A stretch of DNA of 36,641 bases, from contig JACPBX010000010.1 in assembly GCA_016180085.1 (NCBI GenBank), positions 1 to 36,641 of the forward strand, given 5' to 3'. Positions within the stretch are counted from its first letter, which is position 1; every line of letters begins with the position of its first letter. The notes under the pieces were generated by a model that was given only the letters and a program-made list of their open reading frames with translations, had not been told where the DNA came from and made no database searches. The stretch is from Candidatus Woesearchaeota archaeon (lineage in GTDB: Archaea > Nanobdellota > Nanobdellia > Woesearchaeales > UBA10216). A program made the translations under genes and the position numbers. Shown here piece by piece: positions 1 to 36,641 of this stretch.

Positions 1-38
1 GTGATTCCTGCTGCCAATGCTGTTGTTAAAGGCTTCAC
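1..38 (-). CDS. 5' end of a gene running off the left edge (MKPLTTALAAGI...), divergent from padR
   Basis: GAGGTGA RBS at 50-44, 5-nt spacer, GTG at 38, open to position 1; hydrophobic start resembles a signal/TM segment. Confidence 0.45.
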   Translation of the reverse strand, partial: MKPLTTALAAGI

Positions 39-59
39 ATTTATCACCTCACGGCTCAA

Positions 60-84
60 TATATCTAATTTTAGATATATCTAA
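60..84. promoter_or_regulatory. Overlapping palindromic operator in the divergent promoter upstream of padR
   Basis: ATATCTAA-TT-TTAGATAT (61-78) and TTAGATATATCTAA (71-84) are perfect palindromes next to the TATA box TATATAAA (95-102). Confidence 0.6.
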
Positions 85-126
85 AAGGATAAAGTATATA
101 AATGTTTTGATTACAACAGTGCAACA

Positions 127-546
127 ATGGCTGCTCCTGACATAAAAATAAACAACCTGGTGAAGCTCAACGCGCTGCTGCTGCTGAGCAAGCGGAAAAT
201 CCACGGCTATGAGATAATAAAGGCGCTCCAGCACAACCTTGGCACGAGGATAAGCGCAAGCCAGGTTTACCCTTTCCTCGGAATCCTCAAAAGGAAAGGA
301 TACATCGACCATTCAAAAACGGACAAGAGAGACAAGAAGGAATACTCCCTGACAGCTGCAGGGAAGGAGTTCATGCGCCGCATAACCGCGCGCCTCGCAT
401 CCGTGATTGACCTGGCAATAATGTCAGCAATCAAAACCTGCGCCCACTGCAACTGCGAGGTCTACAAGGGCGGCTATGAGAAGCGCATCAGGGACAAACT
501 GCTCTACTTCTGCTGCAGGAACTGCGCGAGGAGCTACAGGGGCTAG
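127..546 (+). CDS. PadR-family winged-helix regulator with C-terminal TRASH-like Cys metal-binding domain
   Basis: HGYEI...SQVYPFL..L...GYI...KEYSLT..G PadR pattern; C-terminal CAHC...YFCCRNCA. Confidence 0.85.
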   Translation: MAAPDIKINNLVKLNALLLLSKRKIHGYEIIKALQHNLGTRISASQVYPFLGILKRKGYIDHSKTDKRDKKEYSLTAAGKEFMRRITARLASVIDLAIMSAIKTCAHCNCEVYKGGYEKRIRDKLLYFCCRNCARSYRG

Positions 547-570
547 ATAAAACTGGTGAGTGATGATTGA

Positions 571-663
571 GCATAAGCGGTGTAGTTGCTCCGATTGAAG
601 GGAGAGCACAGTGGGGGTCGAACACCGTAGCCGAAGGCGAGGAGCGGAGAAATGAAGTTGGGC
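571..663 (-). mobile_element. attC-like recombination site downstream of lysE
   Basis: Minus strand: GCCCAAC (RYYYAAC) 6 nt after the lysE stop, arms TTCTCCG / CGGAGCAA, UUCG-capped inner hairpin, degenerate right core G(C)TTATGC. Confidence 0.55.
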
Positions 664-669
664 GCCGTT

Positions 670-1293
670 TCACATCTGAAGGATTGTAGTGATAAACTTA
701 TATCCAAATTTAATCGCAAAATAAAGTAGTATTAATCCAGCGGCCAATGAGATATATTTGAAATTCTTTTGATTTATGAATCTTCTACCTCCATGAATTA
801 AAGAAATTAGGAATATAAAGAAAATAATAACGCCAATTAAAATTCCTATACTTAGAAATAAACCTCTACTAAAAGAGGCAGAACTGGAAGCTAAATCGGC
901 TCCCATTATTCCAGTCCATAATAATAAAATGGCTGGGTTGGAAATCGTTAATACAATTCCTGGAATGAAATGCTTTTTGCTTTCAACGTTTTCAGAGATG
1001 TCTAACTCTTTATTTTTGAAAAAATCTTTAATTGCACTATAGGAAAGATAGAATAGAACCATCACTCCAAAAAATAATAAGATTATATTAAAGATTTTTG
1101 ATTGTGTTAAGAATGATAAACCGAACACAACAAGAAGAAGGTAAACTATTAATGCAATCATCACACCTAAGCAAAAAGAAGCGGAAGACTTCCAACCTTC
1201 TTTTAATCCTCTTCTAATTACTTCAATGTTTGTTGGGCCAAGGGGAGCTGTAATTGATAAACCAAGTAATACGCCTGATAGTATTGTATTCAT
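670..1293 (-). CDS. LysE-family translocator (amino-acid/metal efflux), AT-rich
   Basis: GLSITAPLGPTNIEVIRRGL and GIVLTISNPAILLLW motifs, six hydrophobic segments; visibly much more AT-rich than its neighbours. Confidence 0.9.
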   Translation of the reverse strand: MNTILSGVLLGLSITAPLGPTNIEVIRRGLKEGWKSSASFCLGVMIALIVYLLLVVFGLSFLTQSKIFNIILLFFGVMVLFYLSYSAIKDFFKNKELDISENVESKKHFIPGIVLTISNPAILLLWTGIMGADLASSSASFSRGLFLSIGILIGVIIFFIFLISLIHGGRRFINQKNFKYISLAAGLILLYFAIKFGYKFITTILQM

Positions 1294-1366
1294 CTATTAT
1301 AGATTAAATTTGGAACTTAATAAAGATTACTGAAAGTTTAACTTTATAGGCGCCCAAATTTATTGC

Positions 1367-1473
1367 ATTTAACTGTTCATATCCGCAAATCCGGCTTTTT
1401 GATGGTCTGAAAGACTGTGGAACGGCTAAATTCTGGGAATTGGAGGCGTAGGTTGCCTATGCTGCTGTGGCGT
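1367..1473 (-). mobile_element. Degenerate attC-like site upstream of lysE
   Basis: Minus strand: ACGCCAC (degenerate inverse core) ... TTGCGGATAT-GAACA-GTTAAAT (exact GTTRRRY) followed by GCAAT. Confidence 0.35.
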
Positions 1474-1496
1474 GCAAATCGGCAGTGGCCGATTGC

Positions 1497-1566
1497 ACAC
1501 AACATCGGCAACAGCCGATGCGTATAGGCGGCGTAACCGCCTATATTCCGCATAGCGGAATTGTGT
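1497..1566 (-). mobile_element. attC-like long imperfect hairpin
   Basis: Minus strand ACACAAT...GTTGTGT ends; CCG-ATGCG pairs with CGCAT-(AG)-CGG around the perfect inner stem TATAGGCGG/CCGCCTATA. Confidence 0.45.
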
Positions 1567-1718
1567 CCAGTGGCTTCTTTGGGCGTTTTTGACCGCTGCC
1601 ATGAGTAAAAGTGTGAAAGGTTTGCGGCTATTGCCGAAGGATTTACGGATTTTTGTGCCCACTGGACACTGGACAAGTGCGGGCAAGCTTTATAAGCAGA
1701 AACTGCTGTGCAAGCGCC

Positions 1719-2558
1719 ATGGACCAAAACAAGGCACTGATAGCTTTTCAGGGCAAGAATATCAGGAGGACATGGTTCAATGATGAGTGGTGGTTTGTGG
1801 CAGCAGACATAATCTCAGCCCTGACAAACTCTACAGACCCCTCAGGCTATCTAAAAGATATGCGCAGAAGAGATGAGGGGTTCGCACAAGGGTGGGGGCA
1901 AATTGCCACCCCCCTTCCAATAGACACGTCCGGAGGGCAGCAAAAAATGAGCTGCGTTTCAACTAAGGGGGCTTTCAGGCTCATCCAATCAGTACCTTCA
2001 CCAATGGCAGAGCCGTTCAAGCAATGGCTTGCACAGGTGGGATACGAAAGAGTGCAGGAAATAGAAAATCCTGAACTGGCCCAAAAGCGAATGAGGGGAT
2101 TATACAAGGCAAAGGGCTATTCTGATGACTGGATAGAAAAGAGAGTTAGAGGCATTGCTATAAGAGATGAATTAACAGAGGAATGGAAGAAAAGGGGCGT
2201 TTTGGAAGAAAGAGATTATGCTATTCTCACAGCAGAAATATCAAAAGCCACATTTGGCATGACTCCGGAGGAATACAAAAGATTCAAGGGGCTGAAAAGA
2301 GAAAACCTGCGAGACCATATGAATGACTTAGAACTGATTTTTTCAATGTTGGGAGAAAGAGTGTCCACTGAAATCACAAGAAAAGAAGATGCACAAGGAT
2401 ATACTGAAGTGGAAGGTGCTGCTAAAAGAGGCGGAAGAGTGGCAGGAAATGCAAGAAAAGAAACTGAGCAGGAATTAGGCCGACCCGTTACATCAAGCGA
2501 AAACTATCTTTCAGAACCGGAAAAAAAGAAAAAGCTAGAAGATAAAAGCAAGAAATAA
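1719..2558 (+). CDS. Bro-N domain protein (phage antirepressor-like)
   Basis: FQGKNIRRTWFNDEWWFVAADII..LT N-terminus, IQSVPSPMAEPFKQWLAQVGYER motif; start moved to 1719, about 25 nt after TTTATAAG. Confidence 0.85.
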   Translation: MDQNKALIAFQGKNIRRTWFNDEWWFVAADIISALTNSTDPSGYLKDMRRRDEGFAQGWGQIATPLPIDTSGGQQKMSCVSTKGAFRLIQSVPSPMAEPFKQWLAQVGYERVQEIENPELAQKRMRGLYKAKGYSDDWIEKRVRGIAIRDELTEEWKKRGVLEERDYAILTAEISKATFGMTPEEYKRFKGLKRENLRDHMNDLELIFSMLGERVSTEITRKEDAQGYTEVEGAAKRGGRVAGNARKETEQELGRPVTSSENYLSEPEKKKKLEDKSKK

Positions 2559-2725
2559 AGGAACCCTCCAACACGTTCGTTCCGTTCTAGTAAAATGCCC
2601 CCTATCAGTTGCTACCCACTAAAAATTATTGAACTTAACGTAGGCAGTTTCGAGAAGTTGTTGCCACTCTTAAAATTATGATAACGAGTAGCAAATACGC
2701 GTATTCACTAGTTAAGTTTAAATAG

Positions 2726-2748
2726 TTAAACAGTTTAACTGTTAAACT
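2726..2748. promoter_or_regulatory. Triple alternating half-site operator of the AbrB/PIN module
   Basis: GTTAAAC-a-GTTTAAC-t-GTTAAAC between TATA (TTTTAAATA 2717-2725) and RBS GGTGA. Confidence 0.65.
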
Positions 2749-2759
2749 GGTGATGTGAA

Positions 2760-3026
2760 ATGGAGGAAGAACTGGTTAAAATGTCGCCAAAGGGACAGCT
2801 TGTAGTGCCTAAGGAAATAAGGCTTAGTGAAAGGTTCAAGCCAACCGACAGGTTTGTGGCTTTTGGCGTCAAGGGCGGAGTGCTGTTCAAGAAGGTAGCC
2901 ATACCTACCGTAAAGGCAGAATTTGAGTCTTTATCAAGAGAGATAGCCGAACAGTTTAAAGCCAGAAACGTCAAAGAAAAGGACGTTGAAGAGGCCATCA
3001 AATGGGCAAGGCAAAGACAACACTAG
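2760..3026 (+). CDS. AbrB/MazE/SpoVT-family antitoxin
   Basis: VKMSPKGQLVVPKEIR swapped-hairpin motif; overlaps PIN gene. Confidence 0.9.
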   Translation: MEEELVKMSPKGQLVVPKEIRLSERFKPTDRFVAFGVKGGVLFKKVAIPTVKAEFESLSREIAEQFKARNVKEKDVEEAIKWARQRQH

Positions 3027-3505
3027 ACACCAACATACTTATTTCTGCTTTTGGATGGAAAGGGAAGCCAATGCAAGTGCTTGCAATGGCAGTTGAGGGA
3101 AAATTTGAGCTTGTCACTTCTGATAAGCAGTTTAATGAGCTTGAACGCGTTCTTGACTATCCAAAATTCCGTTTTACAGAAAAGCAGAAAAAGAGGTTTA
3201 AAGCCTTGATTCTATCAGTAGCAACTCTAGTCAAGCCCAAAGAGAAAATTAATGCAATTAAGGAAGACCCGGATGACAATATGATTTTGGAGTGCGGCGT
3301 TGCAGGAAAGGTTGATTACATAGTCACAGGAGACCCTGATTTACTAAAATTGAAGGAATTCAGAGGCATCAAAATAAGGACGGCAAAGGAGTTTTTAAAA
3401 GAGGGCAGAAAGGACAATACAAAAGAACTTTTCCAGAGATTTCTCAACCGCCCAAGGGTTGATTTTGGCAAAGACTTTCTGAATGAAATAGACACGACAA
3501 TGTGA
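3002..3505 (+). CDS. PIN-domain (VapC-like) toxin with extra C-terminal tail
   Basis: LDTNILISA...DPDDNMILECGVAGKVDYIVTGDPDLL. Confidence 0.9.
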   Translation: MGKAKTTLDTNILISAFGWKGKPMQVLAMAVEGKFELVTSDKQFNELERVLDYPKFRFTEKQKKRFKALILSVATLVKPKEKINAIKEDPDDNMILECGVAGKVDYIVTGDPDLLKLKEFRGIKIRTAKEFLKEGRKDNTKELFQRFLNRPRVDFGKDFLNEIDTTM

Positions 3506-3546
3506 AACGTGACACAGCATTTGACAAAGTGAAAGACATACAAAGA

Positions 3547-3728
3547 AGTGAAGGGATTCGCTGACGCTGCAAACGGCTAAAAACCGGCAGGCTCACTGCA
3601 CAGTCCAGCCGCCGTCAGCAACAATCGTCGTTCCTGTAGTGAAGGGATTCGCTGACGCTGCAAACGGCTAAAAACCGGCAGGCTCACTGCACAGTCCAGC
3701 CGCCGTCAGCAACAATCGTCGTTCCTGT
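3547..3728. repeat. Exact 91-bp tandem duplication spanning the SDR stop codon
   Basis: 3547-3637 is identical to 3638-3728. Confidence 0.95.
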
Positions 3729-4439
3729 AACGAATGATGACTCGTCAGATGCAAGGTAAAGGGCAGCGTAGGCTATGTCTTCAGGCTCGCCCAGCCTGCC
3801 GATGACCGTTGCCTGGAGCATGCCCTGCATGGTTTTCTTGTCATTCAGGATTCCCTTTGTCATCCCGGTCTTTATTACTCCGGGGCAGATAGCGTTTACC
3901 CGTATCTTGTTTGGTGCAAAATCAAGCGCCATGGATTTTGTAAGCTCAATCAGGCCGCCTTTTGACGCGCAGTAGGCAGCAATCTTTGCAAAGGCAACGC
4001 AGCCTGCAATCGAGGCAGTGTTGATTATCGAGCCCCCGCCTGCCCTGGCCATTTCAGGGATGGCATACTTTGAGCACAGCCATGCGCCCTTCAGGTTAAT
4101 GTCAATAACCCGGTTCCAGTCCTGCTCAGTGCACTCGACAGCATTGCCCCAGCGGACAATGCCTGCGTTGTTGTACAGGATATTCAGCTTGCCGAAGTTC
4201 TTGACAGCTGCGGCAACGATTGCCCTTGCATCAGAGTCTCTGGACACATCTGCCTTTACAAAAACAGACTTTCCTTTTGCCCTGGCAATCAGGCCAACAG
4301 TTCCCCTGCCGCCCTTTTCGTCATAGTCCGCAACAACGACCTTGGCGCCTTCCCTGGCAAAAAGAATTGCAGAAGCCCGCCCTATGCCGGAGCCTGCCCC
4401 TGTAACTATGGCAACTTTGCCTTTCAATCGATTAGCCAT
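3684..4439 (-). CDS. Short-chain dehydrogenase/reductase (FabG-like)
   Basis: TGAGSGIG, NNAG, YCASK, VNAICPG motifs; start set to MANRLKGK. Confidence 0.95.
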   Translation of the reverse strand: MANRLKGKVAIVTGAGSGIGRASAILFAREGAKVVVADYDEKGGRGTVGLIARAKGKSVFVKADVSRDSDARAIVAAAVKNFGKLNILYNNAGIVRWGNAVECTEQDWNRVIDINLKGAWLCSKYAIPEMARAGGGSIINTASIAGCVAFAKIAAYCASKGGLIELTKSMALDFAPNKIRVNAICPGVIKTGMTKGILNDKKTMQGMLQATVIGRLGEPEDIAYAALYLASDESSFVTGTTIVADGGWTVQ

Positions 4440-4452
4440 TGCAACCACCCCT

Positions 4453-4983
4453 TTATTCCTTGCAGCAGTCAATGATCTTCTTAAATATTTCTGCTATCCT
4501 GGAGAGCCCTGTCTTGCTTGCTTCCTTGCCAGATGAGCCTGTTTCGCTGCTTACACCGCTTATGCTGCTCTTGGCGTCTTTCCCGATGCTTTCCGGGCTG
4601 TTAACAGCCCAAAACAGGCTGTAAAGGTTGAAAGCCTCAATGAACATCTCCTCTGCTTCCTTCTTCCTGCCGTCATGCAGGTATTTTGTGCCCACTTCAG
4701 TCAGCCTCATGGTTGCAGCCAGCAGGTGCTTGCTGATGCACCAGTCCTCGCCCTTGTTGTCCCTTACTATCTTCTTCAGCAGCCTTTTCCTGAGCTCCCT
4801 GGTCTGCTCAAGCATAGGCAGGTATTGCCCGTTGTTTGTTTTCACAAAGCTGAACAGGAAGTGCTCTTCCAGGCTGATGAGGTTCATTATGCCTATGCTA
4901 AGGTCCTCGCCCAAGGACAGGTCCAGCTTGTTCCTGGCCTTAACCTCTTCAACCTGCTTAATGAAGTTTTCAACGTCTTTCAT
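4453..4983 (-). CDS. Helical hypothetical protein (EEH / WCISKHLL motifs, C-terminal CCKE)
   Basis: ATG at 4983 overlaps the upstream stop (ATGA); coding-like composition. Confidence 0.75.
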   Translation of the reverse strand: MKDVENFIKQVEEVKARNKLDLSLGEDLSIGIMNLISLEEHFLFSFVKTNNGQYLPMLEQTRELRKRLLKKIVRDNKGEDWCISKHLLAATMRLTEVGTKYLHDGRKKEAEEMFIEAFNLYSLFWAVNSPESIGKDAKSSISGVSSETGSSGKEASKTGLSRIAEIFKKIIDCCKE

Positions 4984-5540
4984 TTTGTCACAAAATAAAA
5001 TACCGCGCCGGTTGCCGCCAGGCAAAGCAGCGTTACTATTATGCCCTGAAACGGCATAAGGCTCTTCCCGCCGCGAACCTTCCTTATCCACTTGTGCAGG
5101 GCAAACGCGCCAACAGTCACAGCTGTGCCTGCAAGCGTTCCCACGAGCAGCTTGTCAACGCCAAACAGGTGATATGCCGGATCGGGCGAGCCGAGAAGCT
5201 TCGCCAGGTAAAGCGTCAGGAGAGTAAGGCCCAAAGATGCTATGATAAAAATCGTTGACTGGTATGGCATTAGCTCCCTGCCACTCCTTTTCTTTTTCAG
5301 CCATGTGCCAAACCAAAGTGCAGTGGAAACGACAAACCCGCCAATAAAAGTCCCTGTAACGGCATCATCAACGCCAAGAAACCTTGTTGCCGCAACCCCT
5401 CCGGCGGTTGCTGCAGCGCACAGAGGGCAGTGCGCCATCACAGGCTTTGCCATTGCCAAAGCAGATGCAGCTGACGCAGCCACTCCAGCAGCAAATTTCA
5501 ACGCAACGCCCCTGGCTCCCCTGAATGGTCCCATTTGCAA
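4980..5540 (-). CDS. Membrane protein with HCPLC motif after a signal-like segment
   Basis: AHCPLC, GVDDAVTG, four to five hydrophobic helices. Confidence 0.75.
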   Translation of the reverse strand: MQMGPFRGARGVALKFAAGVAASAASALAMAKPVMAHCPLCAAATAGGVAATRFLGVDDAVTGTFIGGFVVSTALWFGTWLKKKRSGRELMPYQSTIFIIASLGLTLLTLYLAKLLGSPDPAYHLFGVDKLLVGTLAGTAVTVGAFALHKWIRKVRGGKSLMPFQGIIVTLLCLAATGAVFYFVTK

Positions 5541-5560
5541 AACCCTGTGCCTTATGCTGC

Positions 5561-6118
5561 TTATGCTGGCGGCATCGGAGGATTCATGTCCATGCCTCTC
5601 TGCGAAGGCGCAATGCTGTTGTATTTTGTGTCAATAAGGTCCCTGACCTGCTTCAGAGTGTAGCCCTTGTTCAGCATGTCATCAGCCATGACCGCCAGGT
5701 CAACGCAGTATGGGCAGTCAATTGCAGCGTGGTCCTCCCAGTCGCCGCCTGTCTGGACAAAGCAGTCATACAGGTTATTCATCTTGGGAATGGTCTTGCC
5801 CCTGTGGCTCATGGCATGCATCCCGCAGCCGCAATGGCACGTAAGAAACTTGAACTCATCTTTCCTGGCTACTGCAACCTCGTAGGCCTTCATCGTCTTG
5901 GCGTTTCTCGTGGCAAAAGCCGGCAGGTCAAGGCTTGCAGTCACCGCGCCTGTGGCTCCCGCAGCTCCTGTATCTTCAGTCACAGATGCAGCACCCCGGG
6001 CTGCGGGGCTGTGGTCGCTGCTGTCGCCTTCGCCGGAATATAGCTTCATCATAGGCGCGCCAATGCTTAAAACAAGCAACGCAATAATCATGACAGAAAC
6101 CCACTTTGAAATTGCCAT
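5561..6118 (-). CDS. PCYCGC-motif family exported metal-binding protein
   Basis: TCHCGCG...SH...NLYDCF...DHAAIDCPYCVDLA...QVRDLIDTKY; N-terminal anchor; RBS GAGGGTGA. Confidence 0.75.
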   Translation of the reverse strand: MAISKWVSVMIIALLVLSIGAPMMKLYSGEGDSSDHSPAARGAASVTEDTGAAGATGAVTASLDLPAFATRNAKTMKAYEVAVARKDEFKFLTCHCGCGMHAMSHRGKTIPKMNNLYDCFVQTGGDWEDHAAIDCPYCVDLAVMADDMLNKGYTLKQVRDLIDTKYNSIAPSQRGMDMNPPMPPA

Positions 6119-6211
6119 TTTTCCCTCACCCTCGCTGTCGCCAGCTTTGTTTGTCAGCTTTCCGCTAGCTTTTCAGTCTGTGTAAAGCTTTTAGTATATA
6201 AAGTTTTCGTT

Positions 6212-6229
6212 ATATCACAATTTAGATAT
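6212..6229. promoter_or_regulatory. Operator-like site resembling the padR-promoter palindrome
   Basis: ATATCACAATTTAGATAT matches 61-78 at 15/18 positions; 9 nt from the leftward TATA TTTATATA (6202-6195). Confidence 0.45.
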
Positions 6230-6260
6230 GTACTCCAGAAGTCTAAGTTGAAGCGCTAAT

Positions 6261-6341
6261 TCATTTTCTCTGAAATTTATCGCGAAGAAACAGTGCTATT
6301 GCTGCCAGAACCAAAACGCCGCCAATTGCCCAAAACAGCTT
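6261..6341 (-). pseudogene. 3' remnant of a membrane-protein gene
   Basis: KLFWAIGGVLVLAAIALFLRDKFQRK* TM helix plus basic tail with no credible 5' part. Confidence 0.35.
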
Positions 6342-6468
6342 TGAAAACTGCAAAGAAGTACGGCACATCATGCTGAAAAAACTTGATTTCCTGCAGAGGG
6401 AGTTAAAAGGTGGCATCTGCCATTTCCAGATTGACGTGACCGGCTTGTGCGAGAAATGCAGGAAATAA
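6340..6468 (+). pseudogene. C-terminal remnant of a Fur-family regulator
   Basis: xENCKEVRHI...LDFLQREL...ICHFQIDVTGLCEKCRK* fits the Fur CxxC...H.....G.CxxC dimerisation domain; DNA-binding half absent. Confidence 0.5.
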
Positions 6469-6510
6469 TGGTGGCAAAGCTTTAAATTCGCCTGTTGATT
6501 CCTTTCAGGG

Positions 6511-7011
6511 ATGGCATCGATTGACGACATTGTGGCTGCAATAAATGCCACGCTCTCAGAGGCGGAGCTTAAACAAATACGCCATGGATGGATAGTCCGA
6601 GGCAGGGACAATGGATATCTTAGGCTAGAGCTGGCGCATTCCATAGTTAATGCGTTAGAGAAAATTGACGACCAAACGCTTGAAGGTGAAGCAAAGGAGT
6701 TTTACGCATGGGCTGTTTTTGTAGCAGAAATCATACAAGCTCCAATGCTGAAATTCGAGATTGCTGCGATACCTCACTTAGTTGGCAAAGACAGCAGGAA
6801 AGAAGCCGCGGCGGCTTCCAGGCTATATCTTAAAGGCTTGGATCTTATGAGCGTTTTTGAGAGCGATCCCAGGACTCTGGCAGGCTCCGGTTCCGTAGGC
6901 GTCACTAATGATGAAACGGGAAAGTATAATATGCTTAACAGGGCTGGAGAAGTCATTATACAGGCTTACCAGTCGCTATGGGCCAAAGTAGTTGATGCCA
7001 AAGGAGAATAA
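6511..7011 (+). CDS. Hypothetical protein
   Basis: 166-aa ORF about 25 nt after AAAGCTTTAAAT promoter. Confidence 0.7.
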   Translation: MASIDDIVAAINATLSEAELKQIRHGWIVRGRDNGYLRLELAHSIVNALEKIDDQTLEGEAKEFYAWAVFVAEIIQAPMLKFEIAAIPHLVGKDSRKEAAAASRLYLKGLDLMSVFESDPRTLAGSGSVGVTNDETGKYNMLNRAGEVIIQAYQSLWAKVVDAKGE

Positions 7012-7026
7012 AAAGAAAGAAAAAAC
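7008..7026 (-). terminator. Oligo-U terminator-like tract after the 21-aa peptide gene
   Basis: Minus-strand GTTTTTCTTTCTTTTTATT immediately after TGA. Confidence 0.4.
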
Positions 7027-7092
7027 TCACTTCTTCTTTTTGCTGCCCTTCTTCTCCTTCATGTCATCGCTGCATCCGCACGTTCCGCACAT
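7027..7092 (-). CDS. 21-aa Cys micro-peptide MCGTCGCSDDMKEKKGSKKKK
   Basis: Perfect GAGGTGA RBS 5 nt before ATG, own TATA (TTTAAA at about 7147-7142), U-rich terminator; below the ORF-track cutoff. Confidence 0.7.
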   Translation of the reverse strand: MCGTCGCSDDMKEKKGSKKKK

Positions 7093-7117
7093 GGCAGTCA
7101 CCTCACATTAAATACAA

Positions 7118-7131
7118 TTTACAATTGCAAA
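7118..7131. promoter_or_regulatory. BlaI/CopY-type operator candidate
   Basis: TTTACAATTGCAAA near-perfect palindrome containing TACA-AT-TGCA (one mismatch to TACAnnTGTA), between TATA and RBS of the micro-peptide. Confidence 0.5.
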
Positions 7132-7156
7132 TGGCTTGTTCTTTAAATATTTTCCC

Positions 7157-7930
7157 TTAATGACTTTTTGCAAAATCTGTTATGGAACCAAGCTCAGTCT
7201 GAATATCGGTGTCTGCGCTTCCATAACTGATTAATATTTTATCCAAGTCGTTAAAAACGTGATCTCCAAAGCCGTTATTTTGCACGCCGTTGACGTAAAA
7301 CCTAAGCTTTTTGCCTTCCGAATTACAAAACTGCCGATTATTTGGGAACTTAAGGCACGCCTCGTTGAAATCACCGCCTATGCTCCTGAAAAACAGCCAC
7401 AAAGGCACACCAGTAGCGTGCATATGAATGACATCGCCTGTCATTTCAGGAGGCTGCGCGCCTTTATCAACGTGAATAAAGCTGCTGGTTGCATTGGCGT
7501 CCATCTTTGACATGTCCATCGCAAAAGGCTCAAAATCAAAAGCTACGCCGTCCATGTAGACCTTCCAATCAGCATGTATGTGCTGCGAACCCAACACGCC
7601 AATGGTTGATTTAGTGTCCATGTTGCACTGAAGCTGGCCAGAGCTTATGCACATCTCAACAGGCATGCCGCATGCGTCGCATTTGCCATCGTTGTCCTTA
7701 TCCATGAATTCCTTTGCCAATGCAACGTCAAAGCCTGTTAAGGACATACGGCTTAAACGGCTGCCCATTTTATTCGAGTCAACCTCACTTGGCTTACTTG
7801 TTGCTTCGCCACCAGCTTCTTTTTGAAAATTGACAAACGAGGAAATGCTAAAAATCAAAGTGACTAAGACTATAGCTAAAGTTCCATATACTAAATAATC
7901 CTCCTTAACTTTCACTTTCATTTTTCCCAC
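7157..7930 (-). CDS. Membrane-anchored His-rich protein (HxHAD family) with DxDxDG and CxxC
   Basis: TM anchor; DKDNDGKCDAC; HIHADWKVY, FIHV, VIHMHATG, FYVNG, DLDKILISYG. Confidence 0.8.
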   Translation of the reverse strand: MGKMKVKVKEDYLVYGTLAIVLVTLIFSISSFVNFQKEAGGEATSKPSEVDSNKMGSRLSRMSLTGFDVALAKEFMDKDNDGKCDACGMPVEMCISSGQLQCNMDTKSTIGVLGSQHIHADWKVYMDGVAFDFEPFAMDMSKMDANATSSFIHVDKGAQPPEMTGDVIHMHATGVPLWLFFRSIGGDFNEACLKFPNNRQFCNSEGKKLRFYVNGVQNNGFGDHVFNDLDKILISYGSADTDIQTELGSITDFAKSH

Positions 7931-7931
7931 T

Positions 7932-8435
7932 TCATTTAGCCTTTGCCACTCCCGCTTTTGTTTTTACAGCTATCTTATCCTTGATTAATAATATAACACT
8001 CAACGCCACTAGCGCTCCACCTGCTGTCCAAAAAATCAAGTTAAACTGCTGTGCAGCCTGGAAAGGAGTGCCGGCAACTATAAGCCCCGCGTTTAGCATC
8101 AAGGCCTTGCCAGAGAGGCAGCCCATTTTCCTCAGCTTGAGCAGCAGCAGAATGCCGAAGAGTATCACCGCAGCGGTCCAGAACGGCACTGCCACTTTCT
8201 GAAGAAAGAGAAGGGGCATTCCAACAACTGTAACCCCAATCAGCGCAAGCAGGGCAATTGCGGCAGTGCAGACGTTGTGGCAGACTGTCCATGAGCTGAA
8301 GATGCCCATCAGGCCGCTTGCGCTGCTGGTTGCGCTCAGGATTTTTTCCTTCAACCCCGTAGCTGCTGGCGCTGCAGTCGGCTTTGCTGTTGCTTTGCCC
8401 TTTGCAGTTTTGGCCTTTACTGCCTTATTTGCCAT
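7932..8435 (-). CDS. Membrane protein with CHNVC motif (possible metal transporter/permease)
   Basis: CxxxC in first helix, four hydrophobic helices; RBS GAGGAG before ATG 8435. Confidence 0.7.
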   Translation of the reverse strand: MANKAVKAKTAKGKATAKPTAAPAATGLKEKILSATSSASGLMGIFSSWTVCHNVCTAAIALLALIGVTVVGMPLLFLQKVAVPFWTAAVILFGILLLLKLRKMGCLSGKALMLNAGLIVAGTPFQAAQQFNLIFWTAGGALVALSVILLIKDKIAVKTKAGVAKAK

Positions 8436-9042
8436 GCTTTCTCCTCGCAGCAGTGTGGCTTTGGCCTTTTGCACCCTTCCACATCTTCAGAAGCCAGAAA
8501 TATACCAGCCCTACAAGGCCGAGCAGCAGTATTACGTACAAAATATTTGTCAAAGTCCAGTAGCCGCTGCCAATGCTGCTGTAGCCGGAACTTCCCATCA
8601 TTCCCTGCGTGTTTTGCCCGAAGCCCATTCCCTGCATCATCCTCATCATGGGCATCATCCTGCCTGCTACTGTGCCCGCCCCCATTATTCCGCCGCTGCC
8701 AATTGCCGTGCCTACGCCTGTGCCTGTGTCGCAGTACATCGCCTGTGCAAGGTTGATATGGAACTGGTCATGGTAAGGTGTGCCTTCCTCAATTCCCATC
8801 ATCCTGTGCATCACATCATGCGCATCGCCAGGATGCATCTGCTCCATCAGGTATTCGCCAATCGCTTCAAGCTGCTCGTTGCCAAGCTCGTCACAGCTTA
8901 CGCCGCTGTCAAAAAGCTCCTTGCCTATGGCAATCTCGCTTTCTTCGCTTCCGCCTTCATGCGCAATTGCGGCAGCCGCCATCACCAAAAATGCAACTGC
9001 AAAAAATACGATAAATATGCCAGAACAATTTGCTTTTTTCAT
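8425..9042 (-). CDS. Met/His-rich exported/membrane protein
   Basis: Signal ending AIAHEG; MEQMHPGDAHDVMHRMMG; GRMMPMMRMMQGMG; C-terminal TM helix. Confidence 0.75.
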   Translation of the reverse strand: MKKANCSGIFIVFFAVAFLVMAAAAIAHEGGSEESEIAIGKELFDSGVSCDELGNEQLEAIGEYLMEQMHPGDAHDVMHRMMGIEEGTPYHDQFHINLAQAMYCDTGTGVGTAIGSGGIMGAGTVAGRMMPMMRMMQGMGFGQNTQGMMGSSGYSSIGSGYWTLTNILYVILLLGLVGLVYFWLLKMWKGAKGQSHTAARRKHGK

Positions 9043-9069
9043 TGTTTCACCCTCAAAGTTTTATCCAAG

Positions 9070-9693
9070 CTAACATCCAAACTCCCCGCTAATCGGGCAA
9101 ACGGATGAAGCGTTAGCCTTCAATTTCGGAGTTCCAGGCTCTTTGCCTTTGCTTATGTAATCCTCAGCAATAGTGGTGTTCCACTCGTGCTCGTGGTTCC
9201 ACAGGTTCCAGAAGTGGCGCCATTCGTTCCAGCCAATTCCGAGATGCTTCACATAGATGCCGTTTTCAGCAAGCATCTTCCCAATCTTCCTGCCCGTCAT
9301 GCAGGGCATGCTGTAGCAGTAAACTATGATGTCCTTGTCCTTAGGCAACGCTGCAAACGCGGAAACTATCCTGTCAACGTCGCCGTAGGCTGCTGTGTTG
9401 CGGTCGCTGTATGCCGGAATGTTCACGGCGCCAACTATGTGCTCAGCCTCATATTCCTCTGCGCTGCGCAGGTCAACAAGGACATAGTCATCAACGCCCT
9501 TGTCCATCTTGCCCTTCAGGCTGTGAGGGCTGACGTGGACTGCGTTCTCTGCCAGATAAAAGCCCTTAATAAGCTCATCCTCGCTTGGTTCGGCCGGGCT
9601 TTGCACATTTAAGACCACAACTGCGGCTATTGCCCCGGATACTGCGCCTAATATTAGAGCCAGCATAAGCGTAACAGCTGCCGGTTTCATCAT
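9070..9693 (-). CDS. Membrane-anchored rhodanese-domain protein
   Basis: LVDLRSAEEYEAEHIVGAVNIP, IIVYCYSMPC; ATG 9693 overlaps the osmC stop. Confidence 0.85.
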   Translation of the reverse strand: MMKPAAVTLMLALILGAVSGAIAAVVVLNVQSPAEPSEDELIKGFYLAENAVHVSPHSLKGKMDKGVDDYVLVDLRSAEEYEAEHIVGAVNIPAYSDRNTAAYGDVDRIVSAFAALPKDKDIIVYCYSMPCMTGRKIGKMLAENGIYVKHLGIGWNEWRHFWNLWNHEHEWNTTIAEDYISKGKEPGTPKLKANASSVCPISGEFGC

Positions 9694-10247
9694 TGTGCCT
9701 CGCCTTGCGCCTCGTCTACGCTTTGGGATGCGTGCAGCTCTACACTGAGCTTTATCGGATGCGTCAGGCAATAGATGCCAGGGCACCTGCCAAGTGCAGC
9801 CTGTTCGATTTCCTTTATTTTATTTTTATCTGCGCCGCACTCCACTTCAACTGTTAACTTGGCAGATTCAACAATAGGCTCTTCGCCTAGCCCTAATGGC
9901 TTGCTCAAATTTACCTTATTTTCCGCAGCTACTTTTAGCTTGTTGAGAGGCACACCTTGCTCGGTAGCGATGTTTGCGAATGTCTGTGCAAAGCATGAGG
10001 CAAGCCCAAAGAGGCAGTATTGCACGGGATCTGGCTTAAGCGCGTGCCCACCCGTAAACGCCGGCCCGTCAGCCTCAACAAGTGTCTTGTGGTCTCCGTG
10101 CTGCAGCTCTGCACGAAACTGGGGTTTTCCGTTGCCAAAAACCCATTCGCCCTCGACCTTTTTTATTTTGACAGCCTTACTACTGTCTTTTTTCACTTCT
10201 TCAATAAAATCGGCTGCTTTCTCAACATCTATATTGTTCATGTTCAC
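9690..10247 (-). CDS. OsmC/Ohr-family protein
   Basis: PDPVQYCLFGLASCF...RCPGIYCL conserved Cys pair. Confidence 0.85.
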   Translation of the reverse strand: MNMNNIDVEKAADFIEEVKKDSSKAVKIKKVEGEWVFGNGKPQFRAELQHGDHKTLVEADGPAFTGGHALKPDPVQYCLFGLASCFAQTFANIATEQGVPLNKLKVAAENKVNLSKPLGLGEEPIVESAKLTVEVECGADKNKIKEIEQAALGRCPGIYCLTHPIKLSVELHASQSVDEAQGEAQ

Positions 10248-10278
10248 ACAACACCTGTCGCTTGCTGCCTCTTGCCTA

Positions 10279-10692
10279 TTATTCGCCAGATTGTTCGCCC
10301 GGTTCGTTCAGGCTGCACCCGCTTTTATCAGCAAGCTGCCCAAAGGTCATTTCCCCTCCAACCCTGCTCTTGTCAGAAAATTCCCAGGTTGGGTAGCCCT
10401 TTATGCCTGCCTCGCTGCAAACCTGAGTCTGGCCTGCGCGGTTTGGAAGGGAGCATTCAACATAATTGACATATTTCCAGCTGCTGCCAAACATTTCCTC
10501 CTGGTTTTGGCAGTGCGGGCACCAGTAAGCGCCGTACATCTTCACGCCGTTTTCGGTAAGGCACTTTGCAAAATCGTCATACTTCCCAGGCTCTTCGGTT
10601 TTCCCGCTTTTCTGCGCGTTTATTGCCATAGCAGCAGCGAAAGCCAAAACAGCGATTATGGCAAGCAGAATCACCTGACTTTTCTTTTTCAT
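10279..10692 (-). CDS. Membrane-anchored thioredoxin-like protein
   Basis: YGAYWCPHC...YVECS...C...IKGYPTW. Confidence 0.85.
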   Translation of the reverse strand: MKKKSQVILLAIIAVLAFAAAMAINAQKSGKTEEPGKYDDFAKCLTENGVKMYGAYWCPHCQNQEEMFGSSWKYVNYVECSLPNRAGQTQVCSEAGIKGYPTWEFSDKSRVGGEMTFGQLADKSGCSLNEPGEQSGE

Positions 10693-10728
10693 GATTATGA
10701 CCTTCCCCTTATCGGTTTTTAAACTCTC

Positions 10729-11904
10729 TTACCGCTTTGCTTCTGCCTTAAGCTGCCTTTTCACAAAATAAAGCAGCAGCGCAGCAAAGGCCAAGAGCAC
10801 GGCTGCCGCAACAAAATTGAATTTTGCAGTGTTCTCAAGCACTGCATCGCTCAGCCTTTCGGTAAGGCCTGTTGTGCGGACCTGGTACTTGTGCGTTATG
10901 AACGCGAATATTGCAAGCGCTGCAAAGATTTCCACTACAGCGGCCAGTTTTCTGGCGTTGCTGCTTGCAATTAGCCTGGAAATAACAAACTTGTGCAAAA
11001 CCAGCGTGGCTGCACCAAGCACAGCTAGCAGGAAAATCATGCCGAGCAAATCAGCAGCTGTTATTATTGTTGTGCCCCTGCTTATTATGAACAGCGCGCC
11101 GAGAAAAATCAGGAGCAGCCCCGAGATGATGTTAGTGCTTGCCAGCAGCAGCTTCTTTTTCCCTACGTTCAGGGTTATTGCAAACCCCCTGATAAGCCTG
11201 CTCTCGGCAAGGTTAAACCTATCATACGCGAACGATACCGCGAAGAGAGGGATTGCCAGGCCAAGCGCGTAAAAGAACAGCAGCAGAGCGGTATAGGCGT
11301 AGTTGTTGAAAACAGCAGCCATTGTGAAAATTCCTGCAATAACAGGGCCTATGCAGGCAGACCAGCCAATCGCGAACAACGCCCCGAATATGAAAGTGCC
11401 CGGGGCATCCTTCGGCAGCCTGCCCCTGAGGTGGATAAACGAGAACCCTTTCCCGAAGAACATCATCACGCCCAGGGCTATCAGGATTATCCCTGATGCC
11501 TGAACCAGGACTGCTATGTCCTGCTGGAACGTCACAAATGAAACCCTGCCGAGCGCGGTTAATGCGATGCCGAGGGCAATGAACGCCAGCGAAAACCCGC
11601 CGAAAAACTCAAGCGTCGTGAGGGTGATGTTCCTGCGGCTTTTCGCTGTGTAAGCGAGGAATGCAGGAAGCAGGGCAACTGTGCACGGCGCAAGGAAGCT
11701 GAGGATGCCGCCGAGGAAAGCGATTAGGAAAGTAACGTTCCTAAGCGTTGACTCGGCCGTAAAGCGGTTGTAGTCCTGAAGCTTCTGCAGGATGTTCAGC
11801 TGCTTCTCAATGCCGCTATCTTCGGCATTTTGAGCGGCAGCATAACTTGCAGCAAGCAGCAGGAAAAGCAATAATGATGCGATGATGCGCAAGGCCGCTG
11901 CCAT
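10729..11904 (-). CDS. ccdA: CcdA/DsbD-family transmembrane electron transporter
   Basis: GILSFLAPCTVALLP and GWSACIGPVI motifs; extra C-terminal helices. Confidence 0.85.
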   Translation of the reverse strand: MAAALRIIASLLLFLLLAASYAAAQNAEDSGIEKQLNILQKLQDYNRFTAESTLRNVTFLIAFLGGILSFLAPCTVALLPAFLAYTAKSRRNITLTTLEFFGGFSLAFIALGIALTALGRVSFVTFQQDIAVLVQASGIILIALGVMMFFGKGFSFIHLRGRLPKDAPGTFIFGALFAIGWSACIGPVIAGIFTMAAVFNNYAYTALLLFFYALGLAIPLFAVSFAYDRFNLAESRLIRGFAITLNVGKKKLLLASTNIISGLLLIFLGALFIISRGTTIITAADLLGMIFLLAVLGAATLVLHKFVISRLIASSNARKLAAVVEIFAALAIFAFITHKYQVRTTGLTERLSDAVLENTAKFNFVAAAVLLAFAALLLYFVKRQLKAEAKR

Positions 11905-11906
11905 TT

Positions 11907-12530
11907 TTACCCGAACACGATATTTATCTCATCGCCATCACGGGGCATGTAATGGTTAAACTCAGTGTTTTCAACGTCGTTGACGAACATCTTCACAGTG
12001 CCATCAGGGCCGTTGCAATAGTCAAGGATGCACTCGCTGCTGAACTTTTTCTTCCAGACATCACTGAAGAAGTAGCCGAGCTGCATGTTTTTAACCGTGG
12101 GAGCCTGAACCTCCCAGTGCAGGATGTTGTCAGTTGCATGCGTGTGGACAGGCTTATGAACAGAGCCTTCAAGCCCCAAATTCGTAGGGATGGTTACCGC
12201 CTTGCCTTTAATTAGTATAGTAACATGAGGGTGCCAGTGTATTGCTCCTTTCGGAATTTTCGCAGCAAAAGCCTTTTCATCAAAGCCATCGCTGCCGCCA
12301 CCGTCGGGCGTTATTAACGGCTTGTCACCATTGCCGCCCTTTCCAGCGAAAACAAAATAGCCGCCAATAACAATTAAAGCTATAACAGCTGCAACGATAA
12401 TTTTCTTGTTCAAGCCCTTTTTCTTCGGCGCTTCCTTTGGCTGCGCGGTGTGCTTTGCCTGCTTGTGCTGTTCCAGGCTTTCAGGGCTCTGGAATTCCTT
12501 ATTGCAACCGCTGCAGAGATGTTTTTCCAT
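11907..12530 (-). CDS. C2H2 zinc finger + TM helix + His-rich HxH domain protein
   Basis: CSGCNKEFQSPESLEQHKQAKH; HWHPH, VHTH, LHWE, MFVND, RDGDEINIVFG. Confidence 0.8.
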   Translation of the reverse strand: MEKHLCSGCNKEFQSPESLEQHKQAKHTAQPKEAPKKKGLNKKIIVAAVIALIVIGGYFVFAGKGGNGDKPLITPDGGGSDGFDEKAFAAKIPKGAIHWHPHVTILIKGKAVTIPTNLGLEGSVHKPVHTHATDNILHWEVQAPTVKNMQLGYFFSDVWKKKFSSECILDYCNGPDGTVKMFVNDVENTEFNHYMPRDGDEINIVFG

Positions 12531-12573
12531 GTTTAAGACCTATATTAACCCGTATCAAGACAATTCAAGGCAG

Positions 12574-13335
12574 CTACCCCGCCCTTTCCCTGCAGTAGCT
12601 GACAATCTTTTCCTTTGCTGAATCCAGATGCCTTGACGTGCCCTGAACAGCTGCCGCGAAACTGTCGGCTTTCATTTCATCCTCGCTTACCCTGCTGCTG
12701 TCAGGAAAATTTGCAAGCGCATAGAATGGCGAAAGCAGCCTTGCCACATAGCCCGATAGCTTGAGAACCGAAGCCCTGCCCTTTATGTGGGCAAGCTCAT
12801 GAAGCACAATCGCCTCAATCTCCTTTTTCCAAAGAATGTCAAACAGGCCTGCAGAAAGGAAAATCCTTGGCGTGAACAGCGAAAAAGAGAAGGCAACAGG
12901 CGTTGCAGTGTTAAGGATGTACAGCTTTGGCTGCCTTATCGCCAGCCCGCCAGAGTGCCTTTGCACAAGCCTGTTCCAGTGGCTGCCTTGCAGGAGGGAT
13001 GCCTTTCGGGACTGCCTTTTTACAAAGACAATCGGGGCAACCGCAAGGGCTATGACCATCGCAATGACTGCCGTGAGCCCAAGCATCGTCAGTATTGCCT
13101 TCGCCTGGTCACAGCCGGAAAAGTAGCTCTGGCACCCCCTGAAGAAGATGAAGAACAGGAACGGAAACACGAAGGCAAAAACGTGGATGTACAGAAGCGT
13201 AAGGCGCTTCTTCGTGTCAGCGGTTTTGAGCCTTCTCAGCATGACAAGCGCAGCAATCGCTATCGCAAACGACAGGATAACTATGCCCGATTTCAGAGGG
13301 CTCATGAAAAATGCCAGCGTACATTCAGTGCACAT
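12574..13335 (-). CDS. BlaR1/M56-like (M48-related) membrane zinc metalloprotease without penicillin-binding domain
   Basis: Three TM helices then PVAFSF...PRIFLSAGL...IVLHELAHIK...E..AD. Confidence 0.85.
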   Translation of the reverse strand: MCTECTLAFFMSPLKSGIVILSFAIAIAALVMLRRLKTADTKKRLTLLYIHVFAFVFPFLFFIFFRGCQSYFSGCDQAKAILTMLGLTAVIAMVIALAVAPIVFVKRQSRKASLLQGSHWNRLVQRHSGGLAIRQPKLYILNTATPVAFSFSLFTPRIFLSAGLFDILWKKEIEAIVLHELAHIKGRASVLKLSGYVARLLSPFYALANFPDSSRVSEDEMKADSFAAAVQGTSRHLDSAKEKIVSYCRERAG

Positions 13336-13405
13336 TCAGCCTGCCTCACTAAAAGCTAAACAACTGCCCCCTTTTAATTTTTGCCATTTTCCGGCTTTAT
13401 CTGCC

Positions 13406-13756
13406 TTATTTTTTTCCCTTTACAAAACGCTCGTTAAAGTAGCTGATGGCAACATTGCCAAACTTCTCAATCAGCCTGTTAACAGTCTCATCAACGACAG
13501 ACAGCTCAAACTGCTTCCTGTCCTTCTTCGGGAAGTAGACATACCTTAAGCCTCCCCTCGCTGTTTCAATCCTCCTGTCAACAACGCCTTTTTCGAAGAG
13601 CCTGTCAAGAATCACAGCTACGCTTGTCAGGGCAACCTTCCTGCCCTTCTTCAGCTTCTGGTAAATCTCCCTAACCCTCAGCGCCCTGTCAGGCCAAAGC
13701 ACAACCAGCACATCGTTCTCAAGGGGGCTGAGCACTGAACTGAACATGCGCTTCAT
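13406..13756 (-). CDS. BlaI/MecI/CopY-family transcriptional repressor
   Basis: LSPLENDVLVVLW...VREIY...ALTSVAVILDRLFEKGVVDR...YVYFP. Confidence 0.9.
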   Translation of the reverse strand: MKRMFSSVLSPLENDVLVVLWPDRALRVREIYQKLKKGRKVALTSVAVILDRLFEKGVVDRRIETARGGLRYVYFPKKDRKQFELSVVDETVNRLIEKFGNVAISYFNERFVKGKK

Positions 13757-13798
13757 GCCAGAACCGGTTCTTTAGCAAGTATAAATATTTTTCTAATA

Positions 13799-13814
13799 TT
13801 GTAAAGCTTTACAA
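13799..13814. promoter_or_regulatory. Perfect 16-bp palindrome in the divergent blaI promoter
   Basis: TTGTAAAGCTTTACAA between two opposed TATA boxes. Confidence 0.55.
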
Positions 13815-13870
13815 CAAAAGATTTAAATATGTGCTGTATTACAAAAGTTGCAAAGGTTGTTAAAGCTAAA

Positions 13871-14554
13871 ATGGTTCTCAAAAAAGACAACAACGCCAAG
13901 CTTCTTGTTCTGGTTGCTGTAGCTGCAGTTGTGCTGCTGCTAAACCAGTGGCAGATAATGGCCATTTCCGACCTGACAGGAGGCAGCGGAGGGTCCTCAA
14001 AAGGGACAAAACTCAACGTCAAGCTGTCAGGCGATGTTGTGCAGGACGCAATAAAGGCAGTAGTCCCAACCGGCACTCCGCTGTATGGCGCAGAACTTGG
14101 CGTGAGCTTTGATGACCCAATAAACAGCCTGAACATACTTGCCAAGCTCGACAGGCAGGTGCCAACCAACACCCTGGCAGAAGCGGAAAAAGCAAGGTTC
14201 ATCAATGTTGGAACAAGAATCAGCTGCGAGTTCTGCTGCGGCGCGCCATCCGTGGTTGACCAAAGTGGAAGAGACCTCTGCGGCTGCTCCCACGCTGCAT
14301 CGTTCAAGGGCCTTTCAAAATACCTTATTAAAAACCATCCGGGCGAGTGGAGTGATGACGAGATACTGCTTGAGCTGACAAAGTGGAAGGCGTTATATTA
14401 TCCCAAGAACATGGTCGAGAAGGCTGTAGCTGCACTGGAGAATGGCATGGAGCTCACGCCTGCAGTGCTTAACGACAGGGATTTGCTCAAGAAAATATCA
14501 GCAGGCGACACAACAAGCATCGGAGATCTCCCGTCAATGGTCGGCGGATGCTAA
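13871..14554 (+). CDS. Membrane-anchored Cys-cluster protein ending DLPSMVGGC
   Basis: TM anchor; ISCEFCCG, CGCSH; C-terminal MVGGC*. Confidence 0.8.
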   Translation: MVLKKDNNAKLLVLVAVAAVVLLLNQWQIMAISDLTGGSGGSSKGTKLNVKLSGDVVQDAIKAVVPTGTPLYGAELGVSFDDPINSLNILAKLDRQVPTNTLAEAEKARFINVGTRISCEFCCGAPSVVDQSGRDLCGCSHAASFKGLSKYLIKNHPGEWSDDEILLELTKWKALYYPKNMVEKAVAALENGMELTPAVLNDRDLLKKISAGDTTSIGDLPSMVGGC

Positions 14555-14641
14555 GTTAGAGTGTAGGTAAAAAATCATATTCGTTGTGGCTGCTGCGGCT
14601 GCAGCGGCGAAATGAAAGCGATCATGAATGAGGTGGTAAAG

Positions 14642-14881
14642 ATGGTTGAAGCAAGCAAGATTTTGCCGGCAGTGCTGATTGCCTTAGTCCTGGTTTCTGC
14701 GGTGCAGGCGTTCCAGCTGAATTCCCTGAAGGAAAAGGTTGAGTCAGGCCAGTTTTCGGCTTCGGGAAGCTCAAAAGGGCCCGCCACCGGAGGCAGCACC
14801 GGCAGTGCAGTGGCTAGTTCTGGAAGCACAGGCGCAACCAGCAGCATCGCAGACCTTCCGCAAATGGTTGGCGGGTGCTGA
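14642..14881 (+). CDS. Small TM protein with Gly/Ser linker ending DLPQMVGGC
   Basis: RBS GAGGTGG before ATG 14642; helix + flexible linker + MVGGC*. Confidence 0.8.
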   Translation: MVEASKILPAVLIALVLVSAVQAFQLNSLKEKVESGQFSASGSSKGPATGGSTGSAVASSGSTGATSSIADLPQMVGGC

Positions 14882-14927
14882 AGGCAGAAATGGCTAAGAG
14901 GCTAAAAGGTGTTGGGAGGTTCCTGGA

Positions 14928-16172
14928 ATGACAGAACAAAAAAAGGCCAATGAGCATCATGCCAAGCATCACGCAGGAGAGCATTCAGGCAAGCAGCAGC
15001 ACCACCACGAAAAAGAACAAAAAGAAATTAGGATAACGCTTCCTGAAATCAAGGGCTTAAACCTGTCGGCAATTGCAACTGTCTCAGCTGTCGCCCTGCT
15101 CGTGATTGTCGTTTTCCAGGCATTCCAGGCCTTTACCCTTTCGCAAAAGCTTAATGCACTGGCGGCAGAAGCGCAGGAGCTTAACAGGCTGCCGGCAGTG
15201 CAGCTGACTGCGATTAGCGTGGAATCCTCAGTTGACTGCGAGCAGTGCACGCAGGTTGATGCCCTGATAAGCGAAGTGGAAAAGGCAAGAGCCAACATAA
15301 CGGCATCAACAGTTCTAAAAGTCAATGATGCCAGATCGCAGGAGCTAATCGACAAATACGACATTGCACGCCTGCCTGCAGTAATAATAACAGGCGAGAT
15401 TGACAAGGTAGCTATCACAGGCTTCACAAAAGTCAACGACGCACTTATATCGCAGACCCCGCCGCCTTACGTGATCCCAACAGGAAAAATCAGAGGGCTT
15501 GTGAGCCTGACATATGTGAATGTTTCCAGCTGCAGTGAGTGCCCTGACCTAATGGGTGTTGTGCAGCAGCTAAGGGCACAAATCAAAGTAGCAGACTTCA
15601 AGGCGGTTGACAAAGACAGCGAGGAAGGCAAAAAGCTTGTTGCGGAGTATGAAATGACAAGGCTGCCGGGAATCCTCCTTTCAAGCGACATCAACGAATA
15701 CTCACTGGCAGACCAGCTTGCACAGGTTGGCACTGTTAAGAAGGACGGGTTCATAGCGCTGGGCTCAAATGCCCCGTACCTGAACGTTTCTACAGGAAAG
15801 ATTACAGGCATTACGCAGCTCATACTGCTCAACGACAGCAGCTGCACTGGCTGCTATGATGTCACGATGCACGTTCCGATAGTGAGGAGATTCCAGGTAA
15901 ACCCTGCAACAATAAAAGTGACTGATGCTGCAAGCGCGGAGGGCAAAGAGCTAATCTCCAAATACAAAATAACAGCTGTGCCAACCATCCTGGTAACGGG
16001 CGATGTTTCGCCCTACGAGCAGCTTCTTGGCATCTGGCCAACTGTTGGGACAACAGAAAAGGATGGCGCATTGGTCTTCAGGACCATGAGCGCAATCTCC
16101 GGAAGCCCCTATAAGGACCTGCAGACAGGAAAGTTAGAATCAAACCTGCCACAGCAAACACAGCAGCAGTAG
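14928..16172 (+). CDS. Membrane-anchored protein with three CxxC thioredoxin-like repeats and His-rich N-terminus
   Basis: CEQC, CSEC, CTGC, each followed by ...KY.I..lP.ii; HHAKHHAGEH...HHHE. Confidence 0.8.
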   Translation: MTEQKKANEHHAKHHAGEHSGKQQHHHEKEQKEIRITLPEIKGLNLSAIATVSAVALLVIVVFQAFQAFTLSQKLNALAAEAQELNRLPAVQLTAISVESSVDCEQCTQVDALISEVEKARANITASTVLKVNDARSQELIDKYDIARLPAVIITGEIDKVAITGFTKVNDALISQTPPPYVIPTGKIRGLVSLTYVNVSSCSECPDLMGVVQQLRAQIKVADFKAVDKDSEEGKKLVAEYEMTRLPGILLSSDINEYSLADQLAQVGTVKKDGFIALGSNAPYLNVSTGKITGITQLILLNDSSCTGCYDVTMHVPIVRRFQVNPATIKVTDAASAEGKELISKYKITAVPTILVTGDVSPYEQLLGIWPTVGTTEKDGALVFRTMSAISGSPYKDLQTGKLESNLPQQTQQQ

Positions 16173-16185
16173 CGTTTTAAAAGTG

Positions 16186-16297
16186 CGCCGGGAGCGGGAA
16201 CTTCACTTGCCTAGGACAGGTTTTGAACCCGCATGACTATGGTGTACAGTCACTCGCTTAGGAGGCGAGCGCGCATACCAGCTTGCGCCTTCCCGGC
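16186..16297 (-). tRNA. tRNA with anticodon CCT on a tRNA-Ser-type body; 22-nt intron in the T-loop (16221-16200)
   Basis: Acceptor GCCGGGA/TCCCGGC, G73, D-arm GCGC/GCGC, anticodon arm CTCGC-CTCCTAA-GCGAG, 7-bp variable arm, T-arm GCGGG-TTCAAA[intron]T-CCCGC; upstream GAAAAAGATTTATT promoter. Confidence 0.85.
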
Positions 16298-16548
16298 ACG
16301 CTAACTAAAGAATAAATCTTTTTCATATGCCTTTCGGCCATTTTTCCAAAAATCTTTCGATGTTCTCACTAAATATTTTGCCTTTGCTGCAAACGCTTCA
16401 AGTTTTAGGGAATTTTTTGAAAAGTTTTCAAGAACTCCGAAAATAATTTTTAACAATTTTAGTAAAGTTTATTAAGTAGTTAGCATCTTATCTGCTAAGA
16501 CCGTGGTGTACAGGTAAGCGCATGCTATTTGCGCTATTTTTTCTTTTT

Positions 16549-16722
16549 TTATTCCTCAAACCTTCCCTTAACCTTGTACTTCTCAGAAGTCAGAATCTCA
16601 TCAACCTGGCGGTCATAGCTTGTCAAAGAGGCATCTTTTGATGAGAACAGAAGCCTGTAAGCAACATAAGCAGCAGCCGCAGCAACTATCCACATTATAA
16701 TTTTCTGGTCAAGCACAGCCAT
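16549..16722 (-). CDS. 57-aa single-TM small protein (MAVLDQK...EILTSEKYKVKGRFEE)
   Basis: Open frame with TM helix, upstream TTTAAATA; below the ORF-track cutoff. Confidence 0.7.
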   Translation of the reverse strand: MAVLDQKIIMWIVAAAAAYVAYRLLFSSKDASLTSYDRQVDEILTSEKYKVKGRFEE

Positions 16723-16829
16723 TTTCAGTCAATGCTTGGTATAATAGTTCAGCAGATATTTAAACCTTCGCTTTAGGCATCAGGCATCCAGCGAAAACTT
16801 TAACTACTGCAGCGGCCATTAGTGATGCT

Positions 16830-17054
16830 ATGGCGAGAAGAAGGAAAAACCAGGCAGATGCAACCAAGAACCGCAGGCTTGACGAGTTCTTAAAAGCCCT
16901 GAAGATTGAAGGCGAAAAGAGGGACAAAATAGTAGCCTTTGTTGAAGACCTTACCTTCAAGCAGCTGAAGCAGCTCAGCACCGGCATAAAGGAGGAAGAC
17001 GAGGGAAAGAAGAAGCTGCCAAAGCTAAGGCTCAGGATGCCGTGGCAAAAATAA
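16830..17054 (+). CDS. Small basic hypothetical protein
   Basis: 74-aa ORF with coding-like codon use. Confidence 0.6.
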   Translation: MARRRKNQADATKNRRLDEFLKALKIEGEKRDKIVAFVEDLTFKQLKQLSTGIKEEDEGKKKLPKLRLRMPWQK

Positions 17055-17062
17055 GCCATCAG

Positions 17063-17443
17063 TCAAGCCAAGTCCCTATGTGTCTCATACATAAAGGCTG
17101 CGTGTGTGTTGTGCTTTTTTAGTTCCTTTGTTAACAGCCTTGCAATGTCCTTAGACTGCATTTCCTTCTTCCTGTGAACGTGCTTGGTAACTGTTTTCGC
17201 GACTGCACCGGCAATTCGTTCGCATTCCCTCTCATTCATTAGGACAACGTAGCACGCGGCGTAGGCCGAGCCGTAAACCTTGCGCTCATCATAGCCCTCG
17301 CACAGGCCTGTAGCGCGCTTCACCACGCAGTGCACGCCCTCGCTGTGGCCGTGCTTCTGCTGTTTCTGCTTAACCTGCAATGATTTTAGCTCCCTCGCCC
17401 TGCTTTCTGCCCTGTAAACTGCCATTTTTACCATTCCAGTCAC
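17063..17443 (-). CDS. Stand-alone ATP-cone-like protein
   Basis: VVKRATG..E.YDERKVYGS...IA..V...SKDI...L; coupled (ATGA) to the upstream ccdA-like gene. Confidence 0.7.
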   Translation of the reverse strand: MTGMVKMAVYRAESRARELKSLQVKQKQQKHGHSEGVHCVVKRATGLCEGYDERKVYGSAYAACYVVLMNERECERIAGAVAKTVTKHVHRKKEMQSKDIARLLTKELKKHNTHAAFMYETHRDLA

Positions 17444-18150
17444 CCCAGGTTTACCGTGCCGTTGGCTATAAGCATGAGCAGCCAGCCCATCGCTACCAGA
17501 AGCAGGCCTATGAGCAGCCTAATTGCGCCCCTGCTTTCCTGCTTCCACTTCTTAACCTCGTGAAGCCTCTTCCCGGCTGCGACCATGATAAGTATTACGA
17601 TTAGCGGCGCTACAAAGATAATGTTGTAAAGCACCAGCATAAGGAATGCTGAAAAGTCGAAGTATTGTGAAAGAAGCGTGATAATGGCAAGGTAGGGAGC
17701 GCCAGTGCATGGCAGCTCAACACCTGCCACAAACGCGCCAAGCAGCATAATGCCCGGAATAGTGACCTTTGACGCGTAGCCATGCAGCTTTTTGGCAAAA
17801 AGTGGCGGGATGGCAAGCGAAAACCATCTTCCATACCAGAAGTAGTCCTTTACCTCGAAAAGGCCTGCAATGATTATGATGGTGCCAACTGCAATGGCGA
17901 TGTATTCGCTCAGATATAATGGCAACCCTGAAAGGAAGTACATCAGCCCAAGCCCTGCGAGCAGGTAAGTCACGAACACTGCAAAAATGTAAAGCCCTCC
18001 CAGAAGCAGCATCTTTTTCGTTGACTGGTGGGTTGCCAGCAGCACAGAGATCATCAGTATAAGGACACCTATGGCGCATGGATTAATTGAGTCAATAGCA
18101 GCAGCACCCGCTACTGTTACCAGGGTTGGAAGGTAAGCCTCAACTGCCAT
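17440..18150 (-). CDS. Second CcdA/DsbD-like membrane protein
   Basis: AIDSINPCAIGVL and VELPCTGAPYLA Cys-Pro motifs. Confidence 0.85.
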   Translation of the reverse strand: MAVEAYLPTLVTVAGAAAIDSINPCAIGVLILMISVLLATHQSTKKMLLLGGLYIFAVFVTYLLAGLGLMYFLSGLPLYLSEYIAIAVGTIIIIAGLFEVKDYFWYGRWFSLAIPPLFAKKLHGYASKVTIPGIMLLGAFVAGVELPCTGAPYLAIITLLSQYFDFSAFLMLVLYNIIFVAPLIVILIMVAAGKRLHEVKKWKQESRGAIRLLIGLLLVAMGWLLMLIANGTVNLG

Positions 18151-19039
18151 TCAGTGCACCCCTTTTGAGAGCAACCTCGTAGCTTTCGCACATCCGCTCA
18201 GTCTTATCTTTTGCTACAGGGTCAAACTCGAATACGATGCAGTCGCCAGGAGGAACATTGCCGAAAGGCGAGGGCGCATAGCCCTCGTAGCCTGAGCTGC
18301 CAAGCTTTTCTTGCACTATCCTTCCATCAACTGCCTTGTAAACAAACACCTGCAAAGTTCCAGGCATGCCAGCTTCGCCAGGGCAGCTGTCGCCATCCCT
18401 CATTGTGACAATGCCAGAATCGGTTGGCAGGCTAAACACTCCCGGATGCAAATCACCGCCCACGCTCCTGAAGAAGCTGCCAATGCTTACATCGCTGAAG
18501 TCAACAACCACGCCTTCGATGTGCATGCGGTTGTCGCCGTGCTCGTGCAGCACTGATGAGCCAACCCTGTTGGAAAGCCCTTCCGGGTCAACAAGCTCAA
18601 GATGTTCTCCGCAGCGCCAAACCTCAAAGTCAGCATGCCAGTGGACAGGGCCGGATGTTTTGGAAACAGCATTCAGGTAAATCGTGGAACCGGCAACATA
18701 AGCTGTAACAGCCACAACAACTACCACAATGGACCAGAAAAGCAGATGCGAAACCAGCGGGCTTGCCTTTTTGCTTTTCCTTTTGGCAAGCACAGAGACA
18801 GCAACCAAAATAGCAAGAGCCGCTGTTCCCAAAAAGACCGCGCGCAGCGAACCCTGCCTCATTGCCTCGTCCAGCATAATAACACTACTTACGCTGCTTT
18901 CTTTTTCGCCCAGTTCCATATCATGCTCATCGGCTTCGGTGCCGTGTGCATGCGCTGGCAGGGCAAACAGCATCAGAAAAACAAACAGGACTACAAGCGA
19001 TAAGGCAGTAGCCGCAGATGCCAAAAGACCATTTCTCAT
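18140..19039 (-). CDS. Membrane-anchored His-rich HxHAD-family protein
   Basis: AHAHG signal end, TM helices, HWHADFEV, LHEHGDNRMHIEG, IGSFF, GDCIVFEF. Confidence 0.8.
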   Translation of the reverse strand: MRNGLLASAATALSLVVLFVFLMLFALPAHAHGTEADEHDMELGEKESSVSSVIMLDEAMRQGSLRAVFLGTAALAILVAVSVLAKRKSKKASPLVSHLLFWSIVVVVVAVTAYVAGSTIYLNAVSKTSGPVHWHADFEVWRCGEHLELVDPEGLSNRVGSSVLHEHGDNRMHIEGVVVDFSDVSIGSFFRSVGGDLHPGVFSLPTDSGIVTMRDGDSCPGEAGMPGTLQVFVYKAVDGRIVQEKLGSSGYEGYAPSPFGNVPPGDCIVFEFDPVAKDKTERMCESYEVALKRGALNGS

Positions 19040-19049
19040 CTTTGCCTTC

Positions 19050-19130
19050 TCAGCAAAACTCGCACACGTTTTTCTTCTGCACAGCCCTTTTGCCGCCCTT
19101 AACGTTGGCAGAAGTTTTTCTGGCTTTCAC
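19050..19130 (-). CDS. 26-aa basic micro-peptide ending NVCEFC
   Basis: GAGGTGA RBS, 5-nt spacer, GTG start; first position of the operon; below the ORF-track cutoff. Confidence 0.6.
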   Translation of the reverse strand: MKARKTSANVKGGKRAVQKKNVCEFC

Positions 19131-19282
19131 ATCGCTCACCTCATTTTGCTCATTCTTAACTCGCAAACTATCAGTATACAATTCCGTATATTAAGTATAT
19201 CAGTGGTATAAATAGTTTTTGGTCGGGGCTTGTGGTGAAAGGGGAATAAAGCTTAAATAGCAGCCATTCAGTATTTCGCAGG

Positions 19283-19684
19283 ATGCTCAAGCACCTCATG
19301 GACAAGTGGGATTCCTACCTTTCAATACTGCTTGGCGTTTTTCTGGTCATTGCAGCAAAGACAGCCAATCTCAGCCCAAAGCTGATGCTGCTGTTCAAAT
19401 ACTACGTTTTCATCATGATAGCGGTTGTCATCTTCGATACGGTCAAGAACTTCGGGCAGCACGAAAGCGCAATGTGGAAAATGGCAGCAATACTCTCTAA
19501 CGGCACTGTGCTCGTCAGCTGCGTAATCATACTGCAGAGGATGTTTAACGTTGCAACAGCAGTCAGCCTTTCAGCGGTTCCGCTCCTCTCCAAGCTGCTC
19601 TCGCTGCCAAACTTCATGCTTTTCCTGGGAATTTTCCTAATAATCGAGAACGCGCTGTGGGTTTATGTTTATGACCACTTCTGA
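19283..19684 (+). CDS. Four-TM hypothetical membrane protein
   Basis: Hydrophobic ORF about 25 nt after AAAGCTTAAATA. Confidence 0.7.
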   Translation: MLKHLMDKWDSYLSILLGVFLVIAAKTANLSPKLMLLFKYYVFIMIAVVIFDTVKNFGQHESAMWKMAAILSNGTVLVSCVIILQRMFNVATAVSLSAVPLLSKLLSLPNFMLFLGIFLIIENALWVYVYDHF

Positions 19685-19690
19685 GTATTA

Positions 19691-20575
19691 CTATGAGGAT
19701 GGTACGTAGCCGTTGTTGGCAGATGCAACTTGCTTAATTGCATGCCTTGTGCTTACCACGCAAGGCAGATCTTGAACCTTCATTCCGAGCTGCTTGACAA
19801 CATCAGTATCCACGTAGCCACCAACCAGATAGTGCTTCACAATAAGTGCATCTGCCTGCCTTTCAGTCAGTTTAATGGCATCAAAATTGCCATCGTCTCT
19901 CTTATGCTTTGCCCACAAGTGAACAGGCTCGGGCAGAACTGTAAGATAGTCCCTCCTGGTTCTGGCATTCATAGGAGGAACTAGTATTGGTACGTCAATA
20001 CTGAAATAGCAAAAGTCTCCTGACATGCCTACCTCATCAGTAACCCTTGCAGCGAATTCATTTTCAGGCCGCGTCAAATGAACATTTGCCAGGTCAAGAA
20101 TAGCCTCAAATGAAGCTGTGCCAGTTTCAGGTATGAGACGCAGGTCATCTGGCCTCCTGAATTCATCAAACCTTACTTCACTATGATTTTTTAAGTGAGG
20201 TTTCCTTACTAAAGGAGGAAAATAATGCATAACAATGCGGCCAAGCCCGGGCACTGATACTTCTTCTGTAACGGTCATGCCGTACACAAACTTATTCATA
20301 CTGTCTCTGACGTAAAGATGATGATATGTCCTTGAGCTGCCATCAAGAGAACCTGGAACTTTCCTAGTGCCTGAGCTATCTGCTGCCTGCAAAACCCTTT
20401 CTTCGGGAAAAGAAACACCTTGTTCACGGAAAACATCGTTCTGAAGATCGACGCCACTATTAACAGCATCAATCGCTTGCAAATCAAAGTAGCTCCCGTC
20501 TATTGCCTTGGCATGATTCACCCTGTTGACAATAAGCAGTTCCAGCCCGCCGCTGATAGGAATGATTTTATTCAT
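19691..20575 (-). CDS. Hypothetical protein
   Basis: 294-aa ORF with own BRE-TATA (GAAAAGATTATATA). Confidence 0.7.
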   Translation of the reverse strand: MNKIIPISGGLELLIVNRVNHAKAIDGSYFDLQAIDAVNSGVDLQNDVFREQGVSFPEERVLQAADSSGTRKVPGSLDGSSRTYHHLYVRDSMNKFVYGMTVTEEVSVPGLGRIVMHYFPPLVRKPHLKNHSEVRFDEFRRPDDLRLIPETGTASFEAILDLANVHLTRPENEFAARVTDEVGMSGDFCYFSIDVPILVPPMNARTRRDYLTVLPEPVHLWAKHKRDDGNFDAIKLTERQADALIVKHYLVGGYVDTDVVKQLGMKVQDLPCVVSTRHAIKQVASANNGYVPSS

Positions 20576-20620
20576 TGTAACTACTTGTGAGTTGAGATTT
20601 GATATATAATCTTTTCGTTT

Positions 20621-21955
20621 TTACGCCTTTATTATCCCGTAACCGATCAATCTCCATCGGCTTCCCAGAAGCCTCGAGAGCGTGACCCTTGAGCCGGCTT
20701 CTGCGCACACCGGAAGCTTCAGCCTCAGCAGCACTGCGCCTTTCTTTAGTTCGGCAACAATGCCAACCGTGGCAGAGGAATTTACGTTAAGCATAAGCGT
20801 CTCGCCCTGTTTCATGGGCTCAACAACGAGCTCGTCCCTGGCGCCAACAACCCTTTCCAGCAGGTGAATCTCGGTTTTCAGCTCATGCCAGACCGGCGGG
20901 AGCTTGTCCGGAAGGCCAACCACTGTTCCTGCAAGGGTATCTGCCTTGACAACGCCAGGGTCAAGGGATGTCAGCATCCCGATAGAGCCGCCAGGAGAAA
21001 CAGCCTTAACGCTGCTGCCTCCTGTTACAAGGCCGACAAGCTTTGTCTGTATTGGAGTCCACGAGGACTTTCCTGCCTTTTCAGTTCTTCTGCCAGGCCT
21101 TATCTCGATAACCTGGCCAACTGAAAATGCGCCCTGCTTTACTGTGCCTCCGAGAACGCCGCCCTGCAATTTTTCCGGAAGCGTGCCTGGCCTGTTGATA
21201 TCGAAAGACCGCGCTACAAGCATCATGGGTTCGGCTTCCTTTTTCCGTTCAGGAGTTGGAATTGTTCTCTGTATTGCCTCTATCAACGCATCAATGTTTA
21301 TGCGGCGCTGGGCTGATATGGGTACAACAGGCGCTGCCTCATAAGGGGTTCCCTTTACAAACGCCTTTATTTGGTTGCAGTTCTCAACAGCTTCCTCGCT
21401 GCTAACAAGGTCTATCTTGTTCTGCACAATCACAACGTTCCTGATGCCGACAATCTGCAGCGCCATTAAGTGCTCACGAGTCTGGGGCTGCGGGCATTTT
21501 TCATTTGCAGCAATGAGAAGGAGGGCTCCGTCCATTATGGCTGCCCCCGAAAGCATTGTCGCCATGAGGCTCTCGTGGCCTGGGGCATCAACAAAGCTCA
21601 CTTTTCTTACGAGCGCGGTTTTTTCACCGCAACCGCTGTTGCCGCAAATATCCTTTGTTGTAAAGCAGGATGGCTCAGGGCACTTCGGGCACTTCCTGAA
21701 TTCGGCATCGGCGTAGCCAAGCCGAATGGTAATGCCCCTTTTGATTTCCTCGCTGTGCGTGTCAGTCCATCTTCCTGTTATGGCTTCAACCAGTGTGGTC
21801 TTGCCGTGGTCGACATGGCCAACCATGCCTATGTTTATTTCAGGCTGGACAGCTTCCTTTTTCTTCCCGCTTTCAATCTCCTTATCTTCTTCCGCAGCTG
21901 CCGCAGAAACTGAAGAAACCGCAGCCGATTCCGCTTTACTGGCTTTTTTAGTTAT
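20621..21955 (-). CDS. eif2g: Translation initiation factor 2 gamma subunit (probable ATA start at 21955)
   Basis: QPEINIGMVGHVDHGKTT, KRGITIRLGY, DAPGHE, NKID, RWRLIGYG; frame open upstream of ATG 21826 to a stop at 21958-21956. Confidence 0.95.
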   Translation of the reverse strand: MTKKASKAESAAVSSVSAAAAEEDKEIESGKKKEAVQPEINIGMVGHVDHGKTTLVEAITGRWTDTHSEEIKRGITIRLGYADAEFRKCPKCPEPSCFTTKDICGNSGCGEKTALVRKVSFVDAPGHESLMATMLSGAAIMDGALLLIAANEKCPQPQTREHLMALQIVGIRNVVIVQNKIDLVSSEEAVENCNQIKAFVKGTPYEAAPVVPISAQRRINIDALIEAIQRTIPTPERKKEAEPMMLVARSFDINRPGTLPEKLQGGVLGGTVKQGAFSVGQVIEIRPGRRTEKAGKSSWTPIQTKLVGLVTGGSSVKAVSPGGSIGMLTSLDPGVVKADTLAGTVVGLPDKLPPVWHELKTEIHLLERVVGARDELVVEPMKQGETLMLNVNSSATVGIVAELKKGAVLLRLKLPVCAEAGSRVTLSRLLGSRWRLIGYGIIKA

Positions 21956-22044
21956 TCAAACCACCAAGAACTTCGAAAACTTGGAAGGTATATAAAGTTA
22001 ATTGACTCAGACTTAACCGTCGAGTGCTTACTGGAAGTGCACAA

Positions 22045-23028
22045 TCAATACCCCTTGCCTTTATCAACAAGGTTTGGCATCGGCTTGTTTTCTAAGTAAG
22101 CCTTCAGGTTGCTGCAAAAAATATCAACAACCCTGTCCATGTAATGAGGGGTTAAGCCGGCGTTGTGGGGAGTGATTATGACATTTTCCATTTCCCACAG
22201 CGGGCTGCTTTCTGGAAGGGGCTCGGTTTCAAAAACATCCAGTGCTGCGCCAGCTATCTTTTGCTGCCGCAGTGCTGAAATCAAAGCTTTTTCATCAACC
22301 ACACTGCCCCTTGCAATGTTAACGAAATATGCTGTCGGCTTCATCGCTGAGAACTGCGCAGTGCCGAACATGTGCCTGGTTTCGCTTGTGAATGGCACCG
22401 AAAGCACAACATAATCGGCAACTGAAAGGATTTTTTTCAACTCCCCGGCATCTGCTGCAGGATGAAGCTCATCAACCAAGCTGCTAACAGCATCTGCTGC
22501 AGCCTTATCCGCTGCCCTCTTTGTTGCAATAACTTTCATCCCCAGGCCTTTGCACAGTCTGGCTATGCCCCTGCCAACAGCACCCAACCCAACTATAAGC
22601 ACAGTTTTCCCGTTTAGCTCGCCTACATTCAGGTCCTTTGCCCATTGCTTCTTCTCCTGGCTTTTGACAGCCGCAAGCAGCCTTCTCTCAAACATCAGCA
22701 TATACCCGATTACCTGCTCTGCTATTGGTATGGCGTGAACACCGCTGGAGTCAGTCAGCGCAATTGGCTTGCCAACCAATGAGGGAATGATTTTTTCGTT
22801 GCCGGCAGCAATGGAGTGAATCCATTTCAGCTTCCGGGCAGAATTGAGCCATGCAGGGTCGTAATTGTAATTTCCGCACACAAGGATTTCAGTCTTGGGC
22901 AGCAGCAATAAAAGCTCATCCTCATCTTTTGCTACAGTAACTGATGCAGACGGAGAAGCTGTGGCAATGGGCATTATGTGCCTGTCCTCAAAACGAAACT
23001 TTTCGGCGGTAAAAATGACTATGTTCAT
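22045..23028 (-). CDS. D-2-hydroxyacid dehydrogenase family protein
   Basis: GLGAVG Rossmann motif, VNIARG, AALDVFETEP, ITPHNAG. Confidence 0.95.
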   Translation of the reverse strand: MNIVIFTAEKFRFEDRHIMPIATASPSASVTVAKDEDELLLLLPKTEILVCGNYNYDPAWLNSARKLKWIHSIAAGNEKIIPSLVGKPIALTDSSGVHAIPIAEQVIGYMLMFERRLLAAVKSQEKKQWAKDLNVGELNGKTVLIVGLGAVGRGIARLCKGLGMKVIATKRAADKAAADAVSSLVDELHPAADAGELKKILSVADYVVLSVPFTSETRHMFGTAQFSAMKPTAYFVNIARGSVVDEKALISALRQQKIAGAALDVFETEPLPESSPLWEMENVIITPHNAGLTPHYMDRVVDIFCSNLKAYLENKPMPNLVDKGKGY

Positions 23029-23045
23029 TATGACTGAAAACAGCG

Positions 23046-23540
23046 TTAAGCAGTCGCCGCAACCGGCGCTTCTTCCTTCGGTGCAGAGACAGCAGCTTTC
23101 TTGGCACCGCCCTTGCTCTCGCTTTTCTTGGCAGCCCTGTCAGCCTTTGTGGCTTCTGCCTTCGCCCTCACGTTCGCAAAGACGTCATTCGTGCCTATCT
23201 TGACTGCCTTGAGGTTTATCTGCACAATCTTCGCATGGACCGTGTTGCCGCAGACTGTCTTGCGCTGGAGCATGCCCTTTTCGCCTTTCTTCACACCAAC
23301 GCCGGAATAGGCAAGAATCTTTTTCCTGCCAACGCCAAGGACGTCCTTGCGCATCGGGAAACCGCAGAAGTCAGAGCCGCCAGTGATTTCAAGCTCATAA
23401 CCCTGCATGTCAATTGTTTCGCCCTTGACAGTGTCGCCAATCTTCAGGCCGAGAAAAGACTTGGCAGCCGGCTCTTTAACCTCGCTCTGAACGCTGAGCC
23501 CTGTCTTCGGGTCTGAAATGACAACCTTGAACTCCACCAT
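23046..23540 (-). CDS. rps6e: 30S ribosomal protein S6e
   Basis: FKVVISDPKTG...ITGGSDFCGFPMRKDV...RKTVCGN...QINLK. Confidence 0.95.
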   Translation of the reverse strand: MVEFKVVISDPKTGLSVQSEVKEPAAKSFLGLKIGDTVKGETIDMQGYELEITGGSDFCGFPMRKDVLGVGRKKILAYSGVGVKKGEKGMLQRKTVCGNTVHAKIVQINLKAVKIGTNDVFANVRAKAEATKADRAAKKSESKGGAKKAAVSAPKEEAPVAATA

Positions 23541-23754
23541 GAATTTTTGGATTGGCAGGATGTTTAAAAAGGTTGCGATTTTGCAGAATTCAGGGGAAGC
23601 ATGCCAAATTCACCAGCAGCTGTTGCAAACCCTGCATCAGCTGAATTGCACATTCCGCTTGTGGCGGAATTGTGCCGCCGCATTAAAATTGCGCTGTTTA
23701 AACAACAAAAGTTAGGGTCATTTAGCCCGGTTGGCTTTTTTCTCAGATGATGTG

Positions 23755-24063
23755 TTAATCTTTAACGAATTTTATTTTCCAAGGACGTTTAGCCCATACC
23801 CATGCGAGCGGGAGCAACGCCCAAGAAACAGCAATCAAAACCAATGCGAATGCGATTAGCACAACGGGATTGTACAACAATGACAAATTAACTAACCCAA
23901 CTAAAAAAGCGACAGCATTAACAAACAGCCAGGCCACAATCATAGCGAGCCACCAGATGATTGCAGCCTTCGCAAGCCTAATCCAAAAAGCAAGCAAAAA
24001 TAAGAAGCGCCAATTAATCTGTGGATATTTAAAAAATTCCCAGCCTGCTAATCTTCTTTTCAT
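23755..24063 (-). CDS. Small membrane protein
   Basis: 102 aa, three hydrophobic helices. Confidence 0.6.
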   Translation of the reverse strand: MKRRLAGWEFFKYPQINWRFLFLLAFWIRLAKAAIIWWLAMIVAWLFVNAVAFLVGLVNLSLLYNPVVLIAFALVLIAVSWALLPLAWVWAKRPWKIKFVKD

Positions 24064-24189
24064 GTCTAGACAACATGATCCTCAGCAGCTTCGCAATTTA
24101 AATATTGCGGTTGTTGTGGCTTACCAATTTAAGATTGGGGTCGAGAACAGTCAAGATATAGTTGAACATTTACGATTGCACACACGCTC

Positions 24190-24333
24190 ATGGTTACGCT
24201 AAAGGGTGCGAAACTGTGGGACAGGGAACTGTTGTGTCATCAACATCCCAAAATTGCTGATTGAATCTGAGAGTATAAACACCTCAGAACGCTACAACGT
24301 CGTGCTCGAGGAAGTGACAAAGAGAAAGGCTAA
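24190..24333 (+). pseudogene. Possible frameshifted AbrB-like small DNA-binding protein
   Basis: MVTLKGAKLW in one frame continues as TGNCCVINIPKLLIESE..RYNVVLEEV in another. Confidence 0.3.
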
Positions 24334-24959
24334 TAAGGCAGCTGTGGCGTCTGGCCCAGGGATGTCAGGACCATCATCACAAGCGACAGCACAATCAGGG
24401 CAACGTATGCCTTCATGCTCCAGAACAGCACCTTGCTCCCGTCCAGGCCCATGAAAGGAAGCATGTTGAACACCGCAAGCCAGGCGTTGATTGTGGCTCC
24501 ATACGCAGCAATTGAAAGCAGAAGATGCGAAGGATAAAACGCTCCTGCAATAAGCTTAGTGCCGATAAAAATTGCAGCCAGGACTATGTTGGTCAGCGGC
24601 CCTGCTGCCGAAATCCTGCCGCTTCTTGCGGCGTTGACATTTCCCTGGATGAAAACGCCGCCCGGCGCTGCAAAGATAAAGCCGAAAAAGGACATAACGA
24701 ATGCTATGAGCAGCATGAAGTCAAAAGCCCTGAACTCAGCCCTGCAGCCGTATTTCTGGGCGAAATACTTGTGCATAAGCTCGTGAAGGAGAAACCCGAC
24801 CCCCACGGTTAAAGCCGAGATAGCGGCCGCAATGAAAAATTTAAGCGTTAAGCTGAAGCCACCGCTGTTCAAAATGGCAAAAGCAAGCGAGATAACGACC
24901 CAAGCTCTTAGCAGGTGCTGGATTTCAACATGCGAAAACCTCATGCGAAAAGGGTGCAT
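24330..24959 (-). CDS. Site-2 protease (M50) family membrane metalloprotease
   Basis: LHELMH, FAAPG, ISAAGP, NMLPFMGLDG. Confidence 0.9.
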   Translation of the reverse strand: MHPFRMRFSHVEIQHLLRAWVVISLAFAILNSGGFSLTLKFFIAAAISALTVGVGFLLHELMHKYFAQKYGCRAEFRAFDFMLLIAFVMSFFGFIFAAPGGVFIQGNVNAARSGRISAAGPLTNIVLAAIFIGTKLIAGAFYPSHLLLSIAAYGATINAWLAVFNMLPFMGLDGSKVLFWSMKAYVALIVLSLVMMVLTSLGQTPQLPY

Positions 24960-25019
24960 TGCAGATGCAAAAGGAGCTACGTTTAAATTAGTTGCGGTAG
25001 AAAAGTTTATATATTAGTT

Positions 25020-25037
25020 ATACATACTAGTGTGTAT
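25020..25037. promoter_or_regulatory. Palindromic operator of the Doc/RHH module
   Basis: ATACATACTAGTGTGTAT (one mismatched pair) between TATA TTTATATA and start. Confidence 0.5.
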
Positions 25038-25362
25038 GTTAGTTGATGAACTTACTGCGATAAACAAGCGATTCGGAAATGGCAGATTGATTAATAAGTC
25101 AAGCCTTGAATTTGCGGAAAGCGCACTGAAGAAGACAAAGAACTGGCAGGAACAGGCCGCTTACATAATCAGGGCAATTGTAGCCGACCACCCCTTTGAA
25201 GATGGCAACAAGAGGACAGCGGCCGCTTACCTTTCGGCACTTTTGGAAGAGTATAAGATTCCATACGACCGGTATAAGATAGACAAACTTGTGTTGACTA
25301 TAGCCAAGGACACTAAAAGCATAGACAAAATAAGGAGGATGATAAAAAATGCAATCCATTAA
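25036..25362 (+). CDS. Fic/Doc-family toxin
   Basis: HPFEDGNKRTA Fic motif. Confidence 0.9.
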   Translation: MLVDELTAINKRFGNGRLINKSSLEFAESALKKTKNWQEQAAYIIRAIVADHPFEDGNKRTAAAYLSALLEEYKIPYDRYKIDKLVLTIAKDTKSIDKIRRMIKNAIH

Positions 25363-25615
25363 TGTTCTGAGCAAGAAAGTTTTTGAAAGGGCAAGAAAAA
25401 TGCCAGACATCGCCCCAGAAATGTTTATCGCCCTTGAAGAATATGACAAAACTAGAAAGCTGAGAAGATGGGGCAACAAGGTCAGGGTAAACTTTACAAT
25501 AGACCCTGTAACATACCGCAGCTTTAGGGACTATTGCCAGAAGCACGGTTATAAGATGAGCACGCTGATTGAGAAGGCGATCAAGGATAAACTGGGTAGC
25601 ACAGCGAATATTTAA
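25349..25615 (+). CDS. Putative antitoxin with C-terminal ribbon-helix-helix
   Basis: VRVNFTIDP..Y..F..YC...G..MSTLIEKAI; overlaps doc. Confidence 0.7.
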   Translation: MQSINVLSKKVFERARKMPDIAPEMFIALEEYDKTRKLRRWGNKVRVNFTIDPVTYRSFRDYCQKHGYKMSTLIEKAIKDKLGSTANI

Positions 25616-25645
25616 ATAATACCTGCCGCCTTCACAGCACTATTC

Positions 25646-25787
25646 GGCTGCCGTAGTGTAACGGTCCGCATGCGGCCCTGTGGACAATCTTTTTACTCGC
25701 CCACGGGCGAGCAAAAAGCTTGACCAAAAAACGTGCAACATCGTTGACGGTAAGGCTTAGGACGGGGTTCAATTCCCCGCGGCGGCC
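25646..25787 (+). tRNA. tRNA-His(GTG) with 69-nt canonical intron (25684-25752)
   Basis: G-1:C73, acceptor GCTGCCG/CGGCGGC, loop CTGTGG|A, BHB central helix CTGT/ACGG, T-arm CGGGG-TTCAATT-CCCCG; TATA at 25609-25617. Confidence 0.9.
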
Positions 25788-25789
25788 CT

Positions 25790-25901
25790 CAGGATGGAAG
25801 CGTGCCTTCCGCGGGACTCCGAACCCAAGTCGCTTTACGGCGACTGGGCGCAGTCGACGCAAGTCGACTTGCGAGCAGTGAGGTTGCCCCGCGACGGCCC
25901 T
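25790..25901 (+). repeat. Structured insert ending in a duplicate of the tRNA-His 3' end
   Basis: Three hairpins; CCCCGCGACGGCCCT (25887-25901) matches 25775-25789 at 14/15. Confidence 0.6.
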
Positions 25902-25962
25902 AACCTTGATTCTGAACTTCCAACGAAAGATTTATATACGTGTTACTACATTTGCAAACATT

Positions 25963-26262
25963 ATGGGAGCTACAGTTGCTGTGAGGATAGAGGACGCGAA
26001 ACTGGCCGAGATAAGATCCATTTCAAAACAAGAGAATAGGAAAAATTCTGAGGTTCTTCGCGAAGCACTGGACATTGGGCTTAAGGAAAAAAAGTTGGCT
26101 TTGGCCCTTGAGAAGTACAGGAAGCGGGAAATAAGCGTAGGCAAAGCTGCCGAACTGGCTGATGTGTCGATAAGCAAGTTTATGGATGCCCTGCGGGAGC
26201 GCAATGTGCCTTTCAACTACGGCGTAAAAGAGTTAATGGAAGACTTCGAGGGCTTGCTGTGA
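25963..26262 (+). CDS. UPF0175-like antitoxin with N-terminal RHH-like strand
   Basis: ALEKYRKREISVGKAAELADVSISKFMDAL..RNV; start 25963 after GATTTATATA. Confidence 0.85.
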   Translation: MGATVAVRIEDAKLAEIRSISKQENRKNSEVLREALDIGLKEKKLALALEKYRKREISVGKAAELADVSISKFMDALRERNVPFNYGVKELMEDFEGLL

Positions 26263-26271
26263 GGAGTTTCT

Positions 26272-26802
26272 ATGATTTCCAATGCGAGCCCTCTTATCAC
26301 CTATGCCAAGCTGAATAAGCTTGATTTTCTCAGTAAGTGTGTCGGCGCAATAACGATAGGCGAGACTGTATTTAAGGAGATAACACAAAAGGAAAGCGCT
26401 TCTCAGGAAGCTGAATTGGTTAATGGCAAGATTAAAGAAGGGGCAATCATTGTTAAAAAGCTTGAGAAGGGACACTCTGATAAAGCAAAACAGATTCAAC
26501 TAACCTTTAAAGGATTAGGCCGGGGGGAATCTGAGACAATTGCACTCGCCCTGCAGGAAGAGCAAACCGAAACGTTAATTGACGACCTTTATGCAAGAGA
26601 TGTTGCCAAACTAAACGGGCTAAAGCCGGTTGGCTCTTTGCGCGTTCTCATGGTAGCTTTTGAGAAGGGAATTGCAACTGAGGCAGATGTAGGAAACTTG
26701 CTTAAACAGATGATTGAGAACAAGTTCTGGATTAGCGGAAGTGCCATACTTAAGTTCTTGGAGCTTTTTGAAAAGTTAAAGAGAAGTAAACGGAAGCGGT
26801 AG
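26272..26802 (+). CDS. DUF3368-type PIN toxin
   Basis: ISNASPLI, LGRGESETIALA, IDDLYAR..A...GL...GSLRVL. Confidence 0.85.
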   Translation: MISNASPLITYAKLNKLDFLSKCVGAITIGETVFKEITQKESASQEAELVNGKIKEGAIIVKKLEKGHSDKAKQIQLTFKGLGRGESETIALALQEEQTETLIDDLYARDVAKLNGLKPVGSLRVLMVAFEKGIATEADVGNLLKQMIENKFWISGSAILKFLELFEKLKRSKRKR

Positions 26803-27065
26803 AAATTCCATTCTTTGATTTCTTTTCCCTCCTCCAAACCGTACTCGAACAATGTTTCCATACTATTTTGTATATAGGAAATGTTTAAATAGTTGCTGGT
26901 TTTCTAAACTTTGATTCACATGAAACGAGTTGGTTATCTTCACGGAAAGTGGATGTAGTTCTAAGGTAGCTCTAGCTTTATCGTCTTTAACTGCGGCGAG
27001 TGATTGTCTTCATCGTGACCCTTTTGCGAAAAGGTTCAATCCAAAACTACGATAATTCTCAAACT

Positions 27066-27137
27066 GGCCGTAGTGGTGTAGAGGCAGCACGTGCGCCTGT
27101 GGCGCGCAAGGGCGGGATTCGACTCCCCGCTGCGGCC
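27066..27137 (+). tRNA. Second, intron-less tRNA-His(GTG) with A53.C61 mismatch
   Basis: G-1:C73, acceptor GCCGTAG/CTGCGGC, TGCGC-CTGTGGC-GCGCA, T-arm CGGGA-TTCGACT-CCCCG. Confidence 0.85.
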
Positions 27138-27181
27138 CTCAAGCGATTTTCTGAAGCGGAAATTCATCATCAGCAGGGTTG

Positions 27182-27213
27182 ATAAGGGCACGAGCGTAAG
27201 CGAGTGGCCTTAT
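27182..27213. other. GNRA-capped hairpin between tRNA-His and hisG
   Basis: ATAAGG/CCTTAT, CAC/GTG, tandem GA pairs, GC-GTAA-GC. Confidence 0.5.
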
Positions 27214-27293
27214 TGCTGTGATTAAACTGTCGCGGTGAACTTTCTTTTGAGTAAAGTACGATTTTGCAGCGAGAGCTGCGGAGGATGGTCGAA

Positions 27294-28343
27294 ATGTCAA
27301 AACTTCAACAAACAGGAATCAAATTTGCCTTGCCTGTTGGCAGCCTTAATGCTGCAGAACGGGGCAACACAAGCCAGTTGCTTCTTGATGCAGGATATGA
27401 AATAGAAGGCTACAAACCGGGCAAAGAGTCAATGAAGCCAAATTTTGTGAATGACCCAGAAATAGAAGCATTCACTGACAGACCCCAGAACATGCCTGTT
27501 TTGCTGGCTAGTGGCAGCTATGATCTTGCTATACTTGGCAGTGATTGGGTAAGGGAATGGGAACTTACCGGAGTCAAGATAGCCAAAATAGCAGACCTCA
27601 CTTACGGGGGCGTTAATATTGTACTTGCAGTCAAAATCGAAAGTCCCATAAGCGGCATTGAGCAGCTTGTGGAAAGCAGCAGGTCAAAGCCTGTACAGCT
27701 GGCGACGGAATACCTGCTTTTGACAGCAGACGCGGTAGCTAAAACCAGCGCCTGGCAAGCAGCGTATGGTGCTACTGCACAGCCTATTTTGGTTACCAGA
27801 ACATTGCAAGGGCGCGTAGCTGCCGAAATGATGGCTGCTGGCATTGCGATAAAGGAATCATTCGGCAAAACCGAGGTTGGAGCTATCAACGGCAGCGGCA
27901 TTGACGGGATTGTAGAAAGCACACAAACAGGGAGGAGCTTAAAAGAAGCCGGACTCAAGGCTATTGGAGCAATTTTCAGTTCAACAGCCTGCCTTTACGC
28001 CGCGCCATCTGCCATTGCCGAACCGGCCAAGCTGGAAAAAATTGAACAGGTGGCAAAACTGTTGATGGGTGTTGTTAGGGGCAGAAGCTGCGAATATGTG
28101 ACCTTTAATGTGCCGGAACAACAGCTGCAGCAGGTTGTGAGCTACCTTGTCCAGAATGGCTATGCCGCAAAAATGCCCACTGTAAGCGTGTTCGGCGGCA
28201 ATGCTGTTGTAGCTACAGTGCTTCCAAAGAGGGAATATCCTGAAGCAGTCAGTAAATTGCTTAATATTGGAGCAGATGACATTGTGAACATCCGCACAGG
28301 GCAAATAGTGACGAGGCAGCAATATGCTGAGGTGAAAAGATGA
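27294..28343 (+). CDS. hisG: ATP phosphoribosyltransferase, long form
   Basis: [49 protein letters not shown]-terminal NVP...PTVS regulatory domain. Confidence 0.85.
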
Positions 28344-28672
28344 GCCTCGACCAAAAGGTTGAGCCTGACTTTGCAAAGCGTGGAGGCCTTGTGGTGGCAA
28401 TAGCACAGGAAGTGGCTACAAAGCAAGTGCTGATGCAGGCCTACATGAACAGGGAAGCGTGGGCTGAAACGCTTAAGACGGGCTATGCGACTTACTGGAG
28501 CACGTCCCGCAATGAACTCTGGCGAAAAGGAGCAACGTCAGGAGACTGGCAACCTGTAAAAGAAATTTATGTCGACTGTGACAGCGACGCAGTTTTACTA
28601 GTGGTTGAACAGCAAGGAAAGGGAGCATGCCACACTGGCAACTACAGTTGCTTTTACACAAAAGTTTTTTAA
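28340..28672 (+). CDS. hisI: Phosphoribosyl-AMP cyclohydrolase
   Basis: [39 protein letters not shown]. Confidence 0.95.
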
Positions 28673-28696
28673 AACAGCAGTCGGAAGGTAAGAACT

Positions 28697-30004
28697 ATGA
28701 AACTTGAACGCGCTCGCGGAACAAGGGACTTCGCAGCAGAGGATGCTTTGCTGAGGCAGCAGGTAGTTGGCACTCTGTGCAGCGTGTTCGAGCTTTACGG
28801 CTACAACCCCCTTGAAACGCCGGTAATCGAGAAGTTTGAAACCCTGGCGTCCAAGTATGCCGGAGGCGAAGAGATACTGAAGGAAACGTTCAAGCTGAAA
28901 GACCAGGGCGGAAGGGAGATTGGGCTGAGGTATGATCTGACTGTGCCGATGTGCAGGTTCATTGCAACGAATCCAAACTTGAAGATGCCGTTCAAGAGGT
29001 ACCAGATTGGCAGCGTGTTCAGGGACGGGCCTCTCAAGATTGGAAGGTACAGGGAATTCATGCAGTGCGACATTGACGTCGTGGGCGTAAGGCCCATGGC
29101 TGCGGATGCCGAGATTGTAGAGATGGCACAGGAGGCATTTGAGCGGCTGCAGCTTAGCGTAGTTATCAAAGTCAATAACCGCAAGCTGCTGAATGGAATC
29201 ATAGATGCTGCCGGAATCAAAGCCGACAAGGCAGAAACTGTGATTCTGACCCTTGACAAGCTGGAAAAGCTTGGGAAGCAGGCAGTTGAGAAAGAGCTTG
29301 CCGAAAAAGGGGCATCAGCAGCTGCAATTAGGAAGCTGGTGCTGATGATAACGGTTCAGGGCAGCAACAGCGAGAAAATGCAGAAGCTGGAAAAAGAGGT
29401 CAACAGCAATGAGGGAAAAGAAGGCGTGGAAGAATTGCGGCAGATGCTGGAATGCCTTGATAACCAAACAAATGTTGAGTTTGACCCGTCGCTTGCGAGA
29501 GGACTGGCTTATTACACGGGAACAGTCTTTGAGGCTTTCCTGAACGAGCCGAAGAAGCCGCAGCTGAAGGAAATAAAATCCGCTGTTGCCGCAGGCGGCA
29601 GGTATGATAAGATGATTGGCAACTTTGTTGGAGGAGGCAGGGAATACCCTGCCGTCGGAATATCATTTGGCCTGGACATTATTGAGGACGCGCTTCTTCT
29701 CAGCGGCAGGGAAAAGAAAAGGACAACCACGTCTGTTTACGTTGTTCCTATCAAAGCCGTTGCCGAAGCCCAAAAAATCGCAGCAAAGCTAAGGCAGGAA
29801 GGAATAAGCACTGACATTGACATGAGCAACCGCGATGTGAAGAGAAACCTTGAATACGCTGCAGCTGCCGGGATGCCTTACGTTGTATTTGTTGGTGAAA
29901 AGGAAGTTAAGGAAGGCAAGCTAAAGGTGAGGAATATGAAAAGCGGCGAGGAAAAGGTGGTTTCCTTATCCGAAGCTGCAGAAGAACTAAAAAATTTTAA
30001 ATAA
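28697..30004 (+). CDS. hisS: Histidyl-tRNA synthetase
   Basis: RGTRDF, LRYDLTVP, GRYREFMQCD, LARGLAYYTG, GGRYD, C-terminal anticodon-binding domain. Confidence 0.97.
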   Translation: MKLERARGTRDFAAEDALLRQQVVGTLCSVFELYGYNPLETPVIEKFETLASKYAGGEEILKETFKLKDQGGREIGLRYDLTVPMCRFIATNPNLKMPFKRYQIGSVFRDGPLKIGRYREFMQCDIDVVGVRPMAADAEIVEMAQEAFERLQLSVVIKVNNRKLLNGIIDAAGIKADKAETVILTLDKLEKLGKQAVEKELAEKGASAAAIRKLVLMITVQGSNSEKMQKLEKEVNSNEGKEGVEELRQMLECLDNQTNVEFDPSLARGLAYYTGTVFEAFLNEPKKPQLKEIKSAVAAGGRYDKMIGNFVGGGREYPAVGISFGLDIIEDALLLSGREKKRTTTSVYVVPIKAVAEAQKIAAKLRQEGISTDIDMSNRDVKRNLEYAAAAGMPYVVFVGEKEVKEGKLKVRNMKSGEEKVVSLSEAAEELKNFK

Positions 30005-30024
30005 GCCCAATTCTCCAATCCCAT

Positions 30025-30651
30025 ATGGACGCTAACCTCTCACGGTATTTTGAAGCGGTAGCTGAACGCCGGCAAATCGGGGCAGTAATTGAACGGCTGA
30101 TGCTGGAAAAGGGCTACGACCGAAGCCAGGTCGCCAGTGGACTGCGTGAGCAGTTTGGCTTGTCCTTTGGTTGGGCATTGGATTATCTTGTGAACGTCTT
30201 TAGCGGGTGCCTGTATGGGACATCAAGCGAGCTGTCAATAAAGCGATACCCTGGCAAAGGAAGGCAGAGGCTTGCAACTCTGCTTTCCCGGCTGGGCGTT
30301 GCGCAGGGCCATCCGGTGGTGATTTTTATAACAACCCTGGACAAAGGCTTCAAATACTATTCGGATGGAGGCGCGGATGGAAATGGCGCATTGCGGCATC
30401 CGGAGGGTGATTTGGAAAGTCGTGTTGGCGCTGTTGCGCCTGCAGTTGCGGAGCTGAAACCGTACTTCTTCATGGACGGCCATTCAGCCATTGGCGTGAA
30501 TTTCGACGTCGGAAACATGGTATCGCACGGGCAATTTTGCACAGGAGTGGTAGTGAAATCGTCACGACCCAATCCTTATATTTACCCCACAACCTACACG
30601 ATAACAGTAAGGTTCAAGGACCAAACACGAGACCTCCTTGTGAGGCCGTAA
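30025..30651 (+). CDS. Hypothetical protein
   Basis: 208-aa ORF. Confidence 0.6.
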   Translation: MDANLSRYFEAVAERRQIGAVIERLMLEKGYDRSQVASGLREQFGLSFGWALDYLVNVFSGCLYGTSSELSIKRYPGKGRQRLATLLSRLGVAQGHPVVIFITTLDKGFKYYSDGGADGNGALRHPEGDLESRVGAVAPAVAELKPYFFMDGHSAIGVNFDVGNMVSHGQFCTGVVVKSSRPNPYIYPTTYTITVRFKDQTRDLLVRP

Positions 30652-30655
30652 AAGT

Positions 30656-31558
30656 TCAGTCGCCCGCGACTGTCAAAACCTCACAGCCATCTCTCTTTAC
30701 AAGCACGGTCTTCTCAGCCTGGCTGACAATGCCCTTTGCCTCCTCAATAAGCGGCGGGAAGCTGTGGATGATTCCCTGCTGCCCAAGAATCCTCACTGCC
30801 AATGCAACTTTAATTGCCGGGAACTCTTTCAGGAGCCACCGCCTGGCAAAAGGGAGCTTCCCATAGCTGCGAATTTTTTCAAGAACTTTCCTGACAGCTG
30901 GCTCGCGGGTTTGCTTGTCCGATACCTGCATGAAAACCTGGGCGTTGGAGGATTCGTAAATAACACCCTTGCCTGTCGTGGCGAACGGCTCTATCGCAAT
31001 TACCTCGTTCTCCTGCAGCACTGTCTTGTCGCCGTTGTCAAAATTTGGAACGGTTGGCCCTGTGTGAATCTCAAACTTCCCAAGCCCGTGGCCGCTTAAG
31101 TTGCGAATTGGCGAAAAGCCATAAAGCGCTATTGTTTCCTGAATAGCCCTGCCAACTTCGCCGAGTGCCACTCCTGCTCTGGCAACCTTTATTGCGGCGG
31201 CGAGGGCTTTCTCTGATGCGGCAACCAGGTCTGAGTAATTGCCGCCCAAATCAACAGTTGCGGCATTATCGCCCATTGCGCCTTCAAAGCAAGCGCCAAC
31301 GTCAAGCTTGCACACCTGCGAGTCCAGGATTGTTTTATCATCGGCATCAGGGCAGTAATGCGCAGCGATGTGGTCAACGGAAATCTGCGCAGGAAAGGAT
31401 GGCTTTGCGCCAAGCTCAATTATTTTGGCATCAACCGCATCGCAAACTTCCAGCAATGGAATGCCCTTTTTAATCAGTTTTATGCCATAATCCAATGCAA
31501 TGGCCGATATTTTGCCGGCTTTTCTCCAATTTTCCAGGTCGGATTCTTCAACTATCAT
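30656..31558 (-). CDS. map: Methionine aminopeptidase type II
   Basis: AAHYCP, KLDVG, GDNA, NLSGHGL, AIEPFAT, QAEKT. Confidence 0.95.
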   Translation of the reverse strand: MIVEESDLENWRKAGKISAIALDYGIKLIKKGIPLLEVCDAVDAKIIELGAKPSFPAQISVDHIAAHYCPDADDKTILDSQVCKLDVGACFEGAMGDNAATVDLGGNYSDLVAASEKALAAAIKVARAGVALGEVGRAIQETIALYGFSPIRNLSGHGLGKFEIHTGPTVPNFDNGDKTVLQENEVIAIEPFATTGKGVIYESSNAQVFMQVSDKQTREPAVRKVLEKIRSYGKLPFARRWLLKEFPAIKVALAVRILGQQGIIHSFPPLIEEAKGIVSQAEKTVLVKRDGCEVLTVAGD

Positions 31559-31581
31559 TTCAAGAGCGTGTCGTTGCTGGA

Positions 31582-32415
31582 TTATTTATAAAACTGTTGG
31601 TAAACGAAGATGGCAATGGATGCAAGCGCGATTAAAAAGCCCAAACTGAATAAGCGCTTTGCAAGCCTCTCATCATCTTTAACTGCAAGAATCCCAAATG
31701 CAACTGCCGCATACCAGAAAAACATCCTTAAAGAAGGGCTTTTTATCCCTGAAAAAAGGATTATCGCCAAGACAAGAGCAAGCGCCAACGCGGCTGTCAG
31801 GCGCTTGCCGAAAAAGGTAGCGATTGTCATCACCCTGGCTTTCTTGTCGGAAGAATAATCCATTATAGCACCCAAGGCATGAATGGCGCTAACGCAAAAA
31901 GAGGCAAAATAAACAGTTGCCGGAACCGCTATTACAGGAGCGCCATAGCTGTAACCCAGCAGGATTACCGAAAAAACAAGGGCGCCATTGCTCAAAGAGT
32001 CCAGAACCGGCTTTTCCTTAAGGCGAACGGGCGGCTCTGAATATGCCCAGCCCAGCGAAACCGCAATGGCAGTCGCCACCATGTTCCCCGGATTGCGGGT
32101 AAAGCCTGAAAAAATGGCAAGCACAATGGTGGATGCGAGTGCGGCAGAGGAGACAAACCGGTGATGCCTCTCTTCCAGGGCAATCCCGTGAATGGCAGAC
32201 TGTTTCCTTTTGTTAATGGCATCTGCCCGGCAGTCATAAACATCATTGATTCCAAATACGATTAGCGGAAGCAGGATGGCAGTGAGAAGAAGCTGTAGAA
32301 TGGCCGTTGCTGTGATGGCCGCGCCTGATATCGCAAGCCCCAGCCCAAAAAGCAGCGCAACCAAAGGCCAGCTCAACGGCCTGCTAACTTTGAACAGGAA
32401 CCAGAGCCGCGACAT
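31582..32415 (-). CDS. UbiA-family prenyltransferase
   Basis: INDVYDCRADAINKRK, YSEPPVRLKEKP, DYSSDKK, multi-TM. Confidence 0.85.
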   Translation of the reverse strand: MSRLWFLFKVSRPLSWPLVALLFGLGLAISGAAITATAILQLLLTAILLPLIVFGINDVYDCRADAINKRKQSAIHGIALEERHHRFVSSAALASTIVLAIFSGFTRNPGNMVATAIAVSLGWAYSEPPVRLKEKPVLDSLSNGALVFSVILLGYSYGAPVIAVPATVYFASFCVSAIHALGAIMDYSSDKKARVMTIATFFGKRLTAALALALVLAIILFSGIKSPSLRMFFWYAAVAFGILAVKDDERLAKRLFSLGFLIALASIAIFVYQQFYK

Positions 32416-32532
32416 AATGCCTTTTTTGCCATTGCCCGCTTAAAAGCTTAACCAACAGAAACAGCTAAATGCTACTACTTTTAAGTAACTAAAATAGAAA
32501 GATTTAAATAGTGCTGAACCGGTGCAGGCCAT

Positions 32533-32982
32533 ATGGTATTCCCAACAGACTGGTTTTACATGGCAGCTGCAGAGTATGACAGGATAACACAATCGCTAAT
32601 ACCTGCGCTTAAGGATCTGCCGCAGGCAAGGGCTTACCTGGAAGGTTTTGTGGCAGCTTATGCGGCGATATCTGCAATTGATGCTGGCTTGCATTTCGGG
32701 CTTAATGCCATCAAGAGGGAAAACTGGCTAAAGCCGCTCAGGAGTGCGGGTTATGCAACGATGTGCGCATTGCCCCTGATTGTTTCTGCCATTGACCCTG
32801 AAGGTGCAAAACAGGTTCACGAGCTCGGCAATTACCTTGAGGGCATTGTTGGTCTGATGATGGGCACAGGAGCAGCAGCGTTCCAAGGCAACAGTGGTTA
32901 TTCATATGCCGCCTTGGCAACAAAGGCCATAAATAGGTTTAAAGGCAACGGAAAAGAGAAATTGGAAACAAGGCTACAGTAA
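32533..32982 (+). CDS. Hypothetical membrane-associated protein
   Basis: 149-aa ORF after AGATTTAAATA. Confidence 0.6.
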   Translation: MVFPTDWFYMAAAEYDRITQSLIPALKDLPQARAYLEGFVAAYAAISAIDAGLHFGLNAIKRENWLKPLRSAGYATMCALPLIVSAIDPEGAKQVHELGNYLEGIVGLMMGTGAAAFQGNSGYSYAALATKAINRFKGNGKEKLETRLQ

Positions 32983-32997
32983 GAAAAGAGAGATCAC

Positions 32998-33186
32998 TCA
33001 CTTTTTCGCCTGCATCACAGTATAGCCGCACTTTCCGCAGCTTTGTCTGTCCTTGTGCCTGGCGAGGAAGACGCCTGGCCCGCACTTTGGGCAGCTGGTG
33101 GTTTTTCTGGCAATGGCGCCGCTTTTGGAATCGTAAATCTTCCACACCTGCATCGGCTTCCTGGGCTTCTTCTGCTTTTTTGCCAT
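32998..33186 (-). CDS. rps27ae: 30S ribosomal protein S27ae
   Basis: [25 protein letters not shown]. Confidence 0.95.
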
Positions 33187-33214
33187 TTAATCCACTTTTA
33201 CAATTTTTAATTTC

Positions 33215-33556
33215 TTATTTCTTTTCTGCTGCCGCTGTTGCAGCTGCTGTGGGCGCCTTCTTTACCCTCGGCTGGTTCCTTGCAAGGATGACCTTTGAGC
33301 TGAACATGCCGGCGTCCTGCTTTGTCTTGTAAACGTATGCTTCCAGGCTTGACTTCCTGCTTCCGAAGACAGGAACACACCTGCTTATGACAACAACCGC
33401 CTCATCAGCTTTCAGGTGCTGGGCAAGGTGCTTTCTGAGCTCGGCAAAGCTTGGAGGGGCAGTGTCATATGCGACAACGCCCTTCAGCACTGTCCTTGAC
33501 AGCAATGGCTCCTCGACCTTTTCCGCAACTGCAACATTAAACGCCATTAGAATCAT
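33215..33556 (-). CDS. rps24e: 30S ribosomal protein S24e
   Basis: EPLLSRT...PPS...LRK.LA......VV...FG......AYVY; syntenic. Confidence 0.9.
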   Translation of the reverse strand: MILMAFNVAVAEKVEEPLLSRTVLKGVVAYDTAPPSFAELRKHLAQHLKADEAVVVISRCVPVFGSRKSSLEAYVYKTKQDAGMFSSKVILARNQPRVKKAPTAAATAAAEKK

Positions 33557-33572
33557 CCCAAATCTTTCTGCC

Positions 33573-33761
33573 CTACCTTATCTTCAGGGCGTAATCGCCT
33601 TCCCTCGTAAGCTCCACCTTTTTGCCAATAAAAGATTTTTCAGGGTCGATAATGTTAATCCTGCCCTGCCACGTTGTGGCAAAGTCTGAGTTCTTGCAAA
33701 TCTGGCAGCTTCCCTTGCCTTCATCAACAAAAACCTTGCATTGCCTGCAGACACGCTTCAT
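33573..33761 (-). CDS. spt4: Transcription elongation factor Spt4
   Basis: CRQC...CQIC..S.F...WQG.I.I.DPEKS.I...G.YALKIR. Confidence 0.95.
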   Translation of the reverse strand: MKRVCRQCKVFVDEGKGSCQICKNSDFATTWQGRINIIDPEKSFIGKKVELTREGDYALKIR

Positions 33762-33773
33762 CTTTGAATGCCT

Positions 33774-34424
33774 CTACTTTTTCTCCTTTCTTTTTCCCGC
33801 TGCTTTCTCCTTTCCTTCCTTCTTTGCAGCGGGCTTCTCCTTTTCCCCTTTTCCCTCTCCCTTCTCTTCCTTTGCGCCTTCCTTTTCCTTTGCGGCGTCG
33901 TCCTCAAGCCATTCAAGCTTGCCGAGCCCGGGCTGGCGCATTGTCAGCCCAATCTTCGGGTTTGCTATGTCCTTGAAGCTCACGGCAATTATCCTTGCCT
34001 TGCACTTGTCAGCAATCTTCAGTGAGCGCTTGCTCTCCTTGCCCATAAGCGCCTTGTCAGCGCTGAAGCTTACAAAGTCGTCCATGGTCTGGCTGATGTG
34101 AATCATGCCGTCAACCACGCCGATGTTGATGAATGCCCCGAAGTCTGCTATATCCTTTATGCGGCCATAAACCACTTCCTGCAGCTCAGGCCTGAACGCG
34201 ACCAGCTCAAAATCGCAGTCGTAATAAGCAGAGCCATCTCCTGGAATGATAACGCCCTCCCTCGCTTCCTTGAGCGAGGAAACGCCAACAACAATCCCCA
34301 AATCCTTGGAGATGAAACCCTCATACGCCTTCTTGACCATTGTGAGAATTGCCTCATCTTTCGGCATGCCGAAAAGGTTAGGCGGAACCCTTACATGATC
34401 CCTCACATGGACGCGGTAAAACAT
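33774..34424 (-). CDS. rpoE: RNA polymerase subunit E' (Rpo7)
   Basis: VRDHVRVPP, EGVIIPGDGSAYY, FGAFINIGVVDGMIHISQ, KIGLTMRQPGLGKLEW. Confidence 0.97.
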   Translation of the reverse strand: MFYRVHVRDHVRVPPNLFGMPKDEAILTMVKKAYEGFISKDLGIVVGVSSLKEAREGVIIPGDGSAYYDCDFELVAFRPELQEVVYGRIKDIADFGAFINIGVVDGMIHISQTMDDFVSFSADKALMGKESKRSLKIADKCKARIIAVSFKDIANPKIGLTMRQPGLGKLEWLEDDAAKEKEGAKEEKGEGKGEKEKPAAKKEGKEKAAGKRKEKK

Positions 34425-34442
34425 GTTTCAAATGCCTCACAA

Positions 34443-34862
34443 TTACTGGTAAAACTTCAGATAACGCTTTTGGCGCAGCACGATAACAGCTGCCCCTTTT
34501 GAAGCCAGCTTATCCCGGAGCTCCCTGTCCTGGGTAGCAACAACAGCATTGCCGCCACTGGCAGAAGCGAGCTCAAGGATGGCTTTATCGGCGCTTTTAA
34601 AAACTTTTCGCTGTTGCCCGAGAACACCGATGCCCTTCGCCTTTATAAGCTGGATGCCCAGTTTCGCTGCGCTTCTGTCCCTAGCAGCTGCTTTTTTGTC
34701 AGCCATAATACCACTCAGTTCTTCTATCGTTTCATTCAGAACAACAGGCTCATAGCTGAAGTCGCACAGCCGCTGCAGTTCAGCAAAAATGTCAACCCCG
34801 AACTGCCCGGGTATGAGGAGGAAGTTGGTGTCCAATATTATTTTCTTAACTCCTTTCAGCAT
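34443..34862 (-). CDS. Fcf1-like PIN-domain rRNA-processing nuclease
   Basis: IILDTNFLLIP, ADKAIL, VATQDRELR; conserved position upstream of rpoE. Confidence 0.9.
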   Translation of the reverse strand: MLKGVKKIILDTNFLLIPGQFGVDIFAELQRLCDFSYEPVVLNETIEELSGIMADKKAAARDRSAAKLGIQLIKAKGIGVLGQQRKVFKSADKAILELASASGGNAVVATQDRELRDKLASKGAAVIVLRQKRYLKFYQ

Positions 34863-34992
34863 AAGCGCCAAAGTTGAGGCTGCATATTTAAGCGTTGCTG
34901 AGGGTTGTGGAAAAATACCGAAACATTTAAAATCAGCAGCTGATTGGCAACAAACCCAAGTGTGTCTTTGCACTACTTTGGGGTTTTACTGA

Positions 34993-35451
34993 ATGACGTC
35001 TAACGGAAAAACTATTGTTTCTTCGCACAATGGAAGTTCTTTTGGCGGATTGGAACAGGCTGTCAGGAGCCCTTTCAGTGTCCGGGCATCAATTAAAGAA
35101 AATGGAACTGTTCTTGCAGAACTGACTGAAGGCGGAACGAATGTATTCCTGTCAAACGGCAAGTCGAGGATGGCTGCCAGCGGCTCCTATCAGCGAGGCC
35201 GCGCACGGGTCAGAGTAAACGGGCATGTGGTTCATGCACCACCCAGTACCGTGAGCGTTACTGTTTCCCCAAATATTCCCCTTTACGGAACGGGAGGGAT
35301 TTCTCAAGCTGAAACTGTGATTGGAAATCTGGCAACGGAATTGCAAAAAGCTTATCTGGGCGCAAACAGGCAACCGCTGCCAGAAAACGTTCCCATTAAG
35401 GCAATGGTGAGCGCAGCTTTGCAAATGGCAATAGCAGCCTATCGCCTTTAA
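34993..35451 (+). CDS. Hypothetical protein
   Basis: 152-aa ORF. Confidence 0.55.
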   Translation: MTSNGKTIVSSHNGSSFGGLEQAVRSPFSVRASIKENGTVLAELTEGGTNVFLSNGKSRMAASGSYQRGRARVRVNGHVVHAPPSTVSVTVSPNIPLYGTGGISQAETVIGNLATELQKAYLGANRQPLPENVPIKAMVSAALQMAIAAYRL

Positions 35452-35456
35452 CCCCT

Positions 35457-36239
35457 TTACGCTTCCAAAAACTTGACCAGCTTCTGGTCCTTGGATATTT
35501 CTTCCTCAATGGCCGTTTTCACTTCCTTCTGCTGCAGCAAAACGTTGAGGAACCTTGTGGCTGTGCGCTTAGTGAGGATGCTTTCAAGAGCGGCAGCAAG
35601 CCTTTCCGGCTGCTTCAAACTGGAGTTCTTCAAAATGCTGACAATCAGCTGCTCGTTTTCCTTTTTCCCGAAAAGCTTCAGGGCAACATCCTGCTGGAGC
35701 AGCTGCTTCAGAAGCTGTTCCTTGTTATGGTAGCTGAGTGGCTTGTGCGTGTCTTCCTTGCCCATCAGTGCAGCAATCGCTGAGGGGTTAGCCATGAGGA
35801 CAAACTTGACAAGCTGCAGCGCCCTTATTATTGGGCTTCGGTAGTTCTGCCTGTCAAGCTGGCTGACAACCTCCCTGATTACTTCCTGAAATCGGATTAC
35901 AGTTATTCCCGGCAATGAAACAGGTGCGGTTGTGACAAGAACCTTCTCATATTCCGAGTCCTTGCCAAGGTAGCTTCGTATCGTCCTTTCGACAGCCGCA
36001 ACAACGTTGGAGTCGTTGAACTTCCGCAGCAGGTCAGCCTTCTCCTTCTCGCTGACAACAGGCGTTGATGAGGAAACTGAGCAGTGCAGCTCAACGTGCT
36101 GAACAGTTGGCATGTTCGGCTGGCCTTTCTGCCTTATGGCTATTATGTCAACAACCCTGTTATTGGCGTTAATGTCAGAAACAGTAAAGAAGCCCTGCCT
36201 GTTCAGCCACAAATTAACGATATCCTTCTCAGGACTCAT
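35457..36239 (-). CDS. Hypothetical protein with PD-(D/E)XK-like N-terminus
   Basis: E.DIV..WL...GF......VDIIAIR...VEL; RBS GGTGG before ATG 36239. Confidence 0.6.
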   Translation of the reverse strand: MSPEKDIVNLWLNRQGFFTVSDINANNRVVDIIAIRQKGQPNMPTVQHVELHCSVSSSTPVVSEKEKADLLRKFNDSNVVAAVERTIRSYLGKDSEYEKVLVTTAPVSLPGITVIRFQEVIREVVSQLDRQNYRSPIIRALQLVKFVLMANPSAIAALMGKEDTHKPLSYHNKEQLLKQLLQQDVALKLFGKKENEQLIVSILKNSSLKQPERLAAALESILTKRTATRFLNVLLQQKEVKTAIEEEISKDQKLVKFLEA

Positions 36240-36284
36240 AAAGCACCACCAACAACCGATTAAGAAGCGGGAAGCAAACTTCAC

Positions 36285-36641
36285 TTATAAATGTTTTGCG
36301 CCGACGGGAATCTTTGGAAGCTTAAGCTGGAATAAAGGCTGCCCGGGTTTGCTCTGCACTTCCTCAGCCGCTGCCGCAGCAACAGCTGGCAGTTGCTGTA
36401 TTACTGTGGCAGCTGCCGCTGCCCTGCTGAAAGCATCCAGCACATCCGGCTGGATGGGATTTATCTCCCCGATTTTGAGGAACCTGCCAGGGCTGTCCTG
36501 TTGCATCATCAGCACAACCCTGCTCTCTTCCTGCTCGTCAACCAGCTTATAGCCGCATTTCTTCCCGACAGCAGCGGCGAATTCCTTAATCTCGCTGTGC
36601 GATGCCATATTGTCCCTTTCCAATTTTTCCCTTGAAGTCCC
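36285..36641 (-). CDS. tyw1: C-terminal part of wyosine biosynthesis radical-SAM enzyme Tyw1/Taw1 (5' end outside window)
   Basis: GTSREKLERDNMASHSEIKEF...GY.L.DEQEESRVVLM. Confidence 0.75.
   Translation of the reverse strand, partial: GTSREKLERDNMASHSEIKEFAAAVGKKCGYKLVDEQEESRVVLMMQQDSPGRFLKIGEINPIQPDVLDAFSRAAAAATVIQQLPAVAAAAAEEVQSKPGQPLFQLKLPKIPVGAKHL

Follow-up and report, generated by a model that had tools for sequence, protein, structure and literature searches.

Gene content of the island

The stretch between positions 4453 and 19130 of the window (the whole 36,641-nt stretch of DNA that was analysed) lies on a Woesearchaeota-type contig from a tiny groundwater archaeon, whose genome is 83% complete, a limit that applies to all absences reported below from whole-genome searches. 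All genes listed in the original prediction of an envelope metal and thiol-redox system were present, and membrane proteins predominated as proposed, with at least one hydrophobic segment in 16 of 22 proteins; all surface proteins of the island carry conserved Cys or His. The features identified are as follows; the PadR gene, an accessory neighbour, lies outside the stretch.

127–546, plus strand: PadR-family regulator (PadR 57.4 vs. cut-off 27) with a TRASH-like Cys C-terminus (23.2, below cut-off 27)
4453–4983, minus strand: CC-tail protein (unk212_CC), cytoplasmic and helical, ending CC-K-E; likely start at the Met of MKDVENF; last gene of the PCYCGC triad
4980–5540, minus strand: HCPLC membrane protein, four hydrophobic segments, HCPLC after the first; apparent internal repeat
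5561–6118, minus strand: membrane-anchored PCYCGC/CYCXC-family protein (PF13798, 54 bits vs. cut-off 25)
6181–6191: second copy of the 11-mer TGTAAAGCTTT (operator half), 62 nt upstream of the PCYCGC gene
7027–7101, minus strand: ORF for an MCGTCGC micro-peptide of 21–24 aa
7157–7930, minus strand: HxH-1, membrane anchor, GKCxxCGM motif (heavy-metal-binding-domain-like), then HxH beta-grasp domain
7932–8474, minus strand: mem180, membrane protein with C-H-x-x-C in its first helix (family alignment)
8425–9042, minus strand: Met/His-rich protein, two hydrophobic segments, 19 Met and 8 His in 205 aa
9070–9693, minus strand: single-domain rhodanese ending ...FGC, one hydrophobic anchor segment (PF00581, 56.5 bits vs. 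cut-off 22.2); likely start at the Met of MMKPAAV
9690–10247, minus strand: OsmC/Ohr-like peroxiredoxin without hydrophobic segment (PF02566, 58.4 bits vs. cut-off 27.5)
10279–10692, minus strand: membrane-anchored thioredoxin-fold protein, WCPHC (Pfam Thioredoxin 22.3, just under cut-off 23.5)
10729–11904, minus strand: CcdA1, CcdA/DsbD-type membrane thiol-disulfide electron transporter (PF02683, 39.0 bits vs. cut-off 27.1)
11907–12530, minus strand: HxH-2, cytoplasmic C2H2-like finger, one membrane helix, extracytoplasmic HxH beta-grasp domain
12574–13335, minus strand: sensor-less BlaR/PetP-like M56/M48 zinc protease (Pfam M56, 33.1 bits vs. cut-off 31)
13406–13756, minus strand: BlaI/CopY-family repressor without Cys or His (PF03965, Penicillinase_R, 52.4 bits vs. 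cut-off 22.6)
13799–13814: probable BlaI operator TTGTAAAGCTTTACAA, a perfect palindrome of 16 bp within the divergent promoter region
13871–14554, plus strand: MVGGC1, membrane anchor, helical domain, tail LPxMVGGC-COOH (family alignment)
14612–14881, plus strand: MVGGC2, membrane anchor, Gly/Ser linker, same LPxMVGGC tail
14928–16172, plus strand: Trx3, His-rich cytoplasmic N-terminus, membrane anchor, three thioredoxin-like domains (PDI/PDO-like; Pfam and NCBIfam matches)
17063–17443, minus strand: small protein, cytoplasmic and weakly similar to ATP-cone (PF03477, 18 bits, below cut-off); last gene of the HxH-3 triad
17440–18150, minus strand: CcdA2, divergent DsbD-superfamily membrane protein (SfLAP 32.7 bits, below cut-off 35)
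18140–19039, minus strand: HxH-3, three hydrophobic segments, N-terminal His/Glu stretch, HxH domain
19050–19142, minus strand: possible basic micro-peptide ending CEFC, reality uncertain

Pfam cut-offs were exceeded by CcdA1, the PCYCGC protein, rhodanese, OsmC, BlaI, BlaR, and Trx3 (the predicted triple-CxxC protein), and the HCPLC motif, both MVGGC tails, and the Met/His-rich protein could be read in the sequence as described. The PadR-TRASH assignment stood for its PadR part only. The PCYCGC and OsmC proteins each presented a sub-threshold match to a (seleno)protein family (NCBIfam CYCXC and OsmC-related, respectively); selenocysteine forms of the PCYCGC/CYCXC family are listed in a 2026 review (PMC13188914). 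No family match was found for the HCPLC protein, which occupies a conserved position beside the PCYCGC and CC-tail proteins, nor any Pfam or NCBIfam match for the CC-tail protein, which adjoins HCPLC in G076 and G144 and CcdA in CPR loci; H77, C118, and H122 of the latter are 100% conserved and C209/C210 91% (n = 11 sequences). In mem180, which was found in 17 of 80 core loci, C65 is conserved at 100%, H66 at 89%, and C69 at 95%, and the mem180–HxH-1 pair recurs in G144, G104, and L069. Homologues of the Met/His-rich protein occur in G076, in G144, and in six of the 80 loci, and PadR-TRASH homologues near the core in seven of 80. Of the two predicted Cys micro-peptides, MCGTCGC is retained in two relatives (90% and 75% identity), adjoining HxH-1 in one of them (L051), while the ORF at 19050–19142 is only weakly kept, with 44% identity to a match at the corresponding position of L051 (E 0.003).

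The three HxH proteins, correctly predicted to be paralogs, have one domain in common, with five conserved His. In HxH-2, H98, H100, and H138 are invariant and a C-x4-C pair is kept in the HxH domain; its AlphaFold2 model (pLDDT 84) gave a beta-grasp match to 3u7z (Z 7.6). The domain belongs to a large, unnamed family of 3,696 clusters, and among 10 long family members three are fused to Cupredoxin_1/COX2, one to a heavy-metal-binding domain, and one to Redoxin. Of 32 HxH ORFs, 16 have a CcdA-type gene as their immediate neighbour.

A conserved core with interchangeable accessory modules

The approximately 20 genes of the stretch do not form one fixed system, contrary to the original prediction of a single 15-kb, 20-gene unit; instead, a conserved core is combined with interchangeable accessory modules. 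The core, comprising BlaI, the sensor-less BlaR protease, MVGGC1 (a cysteine-cluster protein), MVGGC2 (a mini-protein), and the multi-thioredoxin protein Trx3, was present in 293 species genomes of DPANN archaea and CPR bacteria, and only these five genes travel together widely. In 66 of 79 loci the gene immediately following MVGGC1 is MVGGC2, and in 49 of 66 a Trx3 gene comes within the next 2.5 kb; BlaI and BlaR were found upstream of MVGGC1 in 40 and 41 of 62 loci, respectively; a CcdA-type gene is nearby in about half (within 5 kb in 19 of the 36 loci with full flanks). Co-occurrence in other genomes, one of the points on which the original prediction depended, was thus observed in the gene neighbourhoods, and since distant genomes show these neighbours again, the co-location of these genes is not chance.

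Four accessory modules flank the core and are exchanged even between close relatives, with shuffling observed between relatives at 80–90% identity:

Module 1: PCYCGC protein, HCPLC protein, CC-tail protein
Module 2: CxxxC membrane protein (mem180), HxH protein, Met/His-rich protein
Module 3: rhodanese, OsmC, thioredoxin
Module 4: HxH protein, CcdA2, ATP-cone-like protein

The last of these recurs in G131, G057, and L051, and HxH-3 adjoins CcdA2 in four other genomes. PCYCGC, Met/His-rich protein, rhodanese, OsmC, and PadR-TRASH genes were each found beside the core in only one to three of the 36 full-flank loci; as the PCYCGC, Met/His-rich, and PadR-TRASH genes are rarely found with the core, the strongest metal-flavoured genes of the window are lineage-specific additions. 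Within the order, 32 of 151 genomes carry the cassette, and it was not found in a member of the host's family whose genome is 99% complete; this accessory, patchy distribution is as expected for a resistance or stress island. As had been anticipated, neither a described family nor a paper was found for the core, and none of the central families could be assigned to a described pathway; many ultra-small archaea and bacteria have this core, which is without prior description.

Cysteine arms and proposed electron supply

Alignments of the families showed that Cys and His positions are conserved, including an invariant SCE[FY]CC...CGC.H in the helical domain of MVGGC1; both MVGGC proteins end in Met-Val-Gly-Gly-Cys. 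Searches with the helical AlphaFold2 model of MVGGC1 (pLDDT 84.5) twice gave the periplasmic domain of CcmH (2hl7) as the top structural match, with Z 5.4 over 77 of 82 residues, a value that for a helical domain falls in the range of chance arrangements according to the search tool's own note. By residue arithmetic rather than coordinates, the MVGGC1 CxxC (residues 119–122 of the 227-aa model) presumably occupies the place of the CcmH CxxC. Both likenesses would suit a thioreduction branch of cytochrome c maturation (from CcdA through a CcmG-like thioredoxin to a CcmH-like MVGGC1) that serves an unrecognised heme protein, but we regard this explanation as highly improbable, given that Pfam CcmH gave no signal with MVGGC1 even when E was relaxed to 10, that no CxxCH was present in the 28 window proteins examined, all cluster proteins included, and that CcsA, CcmC, CcmF, and any other cytochrome c maturation or heme-lyase gene were missing above cut-off from the whole 83%-complete genome. 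Because no heme-lyase gene reached cut-off, the conclusion that the island CcdA does not serve cytochrome c maturation, as originally proposed, is supported.

CcdA1 presented two 100% conserved Cys (C74 and C184; n = 38 sequences). The second predicted CcdA/DsbD-like transporter, CcdA2, was missed by DsbD_TM and presented a weak DsbD NCBIfam match, yet its C25 and C148, in the first and fourth predicted membrane helices, are 96% conserved and its profile matches the same CPR proteins as that of CcdA1. The island thus encodes two DsbD-superfamily proteins with both canonical Cys, each adjoining an HxH beta-grasp protein. Trx3 (Thioredoxin_3, 40.8 bits vs. cut-off 24.8) contains three CxxC motifs (CEQC, CSEC, and CTGC), of which the first and third are conserved at 98% and the middle one at 68%. 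The predicted CPHC thioredoxin, although just short of its Pfam cut-off, has 25 homologues in related loci, and in the family alignment CxxC is replaced by a monothiol WC-x-[YF]-T in relatives encoded directly after MVGGC2. As CPHC is the motif of the oxidising DsbA, electrons may flow in either direction at this protein, which counts against the preferred explanation given below. No VKOR was seen in the 83%-complete genome.

The MVGGC tail, which we take to resemble the GGCGG carrier arm of SoxY, would also suit a sulfur or persulfide carrier, with sulfane sulfur held on Gly-Gly-Cys arms and loaded by the membrane-anchored rhodanese of the operon; CcdA1 and rhodanese both match TsoB, a rhodanese/DsbD fusion, below threshold. 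This possibility appears very unlikely, as rhodanese accompanies the core in only three of 36 full-flank loci, Sox enzymes were not seen in the window, MVGGC1 is helical in the model whereas SoxY is a beta-sandwich, and neither a BlaI/BlaR switch nor copper neighbours would be expected for sulfur oxidation.

Regulation, copper links, and possible function

BlaI and BlaR are divergent from MVGGC1–MVGGC2–Trx3, with a conserved TACA/TGTA-type operator in between. The palindrome core TGTAAAGCTTTACA is retained in six close relatives, and 32 of 81 loci have TACA/TGTA inverted repeats ahead of MVGGC1, as compared to 25 of 810 (3%) control windows. According to this operator analysis, BlaI and BlaR regulate the core and are more than two further members of it. 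The copy of TGTAAAGCTTT at 6181–6191 is the only other exact one within the window, suggesting that the PCYCGC gene may be co-regulated with the core. BlaI also has a sub-threshold CopY/TcrY match; in the BlaR family, HExxH is conserved at 100%, C68 at 98%, and C75 at 60%, and both Cys sit in the predicted loop joining membrane helices 2 and 3.

A cupredoxin, P1B ATPase, CopZ-like, or heavy-metal-binding-domain-like gene is present in the fetched flank of 34 of 80 core loci, including, in 24 of 80, Cupredoxin_1/COX2-like genes with the CuA-type motif C-x3-C-G-x-G-H-x2-M. Because cupredoxins are common in the order (106 of 151 genomes, many without the cassette), part of this adjacency may be background. 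An analogue for copper-protein assembly is TlpA-Sco-PCuAC, the CuA assembly system. An assembly line in which CcdA and thioredoxins reduce the Cys of an extracytoplasmic apo-cupredoxin and of its chaperone (HxH or MVGGC1) before the latter inserts copper would account for these cupredoxin genes, the HxH–cupredoxin and HxH–redoxin fusions, and the C-x4-C pair kept in HxH proteins with CcdA adjoining. We nonetheless consider it improbable: the host genome contains the full island yet no cupredoxin above cut-off, many genomes hold cupredoxins without the cassette, and a repressor-protease switch with patchy distribution suits a stress response better than housekeeping maturation.

The theme originally proposed, extracytoplasmic thiol redox with copper or a soft metal, is supported; its chemistry may be metal capture or disulfide repair. 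A purely thiol-based repair of oxidative damage, in which CcdA feeds surface thioredoxins that keep the exposed Cys of the arms, along with other surface proteins, reduced and the arms are a tethered, gene-encoded stand-in for a low-molecular-weight thiol, is a rather unlikely alternative. Among the known parts, CcdA, Trx, and Trx3 are conserved best, an OsmC peroxiredoxin lies within the same operon run, monothiol C-x-x-T thioredoxins right after the arm genes suit mixed disulfides with a single-Cys arm, and the tail Met is replaced by Gln in four Micrarchaeota-type loci, a tolerance that also makes Met a less likely Cu(I) ligand. Streptococci, also without c-type cytochromes, provide a precedent in CcdA-Etrx-MsrAB (PMC7034828). 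However, the window showed no MsrA/B, PetR/PetP, which comes closest among studied systems with a sensor-less BlaR, responds to copper, and thiol repair leaves unexplained the fusion of HxH to cupredoxin and to heavy-metal-binding domains, the copper-gene enrichment near the core, the TRASH regulator, and the Met/His-rich protein.

Our preferred explanation, with roughly an even chance of being right, is an envelope defence that responds to copper or a soft metal and relies on thioredoxins fed by CcdA to hold cysteine arms reduced; at that same level of confidence, the island may be stress-inducible, with copper as the most likely soft metal, and the stretch may be a repressor-controlled island for surface handling of copper-type metals and damaged thiols. 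Support for copper comes from the HxH fusions, GKCxxCGM of HxH-1, copper genes in core flanks, PadR-TRASH, and the Met/His-rich protein; the regulatory part is supported by the operators, BlaR HExxH and loop Cys68, and the PetR/PetP precedent, and the explanation as a whole also by the synteny of the core; electron supply is supported by the invariant CcdA Cys pairs, HxH–CcdA adjacency, and the lack of a cytochrome c maturation gene, and envelope defence by the patchy, accessory distribution. Against copper, the host genome (83% complete) has neither a cupredoxin above cut-off nor a copper ATPase, and no P-type ATPase at all, extending the absence noted for the window. The rarity of PCYCGC, Met/His-rich, and PadR-TRASH genes beside the core, and the cupredoxin background of the order, also count against this explanation.

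Copper catalyses wrong disulfides, against which DsbD/DsbC and ScsB/ScsC guard. Under envelope defence, Cu(I) or Cu-driven thiol oxidation would be sensed by the nearly invariant Cys in the BlaR helix 2–3 loop, possibly with participation of the Cys-tipped arms, and the protease would remove BlaI, inducing both divergent operons. The Gly-Gly-Cys arms and the MVGGC1 Cys5-His cluster could then bind or pass metal or absorb the oxidising hit; CcdA would import cytoplasmic electrons, with which the anchored thioredoxin and three-domain Trx3 would re-reduce or reshuffle arms and other surface thiols. HxH proteins, the Met/His-rich protein, PCYCGC, and CxxxC/CxxC membrane proteins may bind or move metal, and OsmC and rhodanese may deal with peroxides and sulfane sulfur.

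If envelope defence is correct, which we judge an evenly balanced proposition, the island would be regulated in the manner of the cyanobacterial PetR/PetP pair, which likewise consists of a BlaI repressor and a sensor-less BlaR protease, and in which PetP and copper are both required for PetR degradation (bioRxiv 10.1101/2020.07.31.226407). The proposed ligands in PetP are conserved Met in a 14-residue loop between helices 2 and 3 (bioRxiv 10.1101/2020.07.31.226407).

Gene content and genomic setting

The source genome comprises 1.0 Mb in 45 contigs and is 82.8% complete, with the window as its entire contig C41; homologues of the window proteins are labelled Candidatus Woesearchaeota and stem from metagenome-assembled genomes of groundwater. 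The original prediction had described 4453-19130 as a single envelope metal/thiol-redox system of about 20 mostly membrane-anchored genes. ORF listing and profile searches bore out this gene inventory, and hydrophobic segments were found in 16 of the 22 proteins of the stretch. The genes are grouped into four co-directional runs, spaced by 0-70 nt or slightly overlapping; the remaining window genes include the archaeal housekeeping genes for aIF2-gamma, S6e, and HisRS. Together with the Woesearchaeota homologues, these genes identify the source as a DPANN archaeon.

Gene runs of the stretch 4453-19130
13756 down to 7157, minus strand: blaI, blaR, HxH-2, ccdA1, Trx(CPHC), osmC, rhodanese, Met/His-rich, CxxxC membrane protein, HxH-1
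13871 to 16172, plus strand: MVGGC1, MVGGC2, Trx3; divergent from the blaI run
19039 to 17063, minus strand: HxH-3, ccdA2, ATP-cone-like gene
6118 to 4453, minus strand: PCYCGC, HCPLC, CC-tail protein, then an SDR gene

Here, HxH-1, HxH-2, and HxH-3 share a His-rich beta-grasp domain; CcdA1 and CcdA2 are membrane proteins of the DsbD superfamily; MVGGC1 and MVGGC2 are a membrane-anchored Cys-cluster protein and mini-protein whose tails (arms) both end in Met-Val-Gly-Gly-Cys; and Trx3 has three thioredoxin domains. The PCYCGC protein matched PF13798 with 54 bits (cut-off 25).

As originally noted, no c-type cytochrome (CxxCH in 0 of the 28 window proteins examined) and no metal ATPase was seen in the window; a P-type ATPase was not found even genome-wide, nor was VKOR, and CcsA/CcmF (PF01578) gave zero above-cut-off matches across this 82.8%-complete genome. 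Because the genome is incomplete, all three are counted as "not found" rather than "absent". With no CcsA/CcmF above cut-off and VKOR not found in the 82.8%-complete genome, a role in cytochrome c maturation and a VKOR-driven oxidising pathway were both rejected. The claim that CcdA does not serve cytochrome c maturation thus agrees with the lack of a heme-lyase match above cut-off in the genome, while the relay for metal capture or disulfide repair proposed in its place would be a candidate role.

Several further features were observed in the window. A tRNA gene with a long variable arm, called tRNA-Arg (anticodon CCT) by ARAGORN, lies at 16207-16298 (-), between the Trx3 operon and the HxH-3 triad. 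Two small ORFs adjoin Trx3 and are kept in most close relatives, one at 16549-16722 (-) encoding 57 aa with one membrane helix and one at 16830-17054 (+) encoding a basic 74-aa protein. The ORF at 6511-7011 (+), 166 aa, lies mid-island on the other strand; none of the fetched loci has a homologue and no family matched it, and it may be lineage-specific or not a gene. Mobile or cassette-type DNA may make up the left end of the window (670-1293 (-), 1653-2558 (+)), where GC content is 0.43 versus about 0.50 and where PIN/AbrB-like pairs are encoded along with a LysE transporter and a protein with a Bro-N domain. Elsewhere in the source genome, an additional CcdA gene (G000 contig C22:110-1317; DsbD_TM, 38.5 bits) is followed by a gene for a 112-aa protein with C-x-x-C-x-x-C; the contig end cuts its upstream context.

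Conserved core, exchanged modules, and copper neighbours

Flanks of HxH matches were taken from 12 genomes of the same order, and 80 loci around MVGGC1 relatives were retrieved from a species-genome collection; ORFs were labelled with iterated profiles of the window proteins, and synteny counts were restricted to loci with sufficient flank. MVGGC2 lies immediately downstream of MVGGC1 in 66 of 79 loci and Trx3 no more than 2.5 kb downstream in 49 of 66, while BlaI and BlaR are found within 2.5 kb upstream in 40 and 41 of 62 loci, respectively. The recurrence of these neighbours across loci rules out chance clustering of the core genes. Core hosts include archaea (Woese-, Aenigmat-, Nano-, Micr-, and Iainarchaeota) and CPR bacteria (Magasanik-, Buchanan-, and Parcubacteria), the latter with the order blaI-blaR-MVGGC1-MVGGC2-Trx3; HxH comes after Trx3 in two of the six CPR loci displayed. 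The co-occurrence that the original prediction expected from a survey of DPANN and CPR genomes therefore holds for the core genes, which occur together in both groups.

The same cannot be said of the whole stretch as a single system of about 20 genes. Among the 36 loci flanked by 5 kb or more on each side, CcdA-type genes were found in 19, the small Trx (a membrane-anchored thioredoxin-fold protein with WCPHC) in 12, HxH in eight, and the CxxxC membrane protein in seven, but rhodanese and PadR-TRASH in three each and the PCYCGC and Met/His-rich proteins in one each; only the core is widely conserved. Close relatives (55-92% identity) have an unchanged core and exchanged flanking modules. Two sub-modules, HxH3-CcdA2-ATP-cone-like and PCYCGC-HCPLC-CC-tail, are kept as units in distant genomes. 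Occurrence is patchy: of 151 sampled genomes of the order, 32 have MVGGC1 and 23 have HxH, and MVGGC1 was not found in a 99%-complete genome of the same family. Given the constant core, the swapped flanks, and this patchiness, the stretch is an accessory island that combines a real conserved cassette with lineage-specific additions.

De novo clustering of the neighbours of the core revealed families missing from the window. Of the 80 loci, 24 encode a small Cupredoxin_1/COX2-like protein that bears a CuA-type motif; a membrane-anchored MarR-like regulator occurs in 14, two additional Cys-motif membrane proteins in 14 each, DUF302 in 11, and Lgt in 10. As for copper markers, genes with a heavy-metal-binding-domain motif are present in 11 loci, a P1B-type ATPase in nine, and a CopZ-like gene in seven; 34 of the 80 core loci have at least one of these markers or a cupredoxin. 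A cupredoxin near the core is observed in 30% of loci versus a few per cent by chance, the latter a rough estimate from a few genes per ~1.2-Mb genome. Cupredoxin_1 is common in the order (106 of 151 genomes, a count that includes the unpublished G121 and G132, which enter into no other result), and its enrichment in cassette-positive genomes looks modest; related genomes are not independent. An example of the small cupredoxin with a CuA-type Cys/His/Met motif is found at L103:14408-14836 (-), a locus around an MVGGC1 relative, with others at 23 further loci; its hosts are thought to lack heme-copper oxidases.

Lgt, a bacterial-type prolipoprotein diacylglyceryl transferase (PF01790, 264 bits), was identified at L114:3119-3886 (+) and also at loci L055, L057, L059, L072, L077, L078, L080, L092, and L100, some of them labelled DPANN archaea, and 14 loci encode small proteins that combine an N-terminal lipobox with a VGGGC(G) motif inside the chain. 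Together, Lgt and lipobox proteins near the cassette suggest bacterial-style lipoprotein processing in these archaea. In the source genome, Lgt was not found with one tblastn query.

Repressor-protease pair, thiol-redox proteins, and Cys arm

BlaI matched PF03965 with 52.4 bits (versus 22.6), and the divergent promoter between the blaI and MVGGC1 runs contains a perfect palindrome, TTGTAAAGCTTTACAA, whose core TGTAAAGCTTTACA is kept in six relatives. Upstream of MVGGC1, TTTACA-N5-TGTAAA was found at 25 loci and CTACTACA-N3-TGTAGTAG at seven CPR loci; counting both forms, TACA/TGTA inverted repeats are present at 32 of 81 loci versus 25 of 810 control windows. In full, the operator palindrome occurs just once in the window; an 11-mer shared with it, TGTAAAGCTTT, recurs solely at 6181-6191, upstream of the PCYCGC run. 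BlaI lacks the CopY-type C-terminal CxCx4CxC site and is without any Cys or His.

The BlaR homologue matched the M56 family (PF05569) with 33.1 bits (versus 31), and its H179, E180, and H183 are 100% conserved. With 253 aa it ends after the protease domain and has no C-terminal penicillin-binding sensor domain; M56 and M48 alone came up when Pfam was scanned with an E limit of 0.01, and the NCBIfam BlaR1 model scored 18 bits versus 400. Its loop between helices 2 and 3 contains Cys68 (98% conserved) and Cys75 and would lie on the outer face, provided that the HExxH domain faces the cytoplasm as it does in BlaR1 and PetP.

The two CcdA proteins differ in their matches: CcdA1 was recognized by DsbD_TM (PF02683; 39.0 bits, cut-off 27.1), and CcdA2 had no DsbD_TM match, scoring 32.7 for SfLAP (cut-off 35) together with a weak DsbD NCBIfam match. 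Both have one conserved Cys per half of the membrane core, in the first and fourth core helices (C74 and C184 in CcdA1, 100% in 38 sequences; C25 and C148 in CcdA2, 96% in 26 sequences), and adjacent genes encode exported thioredoxin-fold proteins, to which a CcdA protein would pass electrons from cytoplasmic thioredoxin. Trx3 has a thioredoxin-fold match (PF13192/PF00085) of 40.8 bits and CxxC motifs that are 98%, 68%, and 98% conserved. The small Trx scores slightly below the Pfam cut-off and exists in two forms, one with CxxC, as in the window, and a monothiol form with C-x-x-T sited right after MVGGC2. The CxxxC membrane protein keeps C-H-x-x-C, and the CC-tail protein keeps H77, C118, H122, and CC. 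The Cys/His conservation on which the original prediction depended is therefore present at key positions of these two proteins as well as of MVGGC1, HxH, CcdA1, CcdA2, and Trx3.

The MVGGC1 family comprises 325 matches in the protein collection and is found in 293 species genomes; S-C-E-[FY]-C-C, C-G-C-x-H, and the final five residues are invariant in the family alignment. Both tails read [ND]-L-P-x-[M/Q]-V-G-G-C-stop, with Gly-Gly-Cys conserved in 100% of about 80 members each. The M/Q identity agrees between the paired tails at 71 of 71 loci (67 M/M, four Q/Q, none mixed; the Q/Q loci are probably one clade), a co-variation suggesting that the MVGGC1 and MVGGC2 tails may share one common reader. 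The bacterial lipobox, the substrate of Lgt, is L-x-[GAS]-C right after an N-terminal hydrophobic signal helix; MVGGC lies at the extreme C-terminus behind a polar linker, and C-terminal lipidation of the tail was rejected on this account.

The predicted MVGGC1 structure is helical (pLDDT 84.5), and the sole structural match above the rest (Foldseek, VIA-align) was the weak one to CcmH (2hl7; Z 5.4, rmsd 3.4, 77/82 residues). The MVGGC1 profile had zero matches among PDB sequences at E up to 10, and Pfam searches with 15 members at E up to 10 returned noise only, without CcmH. Neither Pfam nor NCBIfam gave a match for MVGGC1, MVGGC2, or HxH, NCBIfam gave none for ten uncharacterised proteins, and the ESM Atlas gave unnamed clusters only for MVGGC1 and the HxH domain. 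Only two longer, fused forms of MVGGC1 were identified, without an extra Pfam domain. Comparison of the MVGGC1 and PCYCGC profiles gave a probability of 7%, with the local CGC.HA motif alone aligning; homology of the two is therefore not claimed.

The HxH domain is modelled as a beta-grasp (pLDDT 84) whose closest folds are DUF4430 (3u7z; Z 7.6) and transcobalamin, intrinsic factor, and haptocorrin (Z 6.6-7.2). The fold is like that of these soluble-ligand-binding domains, but identity to DUF4430 and the transcobalamin beta-domain is about 10%, there is no Pfam match, and the HxH...HxH...H.E cluster is peculiar to the HxH family. H98, H100, and H138 are invariant, and H129, H131, E140, C167, and C172 nearly so. 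With an E limit of 0.001, an exhaustive profile search returned 3,696 clusters, formed at 50% identity, with uninformative cluster names for the representatives. HxH-1 itself carries GKCxxCGM, an N-terminal C2H2-like finger as in HxH-2 is present in 47 of the 148 top members, and a CcdA-type gene abuts half of the HxH ORFs in core loci. Among ten long members, the fusion partner is Cupredoxin_1/COX2 in three, a heavy-metal-binding domain in one, and Redoxin in one. Such fusions, like the copper neighbours of the core, argue against the main rival explanation, thiol repair without any metal role. The Met to Gln change of the tail speaks for that rival, as does the monothiol form of the small Trx.

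Proposed mechanism and comparison with known systems

The cassette combines exported Cys proteins, thioredoxin-fold partners, metal-type domains, and copper neighbours in a conserved, repressor-controlled unit, with CcdA in half of the full-flank core loci. By analogy with described systems, we give about even chances to a mechanism in which copper or soft-metal sensing is coupled to a protective thiol relay and a Cys arm: sensing would follow PetR/PetP, the relay would resemble DsbD/DsbC, Scs, and CcdA-Etrx, and the arm would act as do SoxY and C-terminal metal-passing tails. A bolder and rather doubtful reading treats the [M/Q]-V-G-G-Cys-COOH arms as gene-encoded thiol carriers of a new class, which would be tethered to the membrane and shuttle Cu(I) or reducing equivalents at the cell surface; with the HxH beta-grasp metal domain they would make up a new envelope system peculiar to ultra-small episymbionts of both domains. 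The Cys-cluster protein and the mini-protein would then offer an identical arm to a single reader, for which the loop Cys of BlaR, the monothiol Trx, Trx3, and the Cys5-His pocket are candidates, in hosts that would have neither a periplasm nor low-molecular-weight thiol synthesis.

Much of microbial diversity belongs to the DPANN archaea and CPR bacteria, which live attached to other cells; to our knowledge, almost nothing is known of their surface biology. A cassette common to both domains, under a conserved repressor-protease switch and built mostly of nameless families, offers a testable entry to how such cells cope with copper or oxidants without a periplasm and with little redox metabolism of their own. 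It would also carry a PetR/PetP-type metal-sensing protease switch beyond cyanobacteria and lengthen the short list of known carrier-arm chemistries by a Cys arm that is part of a protein.

Degradation of PetR, a repressor of the BlaI/CopY family, requires copper and PetP, a sensor-less M48/M56 protease whose proposed ligands are conserved Met of the 14-residue loop joining helices 2 and 3 (bioRxiv 10.1101/2020.07.31.226407). As in that cyanobacterial pair, the genes described here encode a repressor without the CopY Cys motif and a protease without a penicillin-binding domain, with HExxH in the cytoplasmic part and conserved soft-ligand residues in a short helix 2-3 loop. The loop residues, however, are Cys here and two Met in PetP, the targets are MVGGC/Trx/CcdA operons rather than plastocyanin and cytochrome c6, the host organisms belong to DPANN and CPR, and a copper response would be by analogy.

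In SoxY, a C-terminal GGCGG is borne on an Ig-like beta-sandwich paired with SoxZ. The MVGGC arms are likewise flexible C-terminal peptides with Gly-Gly ahead of a single Cys and are common to partner proteins, but the Cys is the very last residue (...VGGC-COOH), the arm is borne by a helical Cys-cluster protein or by a linker alone, and no Sox enzymes were seen in the window; without GGCGG and with a helical MVGGC1 model, these proteins lack the SoxY hallmarks. For the C-terminal helical part of MVGGC1, which has a CxxC in a loop, the best structural match, a weak one, is CcmH (PF03918, 2hl7), whose family is a three-helix bundle with a loop CxxC; there is no sequence signal, the motif is ISCE[FY]CC and not the LRCxxC of CcmH, MVGGC1 has an extra CC...CGC.H cluster and the Cys tail, and the search of the 82.8%-complete genome for heme machinery gave nothing above cut-off.

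In streptococci, the CcdA of the CcdA-Etrx-MsrAB system operates without c-type cytochromes and feeds surface-anchored thioredoxins for extracellular repair. CcdA here likewise occurs without a c-type cytochrome in the window, but no MsrAB was seen and the partners are MVGGC, HxH, and Trx3. Scs and DsbD/DsbC protect the proteobacterial envelope from copper-driven thiol damage and, like the cassette, combine a DsbD-superfamily membrane electron importer with exported thioredoxin-fold proteins. Homology to them is limited to the DsbD core and the Trx fold; Trx3 is a membrane-anchored protein of three tandem domains, and the Cys-tipped arm and HxH beta-grasp proteins occur here and not in Scs. 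Our searches of the literature and solved structures returned none for MVGGC1, MVGGC2, HxH, or the cassette as a unit, so the suggestion of an undescribed system stands for these families and their combination but not for the architecture, which is a variant of a CcdA/DsbD-fed envelope thiol relay joined to a BlaI/BlaR-type proteolytic switch.

Follow-up and report, generated by a model that had tools for sequence, protein, structure and literature searches.

The window, a stretch of 36,641 nucleotides, belongs to the genome (G000) of a groundwater archaeon of about 1 Mb from the Woesearchaeota (DPANN). The assembly comprises 998,598 bp in 45 contigs and is ~83% complete, and the sequencing runs containing the window's stretch are groundwater metagenomes. 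The gene neighbouring the micro-ORF described below has its closest homologue under the label Candidatus Woesearchaeota. On the minus strand we identified a micro-ORF (Table 1) with its ATG at 7092-7090 and its TGA stop at 7029-7027; after the ATG the codons read TGC GGA ACG TGC GGA TGC AGC GAT GAC ATG AAG GAG AAG AAG GGC AGC AAA AAG AAG AAG TGA. The encoded peptide MCGTCGCSDDMKEKKGSKKKK begins with the seven residues MCGTCGC, which places a cysteine at residue 2, and contains three cysteines and seven lysines in 21 codons, all seven lysines being found among the 14 residues of the tail. In the ORF listing of the window the micro-ORF is present solely as a 24-aa version started at GTG. We consider the ATG to be the start, because the alternative GTG falls within the Shine-Dalgarno sequence and is out of frame in the related genome G367. 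Read along the minus strand, the stop of a 257-aa ORF (7157) is followed by the TATA-like sequence AAATATTTA, a palindrome, the GAGGTGA sequence and the ATG (7092). All elements listed in the initial annotation, which had described a stand-alone micro-gene of 21 amino acids, are present on this strand, and the gene recurs in relatives. The ribosome-binding site named there was located at 7104-7098, and the Shine-Dalgarno sequence is conserved in relatives as well. Within G000 this is the unique small ORF that combines at least three cysteines in the first ten residues with a Shine-Dalgarno sequence and at least 30% basic residues. A search of the locus against Rfam found no RNA family.

Table 1. 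Features of the micro-ORF locus in the window, related peptides in other genomes and the second cysteine micro-gene locus of G000.
Feature	Location	Strand	Basis or remark
Micro-ORF, 21 codons and TGA, MCGTCGCSDDMKEKKGSKKKK	7027..7092	-	reading frame and conservation
Shine-Dalgarno GAGGTGA, GAGG 8 nt before the ATG	7098..7104	-	91/96 metagenome members with Shine-Dalgarno sequence
TATA-like AAATATTTA, ~52 nt upstream of the ATG	7144..7152	-	probable own archaeal promoter
Imperfect palindrome TTTACAATTGCAAA, 6/7 pairs	7118..7131	.	present; operator role not supported
Oligo-T tract TTTTTTCTTTCTTTTT directly after the stop	7010..7025	-	likely archaeal terminator
257-aa membrane-anchored protein, invariant Cys and His	7157..7930	-	last large gene ahead of the micro-ORF
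Peptide MCGTCGCSDEMKEKKGGKKKK	G367
Peptide MCGTCGCSDDMKEKKSGKKKK	G410
Peptide MCGSCGCSDGKEKKGSKKKK	G407
Peptide MCGSCGCSDDEGK	G409		13 aa, tail nearly absent
Peptide MCDSCGCGGSSPPKAR	G406
Peptide MCNVCGCSGDMKEKKKKKKK	G200
Peptide MCGVCGCTPEEGKKKKKK	G402
ArsR-type gene	G000 C22 3653-3946
Micro-ORF MAEDKTCGCGSGKKEKDCCGSG, Shine-Dalgarno sequence ahead	G000 C22 3953-4021		SEC-C zinc motif
Micro-ORF MADTCEHCGSGGA, Shine-Dalgarno sequence ahead	G000 C22 4058-4099
Glutaredoxin	G000 C22 4151-4390
Thioredoxin-reductase-like gene	G000 C22 4703-5722

Since the host is an archaeon, as is evident from the TBP encoded in G000, a scan for sigma-70 promoters and hairpin terminators is irrelevant here and archaeal rules (TATA promoters, oligo-T terminators) apply. 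The window contains four copies of AAATATTTA, compared with 0.33 expected, all of them on the minus strand, in intergenic DNA and 5' of minus-strand genes, and one of the copies lies in the promoter of the BlaI-like gene. In G367, G410, G200 and G402 the micro-ORF is preceded by boxes resembling TATTTAAG. On the other side, GTTTTTTCTTTCTTTTT directly follows the stop codon on the minus strand, and the oligo-T tract abuts the stop of a convergent 166-aa gene (6511-7011), so that the micro-ORF has no same-strand gene downstream of it in the window. A similar T-rich tract is found after the micro-ORF in the metagenome contig L219 as well as in G410 and G407. The suggestion that the micro-ORF has its own promoter and terminator is therefore plausible for an archaeon, considering the recurrent AAATATTTA and the T-rich tracts in relatives.

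The initial annotation had further regarded the palindrome as an operator resembling the cop box, possibly bound by the BlaI/CopY-like protein encoded at 13406-13756. The palindrome TTTACAATTGCAAA is present, but its role as an operator was not supported: G367, G410 and L219 keep the micro-ORF and lack the palindrome, which is also no better than chance, since shuffling the 64-nt spacer produces one of equal quality in ~10% of cases and 67 of that quality occur across the window. The promoter of the BlaI-like gene contains a perfect palindrome of its own, TTGTAAAGCTTTACAA, at 13799-13814 beside the TATA sequence, which is identical in G367; allowing up to three mismatches, we found no other copy elsewhere in the window. 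The repressor's own conserved operator thus differs from the palindrome of the micro-ORF and is not repeated in the window, and repression by this protein is not supported. Near-matches to TACAnnTGTA were below expectation (4 vs 7.1), which weakens the cop-box argument. The label CopY is not supported for the repressor, because its 116 amino acids include zero cysteines and hence no CopY metal site (CxCxxxxCxC), and because it reached 28.5 bits with the CopY_TcrY model, for which the cut-off is 122. Membership of the micro-ORF in a CopY/BlaI regulon was rejected, since its putative operator is unlike that of the repressor and not conserved upstream of orthologues.

The initial annotation had proposed a pattern search for short MCxxCGC ORFs together with a comparison across relatives. 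The micro-ORF is carried by six of ten genomes of the genus and by ten of 25 genomes of the family, the flanks differing between them. At the family level the MCxxCGC pattern matched 10 of 25 genomes, compared with 0 matches for the controls, and all ten matches are short ORFs with a Shine-Dalgarno sequence ahead; the family carriers also include G008 and G166. An extra match in G409 (contig C39) is without a Shine-Dalgarno sequence and looks like chance. For the phylum we used a sample of 401 genomes and a degenerate MCGxCGC pattern with the reversed pattern as a control. Nine of the 401 genomes matched, compared with one for the control. Eight of these nine matches are ORFs of 14-21 codons, seven of which show the Shine-Dalgarno sequence GGAGGTG (GGAGGTGA) 8-9 nt upstream. 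A search of the same sample with the family profile revealed no members beyond the pattern matches, and the distribution in the phylum is patchy (~2% of the sample). The tails are acidic and not basic in two members of genus g2, namely G008 and G166.

The micro-ORF is conserved in G367, G410, G407 and L219 with changes at third positions. The four alleles of 21 codons share 89-98% nucleotide identity, and their variable sites are distributed as 2/1/6 over the three codon positions. The peptide encoded on L219 is identical to that of the window, with one synonymous change in the DNA and an unrelated 5' flank. When G000 was compared with G367, the adjacent 257-aa gene was 86% identical and the intergenic DNA was unalignable. 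Contigs of four groundwater runs (DNA contigs from one study) increased in summed depth by 10-25 fold exactly over 7024-7104 and diverged at 7027, 7029 and 7092 into several different flanks. This pile-up shows that co-occurring genomes share the micro-ORF. The proposed search and comparison thus gave a positive outcome, with ORF and Shine-Dalgarno sequence conserved and the variation biased towards wobble positions. From these comparisons we conclude that 7092-7027 on the minus strand is a real gene. MCGTCGCSDDMKEKKGSKKKK is presumably translated in vivo, and removal of the Met would convert it to the free-N-terminus form CGTCGCSDDMKEKKGSKKKK.

The codon content could also be explained by a regulatory leader or uORF that senses the supply of Cys- or Lys-tRNA, given three Cys and seven Lys codons out of 21, and at 13 loci the ORF lies downstream of cysS, sometimes by 2-12 nt, and directly before rbcL, gdh or a glutaredoxin gene. 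In the window, however, an oligo-T tract and a convergent gene are located downstream and no co-directional gene, and in a bacterial subfamily described below a terminator follows immediately after the ORF. A conserved peptide and a conserved strong Shine-Dalgarno sequence amid varying wobble positions and unrelated flanks argue against a leader as well as against a chance ORF. We therefore consider it very improbable that the micro-ORF is a leader, a chance ORF or a non-coding RNA.

The head of the peptide had been compared in the initial annotation with the CxxCGC nickel site of E. coli HypB (MCTTCGC), and the likeness is closer than stated there. We performed a one-genome-per-species scan for a Shine-Dalgarno sequence followed by MCG[T/S]CGC. 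Among the 80 matches listed, 60 are ORFs with a GxGKT P-loop, and the locus end truncates six others after a His-rich N-terminus; these too were read as HypB. Since 65 of the 66 HypB-like ORFs among the matches listed have Thr at position 4, MCGTCGC represents the canonical HypB start, being the commonest HypB N-terminus among these matches, and the MCTTCGC of E. coli appears to be a variant of it. In NCBIfam the best match of the peptide was HypB_prefix_2 (NF053668) with an E-value of 7.8e-4 and 19.8 bits against a cut-off of 35. HypB_prefix_1 (NF053667) reached 16.3 bits against a cut-off of 30, and no further NCBIfam models matched. Searches of the peptide against Pfam (E <= 10) and PHROGs resulted in no match.

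In HypB, the N-terminal amine together with Cys2, Cys5 and Cys7 forms a square-planar site for Ni(II), for which the motif has picomolar to sub-picomolar affinity, and a model peptide with this motif binds Zn(II) as well (PMC12284835, PMC7055735). HypB and the microprotein have in common the identical MCGTCGC start, the cysteine at residue 2 and the invariant C-x-x-C-G-C. Because of the cysteine at residue 2, the alpha-amine could serve as a ligand in the microprotein too. Unlike HypB, the microprotein is devoid of the His-rich linker and the G3E GTPase domain, and a lysine tail replaces the HypB body. As the head has only seven residues, its likeness to HypB could have arisen by convergence and need not imply the same chemistry.

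A head identical to the high-affinity Ni(II) site of HypB would suit a nickel-specific chaperone or store, that is, a detached HypB N-terminal extension feeding a nickel enzyme. We searched five carriers for nickel machinery, namely G000 and the 92-99% complete genomes G367, G008, G166 and G050. HypB or another G3E GTPase was not found in the five carriers; PF02492 was unmatched in G000, and two relatives had marginal P-loop matches in frames of 420-463 aa. Neither the large subunit of [NiFe]-hydrogenase (PF00374) nor CbiM was found in the five genomes, and NicO gave a match below the cut-off and none over it. An HMA/CopA-type gene was present in one of the five carriers (G166). As the nickel enzymes and transporters searched for were not found in the carriers, four of them nearly complete, the nickel-specific role suggested by the comparison with HypB is unlikely, and a nickel chaperone is the least probable of the explanations considered here.

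Similar peptides are found well beyond the phylum sample. A metagenome scan for MCG[T/S/C/W]CGC with one KKK within 10 codons yielded 99 stretches, 96 of them with KKK in frame. All 94 complete ORFs of the type MCG[T/S/C]CGC plus poly-Lys have 11-29 codons, and the members amount to 73 unique peptides and 84 unique DNAs. The consensus of the family alignment is MCGxCGCxxKKKKKKK, and the tails consist of ~65% Lys (531 of 815 tail residues). C-x-x-C-G-C alone is invariant, while positions 3 and 4 vary, as in the head variants MCNVCGC, MCDSCGC and MCGVCGC. Cys-enriched elaborations such as MCGTCGCEDKKKCPGCGKPVDKCDCKD also occur, and some members carry further CxxC or CxC groups. The ORF of the window agrees with this family in its length, its MCxxCGC start, the spacing of its Shine-Dalgarno sequence, its Lys-rich tail and its conservation amid unrelated flanks. 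Some member contigs contain archaeal markers, e.g. the large subunit of PolD. A subfamily of 18 aa, MCGTCGC[QKRS]DKKKKPAPKK, was found on GC-rich bacterial contigs. Each of these copies is stand-alone, with a TTGC..TATAAT-type promoter and a GC hairpin/T-run terminator, and the variation within the ORF is almost purely synonymous; a bacterial 5S rRNA gene precedes one copy by ~340 nt.

When position 3 was left free, viral contigs of IMG/VR revealed at least 119 Lys-rich ORFs of 29-75 aa starting with MCATCGC, MCAACGC, MCAVCGC and similar sequences. With one match, the cellular form (Gly at position 3) hardly occurs on viral contigs. The phage microproteins have the head pattern, the richness in lysine and their own ribosome-binding sites in common with the cellular peptides, but they differ in their greater length, in A/M/V/I at position 3 and in a conserved GKKKGEPGFGKG segment. 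A tblastn search of the peptide against annotated phages found no match, probably due to the short query and the low-complexity filter. In a literature search we found no paper with MCGTCGC or MCGSCGC, and the term 'CXXCGC' was not found applied to a stand-alone small-protein family. Judged by sequence, these peptides form a large family for which we found no description in the literature, with members of 11-29 aa in archaea and bacteria and longer relatives in phages.

The composition of the tails would also suit a structural polyanion binder, comparable to tiny basic ribosomal proteins or protamines, with a Lys tail that would attach to RNA, the nucleoid or the ribosome and a Cys head that would serve as a small zinc knuckle or a cross-link. 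Besides the high Lys content, this explanation is favoured by the many members located among genes of housekeeping and translation (aIF-1A, EF-2, CysRS, RtcB and PolD), by the bacterial copy just after an rRNA operon, and by the phage relatives being longer and very basic proteins. However, the peptide was found in only ~2% of the phylum genomes sampled and hence does not belong to the core components, and the tail is acidic in G008 and G166 and nearly missing in the 13-aa peptide of G409. A structural role of this kind is thus quite unlikely.

In the window the micro-ORF is preceded by a thiol/metal island (7157-13756), and the 257-aa gene closes the series of large genes in it. The genes of the island, on the same strand as the micro-ORF, begin with the BlaI-type repressor (13406-13756) and a BlaR1-like protease (M56/M48). 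A protein of 207 aa, a DsbD_TM and a thioredoxin-like protein, OsmC and a rhodanese come next, then one protein rich in Met and Gly, one membrane protein containing Cys and the 257-aa protein, after which the micro-ORF follows. A fold search of the 257-aa protein gave no significant match in the PDB (best E 0.02, transcobalamin beta-domain-like folds). In G367 and G410 the 257-aa gene, the micro-ORF and gdh are arranged in the same order, and L219 carries DsbD_TM, the micro-ORF and gdh. These genus-level thiol/metal arrangements sharing gdh are variants of one ancestral locus and not independent. In G407 a ferric-reductase-like membrane protein and a thioredoxin-reductase-like gene are followed 5 nt on by the micro-ORF, which faces a Fur-family gene. 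The order in G406 is an FNR-like gene, ArsR, the micro-ORF, glutaredoxin, a DSP phosphatase and a thioredoxin-reductase-like gene; G050, which belongs to another family, shows Fur, glutaredoxin and the micro-ORF, and G409 the micro-ORF, Lgt and VIT1.

At the metagenome loci, 133 dereplicated same-strand neighbours within 400 nt included no universal partner. The commonest of the 133 were CysRS (7-8), form-III RuBisCO (5) and DUF7343/MarR-type regulators (3-4), and NifU, rubrerythrin, ribonucleotide reductase and Glu dehydrogenase were each found twice. CysRS and form-III RuBisCO, the commonest close neighbours, are encoded by housekeeping genes. The arrangement of cysS, micro-ORF and rbcL is kept down to 38% CysRS identity. 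NifS and NifU are located within 3.5 kb at five loci and NifU alone at two more. The enrichment for thiol, metal and Fe-S neighbours was obtained with seeds from the same loci, many of which share ancestry. A common theme of cysteine, thiol, iron and metal is suggestive and has modest statistical weight.

A further locus with two cysteine micro-ORFs lies in G000 between an ArsR-type gene and glutaredoxin on contig C22. The first of them, MAEDKTCGCGSGKKEKDCCGSG, carries the SEC-C motif CxCGSGKKxKxCCG (PF02810, 10.9 bits, below the cut-off) and agrees with its counterpart in G166, a genome of another genus, at 21 of 22 positions. SEC-C binds zinc; it is known from the C-terminus of SecA and can also occur on its own. 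The SEC-C peptide resembles that of the window in being a minimal Cys-based stand-alone microprotein of the same genome, here in the ArsR-glutaredoxin slot; it differs in motif and gene, and the peptide of the window is unmatched to PF02810. In G166 the second slot is filled by MCGTCGDGGGA and in G406 the slot holds a CxxCGC peptide. The use of a shared operon slot by different minimal Cys motifs supports a metal or thiol function of the class.

One form of a thiol function would be a redox-active peptide, whose CxxC/CGC group cycles between dithiol and disulfide and which acts as a low-molecular-weight thiol or as a substrate of glutaredoxin or thioredoxin reductase. CxxC is a classic redox motif, and a Cys-Gly-Cys peptide has reportedly served as a mimic of protein disulfide isomerase. 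In the window and in G406, G407, G050 and L219 the micro-ORF has genes for glutaredoxin, thioredoxin-reductase-like proteins, thioredoxin or DsbD beside it, and the filling of the ArsR-glutaredoxin slot by other Cys-rich micro-ORFs points in the same direction. However, redox cycling does not require a cysteine at residue 2 and leaves the invariance of the exact HypB C-x-x-C-G-C unexplained, and the metal regulators Fur and ArsR are as frequent nearby as reductases. Matches to the GCS2 family were just over the cut-off in three of the five carriers, so that a conventional thiol may exist in them, and a glutathione-synthetase ATP-grasp domain was present in G050 alone. We regard a primarily redox-active peptide as fairly unlikely.

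We lean slightly towards a free-standing thiolate metal-binding head on a polycation, which would be used in thiol/metal-stress homeostasis. A thiophilic ion, of a metal or metalloid, would be chelated by the MCxxCGC head, and the complex would stay on polyanions such as RNA, DNA or acidic lipids by means of the polycationic tail. The peptide would thereby buffer, sequester or hand over the ion in thiol/metal-stress homeostasis and probably not in hydrogenase maturation, because searches of the genome yielded neither HypB nor [NiFe]-hydrogenase. We infer metal binding, the metal concerned and the role of the tail from the sequence. Counted against a metal-binding peptide are the patchy distribution (~2% of the phylum sample) and the lack of a universal operon partner, and also that the five carriers searched showed no nickel enzyme or transporter and that HMA/CopA occurs in one of them.

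The initial annotation had described the peptide as a minimal metallothionein-like chelator, which would be a reasonable term. Like metallothioneins of the SmtA/BmtA type and MymT, the peptide is short, rich in Cys and devoid of enzymatic domains, and it is encoded near the metal-sensing regulators Fur and ArsR. However, it has three cysteines only, enough for one site, and differs by an N-terminal-amine-type site and a polybasic tail; the metallothionein models in Pfam and NCBIfam did not match it. Phytochelatins may be considered functional analogues, but the peptide of the micro-ORF would be ribosomally made. A broader idea, which is tentative and on balance doubtful, is that Cys-headed microproteins (CxxCGC, SEC-C, CxxC) are a gene-encoded counterpart of phytochelatins and low-molecular-weight thiols. 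They might act as tri-thiol caps for soft metals or metalloids, for instance Ni, Zn, Cu(I), Cd or As(III), that are recycled by the adjacent glutaredoxin and thioredoxin reductase and parked by polylysine on nucleic acids or membranes, and so might provide a minimal defence module of DPANN archaea, bacteria and, in a longer form, phages.

Gene callers miss ORFs as small as these, which leaves a widespread microprotein family unannotated in archaea and bacteria, together with a related phage form. The carriers are organisms with reduced genomes, about whose homeostasis of metals and thiols little is known. If the head binds metal as in HypB, the peptides would rank with the smallest gene-encoded metal binders known from nature, and they could serve as minimal metal tags. 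The CxxCGC tip of HypB would then be a portable module that is not specific to HypB.

Among metagenome loci encoding MCxxCGC-headed products, we identified two recurrent arrangements of the micro-ORF. The order cysS, micro-ORF, form-III RuBisCO is conserved (L186, L229, L210, L177 and others), with gaps of only 2-13 nt in some of these loci, and it is still present at a CysRS identity as low as 38%. Moreover, operons of NifS, NifU and the micro-ORF were found at L182 and L189, where the gap is 2-3 nt. The family also comprises a bacterial subfamily of 18 aa, MCGTCGC[QKRS]DKKKKPAPKK (L144, L152, L183, L200, L212, L217 and others), whose gene is a self-contained unit: it has a promoter-like TTGC..TATAAT, carries its AAGGA ribosome-binding site within a short hairpin and ends in a terminator consisting of a hairpin and a T stretch. 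At L217, this unit is found roughly 340 nt beyond a bacterial 5S rRNA gene. Besides, a large phage family of Lys-rich ORFs of 29-75 aa was detected in IMG/VR (loci L290-L369 and beyond), starting with MCATCGC, MCAACGC, MCAVCGC or MCVKCGC and frequently containing GKKKGEPGFGKG together with a C-terminal DGKLEGSDFAALRKKKK segment.

On another contig of the window's own genome (C22), two further Cys-rich micro-ORFs are situated between a gene of the ArsR type and one for glutaredoxin. The product of the first, MAEDKTCGCGSGKKEKDCCGSG, is a SEC-C zinc motif standing alone and shows 21/22 identity with its counterpart in G166, a carrier of the micro-ORF from a different genus. The second encodes MADTCEHCGSGGA, and its slot is filled by MCGTCGDGGGA in G166 and by MCDSCGCGGSSPPKAR in the family relative G406.

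Features near the micro-ORF, at the BlaI-like gene and on contig C22
Feature	Position	Strand	Remarks
PCYCGC / CYCXC-family protein	window 5561-6118	-	Pfam PF13798; NCBIfam OS_HP4_CYCXC (below cut-off)
32-codon ORF, ...KGGICHFQIDVTGLCEKCRK	window 6370-6468	+	Fur-family gene remnant, C-terminal part
257-aa membrane-anchored protein	window 7157-7930	-	
180-aa membrane protein with CHNVC motif	window 7932-8474	-	
205-aa secreted Met/Gly-rich protein (MMPMMRMMQGMG...)	window 8425-9042	-	
Perfect 16-bp palindrome, TTGTAAAGCTTTACAA	window 13799-13814		adjoins TATA box of BlaI-like repressor gene
184-aa ORF	window 13753-14307	-	disrupted in G367
241-aa ORF	window 13829-14554	+	85% conserved in G367; overlaps 184-aa ORF
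Two Cys-rich micro-ORFs	C22 (L269) 3953-4021 and 4058-4099		each preceded by SD

The BlaI-like protein, which the initial annotation had proposed as a possible CopY/BlaI repressor of the micro-ORF, contains no Cys; it is therefore of the BlaI type rather than the CopY type. Its partner is the M56/M48 protease at 12574-13335. The palindrome beside its TATA box is identical in the family relative G367 and probably represents its autoregulatory operator. Of the two overlapping ORFs, the broken state of one in G367 and the conservation of the other indicate that the 241-aa ORF, which is divergent from the BlaI-like gene, is the real gene.

The micro-ORF locus in the window has undergone rearrangement. 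The relative G407 has a full-length Fur-family gene of 123 aa in convergent orientation to the micro-ORF; in the window, a 166-aa gene without a family match now separates the Fur remnant from the micro-ORF. The PCYCGC / CYCXC-family protein, with its CHCGCG motif, is a further CGC-containing protein in the vicinity. Neither the 205-aa nor the 180-aa protein matched any family; both are kept in G367. In the relative G409 the homologue of the 180-aa protein comes after the 257-aa gene, and thus the gene order differs from that of the window.

For the 257-aa protein no family was matched in Pfam or NCBIfam, and comparison of its AF2 model (pLDDT 78) with the PDB gave no significant fold match. 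We found 584 homologues from Woesearchaeota, Aenigmarchaeota and other DPANN. Four Cys (C81, C84, C91, C99) and six His (H114, H116, H150, H166, H168, H254) are invariant. The protein is probably an extracytoplasmic metalloprotein.

Follow-up and report, generated by a model that had tools for sequence, protein, structure and literature searches.

A long-arm tRNA gene with the anticodon CCU and a divergent complementary mini-gene in a small cassette of a woesearchaeal archaeon

Natural tRNAs in which body and anticodon are at odds offer rare tests of the rigidity of the genetic code, and the published examples are nev-tRNAs and allo-tRNAs. The nev-tRNAs of nematodes are class II tRNAs that derive from tRNA-Leu, are charged with leucine and tend to address rare codons (Hamashima et al. 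2012, PMC3333845). Their charging follows the body, not the anticodon. The allo-tRNAs of bacteria have acceptor/T stems of 8/4 or 9/3 bp and are proposed to work as missense suppressors and/or regulatory RNAs (Mukai et al. 2017, PMC5389517). In this study we analyse a tRNA gene in a stretch of 36,641 nucleotides (hereafter the window) from a groundwater archaeon (Woesearchaeota, DPANN), which is known from a single metagenome-assembled genome that is 83% complete. Like the nev-tRNAs, the encoded tRNA is of class II with a long arm, has an anticodon that is neither Leu nor Ser, is lineage-specific and occurs beside an unchanged code and normal cognate tRNAs. Unlike the nev-tRNAs, which are eukaryotic and have leucine identity, it carries G73 (serine-type and anti-Leu), addresses the commonest Arg codon, contains a T-loop bulge-helix-bulge (BHB) intron and is paired with a cognate antisense mini-gene in a small cassette. 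It is not a nev-tRNA, having G73 rather than A73, an archaeal host and a variable loop unlike the UUAGU of the genome's tRNA-Leu. The likeness to allo-tRNAs is functional only: serine-type identity is combined with diverse non-serine anticodons (AGA/AGG and Leu codons are among those of the allo-tRNAs), the distribution is patchy, and both groups are linked to mobile elements or toxin-antitoxin loci. The window gene differs in being archaeal, in its BHB intron and in its canonical 7/5 stems; the 8/4 and 9/3 folds do not apply, since the acceptor stem has 7 bp, the T stem has 5 bp and A8 cannot pair with C65. Moreover, the reported partners of allo-tRNAs are protein toxin-antitoxin genes, whereas the partner here is a matched antisense RNA gene.

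Two further systems resemble parts of this locus. In ARMAN-2, pre-tRNA-Cys and pre-tRNA-Pro contain BHB introns at position 59/60 (Fujishima et al. 2011, PMC3239211). The window gene shares with them the T-loop position, the hBHBh' layout and a DPANN host with many disrupted tRNA genes, but the ARMAN-2 examples are ordinary tRNAs with matching body and anticodon, so that the intron does not explain the identity conflict. In type I toxin-antitoxin systems, such as hok/sok, an antisense RNA targets the mRNA for a toxic peptide. In archaeal CreTA, an RNA toxin sequesters a tRNA, and the antitoxin is a CRISPR-like guide that acts through Cascade at the DNA level (PMC8501985). The locus described here is likewise a small mobile two-RNA unit in which one RNA is putatively harmful to translation and its matched partner would neutralise or repress it, but the putative toxin would be the mis-decoding tRNA itself, and the putative antidote would act as antisense directly on the D and variable arms of that tRNA. 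No description of archaeal or DPANN long-arm tRNAs with a mismatched anticodon was found in the literature, nor was any paper found on such a pair of long-arm tRNA and antisense RNA. We tentatively favour the reading that the gene encodes a seryl-chargeable missense tRNA which is kept in check by its cognate antisense RNA.

Structure of the window gene

The features of the locus are collected in Table 1. The acceptor stem GCCGGGA/TCCCGGC (7 bp) is followed by the discriminator G73 at 16186, positions 8 and 9 are A8 G9, and the D stem GCGC/GCGC (4 bp) closes the loop AAGCUGGUAU, which has G18 G19 U20 and lacks A20. The anticodon stem CUCGC/GCGAG holds the loop CUCCUAA, with the anticodon CCU at 16262-16260, and the T stem is GCGGG/CCCGC (5 bp). 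Without the 22-nt intron, the 90-nt RNA folds into a perfect class II cloverleaf with a minimum free energy (MFE) of -45.7 kcal/mol; the fold is perfect only in this form, and the MFE fold of the precursor also has the acceptor, D, anticodon, variable and T stems. An earlier note on this DNA, made from the letters alone, had described a full cloverleaf with G73, A8 and no A20, and both the fold and our reading of the sequence confirm these points. Its variable arm of 7 bp stands if the pair U44-A is counted; in the MFE fold the 19-nt arm, U-GACUGU-ACACC-AUAGUC-A, has 6 bp. The conflict that it saw between a serine-like body and the anticodon CCU is present, and the editing of the tRNA that it had considered is neither needed nor indicated.

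Table 1. Positions of the features of the cassette and of the canonical tRNA-Arg(CCU) gene
Feature	Position	Strand	Remarks
Two-gene cassette	16173..16546	.	374 bp; insertion relative to same-genus genomes
Pre-tRNA gene	16186..16297	-	112 nt; class II, 7/5 stems, G73, anticodon CCU; read from sequence
3' exon	16186..16199	-	U60, T-stem 3' strand, acceptor 3' strand, G73; CCA not encoded
T-loop intron	16200..16221	-	22 nt, at 59/60; hBHBh'-like
5' exon	16222..16297	-	tRNA positions 1-59, anticodon included; read from sequence
Promoter-like BRE/TATA block CCGAAAGGCATATGAAAAAG	16318..16337	-	-40..-21 of tRNA gene; putative function
Palindrome TTTTTGAAAA-G-TTTTCAAGAA	16414..16434	.	between the two promoters; candidate operator, putative only
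BRE/TATA-like block AAAGTTTATTAA	16464..16475	+	divergent small-RNA gene
Predicted antisense small RNA	16497..16542	+	~45 nt; ends approximate
Segments of the small RNA	16499-16515; 16518-16534	+	anti-variable-arm, linker, anti-D-arm
Oligo-T tract (T6 C T7)	16537..16550	+	candidate archaeal terminator of small RNA
Canonical class I tRNA-Arg(CCU)	C10:1930-2055		genome G000; A20, 5-nt variable loop

The intron has the helix and bulge layout of BHB-intron tRNA genes interrupted at 59/60, with the T stem GCGGG, a 4-bp helix UUCA:UGAA, 3-nt bulges AAA and GUU, and an inner hairpin. Canonical BHB introns are cleaved after the second bulge base, and the splice point of the 5' exon was placed by this geometry. 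The UUCA:UGAA helix is weak and is absent from the MFE fold. Removal of the intron leaves the usual T loop UUCAAAU. The pattern TTCA ... TGAR, followed by 3 nt and the 3' strand of the T stem, recurs in nearly all members of the gene family described below, and the same layout is found in ordinary tRNAs of the genome, such as the canonical tRNA-Arg(CCU). The genome encodes the splicing endonuclease EndA, at C40:45896-46156, and the ligase RtcB, and the window pre-tRNA is probably spliced. Routine annotation overlooks or mis-types such long-arm intron genes, because the T-loop intron hides their true 3' half. On raw DNA, standard tools, ARAGORN among them, put the 3' end of the tRNA wrongly at 16207/16208, and the Rfam tRNA model gives 30.2 bits with two non-standard acceptor pairs; on the complete relative G039 it gives only 16 hits, owing to introns. 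On the intron-free sequence ARAGORN calls a tRNA-Arg(cct) with a long arm, while the covariance model R1 scores the window pre-tRNA at 86.1 bits. The promoter of its own that the earlier note had assigned to the gene is borne out by a promoter-like block (Table 1) that lies at an equal distance in paralogues and orthologues. The locus is a real tRNA gene of the expressed type, and its promoter-like block suggests that it is transcribed. The earlier note made no explicit mention of an intron in the T loop and missed three further features, namely that the gene has a large family, that its insertion is polymorphic and that a cognate antisense partner lies beside it.

The long-arm family and its origin

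The window gene belongs to a woesearchaeal family of long-arm tRNAs that is lineage-specific and turns over fast, and whose anticodons are non-serine (CAG, AAG, GAA, GAG, CAA, GAU, UAU, CUC and CCU). All members whose 3' end could be read have G73. The window gene is most closely related to long-arm genes whose anticodons are GAA and CAG, and the 1-Mb genome from which the window comes (G000) has seven long-arm genes. In an alignment of 23 members, 89% of the cells pair and compensatory changes occur in 11 of 14 pairs, a level reached by 0 of 500 shuffles, while slid controls give 30-49%. Pairing reaches 99% in the 5-bp anticodon stem, and G30:C40 is GC in 22 of the 23 members and GU in one. 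Compensatory changes are also seen among the CCU orthologues of four genomes. This covariation, together with the intact arms, disfavours the decaying gene that the earlier note had listed as one option. Some other members look degenerate, for example C7:2164, which has no GG in the D loop and has UGCAAA as its T loop.

The earlier note had read the gene as an archaeal tRNA-Ser(GCU) in which position 34 was changed to C. Our comparisons do not support this origin, since G006, G001 and G009 of this genus carry a tRNA-Ser(GCU) of their own with another type of body (U8 C9, a D stem of 3 bp, a variable stem of 4 bp with a GAAA loop, and the loop UUGCUA). Descent from it is rejected because the two bodies differ at many positions, and G001 carries both this gene and a CCU long-arm gene. 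More generally, tRNA-Ser in this lineage has U8 C9, a 3-bp D stem (GCA/UGC or GCG/CGC) and a 4-bp variable stem with a GCAA or GAAA loop, and the window gene does not match it. The only part of the body that is held in common is the acceptor stem GCCGGGA, which is that of tRNA-Ser(GGA). Judged as an archaeal tRNA-Ser, the gene has G73 and the long variable arm but no serine anticodon (NGA or GCU). Of the ordinary tRNAs that the earlier note had wished to see inventoried, G000 has a canonical tRNA-Arg(CCU), while a pattern search for GCU loops found no tRNA-Ser(GCU) there.

An artefact, in which an ordinary tRNA-Ser(GCU) or tRNA-Arg gene was miscalled or misassembled, might be suggested by the incomplete, single metagenome-assembled source and by the tRNA-Ser(GCU) not found in it. 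Long-arm genes with CCU are, however, also present in G007 (two genes), G001 and G020, three further genomes with this family; the body departs at many positions from the tRNA-Ser(GCU) of the genus and from tRNA-Arg(CCU); and the flanks are collinear with relatives. These results exclude the base-call error that the earlier note had allowed for, and we give an artefact of any kind practically no credence. Two exact-pattern scans of metagenome contigs for the CCU type gave nothing in one case and only class I tRNA-Arg genes and coding DNA in the other.

Charging and the meaning of AGG

It has been established that G73, and then G30-C40, are strong elements for both bacterial-type and archaeal SerRS, that G73 is an antideterminant for archaeal LeuRS, and that the arginine identity set consists of C35, U/G36 and A/G73 (PMC9976931). 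G000 encodes one SerRS, at C15:35297-36600, which is of the bacterial type with a coiled-coil N domain; its LeuRS lies at C18:18589-21309. Weak Seryl_tRNA_N matches beside the family member on C14, considered as a possible second SerRS or SerRS-arm-like partner, belong to a DUF7121 coiled-coil protein and are noise. Since SerRS ignores the anticodon and reads the long arm and G73, the single enzyme could charge the window tRNA with serine, and the G73, long arm and G30:C40 of this tRNA suggest that it does. Across the family, G73 and the acceptor type stay constant although the anticodons are for Leu, Phe, Ile, Glu or Arg, which points to one anticodon-blind synthetase rather than five. Two observations speak against the seryl reading. 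The A8 in place of U8, and D and variable arms unlike those of the genus tRNA-Ser, could weaken folding or SerRS recognition, and C35 and U36 are arginine determinants through which ArgRS might charge the tRNA.

The earlier note held that AGG still encodes arginine in this organism, and tallies at conserved columns agree. At 34 such columns AGG stands for Arg 29 times, Lys four times, Gly once and Ser never (22 Arg and 2 Lys in PolD-DP2, IleRS and LeuRS against five other families; 7 Arg, 2 Lys and 1 Gly in eIF2-gamma and neighbours). CUG, CUU, UUC and UUU also keep their standard meaning, and a code change at AGG, CUG, CUU or UUY is rejected by the same type of tally. The canonical class I tRNA-Arg(CCU), from which the window body differs at many positions, is conserved in 8 of the 9 other genomes of the genus with an identity of 93-100%, whether or not they have a long-arm CCU gene. 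The window tRNA signals no code change, and the housekeeping decoding of AGG is done by the canonical tRNA-Arg(CCU).

One might suppose that the window gene is simply an extra arginine isoacceptor, a harmless second tRNA-Arg(CCU) which ArgRS would charge through C35 and U36, G73 being allowed. These three bases fit the arginine identity set (PMC9976931), and AGG is the commonest Arg codon (26 per 1000 codons, 56% of Arg codons), so an extra supply could be useful. The tRNA lacks, however, both A20, the main arginine determinant in the systems studied, in whose place it has U20, and the class I body, its own being class II. The argument for one anticodon-blind synthetase is also against this explanation, as is the distribution, since the long-arm gene is missing from most genomes of the genus while the canonical gene is conserved. 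It further leaves the cognate antisense partner unexplained, and we regard it as improbable.

With AGG making up such a share of the Arg codons, active insertion of serine would come at a very high price, and this favours either tight silencing or a non-translational role. In the latter case the ribosome would not use the tRNA-like RNA, although the RNA would be produced and might be charged; together with its antisense partner it would serve another purpose, possibly as a regulatory RNA pair, as an aminoacyl donor for a tRNA-dependent enzyme, as a decoy or sponge for a tRNA-binding factor, or as cargo of a selfish cassette. The standard meaning of the five codons in spite of seven such genes in a 1-Mb genome would be expected under such a role, and A8 is unusual. 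Within one clade the anticodon switches between CCU and GAA at all three bases, and one orthologous locus has different cassettes in G007 (CCU) and G008 (CAG), as though no purifying selection acted on decoding. In bacteria, many variants of allo-tRNA(UAU) were inactive in translation and were tied to toxin-antitoxin systems and transposons (PMC5389517). However, the anticodon loop retains its decoding features (7 nt, U33, A37 and the well-paired 5-bp stem), G18 G19 and the T loop UUCAAAU remain intact, the anticodons of the family are not random but cluster on abundant sense codons, and no partner enzyme was found next to the cassette. We consider a non-translational role rather unlikely, though worth keeping in view, and the window tRNA may be used by the ribosome.

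The cassette and its antisense mini-gene

The window gene lies within a cassette that is an insertion relative to other genomes of the genus. The flanks of the cassette can be aligned with G005, at 83% and 79% identity, and with G007; both genomes lack the cassette and have a spacer of only ~50-100 bp between the same convergent genes. With model R1, no family member was detected at this locus in eight relatives (the two aligned same-genus genomes and six more), and in relatives the genes that neighbour the tRNA gene in the window adjoin no family member. No terminal repeats or target-site duplication were seen at the cassette ends. Judging from these alignments, the tRNA gene came recently, as a 374-bp unit together with a divergent mini-gene.

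This mini-gene starts from a BRE/TATA-like block, AAAGTTTATTAA, which is invariant in 11 of 11 aligned units, one of them from another genus. The predicted small RNA begins ~22 nt after the block, and all aligned units have a T-rich tract after the anti-D segment. The predicted duplex of the small RNA with the mature tRNA has an energy of -49.3 kcal/mol, against -25.6 +/- 3.7 for shuffles, and pairs the D and variable arms while the anticodon arm is looped out. An upstream mini-copy is found at 7 of 7 long-arm genes of G000 (z 3.0-7.4), compared with 0 of 18 ordinary tRNAs (z at most 2.1). Each long-arm gene of the main clade examined has such a divergent mini-gene upstream, which runs from promoter to oligo-T and whose predicted ~45-nt RNA is the complement of the D arm and variable arm of the cognate tRNA. 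The best match of each module is its own tRNA: cognate duplexes average -49.7 kcal/mol and non-cognate ones -30.3 +/- 5.9, and the own partner is the best for 14 of 14 tRNAs. No recognisable partner module was found for one CCU copy (G007:C19) and for the GAG-type gene (C36). The locus thus has what is expected of an antisense-controlled pair, a second RNA gene with promoter and terminator motifs and complementarity to its own partner. These features suggest that the mini-gene is transcribed and that its RNA exerts antisense control, although gene conversion could in principle keep the similarity between mini-copy and tRNA without RNA pairing. The strand of the mini-gene is defined by motif conservation only, namely by the AAAGTTTATTAA block, the spacer and the oligo-T; the asymmetry of G-U versus A-C between strands in the mini-copy hairpins is mixed and uninformative for the transcribed strand. 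A C/D-box guide RNA was considered and rejected, as no C or D boxes were seen by eye.

The recent insertion and patchy distribution, as well as degenerate-looking members such as that on C7, could also fit a neutral remnant, a recent long-arm duplicate with a drifted anticodon that is heading for loss, its mini-copy being a partial tandem duplication. But all stems are intact, with compensatory changes among the CCU orthologues, and different genera share the promoter blocks, the BHB layout and the design of the mini-gene, each mini-copy being re-matched to its own tRNA. Independent decay would not lead to this, and we hold a neutral remnant to be very improbable.

A unit that was recently inserted and adjoins a matched antisense RNA has the look of a controlled codon-misreading device, rather than of a mutation or a code change. 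In the reading that we favour, the window tRNA, once charged with serine by the single anticodon-blind SerRS, would be an Arg-to-Ser missense tRNA at the most used Arg codon. The cognate antisense RNA would unfold or sequester the tRNA core, including the arm that SerRS needs, and would keep the tRNA silent unless the balance shifts. The unit may then act as an RNA-only toxin/antidote or inducible-mistranslation module that spreads as a cassette. We speculate further, and consider it possible but doubtful, that it is a self-contained mobile module of this kind, in which a co-evolving antisense RNA neutralises the seryl-tRNA by unfolding its D and variable arms, and that other members of the family likewise insert serine at abundant Leu, Phe, Ile and Glu codons. 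The allo-tRNA-like RNA or programmed mistranslation that the earlier note had named is still the best class of explanation.

What makes the family of wider interest is that ultrasmall DPANN archaea, whose genomes of ~1 Mb have a single gene for each normal tRNA, still retain and exchange a number of long-arm G73 tRNAs for their most used sense codons, while the code stays standard. If the proposed reading is true, these cassettes of a poison tRNA and its anti-tRNA would give archaea, or their selfish elements, a hitherto undescribed means of controlling or weaponising decoding, and would be both a new principle of RNA-only control or addiction that acts directly on decoding and a ready-made natural scaffold for orthogonal tRNAs. 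If it is not, a testable question remains: who charges the long-arm tRNAs, and what spares the proteome? As to how such a unit might be switched, the palindrome between the two promoters (Table 1) is a candidate operator, and related motifs of the form CGGAAA..TTTCCG lie at the matching place in other units.

The window tRNA gene and its intron

A tRNA gene had been proposed at 16186-16297, and our analysis confirms that it is real, since its arms can be read directly from the minus strand (16297-16186) and its predicted spliced form is a perfect class II cloverleaf. On the raw window DNA, both ARAGORN and Rfam call a tRNA-Arg(CCT) with the 3' end set at 16207/16208, and the Rfam match (30.2 bits) has a poor acceptor stem and two non-standard pairs. 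The misplaced end and poor acceptor arise because neither program models an insert in the T loop. The minimum free energy fold of the precursor forms the acceptor, D, anticodon, variable and T stems, and removal of 16221-16200 leaves a 90-nt RNA with this cloverleaf, a folding energy of -45.7 kcal/mol and the standard T loop UUCAAAU. The insert displays the helix-bulge-helix-bulge-helix layout of archaeal introns, comprising the T stem, a 4-bp helix UUCA:UGAA, 3-nt bulges AAA and GUU and an inner hairpin. Such geometry places the intron at position 59/60, a position known in ARMAN-2 (PMC3239211). The TTCA...TGAR layout also interrupts many ordinary tRNAs of the host genome, which encodes both EndA and RtcB, and splicing of the window pre-tRNA is plausible on these features.

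In the host assembly (1.0 Mb, 45 contigs including the window as C41, 83% complete), eIF2-gamma shares 90% identity with its counterpart in a groundwater Candidatus Woesearchaeota MAG. Standard tRNA finders recover only about 15-23 tRNAs from the assembly, and a custom insert-tolerant scan adds many others, which mostly have one to three introns. Two tRNA-His(GUG) genes lie 1.3 kb apart in the window. A repeated hairpin (GACCYTTTT...AAAAGGTYCAATCCAAAAAC) occurs within introns of numerous ordinary tRNA genes, beside tRNA genes and at other loci, and also within the T-loop insert of a long-arm CCU copy in G007 (C19); it resembles an intron module that is mobile or has to do with processing.

Features of the window tRNA gene, its predicted divergent partner and other host tRNA loci (G, genome, G000 being the host; C, contig; L, locus)
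Feature	Location	Strand	Basis or remark
Acceptor 5' strand GCCGGGA, then A8 G9	window gene, from 16297	-	read from sequence
D stem GCGC, loop AAGCUGGUAU	window gene	-	read from sequence
G26, then anticodon stem CUCGC, loop CUCCUAA	window gene	-	read from sequence
Variable arm U-GACUGU-ACACC-AUAGUC-A-U	window gene	-	read from sequence
T-stem 5' strand GCGGG, then UUCAAA	window gene	-	read from sequence
22 extra bases, then U, CCCGC, UCCCGGC, G73	window gene, to 16186	-	read from sequence
BRE/TATA-like block AAAGTTTATTAA, invariant	window 16464-16475	opposite to tRNA gene	alignment A2
Non-conserved spacer, about 22 nt	past AAAGTTTATTAA	opposite to tRNA gene	alignment A2
Anti-variable-arm segment, short linker, anti-D-arm segment, oligo-T tract, in order		opposite to tRNA gene	alignment A2
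Canonical class I tRNA-Arg(CCU)	G000 C10:1930-2055		A20, G73, own T-loop intron; custom scan
Canonical tRNA-Phe(GAA)	G000		custom scan
tRNA-Leu, A73, anticodons GAG, CAA, UAG	G000		custom scan
tRNA-Ser, anticodons UGA, GGA, CGA	G000		custom scan
tRNA-His(GUG)	window 25647-25787	+	acceptor GCUGCCG, C73, anticodon-loop intron; missed by ARAGORN and Rfam
tRNA-His(GUG)	window 27067-27137	+	intron-less; sole one of the pair called by ARAGORN/Rfam
Repeated hairpin	window about 25690-25735, about 27030-27060
Repeated hairpin	G000 C3:6346, C3:26765, C18:15197, C30:4536, C11:10697, C6:3279, C39:2533

Genetic code, descent and probable charging of the long-arm family

The genetic code of the host is standard. 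We tallied alignment columns in which homologues from other lineages agree. For eIF2-gamma and its neighbours, at an agreement of at least 80%, AGG stands at 7 R, 2 K and 1 G columns, CTG at L in 13 of 13, CTT at 12 L and 2 I, TTC at 8 F and 1 Y, and TTT at 6 F, 1 Y and 1 G. For the invariant columns of PolD-DP2, IleRS and LeuRS against five other families, the counts are 22 R and 2 K for AGG, 13 L and 1 I for CTG, L in 20 of 22 for CTT, and F in 14/14 for TTC and 12/13 for TTT. Neither tally places Ser at an AGG column, which upholds the earlier note's view that AGG still encodes Arg. Of the Arg codons, 56% are AGG, which makes up 26 in every 1000 codons and is the 12th most frequent codon overall; CUG is 5th, CUU 11th and UUC 17th, so that the anticodons of the long-arm family aim at abundant codons, a feature that differs from nev-tRNAs. 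A non-translational role for the window tRNA seems less probable than the missense reading set out below.

The earlier note derived the gene from tRNA-Ser(GCU) by a change at position 34, a derivation that the genus tRNA-Ser(GCU) contradicts. This tRNA, present in G006, G001 and G009 and not found in the incomplete host assembly, has a different body, with U8 C9 versus A8 G9 in the window gene, a 3-bp D stem, the variable arm U-GUCC-GAAA-GGAC-U and an intron-interrupted anticodon loop UUGCUA. Nor is CCU a base-call error, because long-arm CCU genes also exist in G001, twice in G007 and, outside the genus, in G020; G001 carries both a long-arm CCU gene and tRNA-Ser(GCU). With the anticodon loop masked, a descriptive 72-column tree, built without support values, groups the window gene with other A8-type genes (79-87% identical) whose anticodons are CCU or GAA, so that a single clade varies at every base of the anticodon. 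Genomes both with and without a long-arm CCU gene keep the canonical tRNA-Arg(CCU), and its exons are 93-100% identical in 8 of 9 other genomes of the genus, with a freely varying intron.

In each of the 25 genomes of the taxonomic family, a covariance model built on the 5' 75 nt of long-arm tRNAs (A1/R1) finds 4-19 matches, the low scorers including ordinary class II and class I tRNAs. Among matches individually read out, the long-arm G73 genes have the anticodons CAG (five), GAA, CCU and a Ser-like GAG in the host; AAG (four), CAG (two), GAA (two), GAU and GAG in G008; CCU (two), CAG (four), GAA (two), AAG, CAA and CUC in G007; UAU in G017 and G040; and GAU and GAA in G039 and G030, from other families of the order. 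In an alignment of 23 members, pairing holds in 89% of cells and compensatory changes occur at 11 of 14 pairs, which 0/500 shuffles reach; slid controls give 30-49%. Neutral decay of the window gene, set beside this pairing, appears improbable.

Bacterial-type and archaeal SerRS depend strongly on G73 and, next to it, on G30-C40, and G73 is an antideterminant for archaeal LeuRS (PMC9976931). The sequence features of the family match these rules, with G30:C40 being GC in 22/23 members. The host has one SerRS, of bacterial type with a coiled-coil arm. This suggests serine as the amino acid with which the window tRNA would most probably be charged. Charging with arginine through C35 and U36 would be an alternative and seems improbable, if marginally less so than decay.

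Many members carry A34 in an AAG anticodon (G008 C6:39079, C5:162162, C4:6947, C6:147550; G007 C20:28978; G006 C10:3958), unusual for Archaea, where G34 is normal; tRNA-Leu(AAG) has been reported in ARMAN-4 and ARMAN-5 (PMC3239211). The host LeuRS (L237, C18:18589-21309; 906 aa, PF13603 editing domain) shares 48-53% identity with the enzymes of G027 and G039 but only 31-32% with the different LeuRS, about 950 aa long, of G038 and G030, so that two LeuRS types coexist within one order. Directly downstream of the C14 CAG long-arm tRNA lies a DUF7121 coiled-coil protein (L295:1036-1938; C14:11030-11932). Its Seryl_tRNA_N matches are weak (E 0.003-0.009) and look like coiled-coil noise, and we rejected it as SerRS-arm-like.

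The upstream mini-copy and its cassette

In the main clade examined, each family member has a mini-copy of the tRNA on its own strand, some 160-250 nt upstream. The mini-copy runs from an A-rich tract through a D-arm-like segment and UUA to a variable-arm-like segment, without acceptor, anticodon or T arm, and is followed by a variable spacer of ~20 nt and the block CTTAATAAACTTT. It is specific to the long-arm family, being present at 7/7 such host genes (z 3.0-7.4) and at 0/18 ordinary host tRNAs, with Ser, Leu, Arg(CCU) and Phe among them (z no higher than 2.1); the Ser-like GAG gene on C36 (z 2.2, no recognisable module) is ambiguous. Among 13 correctly extracted modules, the adjacent tRNA is the best match for 12 and the second for the other. 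The strongest signal (z 7.4) belongs to the fifth CAG gene (L170, C7:2164-2290), whose D loop is degenerate and lacks GG and whose T loop is UGCAAA; this gene lies 50 nt upstream of tRNA-Gly(UCC). The GAA paralogue L298 (C23:13650-14320) has the mini-copy block in two tandem copies (C23:13715-13810 and 13928-14020), so its partner mini-genes may number two.

On the opposite strand, alignment A2 (11 units, two genera) shows a promoter-like block and an oligo-T tract arranged as in a small archaeal RNA gene directed away from the tRNA gene; from these motifs we infer its transcription. The stretch separating the two promoters contains a palindrome (16414-16434) and related motifs. Pairing of the RNA predicted at 16497-16542 (+) with the mature tRNA would yield -49.3 kcal/mol, compared with -25.6 +/- 3.7 for shuffles; in this duplex the D and variable arms are paired and the anticodon arm is a looped-out hairpin. 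The mean duplex energy in 14 units is -49.7 kcal/mol for cognate partners versus -30.3 +/- 5.9 for non-cognate ones, and every tRNA has its own partner as the best. Units of the distant families (G039, G030) follow the same logic with different parts deleted. Concerted evolution could keep the mini-copy alike without RNA pairing, but it leaves the conserved promoter-spacer-terminator frame unexplained.

Both G005 and G007 can be aligned to the sequence flanking the window gene, with the trx-domain neighbour 87% identical in protein to that of G005. Between two convergent genes, 374 bp (16173-16546) stand where G005 and G007 have a ~50-100 bp spacer, and none of eight relatives has a family member at this locus, which points to a recent insertion; no terminal repeats were found. 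At another locus, a CCU unit of A8 type (G007 C12) and a CAG unit of U8 type (G008 C5:96549) lie between orthologous flanks, so that one cassette has replaced another.

The most economical account, which we favour tentatively and at slightly less than even confidence, has three steps: the window tRNA would be a seryl-chargeable missense tRNA for AGG, its cognate antisense RNA would keep it unfolded or unavailable, and the unit would spread and be swapped as a cassette. Allo-tRNAs (PMC5389517) and nev-tRNAs (PMC3333845) are likewise mismatched class II tRNAs, and the proposed unit would work like antisense or RNA-only toxin-antitoxin pairs such as CreTA (PMC8501985). However, allo-tRNAs have 8/4 or 9/3 stems rather than 7/5, leucine identity in nev-tRNAs relies on A73 rather than G73, the window tRNA is archaeal and its predicted partner is a direct anti-tRNA; the unit thus belongs to none of the three.

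Elsewhere in the host genome, intein-splicing domains occur in the tRNA ligase RtcB and a Lon-type protease (L234, C15:48012-50942, and L227, C20:14186-17647). LAGLIDADG homing-endonuclease domains occur in Lon and in a glycosyltransferase (L240, C22:132749-135154), the latter without an intein-splicing match. A single ORF of 10,861 codons (C29:3463-36048) presumably encodes a giant surface protein of the kind that other DPANN archaea have.

Follow-up and report, generated by a model that had tools for sequence, protein, structure and literature searches.

The window analysed here, a stretch of 36,641 nucleotides, comes from a Woesearchaeota metagenome-assembled genome (MAG) of ~1 Mb and 83% completeness, whose closest relatives are groundwater “Candidatus Woesearchaeota” MAGs. 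Its minus strand carries a gene for the gamma subunit of archaeal initiation factor 2 (aIF2-gamma). The coding sequence as we propose it (20621-21955) comprises 444 codons counted from an ATA and ends in a TAA stop codon (20623-20621). The whole protein scores 637.7 bits against NCBIfam NF003077 (cut-off 315) and 627.5 bits against TIGR03680 (cut-off 514.5), and its translation contains both the G-domain Cys cluster CPKCPEPSC...C..C and a beta-1 strand with P-loop, QPEINIGMVGHVDHGKT, of which the P-loop GHVDHGKT occupies positions 21797-21820 (minus). The first ATG of the frame (21824-21826, minus) encodes the internal Met44 within the beta-1 strand. The NCBIfam aIF2-gamma profiles align from residue 32-36 of the ATA-started protein, that is, they begin 8-12 residues upstream of this methionine, so a start at Met44 would remove conserved N-terminal positions (profile positions 1 to ~10 of the family). 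Only a start upstream of the first ATG yields an intact beta-1 strand. The residues preceding Met44 form a Lys/Ala/Glu-rich N-terminal extension followed by the QPEINIG strand (21827-21952, minus; 42 codons without a canonical start); from the ATA through GGC (21829-21827), 43 codons contain no ATG, GTG or TTG.

The ATA proposed as initiation codon (21953-21955, minus) is the first codon after an in-frame TGA (21956-21958, minus) that it directly adjoins, and the frame reads GTG (21964-21962), GTT, TGA, ATA on the minus strand. The GTG is part of GGTGGT (21960-21965, minus), which we regard as Shine-Dalgarno-like from its conservation and from the enrichment of GGTG upstream of starts in this genome; counted differently, GGTGG (21965-21961) is followed by TTTGA (5 nt) and then by ATA. 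Further upstream lies a TATA box, TTTATATA (21989-21996, minus), which matches the TTTAWA that begins at -31/-30 from the start codon in leaderless genes of this genome. Adjoining it is AATTAAC (21997-22003, minus), an element present in most aIF2-gamma promoters of the family and possibly, by inferred function, a BRE. The spacer from the TATA box to the GTG measures 24 nt, placing the beginning of the box at -32 from GTG and -41 from ATA, and no upstream ATG was found in the ~90-nt intergenic region. An earlier, sequence-only reading of the window had pointed out the QPEINIG upstream of the first ATG, the open frame of 43 codons upstream of ATG 21826, the ATA at 21955 placed 5 nt past GGTGG, and the TATA box at 21996-21989. 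All of these are present, and the ATG in question is the M of QPEINIG-M-VGHVDHGKT, where a Met44 start would cut the beta-1 strand. Absent from that reading was the in-frame GTG within GGTGG, two codons before the TGA, which sits exactly at the leaderless start-codon position relative to the TATA box. The promoter AATTAAC-TTTATATA with its pyrimidine-rich 24-nt spacer (21966-22003, minus) retains ~80% identity across genera, in pairs whose aIF2-gamma proteins are only 66% identical (e.g. L006 vs. L020), a degree of conservation that exceeds the need of a core promoter alone.

Upstream of the first canonical starts in this genome, the first G of GGTG peaks at -12/-11 (16 and 18 cases), with 6 cases at -10. 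Under stricter filters (n = 46) it falls at -9 in 8 genes, at -10 in one, at -11 in 23 and at -12 in 14. The 3' end of the 16S rRNA is absent from the assembly; the enrichment of GGTG at -12/-11 marks it as a putative Shine-Dalgarno motif. An A/G change within GGTGRT would keep the pairing (A-U or G-U) with the usual archaeal anti-Shine-Dalgarno sequence. The first G of the aIF2-gamma GGTG stands at -10 from ATA, and the suggestion of the sequence-only reading that this register is the one used by other genes therefore holds only roughly: it lies within the range but is rare (1/46). The sole gene with the same register has the leader GGGTGGTTTGA followed by TTG, which is near-identical to that of aIF2-gamma; it encodes an AbrB/PhoU-like regulator (C42:38348-38363, plus strand) and has an alternative ATG seven codons downstream.

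TTTAWA peaks at -31/-30 from start codons (range -32 to -28), indicating that many genes of this genome are leaderless. Six other genes combine a TATA box, a spacing of 23-27 nt, GGTGR, and an ATG, GTG or TTG 9-11 nt past the first G, which suggests that a short-leader design is in regular use. One of the six lies in the window (2717-2762, plus strand) and the others on contigs C11, C43, C22, C40 and C36 of the same genome; their mRNAs are predicted to carry a ~10-nt leader with little beyond the Shine-Dalgarno sequence. For aIF2-gamma, the TATA distance and the GGTG position together predict a transcription start at 21966/21965, with the Shine-Dalgarno-like element at the extreme 5' end.

The 5' ends of aIF2-gamma genes were read in 40 related genomes and then across the whole family (25 species). 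The sequence “GGTGRTT TGA ATA” is shared with five other species, four of the same genus and one of another genus, and five more family members possess GTG-RTT-NNN-ATA, in which TTC, TGG, GCC, GTT or ATC replaces TGA. When 401 genomes of the order were searched for the pattern, one further gene emerged as the twelfth: G157 from another family, with GGTGATT-CTT-ATA. The GTG-N6-ATA architecture is thus found in 12 genes (this genome and 11 other species), six of which have the TGA. The remaining family members carry an ATG 23-26 nt past the same AATTAAC-TTTATAWA promoter, a distance that points to leaderless mRNAs in those species. The N-termini correspond, reading I-(T/A/V)-K-K in the ATA type versus M-(A/S)-(K/R)-K in the ATG type. 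In all relatives the frame is open from exactly the ATA, and length changes always comprise whole codons. Internal GTG, TTG or ATG codons occur within the extension in three of the six TGA-type species; they are unconserved, and the other three species, this genome among them, are free of such codons. L021 and L023 have their GTG 33-35 nt past the TATA box, a non-leaderless position, with the ATA kept and the Shine-Dalgarno-like element lengthened to AGGTGAT or AGGTGGT.

Some loci stand apart from this classification. The aIF2-gamma gene of L015 (G016:C80) shows GGTGA, 6 nt, and then ATC-CCA-AGA-AAA-AAA, which opens a Lys-rich extension resembling the MPRKK of relatives; an ATG immediately preceding QPEVNIG is its sole canonical start. 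The contig breaks off 32 nt upstream, leaving the promoter out of view, and the gene may have another non-canonical start. In a family member, at G022:C2:83915-85131, the aIF2-gamma match comes in two adjacent pieces, split at about residue 254/260, which suggests an in-frame stop or a frameshift. Heimdallarchaeota loci were left unclassified because the P-loop pattern did not match them.

In a maximum-likelihood tree, the ATA type makes up two clades, both supported at 100/100, apart from one nested ATG-type species in each: L011, sister to L010 (97/91 support), and L027, in clade B. The promoters of L010 and L011 are nearly identical, and the two genes differ by exactly 9 nt, GTGATTTGA, and by ATA versus ATG, which makes the ATA the positional homologue of the leaderless ATG. 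Both nested species have lost exactly the 9-nt GTGRTTNNN. Read on this tree, the ATG was regained twice, each time together with loss of the 9-nt leader. G157 clusters with ATG-type families in a quick tree, and the ATA design would either have arisen more than once or be old.

Constraint at the nucleotide level was compared in the 11 aligned genes with the GTG-N6-ATA architecture, G157 standing outside the alignment; the species are related and the counts hence non-independent, with other codons of the same genes serving as the control. All 12 genes share an identical ATA. Among the 11 aligned genes, no variation is seen in GTG or in the TT after R, and 10 have the G that precedes GTG; G157 also carries GTG, ATT and ATA. 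The triplet between RTT and ATA varies freely (stop, F, W, A, V, I, L). As to the control, none of the 10 invariant Ile columns uses a single codon, and only 3 of 186 invariant amino-acid columns do so. Isoleucine codon usage in this genome is 40% ATA, 37% ATT and 24% ATC. Such a distribution is what a Shine-Dalgarno core followed by a free spacer and a start codon would give; four ordinary codons do not fit it.

Starts at ATA, ATT or ATC are not general in this genome. After GGTGR, long open reading frames (ORFs) begin with ATG 32 times, and those three codons occur there at noise level only, with no sign of a general relaxation of start codons; aIF2-beta and aIF1 have ATG starts. We also sampled 80 aIF2-gamma 5' regions elsewhere in the phylum, in further families and orders; six were uninformative. 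An ATG was available in 68 and only a GTG or TTG in six, so that none of the 74 informative genes lacks a canonical start, and a phylum-wide trait is not seen. Taken together, these results mark the non-canonical start as specific to gene and lineage. A metagenome scan for the leader motif returned 48 matches, only one of them an aIF2-gamma (of the TGG type). In Methanobrevibacter and other Methanobacteriota (L041-L058, L074-L081), a GTG start 12 codons before GHVDHGKT, with no ATG upstream, is conserved in every aIF2-gamma locus whose 5' end is readable.

Several other explanations were considered and rejected. Assembly error or an indel is countered by the same sequence in independent MAGs from different studies. 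Recoding of the TGA was rejected, as TGA is a common stop codon here: of 714 non-overlapping ORFs no shorter than 150 aa, 265 end in it, it is the second most used stop in this genome, and it also terminates aIF2-beta at the normal length. No UGA suppressor tRNA was found in this 83% complete genome, where low-level readthrough may still occur. The candidate “tRNA-SeC(tca)” reported by ARAGORN -i proved to be a tRNA-Arg(UCG) whose intron position is ambiguous; the cloverleaf is of the normal 7/5 type and the variable loop short, and an intron-less homologue in a related genus, with the anticodon loop CTTCGGA, gives its identity. A +1/-1 frameshift from an out-of-frame TTG (21959) would run into a TAA after three codons, and a plausible slip site is absent. 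A predicted 5' hairpin of GGUGGUUU with AAGCCA is not significant (z = -1.1), and its partner varies among relatives.

Two neighbouring subjects deserve a record of their own. The tRNA-Arg(UCG) gene (C37:8638-8765 of this genome; L137:339-466) contains a 54-nt intron whose length and sequence differ between species. Parts of it (query ~35-90) match many genome sites across the genus, including the intron of the tRNA-His in the window (25682-25733), which suggests a shared or mobile family of tRNA intron sequences. The aIF2-alpha gene of this genome, outside the window (C23:20094-20880, minus; L135/L138), is without its first ~38 codons: the ORF begins with MIHISEV in the middle of the S1 domain, and the missing segment (MLLK..GFP..ELVFCTV.SVQSHSVFVKLEEYG) is present in all eight congeners. 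The 130 nt between the eS27 stop codon and the aIF2-alpha ATG are unrelated to the sequence of relatives, and the gap may be genuine, from truncation or rearrangement, or else an artefact of assembly.

Building on the observed sequence, its conservation and the homology of ATA with ATG, we consider it probable that aIF2-gamma synthesis starts at the AUA at 21955, positioned by the Shine-Dalgarno-like GGUGGU on a leader of ~10 nt. The promoter TTTATATA would start the transcript at about 21966/21965, giving an mRNA whose leader is only ~10 nt long and begins with GGUGGU (predicted 5' end 5'-GGUGGUUUGAAUAACU). This element, 4 nt before the AUA (5 nt counted from GGUGG), would place the small subunit and the initiator tRNA, whose anticodon would pair with AUA save for a mismatch at the third codon base. 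By an alternative route, the 5'-terminal GUG-GUU-UGA may be read as a two-codon mini-ORF whose termination feeds re-initiation at the abutting AUA; the sequence alone fits either this or de novo arrival. The outcome would be a deliberately weak start, presumably dependent on the start-codon strictness of the cell, and the AUA arrangement would replace the leaderless AUG of related species. Initiation at ATA had been put forward by the sequence-only reading, and the comparison argues well for it through 11 more species, the conserved ATA, its homology with ATG and the genuine stop upstream. The relatives neither all carry ATG nor show an indel restoring a canonical start, findings that had been named as fatal to the proposal. 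Against it stand the rarity of the -10 register (one of 46 Shine-Dalgarno-led genes) and AUA itself, an odd codon for an essential factor given how very weakly it initiates in those systems for which measurements exist.

A different account, which we judge unlikely, has the mRNA start leaderless at a 5'-terminal GUG (21964) and read through the UGA at codon 3, for example with a Trp-tRNA. The product would then be M-V-W-I-T-K-K, the ATA would simply encode an internal Ile, and expression would be lowered by the leaky stop. The position of the GTG speaks for this and against the AUA: it lies 24 nt past the TATA box, compared with 23-26 nt for the ATG of leaderless relatives, and the box at -32 from it is within the leaderless range of -32 to -28. 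In L021 and L023, however, the GTG is off the leaderless position. The GTG is invariant in the 11 aligned genes and present in G157, but the ATA, unlike all other conserved Ile codons, never appears as ATT or ATC, which readthrough leaves unexplained. It likewise leaves unexplained why both ATG reversions occurred at the ATA position together with loss of the GTG, and not by a change of GTG to ATG. The frame from GTG is open in six species, one of which has TGG in place of TGA, as a readthrough model also predicts, and in those six the GTG may be the real start; apparent G-GTG ORF starts are also found elsewhere in the order. Here and in five other species, by contrast, codon 3 is TGA, the second most used stop, and closes the frame, a suppressor tRNA was not found, and the intervening codon is free to vary. 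Far less probable still is that translation begins at Met44 (21826) or at a different near-cognate codon downstream of the ATA, leaving the upstream frame untranslated, or that the assembly is in error. Gene callers would pick the ATG at 21826, and half of the TGA-type species (3/6) do have some GTG, TTG or ATG in the extension; yet those internal codons are unconserved and are absent from this genome and two others, the frame opens at exactly the ATA and changes length by whole codons in all species, and both the conserved QPE(I/L/V)NIG and the beginning of the family profile lie upstream of Met44. The recurrence of the same sequence in independently assembled MAGs speaks against the error.

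An AUA start could, in addition, be regulatory. We hold it doubtful that the codon acts as in bacterial infC, where an AUU start is the precedent for start-codon autoregulation (PMC4705826): low stringency of start-codon choice or low aIF2 activity would increase initiation at AUA and the opposite conditions would reduce it, so that aIF2-gamma stays at a set level. This proposal would add to the AUA reading and not replace it. The weak start has been kept by selection in 12 species and swapped only for a leaderless AUG, and it is gene-specific, with plain ATG in aIF2-beta and aIF1 and no general use of ATA, ATT or ATC starts. On the other hand, rejection of non-canonical codons in archaea has been shown for aIF1 and not for aIF2-gamma (PMC6237735, PMC4705826), and statements in the literature that aIF2 is crucial for accuracy are general ones. 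A higher level of ternary complex might raise AUA use and so produce positive feedback, and most of the phylum manages without such a start (0/74 informative genes lack a canonical one). In a variant, free aIF2-gamma might block its own mRNA by binding the triphosphate 5' end at the Shine-Dalgarno-like element; PMC3936769 reports binding of Sulfolobus aIF2-gamma to 5'-triphosphate mRNA ends. Taken as a whole, the AUA with its minimal, Shine-Dalgarno-only leader might conceivably, though we give this little probability, be a sensor tying aIF2-gamma synthesis to the state of the initiation machinery. Its proposed inputs would be aIF1 stringency, the ternary-complex level, or aIF2-gamma on its own 5'-triphosphate end, and it would then be an archaeal counterpart of infC autoregulation that arose more than once in Woesearchaeota.

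To our knowledge, archaeal starts beyond AUG, GUG and UUG are hardly documented, and we know of none conserved on an initiation-factor gene. No account of archaeal aIF2-gamma with an AUA or other AUN start came up in our literature searches; near-cognate start sites seen by ribosome profiling in Haloferax were set aside in that study (PMC7261190). If the AUA is used, standard gene callers shorten an essential protein by 43 codons and remove part of its G domain in this genome and in the two relatives without a canonical start upstream, and likely in other TGA-type genes too. The repeated swap between a leaderless AUG and a short Shine-Dalgarno leader with AUA would offer a natural experiment on how far two archaeal modes of initiation tolerate a weak codon, and the gene is a candidate case of translational control for the factor that delivers initiator tRNA.

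Compared with known systems, the gene resembles infC in being an initiation-factor gene with a conserved AUN start behind a Shine-Dalgarno element, here an ATA in 12 of 12 genes that is forced by TGA in six. It differs in that IF3 itself rejects AUU and thereby closes the loop, whereas aIF2-gamma carries the initiator tRNA and the known rejecter is aIF1. The codon is AUU in a bacterial system there and AUA in an archaeal one here, and the infC start is widespread in bacteria while the AUA is limited to few lineages, and its regulatory role is putative. PMC6237735 and PMC3326321 cite autoregulation through start-site stringency for eIF1 (poor AUG context) and eIF5 (uORFs), likewise initiation factors of eukaryotic type whose own mRNAs have deliberately weak start signals. 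Those signals are a weak-context AUG or uORFs in a scanning system, unlike the near-cognate codon, Shine-Dalgarno-like element and very short leader seen here. The leaderless AUG genes of sister lineages share the promoter AATTAAC-TTTATAWA, the N-terminus (M/I-A/T/S-K-K) and a homologous start position; they have ATG 23-26 nt past the TATA box and no leader, whereas here the 9 nt GTGGTTTGA are added and ATG is changed to ATA. Archaea and bacteria also couple termination to re-initiation where a stop codon abuts a start codon, and here too a UGA directly abuts the next start with a Shine-Dalgarno-like element just upstream, but the upstream ORF would have only two codons, read from the mRNA 5' end, and the restart codon would be AUA. 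Methanobrevibacter, finally, provides the same gene with a conserved non-ATG start; its GTG is a standard alternative start codon, and no in-frame stop forces the reading, as the TGA does here.
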